From contig JAPLUW010000002.1 of assembly GCA_026397405.1 (NCBI GenBank), positions 1 through 38,213 of the forward strand: a stretch of 38,213 bases of DNA, in the 5' to 3' direction. This document shows positions 1 to 38,213 of this stretch, one piece after another (the first letter of the stretch is position 1; every line of letters starts with the position of its first letter). The notes beneath the pieces were generated by a model that was not told the DNA's origin, ran no database searches, and was given only the letters and a program-made list of their open reading frames with translations. The DNA is from Candidatus Adlerbacteria bacterium (GTDB lineage: Bacteria; Patescibacteriota; Minisyncoccia; Phycocordibacterales; SBAW01). The position numbers and the translations under genes were made by a program.

Positions 1-1
1 C

Positions 2-73
2 CGTCGCTACGTCAAACATCAAGAGCATCACAAGCAGGGAGAACAACAGAGTGTGTTCAACCTTATTACCTAA
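2..73 (+). CDS. 3' end of probable IS200/IS605-family Y1 (HUH) transposase TnpA (partial, runs off window start)
   Basis: Open frame 2..73 translates RRYVKHQEHHKQGEQQSVFNLIT*. The YxxxQ motif resembles the catalytic-Tyr helix at the TnpA C-terminus, and an IS200-like subterminal hairpin follows. Confidence 0.55.
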   Translation, partial: RRYVKHQEHHKQGEQQSVFNLIT

Positions 74-75
74 TT

Positions 76-130
76 GCCCGCTTGCGGGCGCTTACAAAAC
101 CACCGGCCCTAAGGCCGGTGGTCGTTTATT
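76..130 (+). mobile_element. Probable IS200-like right end: two hairpins (the second could also act as a terminator)
   Basis: GCCCGC-TT-GCGGGC (76-89) and perfect 10-bp ACCACCGGCC-CTAA-GGCCGGTGGT (99-122), just after the putative tnpA stop. Confidence 0.5.
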
Positions 131-161
131 TAATTCAGGCTAGTTCTATATACTAGATAGT

Positions 162-410
162 ATGAGTAAAAAACTAGCCGGTGGTGTGGTGCACACTATG
201 CCGGCAGATTTACAAAAATCTATTCTTGCTACTCCGGCGGCTCTGGCGGTGTGGAAAGATATTACGCCGCTCGCTCGCAACGAGTGGATATGCTGGGTTA
301 TATCCGGCAAAAAAGCGGAAACGCGGGGCATCCGCATCGCAAAAGCAATTTCAAAACTAAAAGGGGGCATGCGCCGGCCGTGTTGCTGGGCCGGATGTAC
401 GCATCGTTAG
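162..410 (+). CDS. YdeI/OmpD-associated (OmdA-like) family small protein
   Basis: Motif P.DL...WKDITPLARNEWICWVISGKKAETR..RI.KA; TATACT 7 nt upstream of ATG. Confidence 0.8.
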   Translation: MSKKLAGGVVHTMPADLQKSILATPAALAVWKDITPLARNEWICWVISGKKAETRGIRIAKAISKLKGGMRRPCCWAGCTHR

Positions 411-456
411 TTGGCTACATTCCGTTGTAGGTAGGGAATGGAGTATAGTTGGGTCA

Positions 457-1158
457 ATGTCTATCCGACCAACCTACACCTCCCTCTATCAAAAGTTGGG
501 AGAAATTATCGCACTATGGGCATCCTGCATTTTTGGCTACTACACCATATTGCCCCTGTTCGGTTTGCAGCTCAGCTATAACTCCAGCCCTATCGCTATT
601 GCTGTGTACTTTTTGCTGTGGTCGGCACTTGCCACAGTATATTTTTGGGATGTATTTGCGCGATGGCTTCGTATAGACCGCCGTATTTGGGTATACAGCG
701 CAACAAGTCTTTTGTTCGCCGGGTTGATATGGATACTGCTGTATCTGTTTACGTTTCTTCCCGCGGTAAACGGTCTGCTCGCTGCGCCATACACAGACAT
801 TTTATTTGCGACCCCGTGGTATTTTTTGCCCAAGGCCGCGGAAATTCTGCTCCAACAGTTGCTGATAGCCGTGCTTGTGCTCGAACTTTCGTTCCGGCTC
901 CGTTCACTAAAACAAGTAGTGCTCGGGTACGCGGTATGTTTCGGCCTTATCCACGTGTTTCTCTTTTTGTTCACCGGCGCGCCGGTGTTGTATGCAACCA
1001 TTATGACTTCAGCGGCGCTGTTGTCGGCGTCAGTATTCCCGTATTTGATTTTGCGCGTGCGCGGCGGGTTTGTGTATGCCTATGTCATCCAGCTTGTGTT
1101 TTATATTTTGCTTGCGATGTTTTTGCATGCATGGCCGCCTCCGGGCTACGGCGTGTAG
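457..1158 (+). CDS. Multi-pass membrane protein, unknown function
   Basis: 233 aa with about 7 hydrophobic segments; TATAGT 7 nt upstream of ATG. Confidence 0.75.
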   Translation: MSIRPTYTSLYQKLGEIIALWASCIFGYYTILPLFGLQLSYNSSPIAIAVYFLLWSALATVYFWDVFARWLRIDRRIWVYSATSLLFAGLIWILLYLFTFLPAVNGLLAAPYTDILFATPWYFLPKAAEILLQQLLIAVLVLELSFRLRSLKQVVLGYAVCFGLIHVFLFLFTGAPVLYATIMTSAALLSASVFPYLILRVRGGFVYAYVIQLVFYILLAMFLHAWPPPGYGV

Positions 1159-1721
1159 GCGATAGCAACAGTTTTTTGTACGGGCCGTATAACTATGAAT
1201 CTCTTTTTCCAGCCGGCAAGAAAGTCAGCTGTGGAAATTTGCTTGTCGCCTGTCTGTGCGGCCGGGTCGTTGTAGTACAGCGTGTCGCCGTCAATTCCGT
1301 TTAGCACCACAAGGTGGGGGACCTTGCTCTTTGGGTCAAATTTGTAATGGACCGACACTATCACCGGCCCGTTTTTAAGATGCTCTGTAAGTTGCGCAAG
1401 GGCCGCACGGTTGCCCAGCGTCGCCACATCGTAACTGCTTCCGTCGAGACCGTATTTTTTTGCGACACTAATCAAGCCTTGGTAGCTCCACCCTGCATTT
1501 TTCAAGTACGCGCCGACAGCGATGCCTTGTGTAAGAAGTGTGTCTACCGAAACGGCAGGCTTGTAGTAGTCGATAACCATTGCAAGGTCGGTTATCCCGC
1601 ATCCGACTTTTTTCCACGCAGTTGAGGTTATATCTTTAAATTGAGAATAAAAAGGGACTGCAGCAACGGTGTGTATCGGAGTTTCTTGAATAGTGGAGGG
1701 AACCGGCATAGCAAGTAACAT
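1146..1721 (-). CDS. C39-like (papain-fold) peptidase
   Basis: VPFYSQ...GCGITDLAMV (catalytic Cys), PHLVVLNG (His), YYNDP. Confidence 0.85.
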   Translation of the reverse strand: MLLAMPVPSTIQETPIHTVAAVPFYSQFKDITSTAWKKVGCGITDLAMVIDYYKPAVSVDTLLTQGIAVGAYLKNAGWSYQGLISVAKKYGLDGSSYDVATLGNRAALAQLTEHLKNGPVIVSVHYKFDPKSKVPHLVVLNGIDGDTLYYNDPAAQTGDKQISTADFLAGWKKRFIVIRPVQKTVAIAYTP

Positions 1722-1766
1722 CCAACAATCTTCGCAGATGTGTTCCTGATGAACAAGCTATTTGCA

Positions 1767-2618
1767 TTAGTCCTTCACAATCACGCTCGTGCCTACAACG
1801 GCCCACATATACAGCCCCTTTGCTTTTTGTGGCGGTAAGTTTACACACCCGTGCGACCACGGCTGCCCAAAATGGTCGTGCCAGTATGCGCCGTGTATGA
1901 CCGCGCCGTCCGTTGTGAAGTACAAGTTCCACGGTACGCCCGGCAAGTCGTACACTTGGTCGCTCACACCGGGTATCGGCCCCTGCATGTACCTCGCGGG
2001 TGTCATTTTAAAAACAGTAAATGTGCCGCGGGCGGTCGGCGTGAGTTCAAGCCCTGTCGAAACGGGTTCTTGCATAAAGAGGGTATCGCCGTCATATGCA
2101 TAGAGCATCTCTTTTCCTACATCAATGACGATTCGTTTTGTTGTTGCCGAGCTGTCTTTTGTAAGCAGGTGGTTGCCGTCGTCATAGAATGTTCGGACAA
2201 ATTCGTTTGCGACATACAAGTCGGCGCCAAGGCGGTCCGGATATTTTACAGTGTTGTCAAATCCAATTTTGTCCCATACCTGGCCGTCTACAGTTACCTC
2301 CTTTTCCACACGAAGCACCACGCCCGTGCGCAAACGCTCCACGACGGGGTATGTGGCCCCGGGGCCCGAGCGCATATTTACGCACGTGCCTGTGTCGTAG
2401 TAGGGGCCGCATCCATCCATTACTTCGAGATATTCAAATAGCGGAGGTTGCGTCCCGCCGGGACCAGGCGTTGAAGACGCCGTATCTCCGCCCGGTATGC
2501 CGACCGCTGCGGGAAGGGAGTTTTGTATGTAGCCCCTAAATACCCAGGCACCAAAAAAAATGAGCGCGACAAGCGCGATTGCCGCAAAGGAAAGTTTTTT
2601 CGCCACAGCTTCGCTCAC
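1767..2618 (-). CDS. L,D-transpeptidase (YkuD) with N-terminal TM anchor and SH3-like domain
   Basis: VNMRSGPG (SH3b-like); IHGAYWH..FG.PWSHGCVNL catalytic motif. Confidence 0.92.
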   Translation of the reverse strand: MSEAVAKKLSFAAIALVALIFFGAWVFRGYIQNSLPAAVGIPGGDTASSTPGPGGTQPPLFEYLEVMDGCGPYYDTGTCVNMRSGPGATYPVVERLRTGVVLRVEKEVTVDGQVWDKIGFDNTVKYPDRLGADLYVANEFVRTFYDDGNHLLTKDSSATTKRIVIDVGKEMLYAYDGDTLFMQEPVSTGLELTPTARGTFTVFKMTPARYMQGPIPGVSDQVYDLPGVPWNLYFTTDGAVIHGAYWHDHFGQPWSHGCVNLPPQKAKGLYMWAVVGTSVIVKD

Positions 2619-2668
2619 TTGGATATCTTAATGAAATATCAGTGAGAGTTGAATGAAGATATATGCTG

Positions 2669-3508
2669 TCAGGGCGCGTAGCGCATGACCCATACAAAAT
2701 CACTCGTACTGTTTGGTGTGTAGTACGAAGAAAGCCGTAAGAGGTCGTTTTTTGAATGGTAGTTGCCTTTGTATCCGGTACGCCCGGTGGTGTAGCCGGC
2801 CTGTGCGAGCAATTGCTCCAGGGTTTTAGTGCTGTACCCAAACGGCGATGCAAAATCAACCACGGGCTTTCCGAGATGTGTTTCGAGAATTTTTTTGCTG
2901 TTAACAACTTCCGACTGCAGCTGAGCGGGGGTGAGCGTGGACAATAACGGATGAGAAAGCGTGTGGCTGCCAATGGTCATGCCTGCGGCGCTCATTTCCT
3001 GAATCTCGCTCCAGGTTAAAAAACGCGGGTCTTTCCCAATGGGGTTGGTGTATACATAAAATGTTGCGGTGTCATGATATTTTTCAAGTAACGGAAAGGC
3101 TTTAGTGTAGTGGTCTTGCCAACCGTCATCAAAGGTGAGCACGACGGGTTTTGCGACAGGGGATGTGGTGCCGGACCGTATATCCTCGGCCAGAGCCTCC
3201 AACGTAATGGTGGTGTAGCCATGCTCCTTTAAATACCTCAGTTGTTCTTCAAGCGTTTCGGGCGAGATGTCAAAACGTTTTTTCATCAATGATTCTCCCG
3301 CCTGGTGGGGCTGTATCGAATGGTACACAAGAATGGGTATTCGCATGGCGCCCGATGTAGAGCTCGCGTTTTTTTCTTGGATCTTCGCTTCAATTTCTGA
3401 CGTGAGCACGTATGGGCGCTGGGATTCAAACGCATATACCACTCCTGCAGCAACAAGGCCAAGGAGCATAACGGCACACAAGCGAATAATAAAGGCTTTT
3501 TGTGTCAT
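2669..3508 (-). CDS. Polysaccharide deacetylase (NodB/IcaB-like CE4)
   Basis: PILVYH, LTFDDG, IGSHTLSH and FASPFG motifs; N-terminal TM. Confidence 0.92.
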   Translation of the reverse strand: MTQKAFIIRLCAVMLLGLVAAGVVYAFESQRPYVLTSEIEAKIQEKNASSTSGAMRIPILVYHSIQPHQAGESLMKKRFDISPETLEEQLRYLKEHGYTTITLEALAEDIRSGTTSPVAKPVVLTFDDGWQDHYTKAFPLLEKYHDTATFYVYTNPIGKDPRFLTWSEIQEMSAAGMTIGSHTLSHPLLSTLTPAQLQSEVVNSKKILETHLGKPVVDFASPFGYSTKTLEQLLAQAGYTTGRTGYKGNYHSKNDLLRLSSYYTPNSTSDFVWVMRYAP

Positions 3509-3586
3509 TGGTGCGCGTGTAATACTACCATAGCCCTATGTCGGTGAACAATGGATACCTCTCAAACGAATGTATACTAGAGTGGT

Positions 3587-4009
3587 ATGGAAAACACCCA
3601 CGTTCCGCATCCGCATATTGAAAATAGGAAACAATCGGGCCCTCCTCAAGTTAAAAATGAGCATATTGGAATTAATGGCCGTATAGCGCTCTTGATAACC
3701 AACGCTGTGGGAACCATGTGGTGTGCGTATCTGTTTGCGCTGCTTGCATTGATAAGCCTGCCCGCCGCAATCGCAGGAGGCACAGCAACCGTCATAACGT
3801 GGATAGCGCAAACATTCTTACAGTTGGTGCTCCTTTCCGTCATTATGGTGGGGCAAAAAGTTGCCGCACAGGCTTCCGACAAACAAGCCCTGCAAACGTA
3901 CGAAGACGCCGAAGCCCTGTTGGAAATTCAAGACGAGGTCCACAGGCTGCTTAAAATCAATAATGATCTGACTGATGAAATTCATACAATAGTCAAACAA
4001 AAGAAATAA
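3587..4009 (+). CDS. DUF1003-like membrane protein
   Basis: VGTMWCAYLF...WIAQTFLQLVLLSVIMVGQ pattern plus C-terminal coiled coil; TATACT 8 nt before ATG. Confidence 0.7.
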   Translation: MENTHVPHPHIENRKQSGPPQVKNEHIGINGRIALLITNAVGTMWCAYLFALLALISLPAAIAGGTATVITWIAQTFLQLVLLSVIMVGQKVAAQASDKQALQTYEDAEALLEIQDEVHRLLKINNDLTDEIHTIVKQKK

Positions 4010-4049
4010 GCTCTGTTTGGCAGGTTTATTGTATAATCGGGGGATAGTT

Positions 4050-4631
4050 ATGTTGATGCAACTTCTTGCCTTGTGTGCGCTTGCGGGGGTAAGTATATTC
4101 CTCTTTTTCCCGGTTAACAGCGACAAGGGTCGTACACGGGAAAGCCGCTATGTACGGTACATTCCGTTTATTCCGGTATTTGTTCTCCCGTATGTTAGCC
4201 TTTATCCCTACATTGCGTTTTCAATGCTCGGACTCCTTTTCTTTACCCCTATTGCAGCCCGTTTGTACGTAAGTATTATTTTTAGCGCCCTTGTCGCGGC
4301 GCTCATCTGGTATTTTTTGCCCAGCAAAGTTTCGGGACGTCCAAAATTAACTCCCAAGGGCCCTATGACCAGCATAGTTGCATGGATATACCGCGTAGAC
4401 CCCGGCGGCAATACGCTCCCTAGTTCGCATGCCTACATGGCAATACTATGCAGCTACTATTTGACCTTTGCGTTTCCGCTCCACGAAACTCTGATATGGG
4501 GTTACGGGGTTACGGTTATTAGTTCGACTCTGTTTGTGCGGCAACACCACATAAGCGACCTGTTTGCAGGGGGGATACTCGCGGCTATTTCAGTCGGTTT
4601 CTCCTACCTTATCCTCGGAGGCCTCTCATAA
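4050..4631 (+). CDS. PAP2-superfamily membrane phosphatase/phosphotransferase
   Basis: NTLPSSH (C2) and STLFVRQHHISD (C3) motifs; start placed at ATG 4050 downstream of TATAAT 4032-4037. Confidence 0.85.
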   Translation: MLMQLLALCALAGVSIFLFFPVNSDKGRTRESRYVRYIPFIPVFVLPYVSLYPYIAFSMLGLLFFTPIAARLYVSIIFSALVAALIWYFLPSKVSGRPKLTPKGPMTSIVAWIYRVDPGGNTLPSSHAYMAILCSYYLTFAFPLHETLIWGYGVTVISSTLFVRQHHISDLFAGGILAAISVGFSYLILGGLS

Positions 4632-4707
4632 GTACTCAATAACTTTTCATTAAGTAGAAAAAGATATAGAATACGAGGAAGAGTATTAATAATCAGAAAA
4701 TAATATA

Positions 4708-5241
4708 ATGAAGACAGCACAAAAAATAGCAATTGGGGCTTTGGTCGCCGCAAGTCTTGTTCCGGTTTTTGCATTTGCTCAAACACCAAGCACCACTTCT
4801 GGAGCAGCGGATGCATCTCCAACAACCCGGAACGAGTGTCTTATGGCGGCTACTAAAACAAGCCAGGCCTCTATTGCCGCCGCTAAAACGGCTCGCGACA
4901 GCGCTCTGGCCACTGCTATGTCCGCTCGAGATACAGCTGTTGCCACTGCAAAGGCTACGCTTACAAGCACAAAGACTTCTGCTATGACTGCCCGTGATGC
5001 AGCTCTGGCTACAGCCAACGCCAACACTGACAAGACTACTCGCGCTGCAGCCGTAAAAGCGGCACGCGATGCGTATACAGCTGCAGTCAAAGCTGCAAAT
5101 GAGGCTTACACAACCGCGCGTAAATCAGCAGAATCCGATTACACAACGGCAGCTAAAGCCGCTCGTGCTACGTATGCTGCTGCAGGTAAGTCGGCAACCG
5201 ACCAGGCAAAGACCGACCGCGCCGCTTGCCCAAAGAAATAG
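4708..5241 (+). CDS. Secreted Ala/Thr-rich helical repeat protein
   Basis: Signal peptide ending AFA-Q; roughly 11-residue AxxARDxAxAT repeats bounded by two Cys. Confidence 0.8.
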   Translation: MKTAQKIAIGALVAASLVPVFAFAQTPSTTSGAADASPTTRNECLMAATKTSQASIAAAKTARDSALATAMSARDTAVATAKATLTSTKTSAMTARDAALATANANTDKTTRAAAVKAARDAYTAAVKAANEAYTTARKSAESDYTTAAKAARATYAAAGKSATDQAKTDRAACPKK

Positions 5242-5268
5242 CACGCGTCATTTTTTCTGTCTATTTTC

Positions 5269-5300
5269 AAAACCGCACACTCTGTGCGGTTTTGTTTTTT
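5269..5300 (+). terminator. Intrinsic terminator
   Basis: AAAACCGCACA-CTC-TGTGCGGTTTT followed by GTTTTTT. Confidence 0.85.
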
Positions 5301-5384
5301 AGTTCGGTTTACAGCCGAGGCAAACCTGTTGTGGGTAAAAAAGAGTCGCTTTAGGTAGCGTCAACAAGGTATACTTTCGCTGTT

Positions 5385-5486
5385 GGCGGAGTTTTAGGCG
5401 TTCCAGCTGTAGTGCACATAACTTCAAATATAACGACCAACATCACGATCTCTATAGATACGGGGATTCGCTAATTCTGCTCCGCC
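5385..5486 (+). ncRNA. Candidate structured ncRNA (long irregular rod)
   Basis: Nested pairings GGCGGAG/CTCCGCC, TTAG/CTAA, TTCC/GGGG and CTGTAG/CTATAG around an A/C-rich loop; TATACT at 5370-5375 just upstream; no ORF. Confidence 0.4.
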
Positions 5487-5516
5487 TGATAGAGGACGTT
5501 CGAACTTACTATACTC

Positions 5517-5545
5517 TTGACGTAGGAGTATATTTATAGTATTAT
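5517..5545 (+). promoter_or_regulatory. sigma70-type promoter of the GtrA-like gene
   Basis: TTGACG-17 nt-TATTAT; SD AAGGAG before ATG 5583. Confidence 0.65.
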
Positions 5546-5582
5546 TCAGCTAAGTAATCTGATCTTTCACAAGGAGCGTTAG

Positions 5583-6146
5583 ATGGGTTTTTTCAGTAGA
5601 TGCCATAAGAGCAGTCTCCTGCGGGAGCTGCAAACGCGGGGGACAATGTGTCTCCCAAAGAGATACAGGCAACCGACTCGTACTGCTTGCAAATACTGGA
5701 TCTGCAATGGCCTGGGGATTTTCTTTAGCCTTCTACTGGCTGAGAAGCTTATCCATGCGGGTGTTCATTACAGACTTGCGATGGTTGGGGGCGCTTTTGC
5801 GCAAGCTGTGATCGCGACCCCACTCAACGCGGCGTGGACCTTTAAATCAGAACTGGGTCTGTCGCTCAGCCCCAAGATGGTTCTGAGGGGTGCAGTTGTG
5901 GATCTTGCTGGGTGGGCGGGGGCAGAAGTAATTGTGTCGGTGGAAATCGACATTCTCGCCAGCGCATGGAACCTGGAGTGGCTGGGAGATTTCTTGGTCG
6001 CACGAGGGATCTCAGTTGTACTCATGGGCTACCCTCTGTACTTGTTTGATCTTTGGTACACGTTTAAGAGGCCGCTGAAGGACCTCCCACCGGTCGCCCT
6101 GGCCCGCCGCGTGTACGCCAAACTCCGCTCGACACTTGTTCTATAA
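5583..6146 (+). CDS. GtrA-like small membrane protein (divergent)
   Basis: Four hydrophobic segments; KY..CNG.G, LNAAWTFK and LWYTFK repeats typical of GtrA; SD AAGGAG. Confidence 0.55.
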   Translation: MGFFSRCHKSSLLRELQTRGTMCLPKRYRQPTRTACKYWICNGLGIFFSLLLAEKLIHAGVHYRLAMVGGAFAQAVIATPLNAAWTFKSELGLSLSPKMVLRGAVVDLAGWAGAEVIVSVEIDILASAWNLEWLGDFLVARGISVVLMGYPLYLFDLWYTFKRPLKDLPPVALARRVYAKLRSTLVL

Positions 6147-6174
6147 ACTCCACAGAATTTGCTGTGGGGTTTTT
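6145..6174 (+). terminator. Intrinsic terminator (+)
   Basis: AAACTCCACAG...CTGTGGGGTTT followed by T run. Confidence 0.7.
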
Positions 6175-6180
6175 ACATAT

Positions 6181-6209
6181 AAAAAAGAAACCGCCCAAGT
6201 CTTGGGCGG
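6181..6209 (-). terminator. Intrinsic terminator (-)
   Basis: CCGCCCAAG/CTTGGGCGG hairpin followed on the minus strand by TTTCTTTTTT. Confidence 0.85.
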
Positions 6210-6222
6210 AGTGTTGCAAAGT

Positions 6223-6753
6223 CTATGTTGTTGCTGAATCGGCCTTCTCCGAAGGTTCGAATCGGCGATCTTTGAACAAGAGTCCACTACCGATGATATA
6301 TCCTTGAGGATTGGTGGTAGTCGAGTTCCAAACGCAATCCCACGTACCTGCAAGTGTTGGCTTGCCGGTCGGATAGATGAAATGGATGAAGTACCGATGA
6401 CCGTCGATCCAGAGTGAAGAACGACGTTGTCCGTGAGCTTGCCAGTCGCGCTCTCCAAATTTCTCCAGAAAAAAACCTTTGACTCTAACAGACACAAGGT
6501 CTGAGGTCTGGCCGACAAGGAGGGTTTTCATCTCCATCTCAACCTCCATCAACTGCCGAGCCATTCCGTTTTTTCCCTCTGGAAGCAATCGGTAGGAGAT
6601 CTTAAGATCCTTCGGTTGCGACTGCGCTTCAGTGATGACTTGAAGCGCAAGCGAAACGAGCCGCTGTGCTTCGAGTACACCACTGTTTTGATGGTAGGTG
6701 CCGTTTTTAAACAGGTTGTCGAGGAACTCCCCGGCAAGGCTTCGAATAGTCAT
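6223..6753 (-). CDS. Hypothetical protein (ORFan-like)
   Basis: 176-aa ORF with SD-like GAAAGGG, promoter TTGATT-17-TAGTCT (6836-6808) and its own terminator. Confidence 0.7.
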   Translation of the reverse strand: MTIRSLAGEFLDNLFKNGTYHQNSGVLEAQRLVSLALQVITEAQSQPKDLKISYRLLPEGKNGMARQLMEVEMEMKTLLVGQTSDLVSVRVKGFFLEKFGERDWQAHGQRRSSLWIDGHRYFIHFIYPTGKPTLAGTWDCVWNSTTTNPQGYIIGSGLLFKDRRFEPSEKADSATT

Positions 6754-6851
6754 CTGTAGCCCTTTCGAGAAAAGCTGCTTTAGGAGGGCAGCGGAACCTC
6801 TGCCGCAAGACTACGTTTTTAAGTAGAAGAAATCAACAGGTTTAAATTCAG

Positions 6852-7146
6852 CTCCGCGACCAGGACTCGAACCTGGAACCAACTCCTTACACGTGACCCC
6901 AAACTTACGTAAGGGCGTGGACTATATCATCACCCGTTCTGGGTGCGAGGCGCTTCGTCCCGAACTTCGGGACTACTTCCATTTGGAATAGTCTCTGAAC
7001 CTTTCCCCAGAGTGGGGACTTGGCTGCTGATTGCCCTTCTTAATTTAAGAATAGGGTTTCCAGACAATTCACCTCGTTTGCAACCCACATTCCTGTGGGA
7101 GGCTGCCTATCGACAGGGAGCTGCTCTACCATTGAGCTATCGCGGA
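6852..7146 (-). tRNA. trnN: tRNA-Asn(GUU), intron-containing: exons 7146-7113 and 6889-6852
   Basis: Joined exons give TCCGCGA TA GCTC AATGGTA GAGC A GCTCC CT GT|T AA GGAGT TGGTT CCAGG TTCGAGT CCTGG TCGCGGA G: a full cloverleaf with anticodon GTT and discriminator G; CCA not fully encoded. Confidence 0.95.
6890..7112 (-). ncRNA. Group I self-splicing intron (223 nt, no ORF, IA-like) at anticodon position 35/36
   Basis: P1 CUGU|C-GAUA-GGCAG with U-G at the 5' splice site; P AATTGTCTGGAAA, Q AATCAGCAG, R TCAGAGACTA, S GATATAGTCC; P3 GAGGTG/CGCCTC; P7.1 and P7.2 hairpins; terminal omega-G at 6890. Confidence 0.93.
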
Positions 7147-7229
7147 ATAATGGCCAAAATTGACCTGAAAAAAGTATACGGTATCTTGTCTCTATCAGCA
7201 AACATAACACCTGGTGTTATAATGGGAGA

Positions 7230-7574
7230 ATGATACTCAAGAGTTGTAAAAAACATAAAGAGACAAAACATTTTCCACGACCAGACGGCTCTTTTAGATG
7301 TGGCAAATGTGCTTCTGAATGGGTAATTAAAAACCGAAGAAAAAAGAAAGAAAAACTCGTCGAACTTTTTGGTGGAAAGTGCTCAGTGTGTGGGTATAAA
7401 AAATACGCAGGAGCGCTTGATTTCCATCATATAAACCCAAAGAACAAAGAGTTTGCTTTAAGCGTGAAAGGTCTTTCATATAGCTGGGAAAGTTTAGTAC
7501 AGGAGGCAAAAAAATGTGTTCTGGTATGTAAAAATTGTCATACAGAAATTGAGGCAGGATTAACAACTCTGTAG
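7230..7574 (+). CDS. Free-standing zinc-binding HNH-family endonuclease
   Basis: CxxH/CxxC N-terminal finger, GGKCSVCGY, ALDFHH, CVLVCKNCH; AT-rich; TGTTATAAT 6 nt before ATG. Confidence 0.85.
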   Translation: MILKSCKKHKETKHFPRPDGSFRCGKCASEWVIKNRRKKKEKLVELFGGKCSVCGYKKYAGALDFHHINPKNKEFALSVKGLSYSWESLVQEAKKCVLVCKNCHTEIEAGLTTL

Positions 7575-7615
7575 CCTCACAGAGTCTTTAGGTGGGCAGC
7601 TGATATACTAGGGGA

Positions 7616-7879
7616 ATGAAGAAGACTCCTGAGAAACCAAAAAAAATAGAGCAAGGTTCTATAACTGTGAAGGCTCGCGTTGTTGCCGATGCCTCGCGTG
7701 AATTGGTCGTTGAGAAAGAAAAAGGTTTAATGGTTTCGGTAAAAGAGCCGGCGGAAATGAACCGTGCAAACAATCGTGTCCGTATATTACTAGCGAAGAA
7801 GTATGGAGTCCCGCTCAAAAAAGTATTGCTTGTGCGAGGCCATCATGCTCCATCTAAAACATTTTCTATTCTTTTATGA
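7616..7879 (+). CDS. DUF167/YggU family protein
   Basis: VSVKEPAEMNRAN...LAK.YGVP...V.LVRGH.APSK. Confidence 0.85.
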   Translation: MKKTPEKPKKIEQGSITVKARVVADASRELVVEKEKGLMVSVKEPAEMNRANNRVRILLAKKYGVPLKKVLLVRGHHAPSKTFSILL

Positions 7880-8241
7880 ACTACAACCTCAAAGGTACCA
7901 ATGTGGCAATTACGGACGAAATTAGGCACTACGTGGAAAAGGGTCTAAACACTCTCGACAAACTTGTAAAAAGCGAAGGGAAGCCGCGTGTTGATGTCGA
8001 GTTGGAGTATAAGGAGGGCGAGGCAAAGATGTACCGCGCCGAATTGATGTTGCATGCGCCGGGTACAACTGAGCCACTACGTGCCGAAGCGGAGCGGGGG
8101 ACATTGCATGAAGCGATGGATGCCGCAGCAAGCGAATTGCTACACGAACTAACCAAAACAAAAAAGAAGCGCATGCGTGTATTCCGCCACAGTGCCGTGC
8201 GTGTAAAAGAATATTTGCGCGGCTGGAGGGATAAGTTTTAA
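7876..8241 (+). CDS. hpf: Ribosome hibernation factor / RaiA-type (short HPF)
   Basis: NLKGTNVAITDEIRHYVEK...LHEAMD.A...L..EL.K.K. Confidence 0.88.
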   Translation: MNYNLKGTNVAITDEIRHYVEKGLNTLDKLVKSEGKPRVDVELEYKEGEAKMYRAELMLHAPGTTEPLRAEAERGTLHEAMDAAASELLHELTKTKKKRMRVFRHSAVRVKEYLRGWRDKF

Positions 8242-8245
8242 GAAT

Positions 8246-8271
8246 AAAAAAAAGAGCCGCCCTTGAGCGGC
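8246..8271 (-). terminator. Intrinsic terminator (-)
   Basis: GCCGC...GCGGC hairpin followed on the minus strand by TCTTTTTTTT. Confidence 0.75.
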
Positions 8272-8278
8272 CCAACGT

Positions 8279-9151
8279 TCATGCGCACATTCTGTTTTTT
8301 ACTTCGCTCAATACCCACGCTATAGTTGCAGTTTTTTCACGTGTGCTTATGGTAAAGATGATAGGCGGCATTTTGTCTTGCCCCCACGGTACCTGGTCGC
8401 CGTTTGCGCACCGGGCAACTCCGCCTAACTCCCGTATCAACACGTAACTGGCGGCAATGTCCCACTCGTACGGTTCGAAAATACTTGTCCAGCCCCACGC
8501 AGGGCCGCGAGCTACTTCAAAACCTGCCACAACACACGGCAAGCTCAGCGTGTCTTCAAAACACATAGTTAACTCGACCGCTTGTGCCGTGTACATTTTG
8601 TTACTCAACACCGACTTCGATGTCGGCACAATCAACATTGGGTTAATCGCAGACAAACGTTCAAATATCTGCCACGGTCCATATGTTGTGCGGAACCTAG
8701 CGCCTTTGCCTTCAATTGCAACAACAAATTCTCCGCGCCCGGGTTGCAAGATAATCCCTACGCGCGGCACGCCGTCAATAACGAGTGCAACCGAAACACA
8801 CCACTCATACCGTCTCGCCTCATAGAAACGCGTTGCGTCTATCGGGTCTATTGTCCAGTAGATCCGGGACCTCGGTTCATGGGTCAGGTCTTCCTCGCCA
8901 CGGACCTGTATATGTGGCGCGACACTTTTCAGAAAATTGGTTACAAAAACTTGTGCAGTTTTGTCTACGTTCGACACGGGTGTCCCGTCTTTCTTACGCG
9001 CACGTATCACTTTTGACTGTAGGGCAGTAAAGCCCACACCCATCTCAAGTAATTGGTCGACAATTGGCAAAAAAGTTTCGAAATCCAACCTGAGTCCGCT
9101 GCAGACGCGAGTCTCGCCTTTGCCCGTAGTATCCCGCTCACTAACACTCAT
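8279..9151 (-). CDS. Inositol monophosphatase/CysQ-like (FIG superfamily) phosphatase
   Basis: KKDGTPVS.VD, GEE, WTIDPIDAT and WDIAA motifs; SD-like AAGGGGG. Confidence 0.88.
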   Translation of the reverse strand: MSVSERDTTGKGETRVCSGLRLDFETFLPIVDQLLEMGVGFTALQSKVIRARKKDGTPVSNVDKTAQVFVTNFLKSVAPHIQVRGEEDLTHEPRSRIYWTIDPIDATRFYEARRYEWCVSVALVIDGVPRVGIILQPGRGEFVVAIEGKGARFRTTYGPWQIFERLSAINPMLIVPTSKSVLSNKMYTAQAVELTMCFEDTLSLPCVVAGFEVARGPAWGWTSIFEPYEWDIAASYVLIRELGGVARCANGDQVPWGQDKMPPIIFTISTREKTATIAWVLSEVKNRMCA

Positions 9152-9319
9152 GTAGCCCCCTTTCTGGTAGTTGGTTTTTTTGTACAGCCTCTATCACGAT
9201 ACGAAAAAGTAACTGAATTTCACCTGAAGGTATAAAATTGACTACTTGTAATTTGCGTGATATATATTTTAGGAGAACGTGAACATCTAGTGGCCGATAC
9301 TCTCGGCGGAGGCAAGAAA

Positions 9320-9667
9320 ATGGGGGATGTGGTGTATTTACGCCAAGGGGATAGAGACGCTTCTTCTGTTTTGCAAGTTATTTCTGTCGCGGAGGAAGTC
9401 GTGTTGCAAGGGAAATTATTTCATCTTGCGGCGGATTTGTCTCAGAGGCTTCGAGAGTTGGGAGTGTATGATCCTCAAAAAATCTATCCACCTCGGAAAC
9501 TCCTGAAGTACTATTCTAATGAGGACTTGATCTACTGGTTGAGCAGGGCAACAGATCGACCGCGTTTGCTTGTGACACAAACCGCCTTTTTCCAAGCGTT
9601 GGTCGAGGAAGCAGCAGTGCCAGTGCGTCGCCTCATACTTCTTCCCCAGCCGTCCTCCTCGGAGTGA
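9320..9667 (+). CDS. Hypothetical protein (ORFan-like)
   Basis: ATG 9320 with SD GGAGG; promoter TTGACT-17-TATATA (9238-9266); own terminator. Confidence 0.65.
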   Translation: MGDVVYLRQGDRDASSVLQVISVAEEVVLQGKLFHLAADLSQRLRELGVYDPQKIYPPRKLLKYYSNEDLIYWLSRATDRPRLLVTQTAFFQALVEEAAVPVRRLILLPQPSSSE

Positions 9668-9682
9668 CGGCTTTTCTTTTTT
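9648..9682 (+). terminator. Intrinsic terminator (+)
   Basis: AGCCGTC CTCC-TC-GGAG T GACGGC followed by TTTTCTTTTTT. Confidence 0.8.
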
Positions 9683-10535
9683 ATGAATTGTTGCGGACAA
9701 AGTCTGCGTAGTCAATTTCTTTTTTGCCTTCGGGGATAACGCGGAGGATGTCTAGTTTTCCATCAACCACTTCTGCTTCGGTAATAATCACGCGTTTACC
9801 CGCTGGAGTTATAAAGTGTGCGCGAGGATTTTTGTCGAACGCTCTAATTTTTAGTAAATTTTGGTACGCGTTGCCTTCTAGGTTTATTAAAGAATCAGCG
9901 TCAGTAAACTTTTTTGTAAATGTCGCACGTGCTTCGTCTTGTACTTCGGGCGTAATGTCCCCGGCAATCCAAAAGGGAATAGTTTCGGCAAGTAGGTTGC
10001 CGCCTTCGGTTGCAAGCAGCTCTTCAAACTCGCTGCCTTTGGGTGGCCAAGCATTTGGCTCCAGTTCCACCTGTGCTTGTGCAACTACGGGCCCGGCGTC
10101 CATTTTTTCGGCCATCTGCATAATGGTTACGCCTGTTGTACGCTCGTCTGCCAAAATTGCGGAGGCTGCAGGGGAGGGGCCACGGAATTTTGGCAATAGT
10201 GAAGGGTGCACGTTTAAGCAACCGCGGCGTGGAATATCCAAAATGTTTTTTGGAATAAGTTTTGCATAGGCGGCAACCAAAAATACATCCCAGTCGGTAT
10301 TTTGCAGCTCGGCTACAAATGTCTCGTCTTTGAGGGTACTCGGAGTGAGTACATCAATACCCCTCTCCGTAGTCCACATTTTTGCAGGTGACGGCGTTAA
10401 CACTAACCCGCGGCCCTGGTGGCGGTCGGGGGCAGTGACTACAAGTGCAGGTAACATCCCGTGTTTTTCCAGTGCGTCGAGCACGTGTACAGAAAATTTG
10501 GGTGTGCCAAAAAATACAAAGAGAGGTTTTTTCAT
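9681..10535 (-). CDS. fmt: Methionyl-tRNA formyltransferase
   Basis: FFGTP.F, LNVHPSLLPKFRG.SP, MDAGP; start placed at MKKPLF. Confidence 0.96.
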   Translation of the reverse strand: MKKPLFVFFGTPKFSVHVLDALEKHGMLPALVVTAPDRHQGRGLVLTPSPAKMWTTERGIDVLTPSTLKDETFVAELQNTDWDVFLVAAYAKLIPKNILDIPRRGCLNVHPSLLPKFRGPSPAASAILADERTTGVTIMQMAEKMDAGPVVAQAQVELEPNAWPPKGSEFEELLATEGGNLLAETIPFWIAGDITPEVQDEARATFTKKFTDADSLINLEGNAYQNLLKIRAFDKNPRAHFITPAGKRVIITEAEVVDGKLDILRVIPEGKKEIDYADFVRNNS

Positions 10536-10536
10536 A

Positions 10537-11118
10537 CTAGATGCCGTGTTTGTCTTTAACTTTTTTGCGGGCACTCTTCATGTCCATGTCTTCGTCTTCC
10601 TCTACATGCAGAGCTTTGTCTATATATAGTATGCCGTCTAGGTGGTCGCATTCGTGCTGGAATATATGTGCAACAAGTCCCGAGCCGTGGTACACAAACG
10701 GTTTACCTTGTTCGTCCCACGCTTCAACCGTTGCTTTTTCGTGGCGCAATACGGTCCCGTACGTCCCGCGTACCGACAAGCAGCCTTCAGACATCTCCTT
10801 CTTTTTTCTCGACAGACGAGTTAGAACTGGGTTGATAAATACTGTGTGTTTCGCTACAGACTTTTCATCAACATTCGGCTCCACCTCTTCATCCTCGTCG
10901 GTGTCTTTTTTAAAAGCTTTTTCGCCAACAACAAACATCCGTAACGACTCTCCAACTTGCGGTGCAGCAATAGCCACGCCAAACTCTTCTGCGGCGAGAG
11001 CTTTCTTCATCTTTTTTATAAGTGCATCTAGCGCTTTCCCGCCAATGTCTTTTTTAAGCACGGGCGCGGCCTTTTGGCTTAATACCTTGGCGCCTGCCTG
11101 CACAATAGGGTCTTTCAT
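10537..11118 (-). CDS. def: Peptide deformylase
   Basis: GVAIAAPQVG, EGCLS and QHECDHLDG motifs. Confidence 0.97.
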   Translation of the reverse strand: MKDPIVQAGAKVLSQKAAPVLKKDIGGKALDALIKKMKKALAAEEFGVAIAAPQVGESLRMFVVGEKAFKKDTDEDEEVEPNVDEKSVAKHTVFINPVLTRLSRKKKEMSEGCLSVRGTYGTVLRHEKATVEAWDEQGKPFVYHGSGLVAHIFQHECDHLDGILYIDKALHVEEDEDMDMKSARKKVKDKHGI

Positions 11119-11199
11119 ATCGTATACGCATCATGCAATATTTTTACAGAAAAGGAAATACCTGCGCATCTAGGGAAGTGCTTGGTATACTGCTAGGCA

Positions 11200-11538
11200 A
11201 TGGAACATATCGGCGCACATATTAAACTTTTCCCACAAAAAAAAGAGGCTCCTGCGGCAAAGCCGCTAAAGATTACCGAGCGCGGTGAAATGATGGAATA
11301 TTTTTTAAAAAAGTTAAACCAGGCACGTGTGCGCGACGGTTTAGCCCCGATGACTATGGGTCGCATGGCACGCTTGTTGGTTGCTATACCGACAGAGGAC
11401 CTTTACTATCTAAAAAGTATTTGCGACCAAGCCACAGACTTTTCAAAAAAGTTTTGGTGGGAAATACATCCTAAAAACCATACACCGCAGGCCATTGCAG
11501 AAAGTCAGAAAAAATTTAAAAAAACATATGCGCGATAG
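11200..11538 (+). CDS. Hypothetical basic protein
   Basis: 112 aa; TATACT 8 nt upstream; overlaps the murA start. Confidence 0.7.
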   Translation: MEHIGAHIKLFPQKKEAPAAKPLKITERGEMMEYFLKKLNQARVRDGLAPMTMGRMARLLVAIPTEDLYYLKSICDQATDFSKKFWWEIHPKNHTPQAIAESQKKFKKTYAR

Positions 11539-12766
11539 ATTCGTTGTTGAAGGGCTGAATGGACAGAAAACTCTGAAGGGGGAGATACGTGTTGGTGGTG
11601 CCAAAAATGCTGTCCTCAAGGCGCTCGCTGCAACGGTACTGTTTGAAGATGATGTGCCGATGACAAATGTCCCTGACATTGAAGACGTCAAACGCATGCA
11701 CGAGTTGCTGGACGCTCTAAAAACTCAACCGACTATACTCAAAAAAGATATTGCAGAAAAATTCCGTGCCTCTATCGTACTTACCGGCCCCGTACTTGCG
11801 CGCTACGGCGCAGTGGAGTTTCCGTTCCCCGGTGGCTGCGTGTTAGGTGAGCGTGCCATCGACCTATTTTTAAATGGCTTCCGTGCAATGGGAGCTACTG
11901 TTGAAGAAGATGACAGCTATTTTAAAATCACCGCAGGGGGCGGGAAGTTGAAGGGCGCACGTATTGTCTTCCCGCTTGTTTCAGTTACAGGTACAGAAAC
12001 ATTGATGATGGCTGCAGTACTTGCCGAAGGCATAACCGTACTTGAAAACGCCGCGATGGAACCAGAAATTGCTGACCTCGCGTTGTATTTAAATAAATGT
12101 AGCGCAAAAATTGAAGGTGCGGGCACTCCCACGATAACAATTACCGGCGGCGGTTTGCTGCACGCGGGAGGTATTTCGTATGACACGCCACCCGACAGGA
12201 TCGAGACAGGCAGCTTTGCCATTTTGGCAGCGCTTGCCGCCGAAGATGTGACCATAACTAACTGCAACCCTGGCTGGGTCGAAGTGCCTCTGGCGCTTTT
12301 GCGCCAAGCAGGGGTGAATATTGAAACGGGTGCAGACTATATCCGTATCCTCGCGTCGGAGGTGCCGTACAAAATGGTTTCGGTGCGCACGCACGAGTAC
12401 CCAGGGTTTGCTACCGACCTGCAAGCCCCCATGGCTGTGTTTATGAGCCAGTGCGAAGGGGAGGGAAGTATACTCGAGACAATTTTTGACGGACGTTTCC
12501 GATATGTCGACGATTTGGTCGTTATGGGCGCAAAGATGACGGTGATGAACCCACACCGCGTGCTTGTCCGGGGTCCGGCAGAACTTAGCCGGAAAAATTT
12601 AACAAGTCCCGACCTACGCGGCGGCCTCGCATACATTTTAGCTGCCACTGTTGCCGAAGGCACATCGACAATAGACAATGCATATTTAATCGACCGCGGA
12701 TACCAGCATATAGAGGAACGTTTGCAAAAACTAGGGCTCAATATAAAGAGAGAGTCGGTGGAATAG
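11528..12766 (+). CDS. murA: UDP-N-acetylglucosamine 1-carboxyvinyltransferase
   Basis: GAKNA, RAS, PGGC.LG.R (catalytic Cys), PDRIETG, DLRGG, RGY. Confidence 0.97.
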   Translation: MRDRFVVEGLNGQKTLKGEIRVGGAKNAVLKALAATVLFEDDVPMTNVPDIEDVKRMHELLDALKTQPTILKKDIAEKFRASIVLTGPVLARYGAVEFPFPGGCVLGERAIDLFLNGFRAMGATVEEDDSYFKITAGGGKLKGARIVFPLVSVTGTETLMMAAVLAEGITVLENAAMEPEIADLALYLNKCSAKIEGAGTPTITITGGGLLHAGGISYDTPPDRIETGSFAILAALAAEDVTITNCNPGWVEVPLALLRQAGVNIETGADYIRILASEVPYKMVSVRTHEYPGFATDLQAPMAVFMSQCEGEGSILETIFDGRFRYVDDLVVMGAKMTVMNPHRVLVRGPAELSRKNLTSPDLRGGLAYILAATVAEGTSTIDNAYLIDRGYQHIEERLQKLGLNIKRESVE

Positions 12767-12811
12767 TCCCAAATTTGTTTTGGCCGGCCTACTCAAGTAT
12801 CATGTTGGGGC

Positions 12812-13825
12812 GTGGCGTTTTTTACTCCAAAACTTGGCATTGACTTAGGTACGGCAAATACACTCGTGTTTGTGCCTGGCCGTGGCGTTGTGTTAAACGA
12901 GCCATCAGTTGTAGCAATTTCAGAAATCGACAGGCGCATTTTGGCGGTTGGTTCTGAAGCAAAAGAAATGATAGGCCGCACTCCAGGCGAAATTATCGCA
13001 TACCGCCCACTTAAAGACGGCGTCATTTCCGACTACCGCGTGACGCAGGCAATGCTACGTTATTTTATAAGCAAAGCGATGGGACGCTTTCAATTTTTTA
13101 AACCCGAAGTGATGGTGTCGGTGCCGACAGGCGTAACGTCAACCGAACGCCGCGCCGTTGTGGAAGCCGCTATACGCGCTGGCGCAAAAAATGCGTACGT
13201 GGTTAAAGAGTCGGTGCTCGCGGCAATTGGTGCAGGTATTCCAATTCAGGAGCCCCGCGGCAACATGGTTGTCGACATCGGTGGCGGCACGTGCGACGTG
13301 GCGGTGATTTCCTTGGGTGGCATTGTTGCGTCAACGTCTGTTAAATGTGGCGGCGACAAACTCGACCACGCCATTGCCGACTATATTAAAAAAACATACA
13401 ACTTAGGCATTGGTGAGAAAACTGCCGAAGATGTAAAAATTGGCATCGGCTCGGCAGTGCCGATGGAAGAAGAGTTGGTGATGACCGTGCGCGGCCGTGA
13501 CTTTATCACTGGCCTGCCACGCAGCACAGAACTTAAAACAAACGACCTGGTTAAAGCGATGGGTAAGGAACTGCGCGAAATAATTAAAGCAATTCGCGAC
13601 GTGTTGCAGGAAACTCCGCCTGAACTTGCCAGCGACATTATTGACCGTGGGATTATCATGACCGGCGGCACGTCGATGTTGCGACACTTCCCAGAGCTTG
13701 TCTTCCGCCGCACAGGAGTAAAAGCAAAAGTCGCCGACGACCCGCTGTTTTGCGTAGCGCGCGGCACGGGCATTGCACTTGACCACTTAGACACCTACAA
13801 AAAAGCTATTATTGCTAAGCGATAG
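12812..13825 (+). CDS. mreB: MreB/Mbl actin-like rod shape protein (stand-alone paralogue)
   Basis: IDLGTANT, EPSVVA, DIGGGT, TPPEL, TGG. Confidence 0.95.
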   Translation: MAFFTPKLGIDLGTANTLVFVPGRGVVLNEPSVVAISEIDRRILAVGSEAKEMIGRTPGEIIAYRPLKDGVISDYRVTQAMLRYFISKAMGRFQFFKPEVMVSVPTGVTSTERRAVVEAAIRAGAKNAYVVKESVLAAIGAGIPIQEPRGNMVVDIGGGTCDVAVISLGGIVASTSVKCGGDKLDHAIADYIKKTYNLGIGEKTAEDVKIGIGSAVPMEEELVMTVRGRDFITGLPRSTELKTNDLVKAMGKELREIIKAIRDVLQETPPELASDIIDRGIIMTGGTSMLRHFPELVFRRTGVKAKVADDPLFCVARGTGIALDHLDTYKKAIIAKR

Positions 13826-13834
13826 GAGTGTGAA

Positions 13835-13908
13835 AAGCAACAAAGTAAAAATGAGGGTTAGACTTGGGCTAGCGCCCCGGAGCGCACTCATTTTTGCTTT
13901 GGTTGCTT
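13835..13908. repeat. Intergenic long inverted repeat (REP/MITE-like)
   Basis: AAGCAACAAAGTAAAAATGAG (13835-13855) pairs with CTCATTTTTGCTTTGGTTGCTT (13887-13908), one bulge and one G-U. Confidence 0.8.
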
Positions 13909-13917
13909 GAAACTTTT

Positions 13918-14580
13918 ATGACACACCACGCGTACTTATATGAAGGGCCTGTTTCGCTACTGCCACAGCTGGCAGAGTCTGCGTGTGCGCAATTTAATTT
14001 TCAACGAGAGAATAATCCGGATGTCTATGTGCGCGAATGGGAAAAGTTTGGCATCGACGAAGCACGCGAACTAACACAGCAGGCCGCGCTCAAAGCTGCG
14101 GACGGGCGGGCACTGTTTGTGCTCGGCCTTTCGTCTATCACAAGCGAGGCTCAGCATGCGTTGCTAAAGTTGTTTGAAGAGCCCGTGCAAGGAACAATCT
14201 TTGTCCTGCTTGTGCCGCACGGCGCATTACTTAGCACCTTGCGTTCGCGTTTTTTGGAGTATCCAGAAAAGCTGGAACAAAAAGCGGGAAGCGGGGAAGC
14301 AAAAGAGTTTCTGTCCTGGCCGTATAAAAAGCGTAGCGACTGGGTTACGGTTTTTGTAAAAAATGATGAAGAAAATACACGCGAACTAGCACGCAGTTTT
14401 TTGAACGAGCTGGAGGCTGTTTTGTATAAAAAATTAGGTGCAGCAGAGCTTGTCCTCAAAAAAGAGATACGAGAAGGCTTGCAAGACATTGCGCATTTCC
14501 GTGACTATCTGTCTGACAGAGCTCCGTCGCTTAAGATGATACTTGAGCATTTTGCCGCAACGCTTCCATTAATTAAATAA
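13918..14580 (+). CDS. holB: DNA polymerase III delta-prime-like subunit (short)
   Basis: HHAYL.EG, NPD, GIDE.R, EAQHALLKLFEEP, LL.TLRSR. Confidence 0.8.
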   Translation: MTHHAYLYEGPVSLLPQLAESACAQFNFQRENNPDVYVREWEKFGIDEARELTQQAALKAADGRALFVLGLSSITSEAQHALLKLFEEPVQGTIFVLLVPHGALLSTLRSRFLEYPEKLEQKAGSGEAKEFLSWPYKKRSDWVTVFVKNDEENTRELARSFLNELEAVLYKKLGAAELVLKKEIREGLQDIAHFRDYLSDRAPSLKMILEHFAATLPLIK

Positions 14581-14584
14581 ACTC

Positions 14585-15265
14585 GTGACCCCGAAAAAAC
14601 TAACAGAACGCAAAGAGCGAATTTTAAAGCTGGACAGAGCTCTCAAGAAACTATACCCAAACCCAACTATCGAATTGAACTTTAGCAATACGCTTGAGCT
14701 TTTAATTGCCGTACAGCTTTCGGCACAGTCCACCGACAAAAACGTAAACAAAATCACTGAAAAGCTGTTTAAAAAATATAAAACTCTGGACGACTATGTC
14801 CATGCAGGGAAGACACAAAAAAACATAAACGAATTTGAACAAGATATATTCGCATCCGGTTTTTACCGTGCAAAGGCAAAAAACATCCTGAGGGCTGTCA
14901 ACATAATTAAGAACGAGTTTGGTGGGGAAGTGCCACGCACTATTGAAGAGTTGTTAAAGTTGCCTGGTGTTGCGCGCAAGACAGCAACGGTTGTGCTTGC
15001 AACTGCATTTGGAGTTGTTGCAGGGATTACTGTCGACACGCATGTTATACGGTTTGTGCAGCGGTACGACCTTTCAGACTTTAAAGACGCTGTGCGCATT
15101 GAGCGCGATTTAATTCAACTGCTACCCAAAAAAGAGTGGTCTACGTTTACGCACCGCGTTATACACTACGGCCGCTACCTGGCCCCGGCCCGCGCGTATG
15201 ACACTACTAAAGACCCGCTTGTAAAAATCTACCCTAAGGCAGCGAATAAATTTAGAACCTCTTAA
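14585..15265 (+). CDS. nth: Endonuclease III (HhH-GPD), apparently lacking the C-terminal 4Fe-4S cysteine motif
   Basis: LLIAVQLSAQ.TD, LPGVARKTA, VDTHV; no Cys cluster at the C-terminus. Confidence 0.93.
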   Translation: MTPKKLTERKERILKLDRALKKLYPNPTIELNFSNTLELLIAVQLSAQSTDKNVNKITEKLFKKYKTLDDYVHAGKTQKNINEFEQDIFASGFYRAKAKNILRAVNIIKNEFGGEVPRTIEELLKLPGVARKTATVVLATAFGVVAGITVDTHVIRFVQRYDLSDFKDAVRIERDLIQLLPKKEWSTFTHRVIHYGRYLAPARAYDTTKDPLVKIYPKAANKFRTS

Positions 15266-15297
15266 AAGCAAATAGTGCGCTATGTTATGATACGTAT

Positions 15298-15849
15298 ATG
15301 GCATACGACTTTAAACCTTTCGACGCGCGTATTAAAGAAATTAGTGAACACGTAGTACTAGAAATGGCCGGCATCCGCACCGGGCGTGCGGCACCAACAA
15401 TTTTGGATGGTGTGCAGGTTGAAAGCTACGGCACCCGCATGCCGATAAACCAAGTTGCAAATATCTCTATTGAAGACGCCCGCACGTTGCGCATCACCCC
15501 ATGGGATGCCAGCCAGGCAAAAGAGATTGAAAAAGCTATTGTCCAGGCAAACCTTGGTATTTCTGTTGGGGCAGACGAAAAAGGTGTCCGTGTATTTTTC
15601 CCTGAACTCACATCCGAACGCCGTACGACATTGGTAAAATTGGCAAAAGAGCGTATTGAAGAAAGTAAAACATCTTTGCGTGTTGCCCGCGACGAAGTGT
15701 GGTCGGACATCCAAAAAAAGGAACGTGACGGAGAGATGCCCGAAGACGACAAATTCCGTAACAAAGACGAAATGCAAAAAAAGGTCGACGCAGCAAACAA
15801 GGCATTTGACGAAGTACTTGCACGGAAAGAAAAGGAAATCTCAGGCTAA
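15298..15849 (+). CDS. frr: Ribosome recycling factor
   Basis: IRTGRA, YG...PINQVANI, PELTSERR. Confidence 0.97.
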   Translation: MAYDFKPFDARIKEISEHVVLEMAGIRTGRAAPTILDGVQVESYGTRMPINQVANISIEDARTLRITPWDASQAKEIEKAIVQANLGISVGADEKGVRVFFPELTSERRTTLVKLAKERIEESKTSLRVARDEVWSDIQKKERDGEMPEDDKFRNKDEMQKKVDAANKAFDEVLARKEKEISG

Positions 15850-15855
15850 TTTTAT

Positions 15856-17055
15856 ATGAGCCTGATTATTTTTATCCTTATACTTGTTTCGCTGATACTC
15901 GTGCACGAGTTTGGGCATTTTATAATTGCCAAAGCATTTGGTATCCGTGTCGACGAATTTGGTATCTTTTTCCCGCCACGCATCTTTGCAATTAAGTGGA
16001 GAGGAACAGAATACTCTTTAAACTGGTTGCCGTTTGGCGGGTTTGTTAAAATCTTTGGAGAGAATGGAGAGCAGTCACAAGAGATATCAAAGCCGGAGCA
16101 GAACTCGGTTGCGGAGCCGAAGACCGACGCAGAGAGTTCTGCGCAGGCTCTTACCAACCAGACTTTTCCTCGGAACGATTCTGCTTCAGCTGCTGGAGCC
16201 TCCTTCGTGCACAAACCGCGCCCGGTACAAGCGGCGGTTATAGTTGCTGGTATTGTTTTTAACCTAGCCTTTGCGTGGCTGATACTTTCGGCTGGGTACA
16301 TGGTGGGCATCCCAACATCGGCCGACCATAAAGGTTTTGGTACAGTACAAAACGCACACGCAACTATTGTCGACGTGCTTCCAGGGAGTCCTGCAGACAA
16401 AGCAGGGCTAAAGGCGGGTGACGTGGTTGAAACTGTTATCACCGGCACGGCAAGTTTGCAGGCAGGTGCCACTGCAGAAAATGTGCAGCAATTTATCGCA
16501 GTACACCAAGACGAAAGTATTGGCCTCACTGTGCAGCGTGGCGGTGCAGAAGTAAGCGCAATTGCGGTACCAGTTGCAGGCATTGCCGAAGGTCATAAAG
16601 CACTTGGTGTTGCACTTGGCGATGTCGGGGTACTTAAACTCTCGTTGTTGCCAGCACTCGGCCAAGGTGCACTGTTAGCTAAAGAAATTACTATTTCAAC
16701 CGCAGCAGGGTTGCTTGGCTTTTTTGCACAAATATTCCACGGCACGGCAGACTTTGCAGGTGTAAGCGGCCCCATTGGTATTGCAGGCATGGGCAGCACG
16801 GCAGTACAAGAAGGAATTATTGCAACAATTATATTAACTGCTCTTATCTCTATAAACCTGGCAATAATTAACTTGCTGCCAATACCTGGGCTCGACGGCG
16901 GCCGCCTGCTGTTTATCGTAATCGAAGCAATTACCCGTCGCCCAATTTCCCCGCGCTTTACACTCGCGTTTACGCTTGCTGGTTTCGGCCTCCTGATTTT
17001 GCTGATGATAGTCGTGTCGTATCACGATGTACTTAACTTGGTGCGCCCGGTGTAA
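15856..17055 (+). CDS. rseP: RseP/RasP site-2 M50 metalloprotease with PDZ domain
   Basis: HEFGH, LPFGGFV, PDZ (PGSPADKAGLKAGD), NLLPIPGLDGG. Confidence 0.93.
   Translation: MSLIIFILILVSLILVHEFGHFIIAKAFGIRVDEFGIFFPPRIFAIKWRGTEYSLNWLPFGGFVKIFGENGEQSQEISKPEQNSVAEPKTDAESSAQALTNQTFPRNDSASAAGASFVHKPRPVQAAVIVAGIVFNLAFAWLILSAGYMVGIPTSADHKGFGTVQNAHATIVDVLPGSPADKAGLKAGDVVETVITGTASLQAGATAENVQQFIAVHQDESIGLTVQRGGAEVSAIAVPVAGIAEGHKALGVALGDVGVLKLSLLPALGQGALLAKEITISTAAGLLGFFAQIFHGTADFAGVSGPIGIAGMGSTAVQEGIIATIILTALISINLAIINLLPIPGLDGGRLLFIVIEAITRRPISPRFTLAFTLAGFGLLILLMIVVSYHDVLNLVRPV
16091..16183. repeat. Palindromic element translated in frame within rseP
   Basis: AGCCGGAGCAGAACTC (16091-16106) / GAGTTCTGCGCAGGCT (16134-16149), 14 of 16 complementary; second degenerate hairpin at 16159-16183. 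Confidence 0.65.
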
Positions 17056-17057
17056 AT

Positions 17058-17103
17058 AAAAAAAGAAACCCCGTCGCAATCCGGTTAAGGACGGCGACGG
17101 GGG
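17058..17103 (-). terminator. Intrinsic terminator (-)
   Basis: CCCCGTCGC...GCGACGGGG hairpin followed on the minus strand by TTTCTTTTTTT. Confidence 0.85.
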
Positions 17104-17111
17104 TAGATGTT

Positions 17112-18170
17112 TTAGCGCCTAGCCTGGCGCTTGGCGTTGTGACGGTCAGGGATGAAGACCCTGACCAGCCGGTTGCGAATGATGTTGACGATCTCGCCTG
17201 GAGCGAGCATGGTCTGCTCACCCTCGGCAAGCGGATTAGAACGGCTTCCGCACACGATGAGCTTCTTGCTCCCGTGCAAGTACCAGCCGCCGAAGGCCGA
17301 GTCCTTGCCGTGGGCTTGGAGGTTCTTGCCCTCGACAGAGACGTTACGCTTCTTGGCTTCGGCCTCGCGGATGTCGGCCATGACGCATTCGAGTGTCACT
17401 GTCGACATCCTGTTGACCTGGATGCCGACCATGAAGTCTTTGTCACGTTTCTTCCAGTCGAGGACGTGTGTCCACATGACCACGTCGGCACCGTTCTCAT
17501 ACGCGGCGTCGCGCAGCTGCGGACGCGTCAGAATGGTGGTGAAGCGCACCCCACCCTTAAGCTCGTTGAAGCCGGCGTGGACGGTCAAATCCTTCCGGGC
17601 CTTGACCTTCTGCTTCCACTGTCCGTAGAGCAAATCGAGGATCAGAAATGCGTTGCCGCACACCTCGCCCCAGTCGGACTCCTTGGTCTCCTTGTCGTAG
17701 AAGTGGTAATGGAGACCCTTCAGGACGTAGTGGACCGATGTGGGGTCGACCACCTCGACATTGTCGGTGGCAATGGTCATCTCGAGAATCGGCCGCAAAG
17801 CCTCATCCTCGAGCCAACCGTATTTCTTGCACATGAGCTCGAAGCTCGACGTGCGAGTATAGTCCAGCGCGTGCTGGTCGAGCTCACCGAGGCCGGTGTC
17901 CATGTGAAGGACACGGAAGCCCGCCATCTCGTCCGGCAAAAGCGTCTCGCCGGAGCGAACGAAGTGGTACGAGACCTCTTCGTTGGTGCCGACTAAGAAT
18001 CGCGTTGCAGCCCAGATGCAGACCATCGCGTCGGTATCGGGATGGAGATGAGTGACCAGCTTCCAGGGCAACTCGCCCTGTTCGAGGTTCGGCACTTCGG
18101 CCTTGAGGGCTTCGAGTGCCATACCTTTAGCGGCGTAGGCCTTTTGAACGGCCTCTTGCATGGAGTTCAT
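17112..18170 (-). CDS. DHH/MYG1-like phosphoesterase-fold protein (divergent)
   Basis: VTHLHPDTDA (motif I DxD), MDTGLGELDQH (DHH-like), SSFEL; visibly GC-richer than its neighbours. Confidence 0.6.
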   Translation of the reverse strand: MNSMQEAVQKAYAAKGMALEALKAEVPNLEQGELPWKLVTHLHPDTDAMVCIWAATRFLVGTNEEVSYHFVRSGETLLPDEMAGFRVLHMDTGLGELDQHALDYTRTSSFELMCKKYGWLEDEALRPILEMTIATDNVEVVDPTSVHYVLKGLHYHFYDKETKESDWGEVCGNAFLILDLLYGQWKQKVKARKDLTVHAGFNELKGGVRFTTILTRPQLRDAAYENGADVVMWTHVLDWKKRDKDFMVGIQVNRMSTVTLECVMADIREAEAKKRNVSVEGKNLQAHGKDSAFGGWYLHGSKKLIVCGSRSNPLAEGEQTMLAPGEIVNIIRNRLVRVFIPDRHNAKRQARR

Positions 18171-18223
18171 TTCACAACCTTGTCAATATAGAGTGTGGCT
18201 AACACCCAGGAACAACCTTTACA

Positions 18224-18252
18224 ATTGTAGCATATTTGATATCAAAAGTCAA
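18224..18252 (-). promoter_or_regulatory. sigma70-type promoter
   Basis: TTGACT-17 nt-TACAAT with extended TG. Confidence 0.8.
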
Positions 18253-18262
18253 TAGAGAATGT

Positions 18263-18300
18263 AAAAAAAGAAAGCCGCTCCAGGTGTTACTGGAGCGGCT
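18263..18300 (-). terminator. Intrinsic terminator (-)
   Basis: AGCCGCTCCAG/CTGGAGCGGCT 11-bp stem followed by TTCTTTTTTT. Confidence 0.88.
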
Positions 18301-18318
18301 GTAGTTTTGCCTTGCGGC

Positions 18319-19026
18319 TTAGCGTTTCTTCTTGGGCTTGCGGTGCTGCATGGTCTTCTCTCCCTTGGCCAAATTGACCACGTTGTCGGTCTCGCTAGCG
18401 ATTGACCAGCCTGCCGCCAGGAGGCGGTCGAGTTGTCCGTCGCCTGTGGACTGACGTGCCGGTGTGGTAGGGGCCGGCAGTGCCTTTTGTTCCGCTGGTT
18501 CTGCCTGTAGCAGCGCAGGCATGTCGATCCTCATCGCGGTGAGCGGTACGAGCACCACCGCACCCTTGAGGTGCCCCGGCGTCTTGAACGTGGTCCAATC
18601 CGCCTCGGCGTAGGGGATCTGGCTCTTTGCCTTTTCGCCGAAGCCGTAGAGCACGAAGATCGCGTGGGTCGCTGCGATGTGCATAGACGTCGGCAGGAGG
18701 TCGACATAGACGAACTTACGCCCGTCCTCCATGTCCTTCTGCCAGACCTTGGCGCGGGCGACGACCATATCGCCATAGTAGCGTTCCAGCTCCTCGGCAG
18801 TTTCGCCGTGCACGAAGAAGTTGAGTATCCCCCCGTGCACGTTGTGCTTGAACTGGAGGAAGTGGATCGTCCGACCCGCATCCTCCACCGTGCTCCTGCG
18901 TGCCTCGAGGGGCACATGAATTTGCACGACGCTGCTGCCTTCATGCAGGAGTTCCCGCTTGAGAACGGGGACGGGGATGCGCGGCGACGCGGTAGCCGTC
19001 GGAGCGACTGCATTTAAACACGTCAT
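18319..19026 (-). CDS. Hypothetical protein (ORFan-like)
   Basis: 235 aa, GC-rich codons, SD-like AGAGGA, own promoter and terminator. Confidence 0.75.
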   Translation of the reverse strand: MTCLNAVAPTATASPRIPVPVLKRELLHEGSSVVQIHVPLEARRSTVEDAGRTIHFLQFKHNVHGGILNFFVHGETAEELERYYGDMVVARAKVWQKDMEDGRKFVYVDLLPTSMHIAATHAIFVLYGFGEKAKSQIPYAEADWTTFKTPGHLKGAVVLVPLTAMRIDMPALLQAEPAEQKALPAPTTPARQSTGDGQLDRLLAAGWSIASETDNVVNLAKGEKTMQHRKPKKKR

Positions 19027-19080
19027 TTAGATATTCCTCTGAGAGATATGCCTGGCTAAAGGCGATGTACGGCCGAAAGC

Positions 19081-19109
19081 ACATTAACATAATACTTTAA
19101 TAAAGTCAA
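19081..19109 (-). promoter_or_regulatory. sigma70-type promoter
   Basis: TTGACT-17 nt-TAATGT. Confidence 0.6.
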
Positions 19110-19239
19110 ATTATTTTACATCGTTTTGCACCAACAGTATTTTCCCCGTACAATGTCCTTTATATAGAGTGCAGGGCACTATATAACCGTCGCTCGCTCG
19201 GAAATCAAAGCAAGCTTTATTTCTCTCACTCCCTAGGTT

Positions 19240-20487
19240 ATGCGCCAATCAAAACTCTTTGTAAAAACACGTCGCGAGGCACCGAAAGACGAAGTTTCTA
19301 AAAATGCACAACTGCTTATCCGCGCAGGGTACGTACATAAAGAAATGGCGGGGGTGTATTCATACTTGCCACTTGGTCGCCGCGTGCTCCAGAAGGTTGA
19401 GCAGATAATCCGCGAAGAAATGGACGCAATTGGCGGGCAGGAAATCCGCATGGCAACCCTGCACCCAAGCGAGCCGTGGAAGCAAACAGGCGCATGGGAC
19501 GGCGTTGATGTGCTGTTTAAAATAAACAGTCGCACTGAAAAGGAATATGCGCTTGGCCAAAGCGAGGAAGAAATTGTAACGCCGATAGCCGGGCAGTATG
19601 TGACGTCATACAAAGACCTGCCAGTTGCCATTTACCAGATTGGGCAAAAGTACCGTGACGAGTTGCGTGCAAAAAGTGGCATTATGCGCGGGCGTGAGTT
19701 CGGCATGAAGGACATGTACTCCTTCCATGCGACGCAAGAAGACTTTGACCGTTTTTATGCGGTTGTAAAAGGCGCGTATTTAAATGTGTACAAACGCATG
19801 GGGTTGGTTGCAAAAGTAACCGAAGCATCGGGCGGCTCATTTAGCGAAAAGATTTCCTACGAATTTGAAGTGCTCACCGACGCAGGCGAAGATGTTATTT
19901 TTTATTGCGAAAATTGCGACTTCTGTGTTGAAGATGAAATAGCAAAAGTAAAACCGGGGGAGGCGTGTCCGCGTTGTTCTGTCGGTGTGCTTAAAGAAGC
20001 AAAGTCGGTTGAAGTTGGTAACGTGTTTGACCTGGGGCAAAAATATCCAAAAGCATTTAATTTTACCTACAAAGCAGAAGATGGCACCGACCATCACCCA
20101 ATTGTTGGCTGCTTTGGTATCGGCACTACACGTTTGATGGGAACCATTGTGGAAGTATTTGCCGACGAAAAGGGGATTGTCTGGCCTGAAAGCGTGGCAC
20201 CATTCCGTGTGCACTTGATAGAGATTGCAAACGACAACGAGGATGTAAAAAAAGAAGCAGCGGAGCTGTATCGCGAACTGAACGAAGCAGGAGTGGAAGT
20301 GTTGTGGGATGACCGCGATGCGCGCGCAGGCGAGAAGTTTGCCGACAGCGAGTTGATGGGAATCCCATTGCGCGTTGTCGTGTCGGAAAAAACATTGGCC
20401 GCAGGCAAGTTCGAATGTGTGCACCGTGCAAGTGGCAAAACCGAACATAAAAGCATTACTGAACTGATAGGACACCTGACCGCATGA
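19240..20487 (+). CDS. proS: Proline--tRNA ligase (short form, no INS editing domain)
   Basis: MRQSKLF.KT, LL.RAGY, KYRDE.R...G.MRGREF.MKD.YSF, GCFGIG, DDR...GEKF.D. Confidence 0.95.
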   Translation: MRQSKLFVKTRREAPKDEVSKNAQLLIRAGYVHKEMAGVYSYLPLGRRVLQKVEQIIREEMDAIGGQEIRMATLHPSEPWKQTGAWDGVDVLFKINSRTEKEYALGQSEEEIVTPIAGQYVTSYKDLPVAIYQIGQKYRDELRAKSGIMRGREFGMKDMYSFHATQEDFDRFYAVVKGAYLNVYKRMGLVAKVTEASGGSFSEKISYEFEVLTDAGEDVIFYCENCDFCVEDEIAKVKPGEACPRCSVGVLKEAKSVEVGNVFDLGQKYPKAFNFTYKAEDGTDHHPIVGCFGIGTTRLMGTIVEVFADEKGIVWPESVAPFRVHLIEIANDNEDVKKEAAELYRELNEAGVEVLWDDRDARAGEKFADSELMGIPLRVVVSEKTLAAGKFECVHRASGKTEHKSITELIGHLTA

Positions 20488-21533
20488 GCAAAATTCTTGA
20501 CCGCCTTCTACCTTTTATATCAAACGATGTCGGCATCGACTTAGGCACCGCAAACACACTCGTGTATTTGCGGGGCAGGGGGATTGTGGTTAACGAACCG
20601 TCCGTTGTTGCCGTAAACCAAAAAACAGGCCAGGTAGTGGCTGTCGGCCGCACCGCAAAAGACATGCTGGGTCGCACACCTGGGCACTTGGTTGCGGTGC
20701 GCCCACTTGTCGACGGTGTTGTGTCGGACTTCGAAGCGACAGAAGAGATGATTGCGTATTTGATAAACCAAGCGCAGGGCGTGTCCCGCAAAATGCTGGG
20801 GCCTCGTGCAGTTATTGGTGTGCCTGCAGGTATTACCAACGTTGAAATGCGTGCCGTAAAAGATGCGGCGCAAAACGCTGGCGCGCGCGAAGTACATATT
20901 GTCGAAGAGCCTGTAGCCGCAGCACTTGGTGTGCGTATGCCCATACGCGAAGCGGTCGGCAGCATGATTGTCGACATTGGCGGAGGCACAGTAGACATCG
21001 CGGTGTTGTCTTTGGGCGGTATTGTGCGCGCTAAAAACTTGCGCAGCGCCGGCGACAAACTTAACCAAGACATCATCGGCTACGTGCGTTCGGAATTTAA
21101 AATTTTGATTGGTGAAAAAACTGCAGAAGAAGTAAAGATGGCGATAGGCTCGGTTATTGAAGGTGGCGAAAATCTGCAGGCAGTAGTGCGCGGCCGTGAC
21201 TTAATTACCGGTTTGCCACGCGAAATTATTTTGACCGACCAGGACATCCGCGAGGCAATTTCGCAGTCCATAGACACACTTGTCGACTCGGTGCGCGAAG
21301 TGCTTGAAACAACTCCGCCCGAAATTTTGTCTGACATTATGCGCTCGGGAATTACGCTGGTTGGCGGGGGTGCACTTTTGAAAGGGCTCGACCAATTGTT
21401 AACGCAATGGGTTAAAGTCCCTGTGGTTGTTGCCGACGACCCTCTTACGGCAGTTGCACGCGGCACGGGTGTGATTTTAGAAAATTTGGGATTGCATCAA
21501 GATTTACTTTTGGAATATGGCGAAGACTTTTAA
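20484..21533 (+). CDS. mreB: Rod shape-determining protein MreB
   Basis: IDLGTANT, DIGGGT, TPPE; first gene of mreBCD-mrdA. Confidence 0.96.
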   Translation: MSKILDRLLPFISNDVGIDLGTANTLVYLRGRGIVVNEPSVVAVNQKTGQVVAVGRTAKDMLGRTPGHLVAVRPLVDGVVSDFEATEEMIAYLINQAQGVSRKMLGPRAVIGVPAGITNVEMRAVKDAAQNAGAREVHIVEEPVAAALGVRMPIREAVGSMIVDIGGGTVDIAVLSLGGIVRAKNLRSAGDKLNQDIIGYVRSEFKILIGEKTAEEVKMAIGSVIEGGENLQAVVRGRDLITGLPREIILTDQDIREAISQSIDTLVDSVREVLETTPPEILSDIMRSGITLVGGGALLKGLDQLLTQWVKVPVVVADDPLTAVARGTGVILENLGLHQDLLLEYGEDF

Positions 21534-22266
21534 CACGGGTCGCGGCAGAAGGGGTGGTATGGGTGGAGCATCTGCTGCCCTTGTGTGGGGCGTAGTGTTG
21601 CTGTGTGTGTTTGGTGCGGTAGTTTTTTGGCGTGCTTCGCTTGCTGGATTTTTTTGGGACGCACTGGTGCCTCTCCAACACTTTCGTAGTGCGCTTGGCG
21701 CATCGGACACTACACGCCTGCAGGCTGAACTTGCATCAACAACGGCCCGTGTTGCCGACCGCGACGCGTTATACAAAGAAAATATAGAATTAAAAGCACG
21801 CCTCGGCCGCGACGCAGGAGTGCAAACTATTTTAGGTGGGGTCATTATGCGCCCGCCCGGCATACCGTACGACACGCTTATTATTGACGCAGGGATAGCT
21901 GAAGGAGTTACGCAGGGTCAACTTGTCTACGCGGGCGGTACTTCGCTTATAGGCACCGTGGGCCAGGTCTATGCACATACTGCGCGCGTGGTGCTCTTTT
22001 CAACAGCGGGGGAAACATACGACGTACTCCTAAAAGGGTCGGTGCCTCTTACTATGCAGGGGCAAGGCGGCGGGTCGTTTGTGGGCCAAGTCCCTGCAGG
22101 TACTTCTGTTACTGCAGGTGACACACTTGTCTTCCCTGGTGTGGCGAGTGGTTTTGCCGGAGTTGTTGTAAAAGTCGAATCACGCCAGGCCGAGTCGTTC
22201 CAAACAGTGTACGCACGGCTGCCGGTAGACCCTCTTACATTGCGCTACGTCGAGGTCCGCAAGTAA
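21517..22266 (+). CDS. mreC: Rod shape-determining protein MreC
   Basis: TM, coiled coil (ENIELKARL), beta domain (LIIDAG...GV..G); position after mreB. Confidence 0.88.
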   Translation: MAKTFNTGRGRRGGMGGASAALVWGVVLLCVFGAVVFWRASLAGFFWDALVPLQHFRSALGASDTTRLQAELASTTARVADRDALYKENIELKARLGRDAGVQTILGGVIMRPPGIPYDTLIIDAGIAEGVTQGQLVYAGGTSLIGTVGQVYAHTARVVLFSTAGETYDVLLKGSVPLTMQGQGGGSFVGQVPAGTSVTAGDTLVFPGVASGFAGVVVKVESRQAESFQTVYARLPVDPLTLRYVEVRK

Positions 22267-22271
22267 CTAGT

Positions 22272-22538
22272 ATGTTCCGCGACTCAAAACTTGTATCTGC
22301 CGCTGCAGTCCTTTTTGTACTACTTGCCTTTTTATTTTCGTGGTGGCCGTTTGCCCTTGTTGGGGTAGTGCTTGCGGCACTCTGTGGGCGCGCTGTCACT
22401 GCAGTAGTGCTGGCACTTGTGCTCGACTGCGCATACGGGGTACCAAGCGGATATGTACACGTCATATTTTTCCCCTTCACGTTTTTGGCACTATGTATTG
22501 TGTCTGCGCGCGCAGTCCTTGCGCGGCATATGCGCTAG
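22272..22538 (+). CDS. Small membrane protein, probable reduced MreD
   Basis: 88 aa, hydrophobic, LDxxxG motif, between mreC and mrdA. Confidence 0.55.
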   Translation: MFRDSKLVSAAAVLFVLLAFLFSWWPFALVGVVLAALCGRAVTAVVLALVLDCAYGVPSGYVHVIFFPFTFLALCIVSARAVLARHMR

Positions 22539-22553
22539 AAGCATACTGGGACT

Positions 22554-24239
22554 ATGCAGTTTTTTAGACGAGGACGTAAAAAAACACTTCGGAGCGAAAT
22601 ACATCCGGACGAAATCCTCATCGACTCCTCGAGTGGTGCAGAATTTAACCGCGACCAGTTTGAAGGCCGTATAGAACAGCCTCTGTCGCGACGTTCGTTT
22701 TTTCTGGCAAGCGGGTTGGTGGCACTTTTGTTGCTTGCCTATGTAGTACGCGCCGCCGACCTGCAACTTGCACACGGTGCGGCGTATGCTGAGCAAGCAA
22801 AAAATAACCAACTGACCGAGCAAACTATTTTTGCTGACCGCGGCATTATCGCCGATAGGAACGGAATCCCGCTTGCCTTTAATGAACCCGGCAGTGTTGC
22901 AGACGACTTTGCAAAACGCACCTACGCAAACTTTGCCGGTTTGGCGCACGCGGTGGGATATGTAAAAGCACCGGCAAAAGACTCGTACGGCGTGTACTAC
23001 CGCAACGCGTTTGTCGGCATCGACGGTGCAGAAAAAGCATTTAACGCACAGCTCGCGGGGAGAAATGGGTTAAAACTTTCCGAAACGGACGCAAAAGGAA
23101 AAATTATTTCAGAAAGTGTAGTGCAGCCGCCGCAGGCAGGCGAGACGCTGACACTTTCCCTCGATGCAAAAGTTACCGAAGGTCTGTACAAAGCTATTTC
23201 TGCGCGTGTCGACTCTTCAAAATTCCAAGGAGGGGCGGGAGTTATTATCGATGTTACAACAGGTGAGATTTTGGCGATGACCAGCTACCCCGAATACAGC
23301 CAAAACGGCGTAGAAAATGGTGACGCTGCGGTGCTTAAAAGTTTAAATGCCGACACTCGCCAGCCGTTTTTAAACCGTGCGACAGACGGCCTGTATGCGC
23401 CGGGCTCTATCGTAAAACCGGTTATGGGCTTGGCTGCACTGCAAGAAGGGATTATAAGTGAAACAAAACAAATTTTAAGTACGGGTTCTATAAGTGTGCC
23501 AAACCCGTACGACCCAGCGCACCCGTCTATTTTTAAAGACTGGCGTGCAAACGGGTGGGTCGACGTACAACAAGCAATTGCAGTTTCCTCCGACGTATAT
23601 TTTTATGCAGTGGGCGGTGGGTATAAAGACCAGGCGGGGTTGGGGATCGACCGCATCGACAAATATTTGAGATTGTTTGGGTTTGGGCAGGACGCGGGGC
23701 TTGCCGGCTTTAGCGAGCAAGACGGCAATATTCCAACAATTGCCTGGAAGGTGGTTGCGTTTCCTAAAGACCCAACATGGCGTTTGGGCGACACGTACCA
23801 CACAGCAATTGGCCAGTACGGTATGCAGGTGACACCGCTCCAGGCGGTGCGCGAAGCGGCAGCTGTTGCAAACGGTGGGACACTGCTAACCCCGACACTT
23901 ACCGCAAGCAGCACGCCTGCCGGTACAAAAATACACATCGACCCGCACAACTTTGACGTGGTACAAGAGGGTATGCGTATGGGTGTTACGACAGGTATTG
24001 CCCAGTCGGTAAAGTTTGACTTTGTGCACGTTGCAGCAAAAACAGGCACGGCGCAAATTGGTACACACAACCAATATTTAAATTCGTGGATGATAGGATT
24101 TTTCCCGTACGAACACCCCAAGTATGCATACGCTGTAGTGCTTGAGCGTGGGCCCGCGGGGACATTGCAAGGTGCACCTGCGGTGATGGCTGCATTTTTA
24201 CCGTGGATGAACGAAAACGCGCCGCAGTATTTAAAATAA
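22554..24239 (+). CDS. mrdA: Penicillin-binding protein 2 (class B)
   Basis: PGSIVK (SxxK), SSD (SxD), KTGT; located in the mre operon. Confidence 0.92.
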   Translation: MQFFRRGRKKTLRSEIHPDEILIDSSSGAEFNRDQFEGRIEQPLSRRSFFLASGLVALLLLAYVVRAADLQLAHGAAYAEQAKNNQLTEQTIFADRGIIADRNGIPLAFNEPGSVADDFAKRTYANFAGLAHAVGYVKAPAKDSYGVYYRNAFVGIDGAEKAFNAQLAGRNGLKLSETDAKGKIISESVVQPPQAGETLTLSLDAKVTEGLYKAISARVDSSKFQGGAGVIIDVTTGEILAMTSYPEYSQNGVENGDAAVLKSLNADTRQPFLNRATDGLYAPGSIVKPVMGLAALQEGIISETKQILSTGSISVPNPYDPAHPSIFKDWRANGWVDVQQAIAVSSDVYFYAVGGGYKDQAGLGIDRIDKYLRLFGFGQDAGLAGFSEQDGNIPTIAWKVVAFPKDPTWRLGDTYHTAIGQYGMQVTPLQAVREAAAVANGGTLLTPTLTASSTPAGTKIHIDPHNFDVVQEGMRMGVTTGIAQSVKFDFVHVAAKTGTAQIGTHNQYLNSWMIGFFPYEHPKYAYAVVLERGPAGTLQGAPAVMAAFLPWMNENAPQYLK

Positions 24240-24329
24240 GTGGATAAAAACTTGCTTTGACGTTTACCTAATTTCGGCTATACTAATGCACGCCTCGATT
24301 ACCTGCCTATTTCTTTTTAAAAACTATTT

Positions 24330-24791
24330 ATGACCGAAGAACTCATCTCGCAGGAAAAGTTTGAAGAATTAAAAAAAGAGCTGGAATTTTTACATACGAC
24401 CCGCCGCAAAGAAGTGGCAGAACAGCTCGAATACGCTCGTTCGCTCGGAGACCTTTCAGAAAATGCAGAATACCAGGAAGCGCGCGAAATGCAGGCGTCG
24501 GTTGAAGAGCGTGTACAAAAACTTGAAGCAATTTTAAAAAATGCAAAAATCGTACACGCAGGTAAAAGTGACATTGTGGGCATGGGTGGCAATGTAACGG
24601 TGCAAAAGGTAGGAGCAGACGACAAGCACACCTACATTATTGTTGGCGCTGAAGAGGCCGACATGTTGGCAGGCAAAATTTCCTACCACTCACCACTAGG
24701 TAACGCGTTGCTTGGTAAAAAGAAAGGCGACGAATTTTCGTTCCATACCCCCAAAGGAACACAGAAATATAAGATACTAAAAGTAGAGTAA
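24330..24791 (+). CDS. greA: Transcription elongation factor GreA
   Basis: GDLSENAEY, IS..SPLG.AL. Confidence 0.97.
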   Translation: MTEELISQEKFEELKKELEFLHTTRRKEVAEQLEYARSLGDLSENAEYQEAREMQASVEERVQKLEAILKNAKIVHAGKSDIVGMGGNVTVQKVGADDKHTYIIVGAEEADMLAGKISYHSPLGNALLGKKKGDEFSFHTPKGTQKYKILKVE

Positions 24792-24792
24792 C

Positions 24793-24824
24793 AAAAAAGA
24801 CCCCTCGCAAAAGGGGTCTTTTTT
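24793..24824 (+). terminator. Intrinsic (bidirectional-looking) terminator
   Basis: AAAAAAGACCCCT-CGCAAA-AGGGGTCTTTTTT. Confidence 0.9.
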
Positions 24825-24840
24825 GTTTACAATGGTCTTC

Positions 24841-26295
24841 ATGTATGACGAGATGAGGGCGGAACGTTTGCGTAAGTTGGAACTGCTGAAAGATGCGGGG
24901 ATGGAAGGCTACCCAGTGTCTACAGGGCGCTCACTTTCGGGTGGGGAATTTTTGGAAAAGTTTGAAGAACTTGTTTCTTCGGGCGGTACTGAAGTGCTTG
25001 CAGGCCGTGTGCTTTCCATACGTGGCCAGGGCGGCATTATATTTGCTGATGTTGCGGACGGTACAGCCCGCGTGCAGTTTGTGTTGGAAAAAGCAGAAAT
25101 GGGGGACGAGGCTTTTGTACTTTTTGAAAGTGCCGTAGACCAGGGCGACTTTGTTGAAGCAACAGGAGTTGCATATTTGACCAAACGCGGCCAGCAGTCG
25201 CTCAAAGTTACTTCGTGGAAGATGCTTGCGAAGTCGTTGGCACCACTACCAACCGAATGGTATGGCATCCAAGATACTGAACTAAAATTGCGCGAACGCT
25301 ACTTGGATATATTGTTAAACGAAGATTTGCGCGACATGTTTATACGTCGTGGCGCGTTTTGGCAGGCGATGCGCAACTTCCTTTTGCAGAAGAAATTTTT
25401 GGAAGTAGAAACGCCAATTCTTGAAAATTCGCCCGGCGGTGCCGACGCGCGGCCGTTTATAACCCACCACAACGCGCTCGACATGGAGGTGTATCTACGC
25501 ATTTCCGCGGGTGAGCTGTGGCAAAAGCGGCTGCTTGTTGCCGGGTTCCCTAAAGTGTTTGAAATTGGTCGTATATTCCGTAACGAAGGTCAGTCGCGCG
25601 AACATTTGCAAGACTACACCCAGCTCGAAACATACGAAGCGTATAGCGATATGAAAAAGGGCATGCAATTTATCCAAGACCTATACCGCCACATTGCGCA
25701 GGAAGTATACGGCAGGACACGTTTTACCGTGCAGGGGCACGAGTTTGACTTGGCCGACGAATGGAAGGAAATTAATTTTTGCGAAATTATTAACGAGAAA
25801 TTTGGCATCGACCCACTTACAGTTTCAGAAGATGATGCAATTGCTGCGGTACACGCACACAAGATACAAGTAGGCGAGACGCTCAACAAAGCTCGAGCAG
25901 TGGACCACTTGTGGAAAAGCATCCGTAAAACAATTTCGGGCCCGGCATTTTTGGTGGGTATCCCGGTCTACTTAGAGCCGCTTGCAAAACGATCGCCCGA
26001 AAATTCGAACGTGGTAGAACGCTGCCAGGTTTTGTTGGCAGGGTCGGAAATGGGTAAGGGCTTTAGTGAATTAAACGACCCGCAAGACCAAACGGCACGT
26101 TTTGAAGAGCAGCAAAAACTCCGCGACGGCGGCGACGACGAAGCGCAGCGTTTGGACACCGACTACATCCGCGCGATGGAGTATGGCATGCCACCTGCTT
26201 TTGGTTTTGGCATGTCGGAGCGCTTCTTTGCATTCCTTGAAAATAAGTCTGCGTACGAAACACAAATTTTCCCTCTCCTTCGTCCTAAAAATTAG
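24841..26295 (+). CDS. lysS: Lysine--tRNA ligase (class II)
   Basis: OB-fold N-terminus, EVETPIL, GGA.ARPF.THHN, FRNEG, YGMPP; TACAAT 7 nt before ATG 24841. Confidence 0.97.
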   Translation: MYDEMRAERLRKLELLKDAGMEGYPVSTGRSLSGGEFLEKFEELVSSGGTEVLAGRVLSIRGQGGIIFADVADGTARVQFVLEKAEMGDEAFVLFESAVDQGDFVEATGVAYLTKRGQQSLKVTSWKMLAKSLAPLPTEWYGIQDTELKLRERYLDILLNEDLRDMFIRRGAFWQAMRNFLLQKKFLEVETPILENSPGGADARPFITHHNALDMEVYLRISAGELWQKRLLVAGFPKVFEIGRIFRNEGQSREHLQDYTQLETYEAYSDMKKGMQFIQDLYRHIAQEVYGRTRFTVQGHEFDLADEWKEINFCEIINEKFGIDPLTVSEDDAIAAVHAHKIQVGETLNKARAVDHLWKSIRKTISGPAFLVGIPVYLEPLAKRSPENSNVVERCQVLLAGSEMGKGFSELNDPQDQTARFEEQQKLRDGGDDEAQRLDTDYIRAMEYGMPPAFGFGMSERFFAFLENKSAYETQIFPLLRPKN

Positions 26296-26303
26296 TTTTG
26301 GAT

Positions 26304-26334
26304 AAAAAAAGAAAACCACCTTACGAGAAGGCGG
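26304..26334 (-). terminator. Intrinsic terminator (-)
   Basis: Minus strand CCGCCTT-CTCGT-AAGGTGG followed by TTTTCTTTTTTT. Confidence 0.75.
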
Positions 26335-26348
26335 CGACGAACGGAACA

Positions 26349-26681
26349 TTACGAAGCTTCGGCTGGGGTAGTGCCGACTAGAACCCCGTCAGGGCAGTCT
26401 TTGCCGCCTCTGCTGATATGGGGCCCGAGTCTATACGGCTTCTTGTCGATAGTTGCTGCCCAACCCTCGTGAACACGTTTGATCGCTTCTTCGTAAGGAA
26501 GTTCTGGTGTCACTACACAGGCCGAGCCCGTGGTTTTGTCATGCCAAGTTGCTCCCGGTACTGGGGTTGGTTTATGTAGAGCGTTCCCTGCACTGAGTGC
26601 GCTGACAAGAATAAGTGCGGCGATAAGTCCGTACTCCAAGTTCATTTCTACGCTTCCCCAACAAAATAAAAAACAGAACAT
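26349..26681 (-). CDS. Small membrane-anchored protein with Flp-pilin-like segment
   Basis: SD AAGGAG before ATG 26681; LEYGLIAALILV helix; two Cys in the C-terminal part. Confidence 0.6.
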   Translation of the reverse strand: MFCFLFCWGSVEMNLEYGLIAALILVSALSAGNALHKPTPVPGATWHDKTTGSACVVTPELPYEEAIKRVHEGWAATIDKKPYRLGPHISRGGKDCPDGVLVGTTPAEAS

Positions 26682-26763
26682 TTCGAACTCCTTTTTAGTT
26701 GTACTACGCATGGTTTCTGTGTGTCAAATAAACCGTGAAGTTCGTAGCTTTATGAAGCTTTTA

Positions 26764-26831
26764 TGTGGATAACTTTATGCGGGGAAGTGGGGCAAAATGT
26801 CATATACTGGTGAGTAGTGGGATGAAGTGGG
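26764..26831 (+). promoter_or_regulatory. mraZ/dcw promoter with MraZ boxes and a DnaA box
   Basis: GTGGG at 26787, 26817 and 26827 (10-nt phase); TATACT 26803-26808; TGTGGATAA (DnaA box consensus) 26764-26772. Confidence 0.8.
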
Positions 26832-26846
26832 ATACCCGCGAACTGT

Positions 26847-27281
26847 ATGCTCATTGGCGAATATCTACATACTCTGGACAGCAAAAAGCGTCTTTCGCTT
26901 CCCGCAAAATTTAGGAAGGAGGTTGGTCGTAAAGTTGTTATTACGCGCGGTTTGGACGCTTGTTTGTTTATGTTCCCGCAAAAGTCGTGGGACAAAATTG
27001 CCGAAAAGTTGGCGAACCTACCCATTGGCCAGGCAGACACACGAGGTATGAGCCGTTTCCTGCTTTCTGGCGCAGTAGAGACAGACGTCGACAGTGCGGG
27101 CCGCATTTTGGTACCAGACTTCCTTAAAGACTTTGCCGACCTACGTTCGCGTGTTGTTTTGGCAGGAGTTTCGGACCGTATTGAAATGTGGAACGAAAAG
27201 ACCTGGGAAGAATATAAACGCCGCATTGAAAAAAGCGCTGACCAGATGGCGGAAAAAATGGGTGACTTAGGAATCCTTTGA
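26847..27281 (+). CDS. mraZ: Division/cell wall cluster transcriptional repressor MraZ
   Basis: GEY.HTLD.K.RLSLPAKFR, D.AGRIL.P, GV.DRIE.W. Confidence 0.97.
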   Translation: MLIGEYLHTLDSKKRLSLPAKFRKEVGRKVVITRGLDACLFMFPQKSWDKIAEKLANLPIGQADTRGMSRFLLSGAVETDVDSAGRILVPDFLKDFADLRSRVVLAGVSDRIEMWNEKTWEEYKRRIEKSADQMAEKMGDLGIL

Positions 27282-27286
27282 CATAT

Positions 27287-28273
27287 ATGACTGCACATTC
27301 TTTTACTTCTGTTCGTGTCCGGAGCAGCCTCTTGCGAGAGGAGGGCAGCTCTGCCCGCGAACAGAAGCAAGGGAAGGTGGATCCTGCTTCGGCTCACACC
27401 AGCGTAATGCTGGAAGAGGTTTTGCAATATTTAGATGTCAAAAAAGGTGAACAGGTTCTCGACGCAACAGCAGGGCAGGGTGGCCATTGTTACGCGATAC
27501 TAAAAAACACTCCCGGCTCCCGTGTGCTTGCACTCGACGCCGACCCTGTGTCGGTAGACTTGGCTGGAAAGCGACTTGCCCCATTTGGCGAACGTGCGCA
27601 AGTAGTTGAAGCAAATTTTGGTGATATTGAAAAAGTTATCAAAAAGCAGGGTATTAAAACAATTGATAAAGCACTCTTTGACCTAGGGTGGAACTCCGGC
27701 CAATTAGGCCTTGGAAGAGGTTTTTCATTTTTAGTAGATGAGCCGCTCGACATGAGCTACGGCACACAGTCTGCTTCAAGTTTTACTGCAGCCGAAGCGT
27801 TAAATGAATGGGAGGAAGAGACTCTTGCGAATGTTTTTTATGGGTACGGCGAAGAGCGCTACGCGCGCCGTATTGCCAAAGCAATAGTTGAACGTCGCGA
27901 GACTAAGCCCTTTGCCACAACTCTTGAGTTGGTGGAAGTTGTGCGGGACAGCACTCCAAGTGCCTACCACCGCGGCCGCCTCCACTTTGCAACACGCACA
28001 TTCCAAGGGTTGCGCATGGCTGTTAATGACGAACTTGGGGTTATAAACCGTGGGGTAACGTCCACGTGGGAGCACTTGTCGCCCGGCGGCCGTATTGCGG
28101 TCATAACGTTCCATAGTATTGAAGACCGCGCGGTTAAGCGATTGTTTGCCGACTTTGTGAAAGGTGGTGGACGTTTAGTGTTTAAAAAACCACTGGTGCC
28201 ATCCCGGGCCGAGGTTGTGGCAAACCCCCGAGCCCGCAGCGCCAAACTCCGCGTTATTGAAAAATCTCTCTAA
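27287..28273 (+). CDS. rsmH: 16S rRNA m4C1402 methyltransferase RsmH with N-terminal insertion
   Basis: HTSVMLEE, DAT.GQGGH, DLG, FQ.LR.AVN.EL, FHSIEDR, NPRARSAKLR. Confidence 0.96.
   Translation: MTAHSFTSVRVRSSLLREEGSSAREQKQGKVDPASAHTSVMLEEVLQYLDVKKGEQVLDATAGQGGHCYAILKNTPGSRVLALDADPVSVDLAGKRLAPFGERAQVVEANFGDIEKVIKKQGIKTIDKALFDLGWNSGQLGLGRGFSFLVDEPLDMSYGTQSASSFTAAEALNEWEEETLANVFYGYGEERYARRIAKAIVERRETKPFATTLELVEVVRDSTPSAYHRGRLHFATRTFQGLRMAVNDELGVINRGVTSTWEHLSPGGRIAVITFHSIEDRAVKRLFADFVKGGGRLVFKKPLVPSRAEVVANPRARSAKLRVIEKSL
27298..27375. repeat. Palindromic element in frame in the rsmH 5' end
   Basis: TTACTTCTGTTCGTG (27303-27317) / CGCGAACAGAAGCAA (27356-27370); inner GGAGC/GCTCT and CCTCT-TGCG-AGAGG. 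Confidence 0.7.
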
Positions 28274-28278
28274 ACTAT

Positions 28279-28596
28279 ATGAACACTAAAAGTCTCGCTC
28301 TCTATCAAGTCTACCTCTCCCGCAGTATCGCGCTGCTCGCAGGTGTGTGTGCGTTGTCGGTTTTTTTATACGGTACGTTTTTACTACTCGCAGTTGAACA
28401 TACCGCCGCACGCACAGCGATTGGGAAACAAGTGAGCGAAACAACTCTGCAGTTGAGCACGCTCGAAGCAGAATATCTTGCAAAAACAAAAGAGCTAACA
28501 CGCGCCAGCGCAGTAACTCTTGGCTTTACCACACCGGTTGCTGTTGCCGCTGTGTTTGAAACGGGCGACGCGCGGTCACTTTCTCTACGACGATAA
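28279..28596 (+). CDS. FtsL-like cell division protein
   Basis: Single TM, coiled coil and A..LGF motif; between rsmH and ftsI. Confidence 0.65.
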   Translation: MNTKSLALYQVYLSRSIALLAGVCALSVFLYGTFLLLAVEHTAARTAIGKQVSETTLQLSTLEAEYLAKTKELTRASAVTLGFTTPVAVAAVFETGDARSLSLRR

Positions 28597-30308
28597 TGAA
28601 CAAACGGTTTCTTGGGAGGGTGCGGATGCTGACGCTCTTTTTTGTAACGGTCTCGCTCGTGCTTGTAGGCCGGCTTTATTTTTTGCAAATTGTGCGTGGT
28701 CCTGCATATACCACTCGTGCCGACGCACAATTTACTGAACCTGCAACGTCTCTTCCTACCCGCGGTATTATATATTTTAGCGACAACGCAGGTACAGAAA
28801 TCGCTGCGGCAGTAATAAAAGACGGCTTTGCTATTGCAGTAAACCCTACCAAGGTCACCGACGCAGAAGCCTTGTGGACAGCTCTCCAGGGAGCCGTTAC
28901 GCTTTCGCACGACGCATTTATAGCAAAAGCAACTAAGTCGGGGAGCCAGTATCAACTGGTGGCGCAGCATTTAAGTGGTGATGTTGGTGAGGCGCTCCAA
29001 GCAAAACAACTTCCTGGGCTTATTGTGCAGCAAGACAGATGGCGTTCGTATCCGGGGGGCTCGCTTGCCGCACAAGAAATTGGGTTTGTTGCCTACAACG
29101 GAGGTGACAGCCAGGAAGGCCGCTATGGGCTGGAGCGCCAGTACAACCAGACACTTGAACGCAGCGCCCAAGACCTGTACAAAAACTTTTTTGTCGAACT
29201 CTTTGGTGGGGTCAAGTCGGTGCTTGAAGGCGCTCCCCAAGAAGGCGATATCATCACTACGATAGAGCCGTCGGTACAAAGCGAACTTGAACGCCAGTTG
29301 GCACTGTACGACAGCACATGGCACCCAAAACTTGCGGGCGGCATTATCATGAACCCGCAAAATGGCGAAATATACGCGATGGCTGTAGCGCCGACGTTTG
29401 ACCTCAATGCGTTTAACTTGCAAACTAACCCGCTTGTGTATGCAAACCCCCTTGTGCAAAACGTGTACGAAATGGGTTCGATTTTTAAACCGCTTACAAT
29501 GGCAGCCGGTATAGACTCGGGCGCGGTGACAGAAAATACGACCTACAACGACACAGGTTCTATAACAGTTGACGGTAAAAAAATTTCAAACTTCGACTTT
29601 AAAGCGCGTGGGGTGATACCGATGCAGCAAATTTTGAGCCAGTCGCTCAACGTCGGTGCGTCGTTTGTTGCCACACGCATGGGCTCAGCAACGATGCGTA
29701 ACTATTTCCTCGACCACTATGGGCTAGGGTCAACGACAGGTATCGACATGCCGGGGGAAGTCCGCGGTATTGTCGGCAACTTGTCGTCGCCCCGCCAGGT
29801 CGAATATGACACAGCGTCGTTTGGGCAAGGTATCGCCAACACTCCTGTTGAAACAGTGCGTGCGCTTGCAACGCTTGCAAACGGCGGCTACTTGGTAACC
29901 CCTCACTTGGTCCGTGCAATACGCTACACGGTTGGTATCACCAAACCAATTTCACTCCCGGAAAAAGTGCAGGTACTAAAACCAGAAACGTCTACCACCG
30001 TAAGTCGCATGCTTACTGCTGTTGTCGACACGGCACTCGCTAAAGGGGAAGACAAGATAGAGCATTACAGTGTTGCGGCCAAAACGGGCACAGCCCAAAT
30101 TGCAAACCCTTCGGGTGGGGGCTACTATAGCGACAGGTTCCTGCACAGTTTTGTTGGGTATTTCCCGTCGTACAACGCAAAATTTATTGTATTTTTGTTC
30201 GCAGTAGAACCTGTCGGCGCGCCGTATGCGTCGACTACACTTGCACCTCCTTGGCACGAACTAACACAGTTTCTTATCAACTATTACAACGTTCCTCCTG
30301 ACAGATAG
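28596..30308 (+). CDS. ftsI: Peptidoglycan D,D-transpeptidase FtsI (PBP3)
   Basis: RG.I, G..GLE..Y, GSIFK (SxxK), SLN (SxN), KTGT; dcw context. Confidence 0.9.
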   Translation: MNKRFLGRVRMLTLFFVTVSLVLVGRLYFLQIVRGPAYTTRADAQFTEPATSLPTRGIIYFSDNAGTEIAAAVIKDGFAIAVNPTKVTDAEALWTALQGAVTLSHDAFIAKATKSGSQYQLVAQHLSGDVGEALQAKQLPGLIVQQDRWRSYPGGSLAAQEIGFVAYNGGDSQEGRYGLERQYNQTLERSAQDLYKNFFVELFGGVKSVLEGAPQEGDIITTIEPSVQSELERQLALYDSTWHPKLAGGIIMNPQNGEIYAMAVAPTFDLNAFNLQTNPLVYANPLVQNVYEMGSIFKPLTMAAGIDSGAVTENTTYNDTGSITVDGKKISNFDFKARGVIPMQQILSQSLNVGASFVATRMGSATMRNYFLDHYGLGSTTGIDMPGEVRGIVGNLSSPRQVEYDTASFGQGIANTPVETVRALATLANGGYLVTPHLVRAIRYTVGITKPISLPEKVQVLKPETSTTVSRMLTAVVDTALAKGEDKIEHYSVAAKTGTAQIANPSGGGYYSDRFLHSFVGYFPSYNAKFIVFLFAVEPVGAPYASTTLAPPWHELTQFLINYYNVPPDR

Positions 30309-30339
30309 TCAGCCCGGTACAGACGACTAACATCATTGT

Positions 30340-31647
30340 ATGCGCACACTCTTTAAAAAATGCATCGTCTATGTTCTAACGCTGGAAGCGCGGCTTGTCG
30401 TACGCAAGTACAAGCCGCGCATTGTGGCAGTCACCGGGAGTGTGGGCAAAACATCTACGAAAGATGCTATTTACAGCGTCCTTGCCGAAAATGCTCATGT
30501 GCGCAAAAGCGACAAAAGTTTTAACAGCGAAGTTGGGTTGCCGCTGACCATACTCGGGTGCCCAAATGCGTGGAGTAACCCGCTGCGATGGCTACAAAAT
30601 ATTGTCGACGGGCTTATTTTAATTATCTTCAAAACTACCTACCCTGAATGGTTGGTGCTGGAAGTGGGTGCAGACAGGCCTGGCGATATTAGTTCGCTCG
30701 CAGCGTGGCTACCTGTCGACATTGCGGTGATAACCAGGCTGCCTGAAGTACCTGTGCACGTCGAATTTTTTGACTCAGCTGATGCGGTTGTTGCAGAAAA
30801 AGCGTCGCTTATTAACGCACTCAAAAAAGATGGAACACTGGTGGTCTACGCCGACGACAACCGCAGAGACGTGCTTGTACAAAAAGCACAGGCACGCGGG
30901 GTGCGTATTGTGACATTTGGTCTGCTCGACACTGCCGACGTGTATGCGTCGGGTTTTTCAGTTGTGCGTGAAGAGGGCGGCAATAACTGGCCCATTGGTA
31001 TGGAGTCGCATATAACAGCGGGCGGTATAAGCGCACCGGTTTCGACGCTCGGTATACTTGGCTCACACATGGTGTTGCCGCTTGTTGCAGCGGCTGCAGT
31101 GGGTAGTGCGGTAGGGAAGACCTTGCCTGAAATTGCAGAAGCGCTTAGTCACTACACGCCACCACACGGCCGCATGCGTCTGCTTCCTGGTATTAAAGAC
31201 ACACGTATTATTGACGACACGTACAACTCGTCCCCGGTCGCGGTTGTGGCTGCACTTGATGCACTAAAACTTATCGCGCCACGAGGTCGCGTTATTGCAG
31301 TGTTTGCCGACATGCTCGAACTTGGACGGCATTCGGTGGAAGAACACAGAAAAATAGGTGCGTATGCTGCAGGTATTGTCGACATACTCGTGACGGTCGG
31401 CTTCCGTGCGCGCGACGCGGCAAACGGTGCACTTGATGCAGGGCTTGCCGACGGGAATATATTTCAATATGAAGATGCCGAAAAAGCGGGGGAGGAACTT
31501 GCGGCGATGCTCGCACCCGGTGACGTAGTGTTGGTCAAAGGTTCTCAAAGTATGAGGATGGAAAAAACAGTTGAACATGTAATGCTCAACCCCGAACGCG
31601 CAGGCGAGCTCCTGGTGCGTCAGGAGTTAAACTGGAAGAATAGATAA
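30340..31647 (+). CDS. murF: UDP-MurNAc-tripeptide--D-Ala-D-Ala ligase
   Basis: VTGSVGKTSTK, FNSEVGLPLT, DDTYNSSP, DMLELG, VLVKGS. Confidence 0.93.
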   Translation: MRTLFKKCIVYVLTLEARLVVRKYKPRIVAVTGSVGKTSTKDAIYSVLAENAHVRKSDKSFNSEVGLPLTILGCPNAWSNPLRWLQNIVDGLILIIFKTTYPEWLVLEVGADRPGDISSLAAWLPVDIAVITRLPEVPVHVEFFDSADAVVAEKASLINALKKDGTLVVYADDNRRDVLVQKAQARGVRIVTFGLLDTADVYASGFSVVREEGGNNWPIGMESHITAGGISAPVSTLGILGSHMVLPLVAAAAVGSAVGKTLPEIAEALSHYTPPHGRMRLLPGIKDTRIIDDTYNSSPVAVVAALDALKLIAPRGRVIAVFADMLELGRHSVEEHRKIGAYAAGIVDILVTVGFRARDAANGALDAGLADGNIFQYEDAEKAGEELAAMLAPGDVVLVKGSQSMRMEKTVEHVMLNPERAGELLVRQELNWKNR

Positions 31648-31672
31648 AAATATCGTAGAGTAGCAACGTTAC

Positions 31673-31744
31673 GGCCCTATCGTCTAACGGTTAGGACGGA
31701 AGCTTCTCAAGCTTTAAATCGGGGTTCGATTCCCCGTAGGGTCA
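31673..31744 (+). tRNA. trnE: tRNA-Glu(CUC)
   Basis: GGCCCTA...GAAGC TT CTC AA GCTTT...CGGGG TTCGATT CCCCG TAGGGTC A; anticodon 31706-31708; CCA not encoded. Confidence 0.95.
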
Positions 31745-31794
31745 TGCCAATAAAGAGCTCAACTTAGAAATACCCAATTTGGTACACTGGGTGT

Positions 31795-32442
31795 ATGAGT
31801 CAAAAAACAATTATCGGTATAGGATCTTTACTTATTCTTATTGCTCTCGGCACATACAGCTATACACACTACACGCCACCAGCGTCGACTACAGTTTCAA
31901 ACGCAGACGACTCTGCAATACGGGCTGTGGTAGAAGACTACAGCAAAACACTCGGGGAAGGCCGGCTCGACATTGTGTCTGTCACGCCGCGGGCTTCTGG
32001 GCGCGCATTTGAGTCGTACCAAGTAGAAGCGAATATGATTGTGATGGACGTGTCTCAAGCAAATGGGGAAGTTCCCGTTGGTGTGCAGCCACTTTCGCTC
32101 ACGGTTGAAAAACAGGGGAGTGCGTGGGTAGTAACAGCATTTACCAAAGGCGCATACAGCGAACTCCCTCACAGCCAAACCATTGTAGGTTTTTGGGAAT
32201 GTTTGCCACACAAAAACACAAGTGGCCCGCAAACTACAGAATGTGCATTTGGCATAGCTCGCGACCAAAGTGACGGACACTATGCGATAGATACGTCGCT
32301 CATGTCGACCTATCCTGTAGACTTTGCAACTGGTACCAAGGTGCAGGTGACAGGCATTGTCACACCGGCAAACCAATTAAGTAGTGTGCAAAAATATGAC
32401 ATCGACGGCGTTATACGTGCCACAAGTATTGTAAAAATATAA
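31795..32442 (+). CDS. Hypothetical membrane-anchored/secreted protein
   Basis: N-terminal TM; CLPH...QT.ECAFG motif; TACACT 6 nt before ATG. Confidence 0.8.
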   Translation: MSQKTIIGIGSLLILIALGTYSYTHYTPPASTTVSNADDSAIRAVVEDYSKTLGEGRLDIVSVTPRASGRAFESYQVEANMIVMDVSQANGEVPVGVQPLSLTVEKQGSAWVVTAFTKGAYSELPHSQTIVGFWECLPHKNTSGPQTTECAFGIARDQSDGHYAIDTSLMSTYPVDFATGTKVQVTGIVTPANQLSSVQKYDIDGVIRATSIVKI

Positions 32443-32481
32443 AAAGAAAAAAGCGGTTGGATTTTTAGGTCCTTCCGCTTT
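32441..32481 (-). terminator. Intrinsic terminator (-)
   Basis: AAAGCGG...CCGCTTT stem; minus-strand tail TTTTTTCTTTTT. Confidence 0.65.
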
Positions 32482-32490
32482 CGGTGCTGC

Positions 32491-32760
32491 CTAGTAGTAG
32501 CGAACGACAGTTGTTCTGTGCCAACGTCGTGCACGGACAACTGGTGCTGGGTAGTAAGCCACAGGTGCAGGCTCTATATATGCCGACCGGTAGTATGTCA
32601 CCGTTGAAGTCGGTGGCGGTGGTGGAGCCGGAGCCACATCGTACACGACCGTCCTCTGCGGAGGGGGTGCGTCGTACATCACCGCTGGCCTGACCTCATA
32701 AATGGCGCACCCACCGAGGGCTACCGGCAGTATCAGGCAAGCCAAAAGAACTTGTCGCAT
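32491..32760 (-). CDS. Small Pro/Tyr-rich lipoprotein
   Basis: Lipobox LGGC after a hydrophobic signal; SD GGGAG; promoter TTGACT-17-TATAGT (32819-32791). Confidence 0.75.
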   Translation of the reverse strand: MRQVLLACLILPVALGGCAIYEVRPAVMYDAPPPQRTVVYDVAPAPPPPPTSTVTYYRSAYIEPAPVAYYPAPVVRARRWHRTTVVRYY

Positions 32761-32820
32761 GTACGTCTCCCAAGATGAGAATCCTATAAAACTATAGGAC
32801 TTTTTTAACTCTTAGTCAAC

Positions 32821-33273
32821 TTAGGCAAACATGCCGTCGACTACCTCTTTGACGACGTTGCCGTCGGCTTTTCCTTTCAAGTCTTTCATGAGCATACCCA
32901 TCAGCTGGTTTGCTTTTGTTTTGTCAGTTATGCCAAGCTCTGCAGCTTTTGCGGTGGCGAGCACCTGCACATCTTGCTTGTTCATAAGTGCAGGCAGGAA
33001 GCTGTCCAAAATGGCGAGCTCTTCTTTTTCTTTATCGGCCAAGTCGGCGCGGCCGCCTTTTTCAAACTGTTCGATAGAGTCTTTGCGCTGTTTTGCACCA
33101 CGGCGGATAAGTGCGTTTAAGTCCTCTTCGGAAAGCTCGTCGGTTGGTTTTTTACCCTTGGCAACAAGCTCGTTTGTGGCGTTTGAAAGTAGGCCACGTA
33201 GTACCGAGAGGCGGACTTCCGCGCGCGCCTTCATCGCTGCTTTTATCTGCTCTCTGAGTTCAGTATGGGTCAT
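32821..33273 (-). CDS. yqeY: GatB/YqeY domain protein
   Basis: K.AMKA, KQRKDSIEQF..GGR.DLA.KE..E..IL..FLP, KGKADG. Confidence 0.93.
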   Translation of the reverse strand: MTHTELREQIKAAMKARAEVRLSVLRGLLSNATNELVAKGKKPTDELSEEDLNALIRRGAKQRKDSIEQFEKGGRADLADKEKEELAILDSFLPALMNKQDVQVLATAKAAELGITDKTKANQLMGMLMKDLKGKADGNVVKEVVDGMFA

Positions 33274-33320
33274 ATGCAGGTAATACTACCAAAAAAACCT
33301 TTCGTGATAAACTGCTTGCT

Positions 33321-34421
33321 ATGACGCAAATACTTATAGGGCTGTTGATACTTATTGCACTCGGCAACGGTGCATTTTTATACATGTTGTGGAAAAAAGG
33401 CCAGGAGCCTGCTGCTGTGCCTCCAACCGACACGCAGGGGATGCTTTTGCTCCAAAACCAACTTGCAGAGCTTACTCGTGCGATGGACAACAAGCTTGGG
33501 GAAGGCACCAAGACAATGTCCGACTTTATGTCGAGCCAAACAAACCAGGGCCACCAGTTGATGAGCACCATTACCAAACAAGTGCAGGAACAGTTGCTTG
33601 AAGTGGTTAAGGGCGTGACCGAAACAAAAGAGTCGACCAAGCAAGTCTTTGTTATCGCCGAACAATTGAGCAATTTGGAAAAAGTGTTGAAGAACCAAAA
33701 ACAGCGCGGTAACTTGGGCGAGGCCAGCTTGGAACTTGTGATGAGCAACATCTTGCCCCCGGGCGCGTACGCGATGCAGTTTGAGTTCCCAGGAGGGGAG
33801 ACAGTCGACGCAATAATCCGCACAAAAGAAGGGTTTATCCCTGTGGATGCAAAATTCCCGCTCGAAAACTACACTCGTATCCATGACGAAAAAGACGACG
33901 AACGCCGTAAGGAATTTGAAGAGGCATTTAAGCGCGACTTAAAAAAGCGTATCGACGAGACAAGTAAATATGTGCGACCTAAAGACGGTACATTGCCGTT
34001 TGCGTTTATGTATATCCCAGCCGAAGGAATTTATTACGATTTGTTGAACGACGGCATTGGTGCGGTAAACACTCGCAGCTTACTGGACTACGCGCAGAAT
34101 GAGAAAAAGGTAATTATTGTCTCGCCTACAACATTTGCCGCGTACCTGCAGTCGGTGCTGTACGGCTTTAAAGCATTTAAAATTGAAGAGCAGGCAAAAG
34201 ACATTGCAAAAAATGTCGAAGCACTCGGCCGGCACATTAACGCGTACCAAGACTATTACAAGAAGCTGGGAGCGTCGCTTTCCACCACGGTGAACCACTT
34301 TAACGCGGGTACCAAAGAGCTGGGAAAGATAGAAAAAGACGTACTCAAAATCGACGCATCGGCTGATATTGCAATAGATATTGCCGTTATCGACCGACCA
34401 CTTATAGAGGGGAAGGATTAA
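33321..34421 (+). CDS. rmuC: DNA recombination protein RmuC
   Basis: RGNLGE..LE, VDAII, PVDAKFP, FMYIPAEGIY, SPTT. Confidence 0.92.
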   Translation: MTQILIGLLILIALGNGAFLYMLWKKGQEPAAVPPTDTQGMLLLQNQLAELTRAMDNKLGEGTKTMSDFMSSQTNQGHQLMSTITKQVQEQLLEVVKGVTETKESTKQVFVIAEQLSNLEKVLKNQKQRGNLGEASLELVMSNILPPGAYAMQFEFPGGETVDAIIRTKEGFIPVDAKFPLENYTRIHDEKDDERRKEFEEAFKRDLKKRIDETSKYVRPKDGTLPFAFMYIPAEGIYYDLLNDGIGAVNTRSLLDYAQNEKKVIIVSPTTFAAYLQSVLYGFKAFKIEEQAKDIAKNVEALGRHINAYQDYYKKLGASLSTTVNHFNAGTKELGKIEKDVLKIDASADIAIDIAVIDRPLIEGKD

Positions 34422-34456
34422 AAAAAAGAAAAGGCCGGACTTCTTCGTCCGGCCTT
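34420..34456 (-). terminator. Intrinsic terminator (-)
   Basis: AAGGCCGGAC/GTCCGGCCTT 10-bp stem followed by TTCTTTTTTTT, overlapping the rmuC stop. Confidence 0.88.
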
Positions 34457-34464
34457 GGGTCTGG

Positions 34465-34911
34465 TTAAACTTTGCTTGCCTCGTCGAAGAGAGACTCGAC
34501 CAGCTTTGTGTATTGAGGTGCCCAGTCTCGAATGATAGTCAGAGTGTGGACCGCCTCGCGGTCTTCGCGAATGAGGCGAAGGAGCTCGGCACGACCTTTT
34601 TGGGCCAGCTCTCGGCCTATCCTCGACCCAAACCACCGCCCACCAAAGGTGCAGACGATGAGGACCACTGAAATGAGGCCCACCACGAGCCACAGGTCAT
34701 TCGTGGGATCTGTGAGGAAGGTAGGCTTCCATTTGAGCGTTATCGCCCCGATGAAAACTAGTGCGATCACCATGCCGAACAAAGCCCCTTTTGCAGCGTT
34801 CTGCTCGTTAATGCTGATTGAGGAGAACAGCCGTTTCAGTTCCGCGGACCTGCGCTCAACCTCCTGTAGAGCCGCTTGCCTCATTTTGGCATTGGCGTCG
34901 ACATGTGCCAT
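34465..34911 (-). CDS. Hypothetical two-TM membrane protein (ORFan-like)
   Basis: 148 aa with two TM segments; SD-like AAAGGG; promoter TTGACC-17-TACAAC (34990-34962). Confidence 0.7.
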   Translation of the reverse strand: MAHVDANAKMRQAALQEVERRSAELKRLFSSISINEQNAAKGALFGMVIALVFIGAITLKWKPTFLTDPTNDLWLVVGLISVVLIVCTFGGRWFGSRIGRELAQKGRAELLRLIREDREAVHTLTIIRDWAPQYTKLVESLFDEASKV

Positions 34912-35035
34912 GAAGTACCCTTTTTTCGGTTGAAGGCGTCGAGGGACGTACCTCTGGCGTAGTTGTACCTATAAAAATAAGCCAGGTCAACCCGACTTGC
35001 ATAAAAAGCCCTTTTTAGGTATATTGTTTCGGTCT

Positions 35036-35374
35036 ATGGCAACTAAAGAAATGGCAAAGGAGTTCGCAATAATCGAGACCGGAGGCAAGCAATATCTTGT
35101 CGCGGAAGGCGATACCCTCAAGATCGAAAAACTGATGGGCGACCACAAAGTGGGCGACTCGGTTGCGTTCGACAATGTCCTCCTTGCTCAACATGGCGAG
35201 GACACAACCATCGGCACACCTTATATTAAGGGTGCAAAAGTCTCTGCAGAAATTTCAAAAATCTCTCGTGCAAAGAAAGTCGTCGTTATCAAATACAAAG
35301 CAAAGAGCAACTATTTTAAAAAGCGCGGCCATCGCCAGCCATTTTTTGAGGTAAAAATCTCAAGCATCAAATAA
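35036..35374 (+). CDS. rplU: 50S ribosomal protein L21
   Basis: FAIIETGGKQY.V..GD, KKRGHRQPF. Confidence 0.96.
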   Translation: MATKEMAKEFAIIETGGKQYLVAEGDTLKIEKLMGDHKVGDSVAFDNVLLAQHGEDTTIGTPYIKGAKVSAEISKISRAKKVVVIKYKAKSNYFKKRGHRQPFFEVKISSIK

Positions 35375-35396
35375 TCCGCCATTCGGCGGGTTTTTT
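35373..35396 (+). terminator. Intrinsic terminator
   Basis: AATCCGCC-ATTC-GGCGGGTT followed by T run. Confidence 0.8.
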
Positions 35397-35400
35397 GTTT

Positions 35401-36246
35401 TTACAAATCGCGACCAAAGTAGAGCCAGTCTTGGCCTACGGCTGCGTCGAATTTGGGCATAATAATGTACCCGTCGTGCGGGGCGACTACAGGTTTGTTT
35501 TTTGTATTGATAAGCGCAGCACCTTTTTTGACTCGGTCCATATGCTTCCAGGTGGGGTTGGCAAGGGCCTCTCCTTCGTTCCTAAAAAAACCGTTGGTTA
35601 TTTTTGCTAATGCTGGTTTGTAGTTGTGGGTTTGTTCGGCAACTAGCGCATAGTGCGCAAGCGTGTTACGTACGGCGTTGTATGCAACACCTGTAGCGCT
35701 TGCTGCCTTGTGCTGGCCACATTCGACAAGGAGCGTGTCTTTGCCGCGGCTGTGTGCGTACGTGGTTGTATCAAAGGATGTGTGTGATTTGCCAAACTTT
35801 TTATACAACTCGGGCCACCCCACGACAGCACCTGTTGGCCCCAGTACCTCTGCCCACGCGCGGTTTGTTTTGGTAGGGAAGTCGAGGTACATAAACGGCT
35901 CGCCTTTTGCCGTTGTGGAATGTATGTCGAGCAGTACGTCGCACTGGTCGACTAAGTTGCATAACACGTTTGCCATCTGTGCCTCGTAGGAACGGGGAGT
36001 TTTAGTTGGTTTAAAAATACGGTTTAAATTTTCCTCTGTAAGGCGGAGGTTTTGTGCATATGCGGCAGGATTGCATACAGGTACAAATGTTGCACTGCCT
36101 TTTTGGAGCTGCAACTTGCCTGAATCAAGTTCTTTCATCACCTGTGCGAGTGCGCGTGGGCCGCATACTTCGTTGCCGTGTATGGCACCAAAAAAGAGCA
36201 CGTGGGGCCCTTTGTTGAGCGAGGTATATGTGTACGTTTGTATCAT
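35401..36246 (-). CDS. Succinylglutamate desuccinylase/aspartoacylase (M14) family protein
   Basis: HGNE, NLNR.F, LLDIHST, VECGQH; start placed at MIQTY with TATGAT 6 nt upstream. Confidence 0.9.
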   Translation of the reverse strand: MIQTYTYTSLNKGPHVLFFGAIHGNEVCGPRALAQVMKELDSGKLQLQKGSATFVPVCNPAAYAQNLRLTEENLNRIFKPTKTPRSYEAQMANVLCNLVDQCDVLLDIHSTTAKGEPFMYLDFPTKTNRAWAEVLGPTGAVVGWPELYKKFGKSHTSFDTTTYAHSRGKDTLLVECGQHKAASATGVAYNAVRNTLAHYALVAEQTHNYKPALAKITNGFFRNEGEALANPTWKHMDRVKKGAALINTKNKPVVAPHDGYIIMPKFDAAVGQDWLYFGRDL

Positions 36247-36273
36247 AGGGTAATCATATGCTCGATTAGAAAT

Positions 36274-36309
36274 AAAAAAAGGGGAAGGGGTTTGACCCGC
36301 CTTCCCCTT
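36274..36309 (-). terminator. Intrinsic terminator (-)
   Basis: AAGGGGAAGG/CCTTCCCCTT stem followed by a T run on the minus strand. Confidence 0.8.
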
Positions 36310-36320
36310 GTATGCCCGTG

Positions 36321-36908
36321 CTACGCGGCCGTGTGCCTGTCCACCCAGTTTGCTTCCCAGCCCATCCGCTGTGCCGTTTCCGGAGTCACCCGCACGTAAC
36401 AGGTCATTGGTCCGCGTTGTTGTGGTTCCCGCCAAGCAAGCGTGCAGCTCGAGGGCTCCATAGAGCCAGTCTTCTGTGCCGAACAAATGCAGGTTGCGGC
36501 AAGTTCCGCGGGAGGGAGCCATGTTCGCGGAATTACAACGAACGAAAAATGTGTGCCTACCCGAAGGGCCTGAATACTTGTGGTTGTGACAAGGATATTC
36601 CTGTGTGCGTGGCCTGGCAGGAAACGTTTGTACGCGGCTTGATTTATTTTTTTTCCTCGCAGGTCGGCGCGCGTCCATGTACCGCCAAGTTCAAACCACG
36701 TGAGCAGGGGAGTAAGGCAGGTGTGGAAGACAACGTCTCCCTCCCAAAAACCCAACATAGAAAGCCCATTGTTGTAACGCGTCAGCAGGTCCTCTGCCGA
36801 TGTTGCAAGCAAGTGAGGCTCATCACATGTGGCTTGTGCTACGCGTTTGAATACTTCCATTCCAACATTCGGTTTAGTAGCAACCGTATAGAACTGAATG
36901 CCGTCCAT
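36321..36908 (-). CDS. GNAT-like acetyltransferase (divergent) with Cys-containing C-terminus
   Basis: FELGGTWTRADLRGKKIN resembles GNAT motif A; SD GAGGG; own terminator. Confidence 0.6.
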   Translation of the reverse strand: MDGIQFYTVATKPNVGMEVFKRVAQATCDEPHLLATSAEDLLTRYNNGLSMLGFWEGDVVFHTCLTPLLTWFELGGTWTRADLRGKKINQAAYKRFLPGHAHRNILVTTTSIQALRVGTHFSFVVIPRTWLPPAELAATCICSAQKTGSMEPSSCTLAWREPQQRGPMTCYVRVTPETAQRMGWEANWVDRHTAA

Positions 36909-37036
36909 GTTTATTTCCCTCTAGGTATGTCGGCGCTTGTGTGCGTCCTAAGGAACAATAGTAAAAGAGAAGCGTTGCAACAAATTTTCTAGTTTTTTTG
37001 ACAGATATATTGCAATTTGTTATAAAAATAACAACT

Positions 37037-37687
37037 ATGAAAACCGTAAGCCAAGCCACAGAAGAGGTGCTTTCCCGCGCGCCCTTCTTTTTAGAGGCAC
37101 TTAGCGAAGGCATTGCCAACAACGCGCAAATCGCACGCAAAATTCGCCCTGCAGTGGAAGAGCTTTTGTACGAAGAGGTGTCGGACGCGTCGGTGGCAAT
37201 GGCGGTACACCGGTTTGCAAAACAAACAAAGAAAAAAATATACGGTGCGGGGTTTTTAAAAAAGCTCCACGACGTCACGGTGCGTTCGAACCTAGTAGAA
37301 TTTATTTTTGAAAACTCGACCGACTCGTCGCGTCTGCTTGAAGCTATTGTCAAAAATGCGCGTGGTAAAACAAATTCGTTTTTAAATTTCTCCCGCGGCT
37401 CGAGCGAGTCCATACTTATAGTCTCTTCTGATCTGGAAGAATATGCATTGAATGCACTTAAAAATGTGCAGGGCTTCCGTGTGCAAAAGGGTCTCTCGGC
37501 AATTACGATGCGCCTGCCCGAGGAAAGTTTGGCCGTGCCGGGTGTGTATTACCCAATTCTTAAAGCCATTGCACAGGAAGGTATTAACCTTATAGAAGTG
37601 ATGTCCGTGCTAACTGAGTTTAGTATCATTCTCGAAGACAAAGACATCAACCACGCATTTTCCGTGCTGAAACGCGTTACGTCGTAA
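37037..37687 (+). CDS. Aspartokinase-like ACT-domain protein with N-terminal helical domain
   Basis: EAL.EGI.N...ARKI N-terminus; C-terminal VPGVYY.IL..IA.EGINLIEV.S..TEF (ACT-like). Confidence 0.75.
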   Translation: MKTVSQATEEVLSRAPFFLEALSEGIANNAQIARKIRPAVEELLYEEVSDASVAMAVHRFAKQTKKKIYGAGFLKKLHDVTVRSNLVEFIFENSTDSSRLLEAIVKNARGKTNSFLNFSRGSSESILIVSSDLEEYALNALKNVQGFRVQKGLSAITMRLPEESLAVPGVYYPILKAIAQEGINLIEVMSVLTEFSIILEDKDINHAFSVLKRVTS

Positions 37688-38213
37688 TTAGTTTCTCGAA
37701 GAAAGCGCGCTTGCGATAGTGTCGGGGTCGGCGTATTCGAGCTCGGAGCCAGTGGAGAGGCCGCGGCCGAGAGACGAGACTTTAAAGTTGAGACCTTCTG
37801 AAATTGGGCGGATTTTTTCCTGCAAAATAAGCCGTGTGTGGTCGCCTTCGCTTGTGGCAGAGAGGCCTAAGATAAGTTCATTCAACTCTAGCGCTGACGC
37901 ATCGGTTTCGATACGGCGTAGCAGTTCGTGCATGCGCACGTGGCGTTCAGGCTGCTCGCTTGCAAGCGGTATCGTGCCACCAAGCACAAAGTACAACCCA
38001 CGGAAGCCGCTGTGCTCGACATTTTCTATATCGGCATCTTTCTCTACAACAAACAATGTTGCGGCTTCGCGTTTTGGGTTGCCACAAATAGTGCATAAGC
38101 CGCGCTCTTCTTCGTTTTTAACAAACCAGCGAAAACACTTTTTGCACTGTGCAGTTTCAGTCCCCAAGTGGCGGATACTTTCGGCTAGGTCGCTGCGGAA
38201 GCCGGCTTGTTCG
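37688..38213 (-). CDS. recR: Recombination mediator RecR (5' end outside window)
   Basis: C4 zinc finger CKKC...CTIC, VVE...D, Y.VLGG, TOPRIM EGD.T, G.ELEYAD..T...AL..R; frame open to the window edge. Confidence 0.95.
   Translation of the reverse strand, partial: EQAGFRSDLAESIRHLGTETAQCKKCFRWFVKNEEERGLCTICGNPKREAATLFVVEKDADIENVEHSGFRGLYFVLGGTIPLASEQPERHVRMHELLRRIETDASALELNELILGLSATSEGDHTRLILQEKIRPISEGLNFKVSSLGRGLSTGSELEYADPDTIASALSSRN

Follow-up and report, generated by a model that had tools for sequence, protein, structure and literature searches.

In this 0.64-Mb Patescibacteria genome, whose protein relatives carry the name Candidatus Adlerbacteria, the accessory genes form a separate class by SD-like box, terminator, placement and non-conservation together. 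The ribosome lacks an anti-SD, yet these accessory genes carry the matching motif, which the core genes do not. At a probability of about 0.5, the SD-type grammar marks species-specific accessory genes whose arrival, and continuing turnover, are due to horizontal transfer. The window (the whole stretch of 38,213 nucleotides analysed here) contains ten such units (Table 1), and the ORFs that a first-pass annotation had named as single-gene cassettes of a distinct class all exist; box, terminator, placement and non-conservation co-occur genome-wide and in two relatives as well. Gene calls and starts for the whole genome are those of a simple gene finder of our own, and genes were classed as conserved or non-conserved according to a match or none in two whole genomes (G009 and G018). 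SD strength is the duplex energy (dG) of positions -20 to -3 with the canonical anti-SD, not with the organism's own 16S tail, and the strict terminator rule demands a hairpin of at least 6 bp with at least 4 G-C pairs.

Table 1. Features of the window. C1 to C10 are the ten ORFs starting at 5583, 6753, 9151, 9320, 18170, 19026, 26681, 32760, 34911 and 36908; dG of the box in kcal/mol.
Feature	Span	Strand	ORF and product	Promoter	Box	dG	Terminator
C1	5517..6174	+	5583-6146, 187 aa, membrane protein	TTGACG-17-TATTAT, 5517-5545	AAGGAG, 5571-5576	-8.2	6150-6174
C2	6181..6836	-	6223-6753, 176 aa	TTGATT-17-TAGTCT, 6808-6836	GAAAGGG (weak), 6760-6766	-4.4	6181-6209
C3	8246..9163	-	8279-9151, 290 aa, inositol-monophosphatase/CysQ-type phosphatase	none clear	AAAGGGGG, 9156-9163	-10.7	8246-8273
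C4	9238..9682	+	9320-9667, 115 aa; not called by gene finder	TTGACT-17-TATATA, 9238-9266	GGAGG, 9308-9312	-9.5	hairpin and T-run, 9649-9682
C5	17058..18252	-	17112-18170, 352 aa, GC 0.59	TTGACT-17-TACAAT, 18224-18252	AAGG (weak), 18178-18181	-4.0	17058-17102
C6	18263..19109	-	18319-19026, 235 aa, GC 0.61	TTGACT-17-TAATGT, 19081-19109	AGAGGAA, 19034-19040	-6.0	18263-18300
C7	26304..26727	-	26349-26681, 110 aa, hydrophobic N-terminus	TTGACA-18-TACAAC, 26698-26727	AAGGAG, 26688-26693	-8.2	26304-26335
C8	32441..32819	-	32491-32760, 89 aa; not called by gene finder	TTGACT-17-TATAGT, 32791-32819	GGGAG, 32767-32771	-7.3	imperfect hairpin and T-run, 32441-32479
C9	34420..34990	-	34465-34911, 148 aa, membrane protein	TTGACC-17-TACAAC, 34962-34990	AAAGGG (weak), 34918-34923	-4.5	34420-34456
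C10	36274..36922	-	36321-36908, 195 aa; not called by gene finder	none clear	AGAGGGA, 36916-36922	-6.3	hairpin and T-run, 36274-36309
possible eleventh member	4050..4631	+	PAP2-family gene (PAP2 1e-07)		GGGGGA, 5' of ATG at 4050	-8.6	
frr	15262..15849	+	native-grammar example, leaderless type	TATGAT box ending 7 nt 5' of ATG	none		none of its own

A purine-rich box ends 5-9 nt before the ATG in all ten ORFs, and a G+C-rich hairpin with a T-run follows within 60 nt downstream of each, much as the first-pass annotation had described. The box reaches dG ≤ -6 in 7/10 units (C2, C5 and C9 are weak) and in 3/37 other curated window genes, and the strict terminator rule is satisfied by 6/10 units and again 3/37 of the others. 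The TTGAC promoter that had been ascribed to most of the units, TTGAC(N)-17/18-TAnnn(T/C), precedes seven (C1 and C4 to C9); C2 has TTGATT, none is seen for C3 or C10, and the C7 promoter is too near its AAGGAG box for a full leader. The antisense placement that had been remarked on is also evident, eight of the ten units lying on the minus strand within a plus-strand backbone. The starts chosen for C4 and C7 lie within longer ORFs (9257-9667 and 26349-26711, respectively), C2 is just downstream of an intron-bearing tRNA-Thr, and the C3 terminator lies in the interval where the HPF gene and C3 converge. With its start most likely near 36246, the AstE-like gene does not overlap C10. The PAP2-family gene that may be an eleventh member has no match in G009 or G018.

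The core genes look, by their upstream sequences, leaderless (TAnnnT at -12 to -7, T at -1) or overlap or couple to the preceding ORF, and have no SD. G is under-represented upstream of genes, where T reaches 0.60 at position -1. Among 409 genes with unambiguous starts, TAnnnT begins at -12 in 69; coupled genes number 153, leaderless-like ones 112 and others 143. Terminator T-tracts of native genes carry G interruptions.

Genome-wide, an SD of dG ≤ -8 is found in 31/167 non-conserved genes (7.9 expected) versus 10/392 conserved genes (15.9 expected; odds ratio 8.7, p = 4e-10), a box that is a minority trait even among the non-conserved (31 to 51 of 167). With unambiguous starts only, a strong SD occurs in 12/101 non-conserved versus 1/265 conserved genes, and among leadered-looking genes with such starts in 10/54 versus 0/79, so that conserved genes do not make equal use of it. 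SD-core 4-mers peak at -11/-10, where non-conserved genes have 48 (16.4 expected) and conserved genes 30 (56.5 expected), and the association is replicated in G009 (24/138 versus 16/400) and G018 (53/244 versus 28/392). SD-class genes are also commoner as monocistronic units, more often antisense to both neighbours (11/31 versus 28/392), more often followed by a strict terminator (16/31 versus 35/180 conserved last-in-run genes) and higher in GC3 (0.558 versus 0.495). The interruption in the T-tract is C in 17 and G in 8 accessory genes, as against C in 3 and G in 32 conserved genes (p = 2.5e-6), a contrast that recurs in G009 and G018 and that orientation does not explain. It is scarcely credible that the pattern arose by chance from common purine-rich 4-mers and from ORFs picked by eye for having them: boxes defined loosely by a 4-mer turn up in some 10-11% of control windows (16/143 and 15/143), the boxes of three of the ten units are weak, and a promoter scan of the window was not above shuffles (29 versus 18.6 ± 4.7 and 13 versus 16.0 ± 4.2), but the tests that are independent of the choice of units are strongly positive and were repeated in two other genomes.

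Looking for the anti-SD in the 16S, as had been suggested, gave a decisive answer: it is absent. The 16S tail reads GGAACAAUUCAAUU versus the consensus GGAUCACCUCCUUU, and CCTCC has no occurrence along the whole 16S. The CCUCC core is absent in 18/18 genomes read in the order (17/17 relatives and this one) and kept in 28/28 readable 16S tails sampled in the phylum's other orders (30 16S loci, less two without an anchor). The GGAG-type box might still be functional in a second initiation channel, read by a protein, by another RNA segment or as an unstructured standby site, which would make the leadered accessory genes a set translated or regulated separately and would be compatible with their origin by transfer; a separately translated regulon, as had been suggested, is possible, and the second channel as a whole is judged somewhat unlikely. 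Pointing towards it, orthologues of C3, C5, C6 and C10 elsewhere keep a box of dG ≤ -6 in 10/13 cases versus decoy rates of 0.08-0.11 (0.078 at 9249 internal start triplets, 0.107 at 7796 intergenic triplets), and the box lies at a sharp, canonical spacing. The C6 family, which within the genomes searched turned up only in the anti-SD-less order, has an SD-like box in 7/7 members examined (C6 itself and 6/6 relatives, of which the close kin G236 and G052 count as one) at 28-43% protein identity; its retention despite this divergence suggests selection for the box in at least one family. SD-class GC also tracks the host genome, as shown below. Against a second channel stand, besides the missing CCTCC and the zero count among conserved leadered genes, upstream regions that pair with this organism's 16S tail no more than expected, searches for CsrA and bS21 that found neither, genes shared with one relative in which strong boxes are unenriched (4 observed versus 3.0 expected), and distant C5 relatives with a box of dG ≤ -6 in 2/5.

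Between the operons of a syntenic housekeeping backbone, itself conserved in 7-10 relatives, the units take up a small number of slots, alone or two together, and none of the ten is found in three or more of the 10 relatives; no relative of C1, C4 or C7 was seen in the syntenic stretches. Comparison with relatives uncovered empty-site alleles at four slots, reduced to 9-91 nt in some relatives including the nearest, G009 (for C9, 14 nt remain in G015 and 37 nt in G009). C10 is present in 2/80 genomes of the genus and C6 in 5/301 of the order, with no match to the C6 family in 400 other phylum genomes. It is unlikely that the units are native, fast-evolving genes, such as surface, host-interaction or nucleotide-signal enzymes, that would be old vertical residents too diverged to detect, with the grammar as their regulatory class. 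Such residence would suit the same-slot relatives of C3, C5, C6 and C10 at 27-69% identity: C3 has an orthologue in G015 (69%, broken across two frames), as does C5 (29%), and C10 has a partial relative in G009 (27%, box AGGAGGGGG, dG -10.8). It would also suit a C6 family of 207 cluster representatives (50% identity clusters), the host-like GC of the SD class, and the failure to find mobile-element genes or repeats. The empty slots and patchy distribution argue against it, as do profile searches with C5 and C6 that came up empty across the whole G009 and G018 genomes, and an SD-class short-chain dehydrogenase (SDR) gene outside the window that is nearer to proteins of other phyla (44-49% identical to those of Proteobacteria, Bacteroidota and Cyanobacteria) than to the SDR genes of its own order (at most 39%, with an SD-like box in 1/28 of those). 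By these identities the SD-class SDR is likely of foreign origin.

By its signals each unit is an autonomous transcription unit: a -35/-10 promoter in most cases, a leader whose GGAG-type box lies 5-9 nt ahead of the ATG, and a hairpin terminator of its own with a T-tract that is typically C-interrupted. Under horizontal transfer, the simplest entry route may be DNA uptake followed by recombination at operon boundaries, and the donor pool may consist of genes written for ribosomes that use the SD; elsewhere in the phylum CCUCC is kept. The host presumably translates the units as any leadered mRNA, without SD-anti-SD pairing, and the box would therefore be mostly inherited and not required. The unrecognised route of acquisition that had been proposed is not needed, because uptake and recombination yield islets between conserved flanks and ComEC is present in the genome. 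SD-class GC follows the host genome in three genomes (0.518 versus 0.485, 0.545 versus 0.514 and 0.630 versus 0.621), which is more easily reconciled with long residence or near-kin exchange than with a recent import from unrelated donors. No donor was found for any window gene, and the named relatives of C5 and C6 are Adlerbacteria. This counts against transfer, and so do the box that the C6 family keeps despite its divergence and the small share of non-conserved genes that have a box at all.

Two further readings concern the vehicle and the destination of the units. Phage morons have a promoter-gene-terminator layout and deviant composition, which the units resemble, and an islet of three SD-class genes adjoins the only tyrosine recombinase gene. 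Nevertheless, it is very improbable that the units are mobile-element cargo, whether morons, prophage remnants, integron-type cassettes or insertions by a site-specific recombinase: conservation of the tyrosine recombinase in both relatives points to an Xer-type housekeeping role, and the window has no phage genes. The integrase, att sites and repeats that had been reported as missing are indeed not in evidence, no integrase, flanking direct repeats or integron signature having been found in the window, and, unlike integron cassettes, the units have their own promoters. Phage early-gene capture found little backing, with a single weak PHROGs match among the ten units (C8, 0.00069) and no match for C5 or C6 in INPHARED or IMG/VR, and RNA-mediated insertion sits poorly with units that include promoters. 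That the genes are formatted for another cell, to be expressed in a host bacterium, on its SD-using ribosomes, once DNA or RNA has been transferred, is a most remote prospect; only the mismatch of the box with the organism's own 16S speaks for it, the SD-bearing units are not linked to any transfer machinery or signal, and several products are membrane- or lipoprotein-like with ordinary bacterial signals, or housekeeping-type enzymes.

The description of the products as unrecognisable held for nine of the ten units, which have no Pfam family above cut-off, and failed for C3 (Inositol_P 4.8e-26, with CysQ and HisN models below cut-off), which has no near relative among the phylum genomes sampled, identities there being at most 33%. 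C1 has a GtrA-like match below threshold (GtrA_DPMS_TM, E 0.0065), and C2, C4, C6 and C10 have no family, the Atlas giving nothing usable for C2. C5, with 13 relatives in 5.8 billion proteins, is predicted to be a DHH/DHHA1-type phosphoesterase fold: its modelled structure has pLDDT 86, all 34 of the 34 fold matches at E ≤ 0.001 among those listed belong to the DHH superfamily, and D42, D44, D88 and D95-Q96-H97 are invariant. The C8 protein is proline-rich, with a lipoprotein-like signal ending in LGGC. Two other ORFs were discarded as genes, 6943-7233, which overlaps the intron-bearing tRNA-Thr, and 26750-27427 (minus strand), which is displaced by mraZ (26847-27281, plus strand). Contigs from another study join C6 to proS and bridge C8 and its neighbours.

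The genome that contains the window (637,775 bp in two contigs, 91% complete, GC 0.485) carries there a plus-strand housekeeping backbone, identified by Pfam, of HPF, fmt, def, a murA-type gene, mreB, holB, nth, frr and rseP; a class II aminoacyl-tRNA synthetase (called proS), mreB, mreC, PBP2, greA and lysS; and mraZ, rsmH, ftsI, a mur ligase, yqeY, rmuC, rplU and recR. One window protein has close relatives that bear the source name Candidatus Adlerbacteria. The two MreB paralogues, with MreC and the PBP2-type and FtsI-type transpeptidases, make up a full rod-shape/division set in a genome of 0.64 Mb. The ten candidate genes dispersed along this backbone (C1 to C10, located in the table) were all verified to possess the purine boxes and hairpin/T-run terminators that the first-pass annotation ascribed to them; canonical Shine-Dalgarno (SD) initiation uses a GGAGG-like box at 5-10 nt from the start, and here a purine box ends 5-9 nt short of the ATG in 10/10. 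The promoters ascribed to most of them stood in part: TTGAC(N)-17/18-TAnnn(T/C) is found upstream of seven, in a weaker version at C2, and is not visible for C3 or C10. Against the canonical anti-SD the box reaches dG <= -6 kcal/mol in 7/10 and <= -8 in 4/10; decoy rates at these two thresholds are 0.078 and 0.020 for internal start triplets (n = 9249), and 0.107 and 0.038 for intergenic triplets (n = 7796). Within a curated table of 47 protein genes of the window, the candidates differ from the 37 others in SD box (dG <= -6; 7/10 versus 3/37), leaderless-type -10 box (0/10 versus 14/37), strict terminator (6/10 versus 3/37) and presence in at least 3 of 10 relatives (0/10 versus 24/37).

Genome-wide, genes with this shared expression grammar form a real and distinct class, as the first-pass annotation had proposed, and the class is linked to non-conservation. 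A simple dicodon gene finder of our own predicted 626 genes over 85.5% of the genome (C4, C8 and C10 were missed and several others truncated), and every gene was scored as conserved if a tblastn match at E <= 1e-3 covered at least half of its length in the whole genomes of the relatives G009 and G018 (78% and 58% identity in a tRNA synthetase, respectively); the conservation basis overall is these two genomes plus eight partial regions. With the SD class defined as box dG <= -8 at any admissible start, the box was observed in 31 of 167 genes that match neither relative (7.9 expected from decoys), 4 of 67 that match one (3.0 expected) and 10 of 392 that match both (15.9 expected), for a Fisher odds ratio of 8.7 between the first and last groups (p = 4e-10). 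The association is also found with unambiguous starts only (12/101 non-conserved versus 1/265 conserved), among genes of at least 450 nt with such starts (8/65 versus 1/208) and, bearing out the expected tie to non-conservation, among leadered-looking genes (10/54 versus 0/79). It was replicated in G009 (24/138 versus 16/400, p = 2e-6) and in G018 (53/244 versus 28/392, p = 2e-7), where at a GC of 0.62 the chance rate lies above the assumed expectation. SD-core 4-mers peak at -11/-10 of non-conserved genes (48 observed versus 16.4 expected from the flanks of the same genes) and are depleted in conserved genes (30 versus 56.5). The SD class is a minority of accessory genes, 116/167 being without the box and many of them leaderless. 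A strict terminator follows 16/31 SD-class genes, versus 35/180 conserved genes that are last in their run, 20/116 non-SD accessory genes and 14/600 random windows; 21/31 look monocistronic, versus 91/392 conserved genes, and the antisense placement noticed in the window is commoner genome-wide too, with both neighbours opposed in 11/31 versus 28/392. SD-class genes are somewhat G+C-richer (GC3 0.558 versus 0.495) and have lower native coding scores.

The terminators are of two types. The T-tract of accessory terminators is interrupted by C (TTTTCTTTT) in 17 cases and by G in 8, versus C in 3 and G in 32 for conserved genes (p = 2.5e-6), a difference that is independent of orientation; the corresponding C/G counts are 7/8 versus 1/30 in G009 and 44/16 versus 19/32 in G018, and the split is statistically strong in all three genomes. 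Native terminators are palindromic (CAAAAA-stem-TTTTTG) with G after the T-run, as at greA, and accessory ones have a T-run broken by C, as at C6.

The single 16S gene ends in GGAACAAUUCAAUU where the bacterial consensus is GGAUCACCUCCUUU. As to the 16S anti-SD, a point raised in the first-pass annotation, CCTCC is absent from this tail and from the entire 16S, and a tail read from the gene sequence thus lacks the complementary CCUCC of canonical SD initiation; the mature 3' end, under the best reading, would be ...AAUUCAAUU. The same tail type was present in 17/17 relatives read, drawn from the genus itself and from 11 or more further families within the order (G132, in which the anchor was not found, is outside the count). 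Outside the order, 30 loci from other orders and classes of the phylum were sampled, two of them without the anchor, and CCTCC is present in 28/28 readable tails, so the loss is specific to this order. A conserved hairpin with a GUAC loop, with compensatory changes among relatives, lies about 20 nt past the tail, and the tail's AAUUCA is complementary to a UGAAU directly 3' of this hairpin, so the altered tail may perhaps be held by a processing stem.

Core genes are organised otherwise. In 409 genes with an unambiguous start, used for start-signal statistics, G is not enriched upstream, T peaks at -12 and A at -11, and T at -1 has a frequency of 0.60; TAnnnT begins exactly at -12 in 69/409, and by start type 153 genes are coupled to the one before, 112 appear leaderless and 143 fall under other. 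The SD motif is not enriched before genes generally, given the lack of upstream G enrichment and the depletion of SD-core 4-mers in conserved genes. The -10-type box, ending some 6-7 nt ahead of the start, and the pyrimidine at -1 are hallmarks of leaderless genes and suggest, from sequence, that core genes are transcribed without leaders. Conserved genes that do have leaders use something other than an SD box, for example a recurring element ending ...TTCTCTCACTCaCTAGaTT-ATG. This pyrimidine-rich, conserved leader precedes proS and recurs at four other places (table), before genes whose N-termini resemble ribosomal protein L2, ribonucleotide reductase and UvrA, and before GroEL in G009; it may be a native ribosome-loading or regulatory leader of leadered core genes. 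The proS gene is leaderless instead in G001 and G006.

The backbone is syntenic among the relatives examined, and the candidates are mostly absent there. Where relatives of them exist, they occupy the same slot: C3 in G015 (69% identity), C5 in G015 (29%), C6 in G013 and G004 (37%) and, in part, C10 in G009 (27%). The C3 orthologue of G015 has residues 1-60 and 53-290 in two reading frames (loci L030 and L031, concatenated), possibly a pseudogene or a sequencing frameshift. Empty-site alleles, by which the supposed acquisition could be recognised, were found in relatives at four slots, with 9-91 nt there versus 576-2314 nt here: HPF-fmt (1440 nt here; 9-18 nt in G006, G017 and G013; 91 nt in G009), rseP-proS (2185 nt; 12-51 nt in G019, G006 and G001), rmuC-rplU (576 nt; 14 nt in G015 and 37 nt in G009) and rplU-recR (2314 nt; 24-81 nt in G013, G004 and G015). 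In other relatives the same slots hold different ORFs, some with SD-like boxes, and the slots have the conserved flanks, variable content and empty alleles of core-flanked islets. C10 occurs in 2/80 genomes of the genus and C6 in 5/301 genomes of the order and 0/400 others of the phylum; C5 has only weak matches, in 4/300 other genomes of the order sample, plus 13 metagenomic relatives, and the family profiles of C5 and C6 have no match in the whole genomes G009 and G018. Contigs from runs of other studies bridge C6-proS and hyp215-C8-yqeY-rmuC-C9, cassettes and neighbours alike, so the arrangement is not an assembly artefact. A search for empty sites within the population, in four DNA runs, gave contigs matching most pieces at >= 99% and no joints; these contigs show contiguity only.

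The reading favoured here, at roughly even odds (about 0.5), is that these are accessory islets in a foreign, SD-type grammar, gained in an anti-SD-less order by transfer and recombination for which operon boundaries would be the proposed sites. A short-chain dehydrogenase (SDR) gene of the SD class, on contig 1, illustrates the case: the order's own SDR genes, present in 49/301 genomes (a tally that includes the unpublished genome G267, used for no other result), do not exceed 39% identity to it and have an SD-like box in 1/28 examined; among named proteins, its closest relatives belong to Proteobacteria, Bacteroidota and Cyanobacteria (44-49% identity), and five unnamed proteins reach 52-78%. 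By sequence comparison these relationships fit an import from outside the order. The genome has a ComEC gene, a search for DprA was negative, and no integrase was found in the window. The only tyrosine recombinase gene, on contig 1, is conserved in G009 and G018 and adjoins an islet in which none of the four genes is conserved and three (for the SDR, a NUDIX protein and an uncharacterised protein) are of the SD class.

No donor was found for the window genes among the relatives searched, C6 being absent from the 400 other genomes of the phylum, and a donor search in species genomes gave no match for C5 and at most 37% identity for the SDR. The GC of the SD class tracks that of each host genome, which counts against simple recent import and gives some substance to the quite unlikely alternative of a special regulatory class of native genes that evolve fast. 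The box reaches dG <= -6 in 10/13 orthologues of C3, C5, C6 and C10, among them 6/6 relatives of C6 at protein identities of 28-43%, two of these six being close kin; the C6 family, with 207 cluster representatives at E <= 1e-3, is both large and divergent. Against native origin stand the empty alleles and the relationships of the SDR. Capture from phage, one of the routes offered by the first-pass annotation, found no backing: the window has no phage genes, PHROGs gave one weak match (C8), and INPHARED and IMG/VR gave none for C5 and C6. Other routes were considered and rejected: att-like or flanking repeats at the cassettes are short chance pairs only; integron cassettes, in which an ORF lacking a promoter is paired with attC beside IntI, are contradicted by the units' own promoters, by 3' hairpins that are ordinary terminators with T-runs, and by a sole tyrosine recombinase located elsewhere and conserved in relatives; and a defence origin has one weak PADLOC match (C9, LeoBC, 0.00088).

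That the box still works in its present host through an unknown reader is compatible with foreign origin and unlikely; the fuller proposal, that an order without the 16S anti-SD retains an unknown reader of GGAGG boxes, with the leadered accessory genes as an initiation or control channel apart from the leaderless core, is unlikely. For a reader speaks the C6 family, which kept the box in 7/7 examined members and was seen solely in this order among the genomes searched; if there is a reader, this retention would be its footprint. The protein bS1 is present in the genome. Three candidates for the role of the box were rejected: an altered SD fitted to the organism's own 16S tail (upstream pairing is no stronger than in control windows), one half of a 5'-UTR hairpin (pairing probability 0.649 versus 0.638 after shuffling of the upstream part; n = 31, p = 0.81) and a reader of CsrA or bS21 type (both families searched for without success in the 91%-complete genome).

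Phage morons are autonomous promoter-gene-terminator units of deviant composition between phage genes. The SD-class units are likewise single genes with their own promoter and intrinsic terminator, often antisense between conserved genes and of deviant GC, but they lie in a cellular chromosome, between housekeeping operons and with no phage genes nearby. Hotspots of horizontal transfer, or islets, have variable content between core flanks and empty alleles, and need no integrase; the slots described here share these conserved flanks, variable content and empty alleles, but they are tiny, at one or two genes each, and the signals for translation and termination suffice to recognise their cargo. 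Leaderless and SD-led genes coexist in Actinobacteria and Deinococcus (group C of GeneMarkS-2), which keep the anti-SD and use SD for core genes. A -10 box near the start of one gene set and an SD leader on another are common to both systems, but here the anti-SD is lost and the SD set consists of accessory genes alone. In Bacteroidetes, according to PMC6847099, mRNAs are without SD and the ribosome retains the anti-SD; initiation on most genes is SD-independent in both, but because the anti-SD is lost here, whatever the rare SD boxes may do cannot rely on ordinary SD:anti-SD pairing. Table 4 of PMC10783764 lists SD-scarce, CCUCC-less candidate lineages (Ca. Wolfebacteria, Ca. Campbellbacteria, SR1 and Peregrinibacteria), and organisms without an anti-SD are generally also without SD motifs in the account of PMC6107228, residual 'SD' genes in the Table 4 organisms amounting to 2-8% (PMC10783764, PMC6107228). 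The present order resembles such prokaryotes in the clade-wide loss of the anti-SD core and the lack of a general SD signal, and differs from what those texts report in that its boxes are not noise, have canonical spacing, belong almost only to non-conserved genes and go with a different terminator type. The parts of PMC10783764 and PMC6107228 at hand make no link between residual SDs and gene age or transfer, and a literature search found no paper tying residual SD motifs to accessory genes in anti-SD-less lineages. In anti-SD-less lineages, genes of recent acquisition or fast turnover would be recognisable from sequence alone by a canonical SD box combined with terminator type, a marker useful for the very large uncultured Patescibacteria, and the order offers a natural experiment on the fate of the SD motif without its rRNA partner, whether decay or retention for another reason. 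Gene callers learn one ribosome-binding-site model per genome and therefore fit both classes poorly here.

Coordinates of features (window positions unless contig 1, contig 2 or another genome is named; candidates by start)
Feature	Position	Strand	Remark
C1	5583	+	
C2	6753	-	
C3	9151	-	
C4	9320	+	
C5	18170	-	
C6	19026	-	
C7	26681	-	
C8	32760	-	
C9	34911	-	
C10	36908	-	
C3 orthologue in G015	~29271-30205		L030/L031
C6 terminator	18263-18300		
greA terminator	24795-24822		
MreB paralogues	12812-13825; 20484-21533		
...TTCTCTCACTCaCTAGaTT-ATG leader of proS	19155-19239	+	
...TTCTCTCACTCaCTAGaTT-ATG leader	contig 1, 24406		
...TTCTCTCACTCaCTAGaTT-ATG leader	contig 1, 338020		
...TTCTCTCACTCaCTAGaTT-ATG leader	contig 1, 456427	-	
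...TTCTCTCACTCaCTAGaTT-ATG leader	contig 2, 116729	-	
16S tail and GUAC-loop hairpin	contig 1, 150406-151856	-	outside window
SD-class SDR gene	contig 1, 285529-286269		outside window
Tyrosine recombinase and islet	contig 1, 283084-286849		outside window
Cell-wall-related block	1-5300		
tRNA-Thr(UGU)	6851-7146	-	
Group I intron, by Rfam	6898-7172		RF00028
HNH-endonuclease-like ORF	7230-7574	+	
ORF opposite mraZ	26750-27427	-	longest-ORF reading misleads
AstE/AspA-like gene	35401-36678	-	longest-ORF reading; likely true start near 36246

C3 is an inositol-monophosphatase/CysQ-type phosphatase (Pfam Inositol_P, 92.3 bits against a gathering cut-off of 27), with all NCBIfam equivalog models far below their cut-offs. 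The predicted model of C5 (pLDDT 86) has, among the fold matches listed at E <= 0.001 (34 counted), only members of the DHH superfamily, among them nanoRNase, pAp/pGpG phosphatase, GdpP, RecJ, exopolyphosphatase and family II pyrophosphatase, at TM scores of just 0.15-0.28 (two-domain hinge). C5 has no Pfam DHH match; its family invariants D42, D44, D88 and D95-Q96-H97 (DQH replacing DHH), acidic and histidine residues, fit the DHH-superfamily phosphoesterase fold predicted by the model, a fold of two domains marked by DxD, D and DHH motifs for metal binding. C1 and C9 encode membrane proteins, the products of C7 and C8 resemble secreted proteins or lipoproteins, and no family could be assigned to C2, C4, C6 or C10; the predicted model of C6 has a pLDDT of 64, and the ESM Atlas gave no usable result for C6 or C2. 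Such cargo (membrane, lipoprotein-like and two nucleotide-phosphatase-type enzymes) may bear on strain differences of episymbiont-like bacteria. A Pfam family or weak domain match could be given to 9 of 20 SD-class genes located elsewhere in the genome (GNAT, M50, TPR, SDR, NUDIX, a PG-binding domain, an AIR-synthase-related domain and a sub-threshold receiver domain), and to none of the other 11.

Accessory genes are not all of the SD class: most of those at the beginning of the window are in native, leaderless-type grammar. This cell-wall-related block encodes a C39-like peptidase, a YkuD L,D-transpeptidase, a polysaccharide deacetylase and PAP2, and has no counterpart in the syntenic stretches of relatives. 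The longest-ORF reading also misleads at the AstE/AspA-like gene, where the first ~144 codons appear to be non-coding, and the ORF on the minus strand near mraZ lies opposite the true gene. The anticodon loop of tRNA-Thr(UGU) is split by a 223-nt group I intron (84.6 bits), and the adjoining HNH-endonuclease-like ORF is 83% identical in G009 and 80% in G006, a conservation above that of most core genes.

Follow-up and report, generated by a model that had tools for sequence, protein, structure and literature searches.

The only tRNA-Asn gene found in the genome of this Candidatus Adlerbacteria bacterium, a tiny freshwater organism, is broken inside its anticodon, GUU, by a group I intron of 223 nt. 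The gene lies on the minus strand at 7146..6852 of the window, by which is meant the whole stretch of 38,213 nucleotides that was analysed. I propose that this gene is transcribed together with an IA2-like ribozyme situated between U35 and U36, that the transcript splices itself, and that the resulting tRNA is then charged with aspartate and amidated. I would put the probability of this reading at a little under nine in ten. Judged from its sequence and from those of its relatives, the element is a real and very probably functional group I intron.

A tRNA gene split within its anticodon

The first exon holds the 5' strand of the anticodon stem along with acceptor and D arm, and ends in C32 U33 G34 U35, with U35 at 7113. 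The second holds U36-A37-A38, the 3' strand of the anticodon stem, a 5-nt variable loop, the T arm, acceptor and the discriminator G73, after which no CCA end is encoded. When the two are joined in silico, ARAGORN reports a tRNA-Asn(gtt) of 73 nt with a regular cloverleaf and a 7-nt anticodon loop. The preliminary description of this DNA was correct in its coordinates (6852-7146), intron length and junction, leaving unstated the strand, which is minus. It had suggested the ARAGORN run on the spliced sequence, and the Asn(gtt) so obtained, with GUU restored at the junction in silico, agrees with its claim that the two halves make a complete tRNA-Asn(GUU) split at 35/36, as do the junction test and the intronless orthologues considered below.

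A covariance model bears out the claim of a group I intron. Rfam Intron_gpI (RF00028) matches 6898-7172(-) with 84.6 bits, where the gathering score is 50 (E 2.6e-20), and the match spans the whole model, positions 1-253 of 253. The window's only other match to an Rfam RNA family is a tRNA-Glu at 31673-31744. No promoter or terminator turned up on the minus strand when 6650-7350 was scanned; a candidate -10 box, noticed by eye only, is TATACT at 7178..7173.

Such a gene is easily overlooked. Neither ARAGORN in its default mode nor the Rfam tRNA model (RF00005) detects it, so the genome seems to have no tRNA-Asn, just as the preliminary description had anticipated of standard scanners. With introns allowed (-i), ARAGORN misnames the gene Thr(tgt) i(33,223) and calls the corresponding genes of relatives Tyr, His or even 'Stop'. 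The design of tRNAscan-SE does not cover introns of this kind, according to a passage in PMC8450103. Because gene finders miss or misname the gene, small genomes of Patescibacteria appear to be without tRNA-Asn.

Table 1. Parts of the interrupted tRNA-Asn gene, in window coordinates
Feature	Coordinates	Strand	Basis and remarks
tRNA-Asn 5' exon	7146..7113	(-)	34 nt; positions 1-35, position 17 absent; read directly
Group I intron, IA2-like, ORF-less	7112..6890	(-)	223 nt; RF00028 84.6 bits and covariation, 32 homologues
P1	7116..7103	(-)	exon C32-U35 (7116..7113) and intron nt 1 (7112) with guide GGCAG (7107..7103)
P2 hairpin, GGAA (GNRA-type) loop	7084..7099	(-)	double changes in 6/6 pairs; L2 GNRA in 29/32
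P3 5' strand	7070..7076	(-)	P3 double changes in 4/7 pairs
P4-P5-P6 domain (P4, P5/P5a, P6/P6a)	6999..7066	(-)	double changes: P4b 3/4, P5 2/3, P6a 5/5
P7 5' strand (R element), bulged A	6989..6995	(-)	P7 pairs conserved in 31-32/32; Rfam alignment
P7.1 hairpin	6977..6988	(-)	double changes in 3/4 pairs
G-U-A linker, P7.1-P7.2	6976..6974	(-)	clear in 30/32 homologues
P7.2 hairpin	6957..6973	(-)	double changes in 6/6 pairs
P3 3' strand	6946..6952	(-)	same covariation analysis as P3 5' strand
P8, short in window copy	6932..6944	(-)	double changes in 3/4 pairs
J8/7 and P7 3' strand (S element)	6919..6931	(-)	identical in 32/32, partly by selection (11 rows via motif)
P9 hairpin, GUAA loop	6897..6915	(-)	double changes in 4/5 pairs; L9 centre GNAA
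Terminal guanosine (omega-G), 3' splice site	6890	(-)	G in all 56 resolved interrupted genes
tRNA-Asn 3' exon	6889..6852	(-)	38 nt; U36 to discriminator G73 (6852); starts UAA

Where does the intron end and the tRNA resume? The sequences support a splice junction between U35 and U36, which would restore GUU. Many other genomes of the order have a tRNA-Asn gene with no intron. Eight such places were fetched; seven are tRNA-Asn(gtt) genes whose anticodon loops read across the CTGT|TAA join, and the eighth is interrupted by the end of its contig. In several intronless genomes, the BLAST matches to query positions 1-34 and 258-285 adjoin one another, an 'empty site'. The junction may also be judged by the group I rule that a U precedes the 5' splice site and a G ends the intron. 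Among 28 loci of the order examined in this way, 26 were resolved, and in 10 of these (L007, L008, L011, L014, L016, L021, L025, L027, L028 and L029) the 35/36 junction is the only one that both obeys the rule and yields a tRNA. The G before the 3' exon is found in 56 of 56 resolved interrupted genes. A junction one base off, which would make the gene a tRNA-Asp(gtc), was rejected because it breaks the same rule, the 5' splice site then being preceded by C and the intron ending in U.

There is another U...G pair two bases upstream, and splicing there, at 33/34, would produce the anticodon UGU and hence a tRNA-Thr. This is the gene that ARAGORN reports when introns are allowed, and in the window copy, taken alone, a junction after U33 and before UG does satisfy the simple rule. 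Yet the wobble pair of P1 sits at U35, as U35.G, in 32 of 32 aligned homologues, while U33 makes a Watson-Crick pair with A. The ten loci that admit only 35/36 count against a tRNA-Thr as well, the intronless orthologues carry GUU, and the genome already possesses a tRNA-Thr(UGU). The U1-A72 pair and G73, moreover, fit tRNA-Asn. For these reasons I exclude Thr(UGU), which is scarcely credible, and take the junction to be U35/U36.

Fold and subgroup of the ribozyme

A structure from P1 to P9 was drawn by hand on the window copy and projected onto a MAFFT alignment, A2, of 32 short interrupted genes (29 tRNA-Asn and 3 tRNA-Asp, with introns of 203-311 nt, the window gene first). The rows were gathered with BLAST from the window sequence (21) and through an exact 14-mer of the S element (11). 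Since they were recruited by similarity or by a motif of the core, the invariance of the core in A2 is partly the product of selection. The covariation of the helices is free of that effect. Every proposed pair in the window copy is a standard pair. Across the 32 homologues, 94.7% of the 2467 cells are paired, compared with 35.7-45.7% when the partners are slid by 1-3 columns. Double (compensatory) changes are found in 52 of the 80 pairs, and the covariation score is 0.469 against 0.148 after shuffling, a value reached by none of 500 shuffles.

P1 consists of 5 bp, namely C32-G, U33-A, G34-C, U35.G and the pair made by the first intron base, closed by the 4-nt loop GAUA. The four pairs that involve the exon are invariant in all 32 homologues, and the pair made by the first intron nucleotide covaries (GC 13, CG 10, AU 7). 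P7 and J8/7 offer conservation only and no covariation. J6/7 and P4 go together in A2: J6/7 is UCA where the P4 pairs are CG/UA, in 19 rows, and GUA where they are GC/GC, in 9 of 9. Such covariation would be expected if the two form base triples, and I treat it as a hint because the rows may belong to one clade. The G-U-A linker is lacking in L040 and doubtful in L110 (the script flagged it in 31 of 32 rows). In P9 just 71% of cells are paired, a consequence of the poor MAFFT register in this region. The window copy has an unusually short P8 and an L7.1 that is not of the GNRA type, and inspection of A2 by eye revealed no conserved P10, the pairing of the 3' exon with the guide region. The hallmarks named in the preliminary description are all present: P1 with its U35.G wobble, the R and S elements, the P3/P7 pseudoknot, two hairpins between P7 and P3', and the terminal G.

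Those two hairpins bear on the subgroup. IC3 introns are not known to have P7.1 or P7.2, their P7 being joined almost directly to P3'. The window intron is built otherwise, with 38 nt between the 5' strand of P7 and P3' that fold into two covarying hairpins, P7.1 and P7.2. This pair of hairpins, joined by G-U-A, is the arrangement used to assign subgroup IA2 in a passage of PMC3428280, and P2, P7.1 and P7.2 are listed in part of PMC3984707 among the elements that define classes of group I introns. The covariation supports an assignment of the window intron as IA2-like. The earlier designation, IA-like, has thereby been sharpened on the strength of the double changes in P7.1 and P7.2 and the frequency of the G-U-A linker (Table 1).

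An IA2-like intron in a tRNA gene combines features of two familiar groups. The classical tRNA introns of bacteria are of subgroup IC3, to go by reference titles in PMC3984707, and their hosts are tRNA-Ile of Azoarcus, tRNA-Leu(UAA) of Anabaena and other cyanobacteria, tRNA-fMet, and tRNA-Arg of Agrobacterium (passages of PMC3984707 and PMC8450103). Like them, the window intron is a small, ORF-less ribozyme (the range is about 200-250 nt) within the anticodon loop, its P1 is short and made from anticodon-loop bases ending in U, its L2 and L9 are GNRA loops, and its gene is missed by scanners. Unlike them, it has P7.1-GUA-P7.2, its host is tRNA-Asn (or tRNA-Asp) and its site is 35/36, whereas the classical insertion positions are 34/35 or 36/37. 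Since the IA2-like hairpins are present here and not known from IC3, a different type of ribozyme would seem to occupy the same kind of host.

The other group consists of the IA2 introns of phages and Bacillota, among them those of T4 td, Twort, the DNA polymerase gene of cyanophage Pf-WMP3 and nrdF of B. cereus (named in parts of PMC3428280 and PMC2248736). They resemble the present lineage in having P7.1 and P7.2 connected through G-U-A, in the type of their R and S elements and in an association with HNH endonuclease genes, and the core of the window intron is 70-75% identical over 120-160 nt to those of phage introns, for example that in the split psbA of S-PM2. The phage and Bacillota introns, however, occupy protein-coding genes and usually carry their ORF in P6a or another downstream loop, while here the host is a tRNA gene and the ORF of the longer relatives lies in the P1 loop, reading through the guide and P2.

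A third point of comparison is nearer at hand. Group I introns are known in the rRNA genes of CPR/Patescibacteria (PMC11270868, PMC11809585), where, according to a passage in PMC8172020, LAGLIDADG genes are often found in the inserts in place of HNH genes. Common to these and to the window intron is the presence, across the phylum, of self-splicing introns in genes for structural RNA; the host gene differs. The genome under study has another group I intron of its own, in the 23S rRNA gene.

Copies in other genomes and the HNH gene

How far does this intron extend? In a sample of 200 other genomes of the order, at least 30 loci were listed, 29 of them outside the window's genome, and at least 27 interrupted genes at 35/36 were verified in other genomes (25 tRNA-Asn and 2 tRNA-Asp), so that at least 27 of the 200 genomes have one. 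With the window's own included, 28 of the 30 listed loci hold a split tRNA, and in 28 of 28 exon 1 ends in CUGU and the intron in G. When 400 other genomes drawn evenly from the phylum were searched with the intron alone (E<=1e-6), 15 matched, all labelled as outside the window's class, and all 15 were verified as tRNA-Asn genes interrupted at 35/36. A global scan with the 14-mer of the S element, which gave at least 120 rows, is dominated by chance matches; about 20 real intron cores were among the matches listed, and at least 13 genes interrupted at 35/36 were verified (12 Asn, 1 Asp). The 13 record titles are those of Paceibacterota, Parcubacteria, Nomura-, Portnoy- and Staskawiczbacteria, 'Patescibacteria group' and 'Saccharibacteria'.

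In total, at least 56 copies have been resolved, 53 in tRNA-Asn and 3 in tRNA-Asp, all at 35/36; the window gene apart, there are 55 (52 Asn and 3 Asp). On the evidence of these sequences, the lineage of tRNA introns is widespread in Patescibacteria. A related intron is found at 33/34 of tRNA-Phe(GAA) in two other records (L138 and L036).

Not all copies are as compact as the one in the window. Introns of 509-625 nt make up 7 of 28 at the level of the order and 8 of 15 at the level of the phylum. Examination of 8 long introns places the additional DNA in the P1 loop; in 7 of them the guide is found at intron position 326-336, downstream of the start of an ORF. The ORF is intact in five of the eight (102-116 aa) and shortened in the other three (51-79 aa). 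In 4 of the 5 intact ORFs the final codons run through the guide into P2. All five intact products match the Pfam HNH family (PF01844) at E<=0.01, three of them above the gathering score. The window copy, with its 4-nt P1 loop and no ORF, encodes no homing endonuclease, and is best read as a fixed, endonuclease-free and immobile descendant of a mobile intron.

The preliminary description had cautioned that the class might be already reported. This fits the title of a 2025 preprint by Nakagawa et al. (cited in PMC12641178), which speaks of a novel group I insertion site in tRNA genes of Patescibacteria. The title points to the same kind of element and, judged by the record titles of the genomes that bear homologues, to the same phylum; it calls the site a 'novel insertion site'. 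In the full-text literature, a scope outside of which the preprint falls, no bacterial tRNA-Asn was found to be described as host to a group I intron, nor any such intron at 35/36. Within its phylum the element is common, and to go by that title it has probably been described already.

Proposed splicing and the supply of Asn-tRNA

I propose that the precursor RNA carries the 223-nt IA2-like ribozyme between U35 and U36 of the anticodon. In its 5-bp P1 the guide, GGCAG, is matched to C32-U33-G34-U35 together with intron base 1, and the U35.G wobble marks the 5' splice site. By analogy with group I introns that have been studied, the first attack, after U35, would come from a free guanosine bound in P7. 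The terminal G would next occupy the guanosine site of P7, and the 3'-OH of U35 would attack after it. U35 would in this way be joined to U36, restoring the anticodon loop with its GUU and freeing the intron. The anticodon stem formed by the exons probably keeps the two splice sites together throughout. RNase P, CCA addition and base modification would complete the tRNA, which would be charged with Asp by a non-discriminating AspRS and amidated to Asn.

Public RNA runs were searched for traces of these steps. At most a tenth of the words sampled occurs in any one of them, the freshwater metatranscriptomes X21 and X22 contain no matching sequence, and no spliced tRNA-Asn RNA was seen in these runs. 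A contig of 245 nt from a soil metatranscriptome, X15, represents exon 1 plus intron of a relative in unspliced form. At an apparent joint seen there, 103 nt are replaced by 101 other letters, the mark of a divergent relative and not of a splice.

The argument that the cell needs this splicing begins with the other tRNA genes. The assembly comprises 637,775 bp in 2 contigs and is 91.4% complete. ARAGORN finds 39 tRNAs and a tmRNA, RF00005 finds the same 39, and none of them is a tRNA-Asn, which answers the suggestion in the preliminary description that the genome be checked for another. A search of the genome for split tRNAs (ARAGORN with introns allowed) gave the window gene only. A second tRNA-Asn could lie in DNA that was not assembled, the genome being 91% complete and in two contigs, and tRNA-Trp is likewise absent from the ARAGORN and RF00005 lists of this 91.4%-complete assembly. 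Both genomes of the same genus, each 99% complete, have the identical arrangement of an interrupted tRNA-Asn, and BLAST finds in them no match to exon 1 and no full-length match to exon 2 elsewhere; one of them, G073, has on a different contig an additional 31-nt match to a portion of exon 2.

Then there is the manner of charging. Of synthetases of the Asp/Asn type the genome has one, which NF003483 identifies as an aspartate-tRNA(Asn) ligase (453.9 bits against a cut-off of 353). No AsnRS reaches its cut-off in the genome, the asnS models scoring 243-264 bits, below theirs, while gatB scores 448.9 bits, above its own. With a non-discriminating AspRS and GatB, and no AsnRS, Asn-tRNA would therefore be made by transamidation on the spliced tRNA. 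GatCAB distinguishes U1-A72 from G1-C72, and both GatCAB and AspRS use U1-A72 together with G73 as identity elements. In the alignment, 29 of 29 rows of Asn type have U1-A72 as their acceptor pair, and 3 of 3 rows of Asp type have G1-C72. If the sole tRNA-Asn gene is interrupted and transamidation is the only route, then the decoding of Asn depends on splicing. The preliminary description had reached the same dependence, and the single tRNA-Asn gene, the lack of an AsnRS above cut-off and the AspRS and GatB route all speak for it.

It is conceivable that none of this takes place, that the gene in the window is a dead tRNA-Asn with a decaying intron, and that a working tRNA-Asn resides in unassembled DNA. 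The incompleteness of the assembly (91.4%, two contigs) and the missing tRNA-Trp leave room for such a gene. Against this, its exons form an intact cloverleaf and every helix of its intron pairs. The two nearly complete genomes of the genus share the arrangement, and BLAST found no exon-1 or full-length exon-2 match elsewhere in them. A freshwater DNA run contains a near-identical strain with 5 differing positions and one deletion, all of them in L5/distal P5a, L7.1 and L7.2, a weak comparison made with one DNA contig at a depth of 4.2. I regard a dead gene as very unlikely. What of the claim that the RNA needs no assistance? The intron might be removed in vivo only with the help of a protein, such as an RNA chaperone, a synthetase-type cofactor or a maturase, and so not be truly autocatalytic. 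Compact phage and tRNA introns of about this size typically self-splice in vitro, the core in question is complete and strongly covarying, its GNRA loops L2 and L9 could serve in tertiary contacts, and its 223 nt contain no ORF. On the other side stand the very short P8 and non-GNRA L7.1 of the window copy and the lack of a conserved P10 in A2, and for many group I introns a passage in PMC3984707 notes a reliance on host factors. Dependence on a protein is unlikely on balance, and from the modelled fold I infer that the ribozyme would act by itself.

A far broader reading would bring these observations together. One IA2-type lineage would have spread across Patescibacteria, with an HNH gene nested in the P1 loop and reading through the guide. 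Its target would be the CUGU common to the anticodon loops of tRNAs with G-U-N anticodons; Asn and Asp have been seen as such hosts, and His and Tyr might be others. In genomes whose Asn-tRNA comes solely from a non-discriminating AspRS plus GatCAB, the intron would occupy precisely the base by which tRNA-Asp and tRNA-Asn differ. Its splicing, dependent on guanosine and Mg2+, could there serve as a checkpoint for Asn-tRNA supply, and homing accompanied by co-conversion of the exons could drive an exchange of identity between tRNA-Asp and tRNA-Asn. Taken jointly, these propositions are improbable, and I offer them as a long shot.

The narrower proposal, a self-spliced tRNA-Asn, would have its own consequences. 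An essential tRNA present as a single copy, and the only route to Asn-tRNA in an organism with no AsnRS, would rely on a ribozyme. The 56 copies, with and without the HNH gene and in both Asn and Asp hosts, constitute a set for covariation, and the compact, 223-nt ribozyme of the IA2 type is available for structural work. The same 56 copies may also be viewed as a natural series that runs from the gain of an intron through the decay of its endonuclease to its fixation.

Hosts of the intron lineage and related introns

The tRNA-Asn(GUU) gene is not the only host of this intron lineage. The same lineage splits tRNA-Asp(GUC) at 35/36 in three loci, two of them on contigs of related genomes (L009 on G035:C10; L016 on G117:C23) and the third L110, and all three Asp genes carry the acceptor pair G1-C72. 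What the Asn and Asp anticodon loops have in common is C-U-G-U, the pairing partner of the guide. Related group I introns occur in tRNA-Phe(GAA) (see table). In one of these, in the Taylorbacteria record, the guide differs in sequence from that of the Asn/Asp lineage, and from our reading of P1 the insertion site is probably 33/34, after U33.

The genome holds a second group I intron, hosted by a 23S rRNA gene, with the sarcin-ricin-loop sequence directly downstream. The conserved 14-mer of the S element was also seen within the group I cores of L078, a record from a Romboutsia metagenome-assembled genome, and L063, from an uncultured bacterium. The L063 core lies in a 23S rRNA gene; the surroundings of the L078 core have no tRNA-like appearance.

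DNA near-identical to positions 6800-7200 of the window is present in freshwater and lake metagenome runs from several studies. In one public run (X8) there is a strain that has kept the gene and its intron, while the flanks have diverged beyond 6850 and 7187.

Reading frames within and around the introns

Five long introns of the lineage carry HNH-type ORFs of 102-116 aa, and in four of the five the 3' end of the ORF ('...GITQLP') overlaps the ribozyme guide and enters P2. Shortened versions occur in L020, L028 and L068. The ORFs flanking the tRNA gene in the window, 6226-6753 (-), 7230-7571 (+) and 5583-6143 (+), gave no NCBIfam match at E<=1e-5.

Features and their locations (G000, the genome of the window; C1 and C2, its contigs; L numbers, individual sequence records)
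Feature	Location	Strand	Remark
Second group I intron of the genome	G000:C1:165321-165520	-	outside the window; RF00028, 62 bits
tRNA-Phe(GAA) gene with related group I intron	L138:66-361		intron 222-223 nt; Taylorbacteria record
tRNA-Phe(GAA) gene with related group I intron	L036:469-763		intron 222-223 nt
HNH-type ORF in P1 loop	L019:1727-2077	-	
HNH-type ORF in P1 loop	L027:1060-1392	+	
HNH-type ORF in P1 loop	L029		
HNH-type ORF in P1 loop	L105		
HNH-type ORF in P1 loop	L011		
Candidate inositol-monophosphatase/CysQ-family protein	window 8282-9151	-	scores below cut-offs
Non-discriminating aspartate-tRNA(Asn) ligase	G000:C2:60340-61686		L178:41-1387 (-)
GatB	G000:C1:111963-113315		

Charging and annotation of the tRNAs

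The genome encodes GatB together with an aspartate-tRNA(Asn) ligase of the non-discriminating type, and no AsnRS above cut-off was found in it; its Asn-tRNA is therefore produced through the indirect route. A search of the whole genome with ARAGORN -i found no split tRNA beyond tRNA-Asn. Nor was a gene for tRNA-Trp(CCA) found in the whole genome, by ARAGORN or RF00005. The assembly is 91% complete, in two contigs, and the missing gene would either lie in unassembled DNA or be too unusual for detection.

The ARAGORN intron search misplaces the intron in the window (6851-7146) and in loci L003-L032 and L163-L177, and it labels interrupted Asn genes wrongly as Thr(tgt), Tyr(gta), His(gtg), Asp or even 'Stop(tta)'. 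Genes of this kind are thus a pitfall for automatic annotation.
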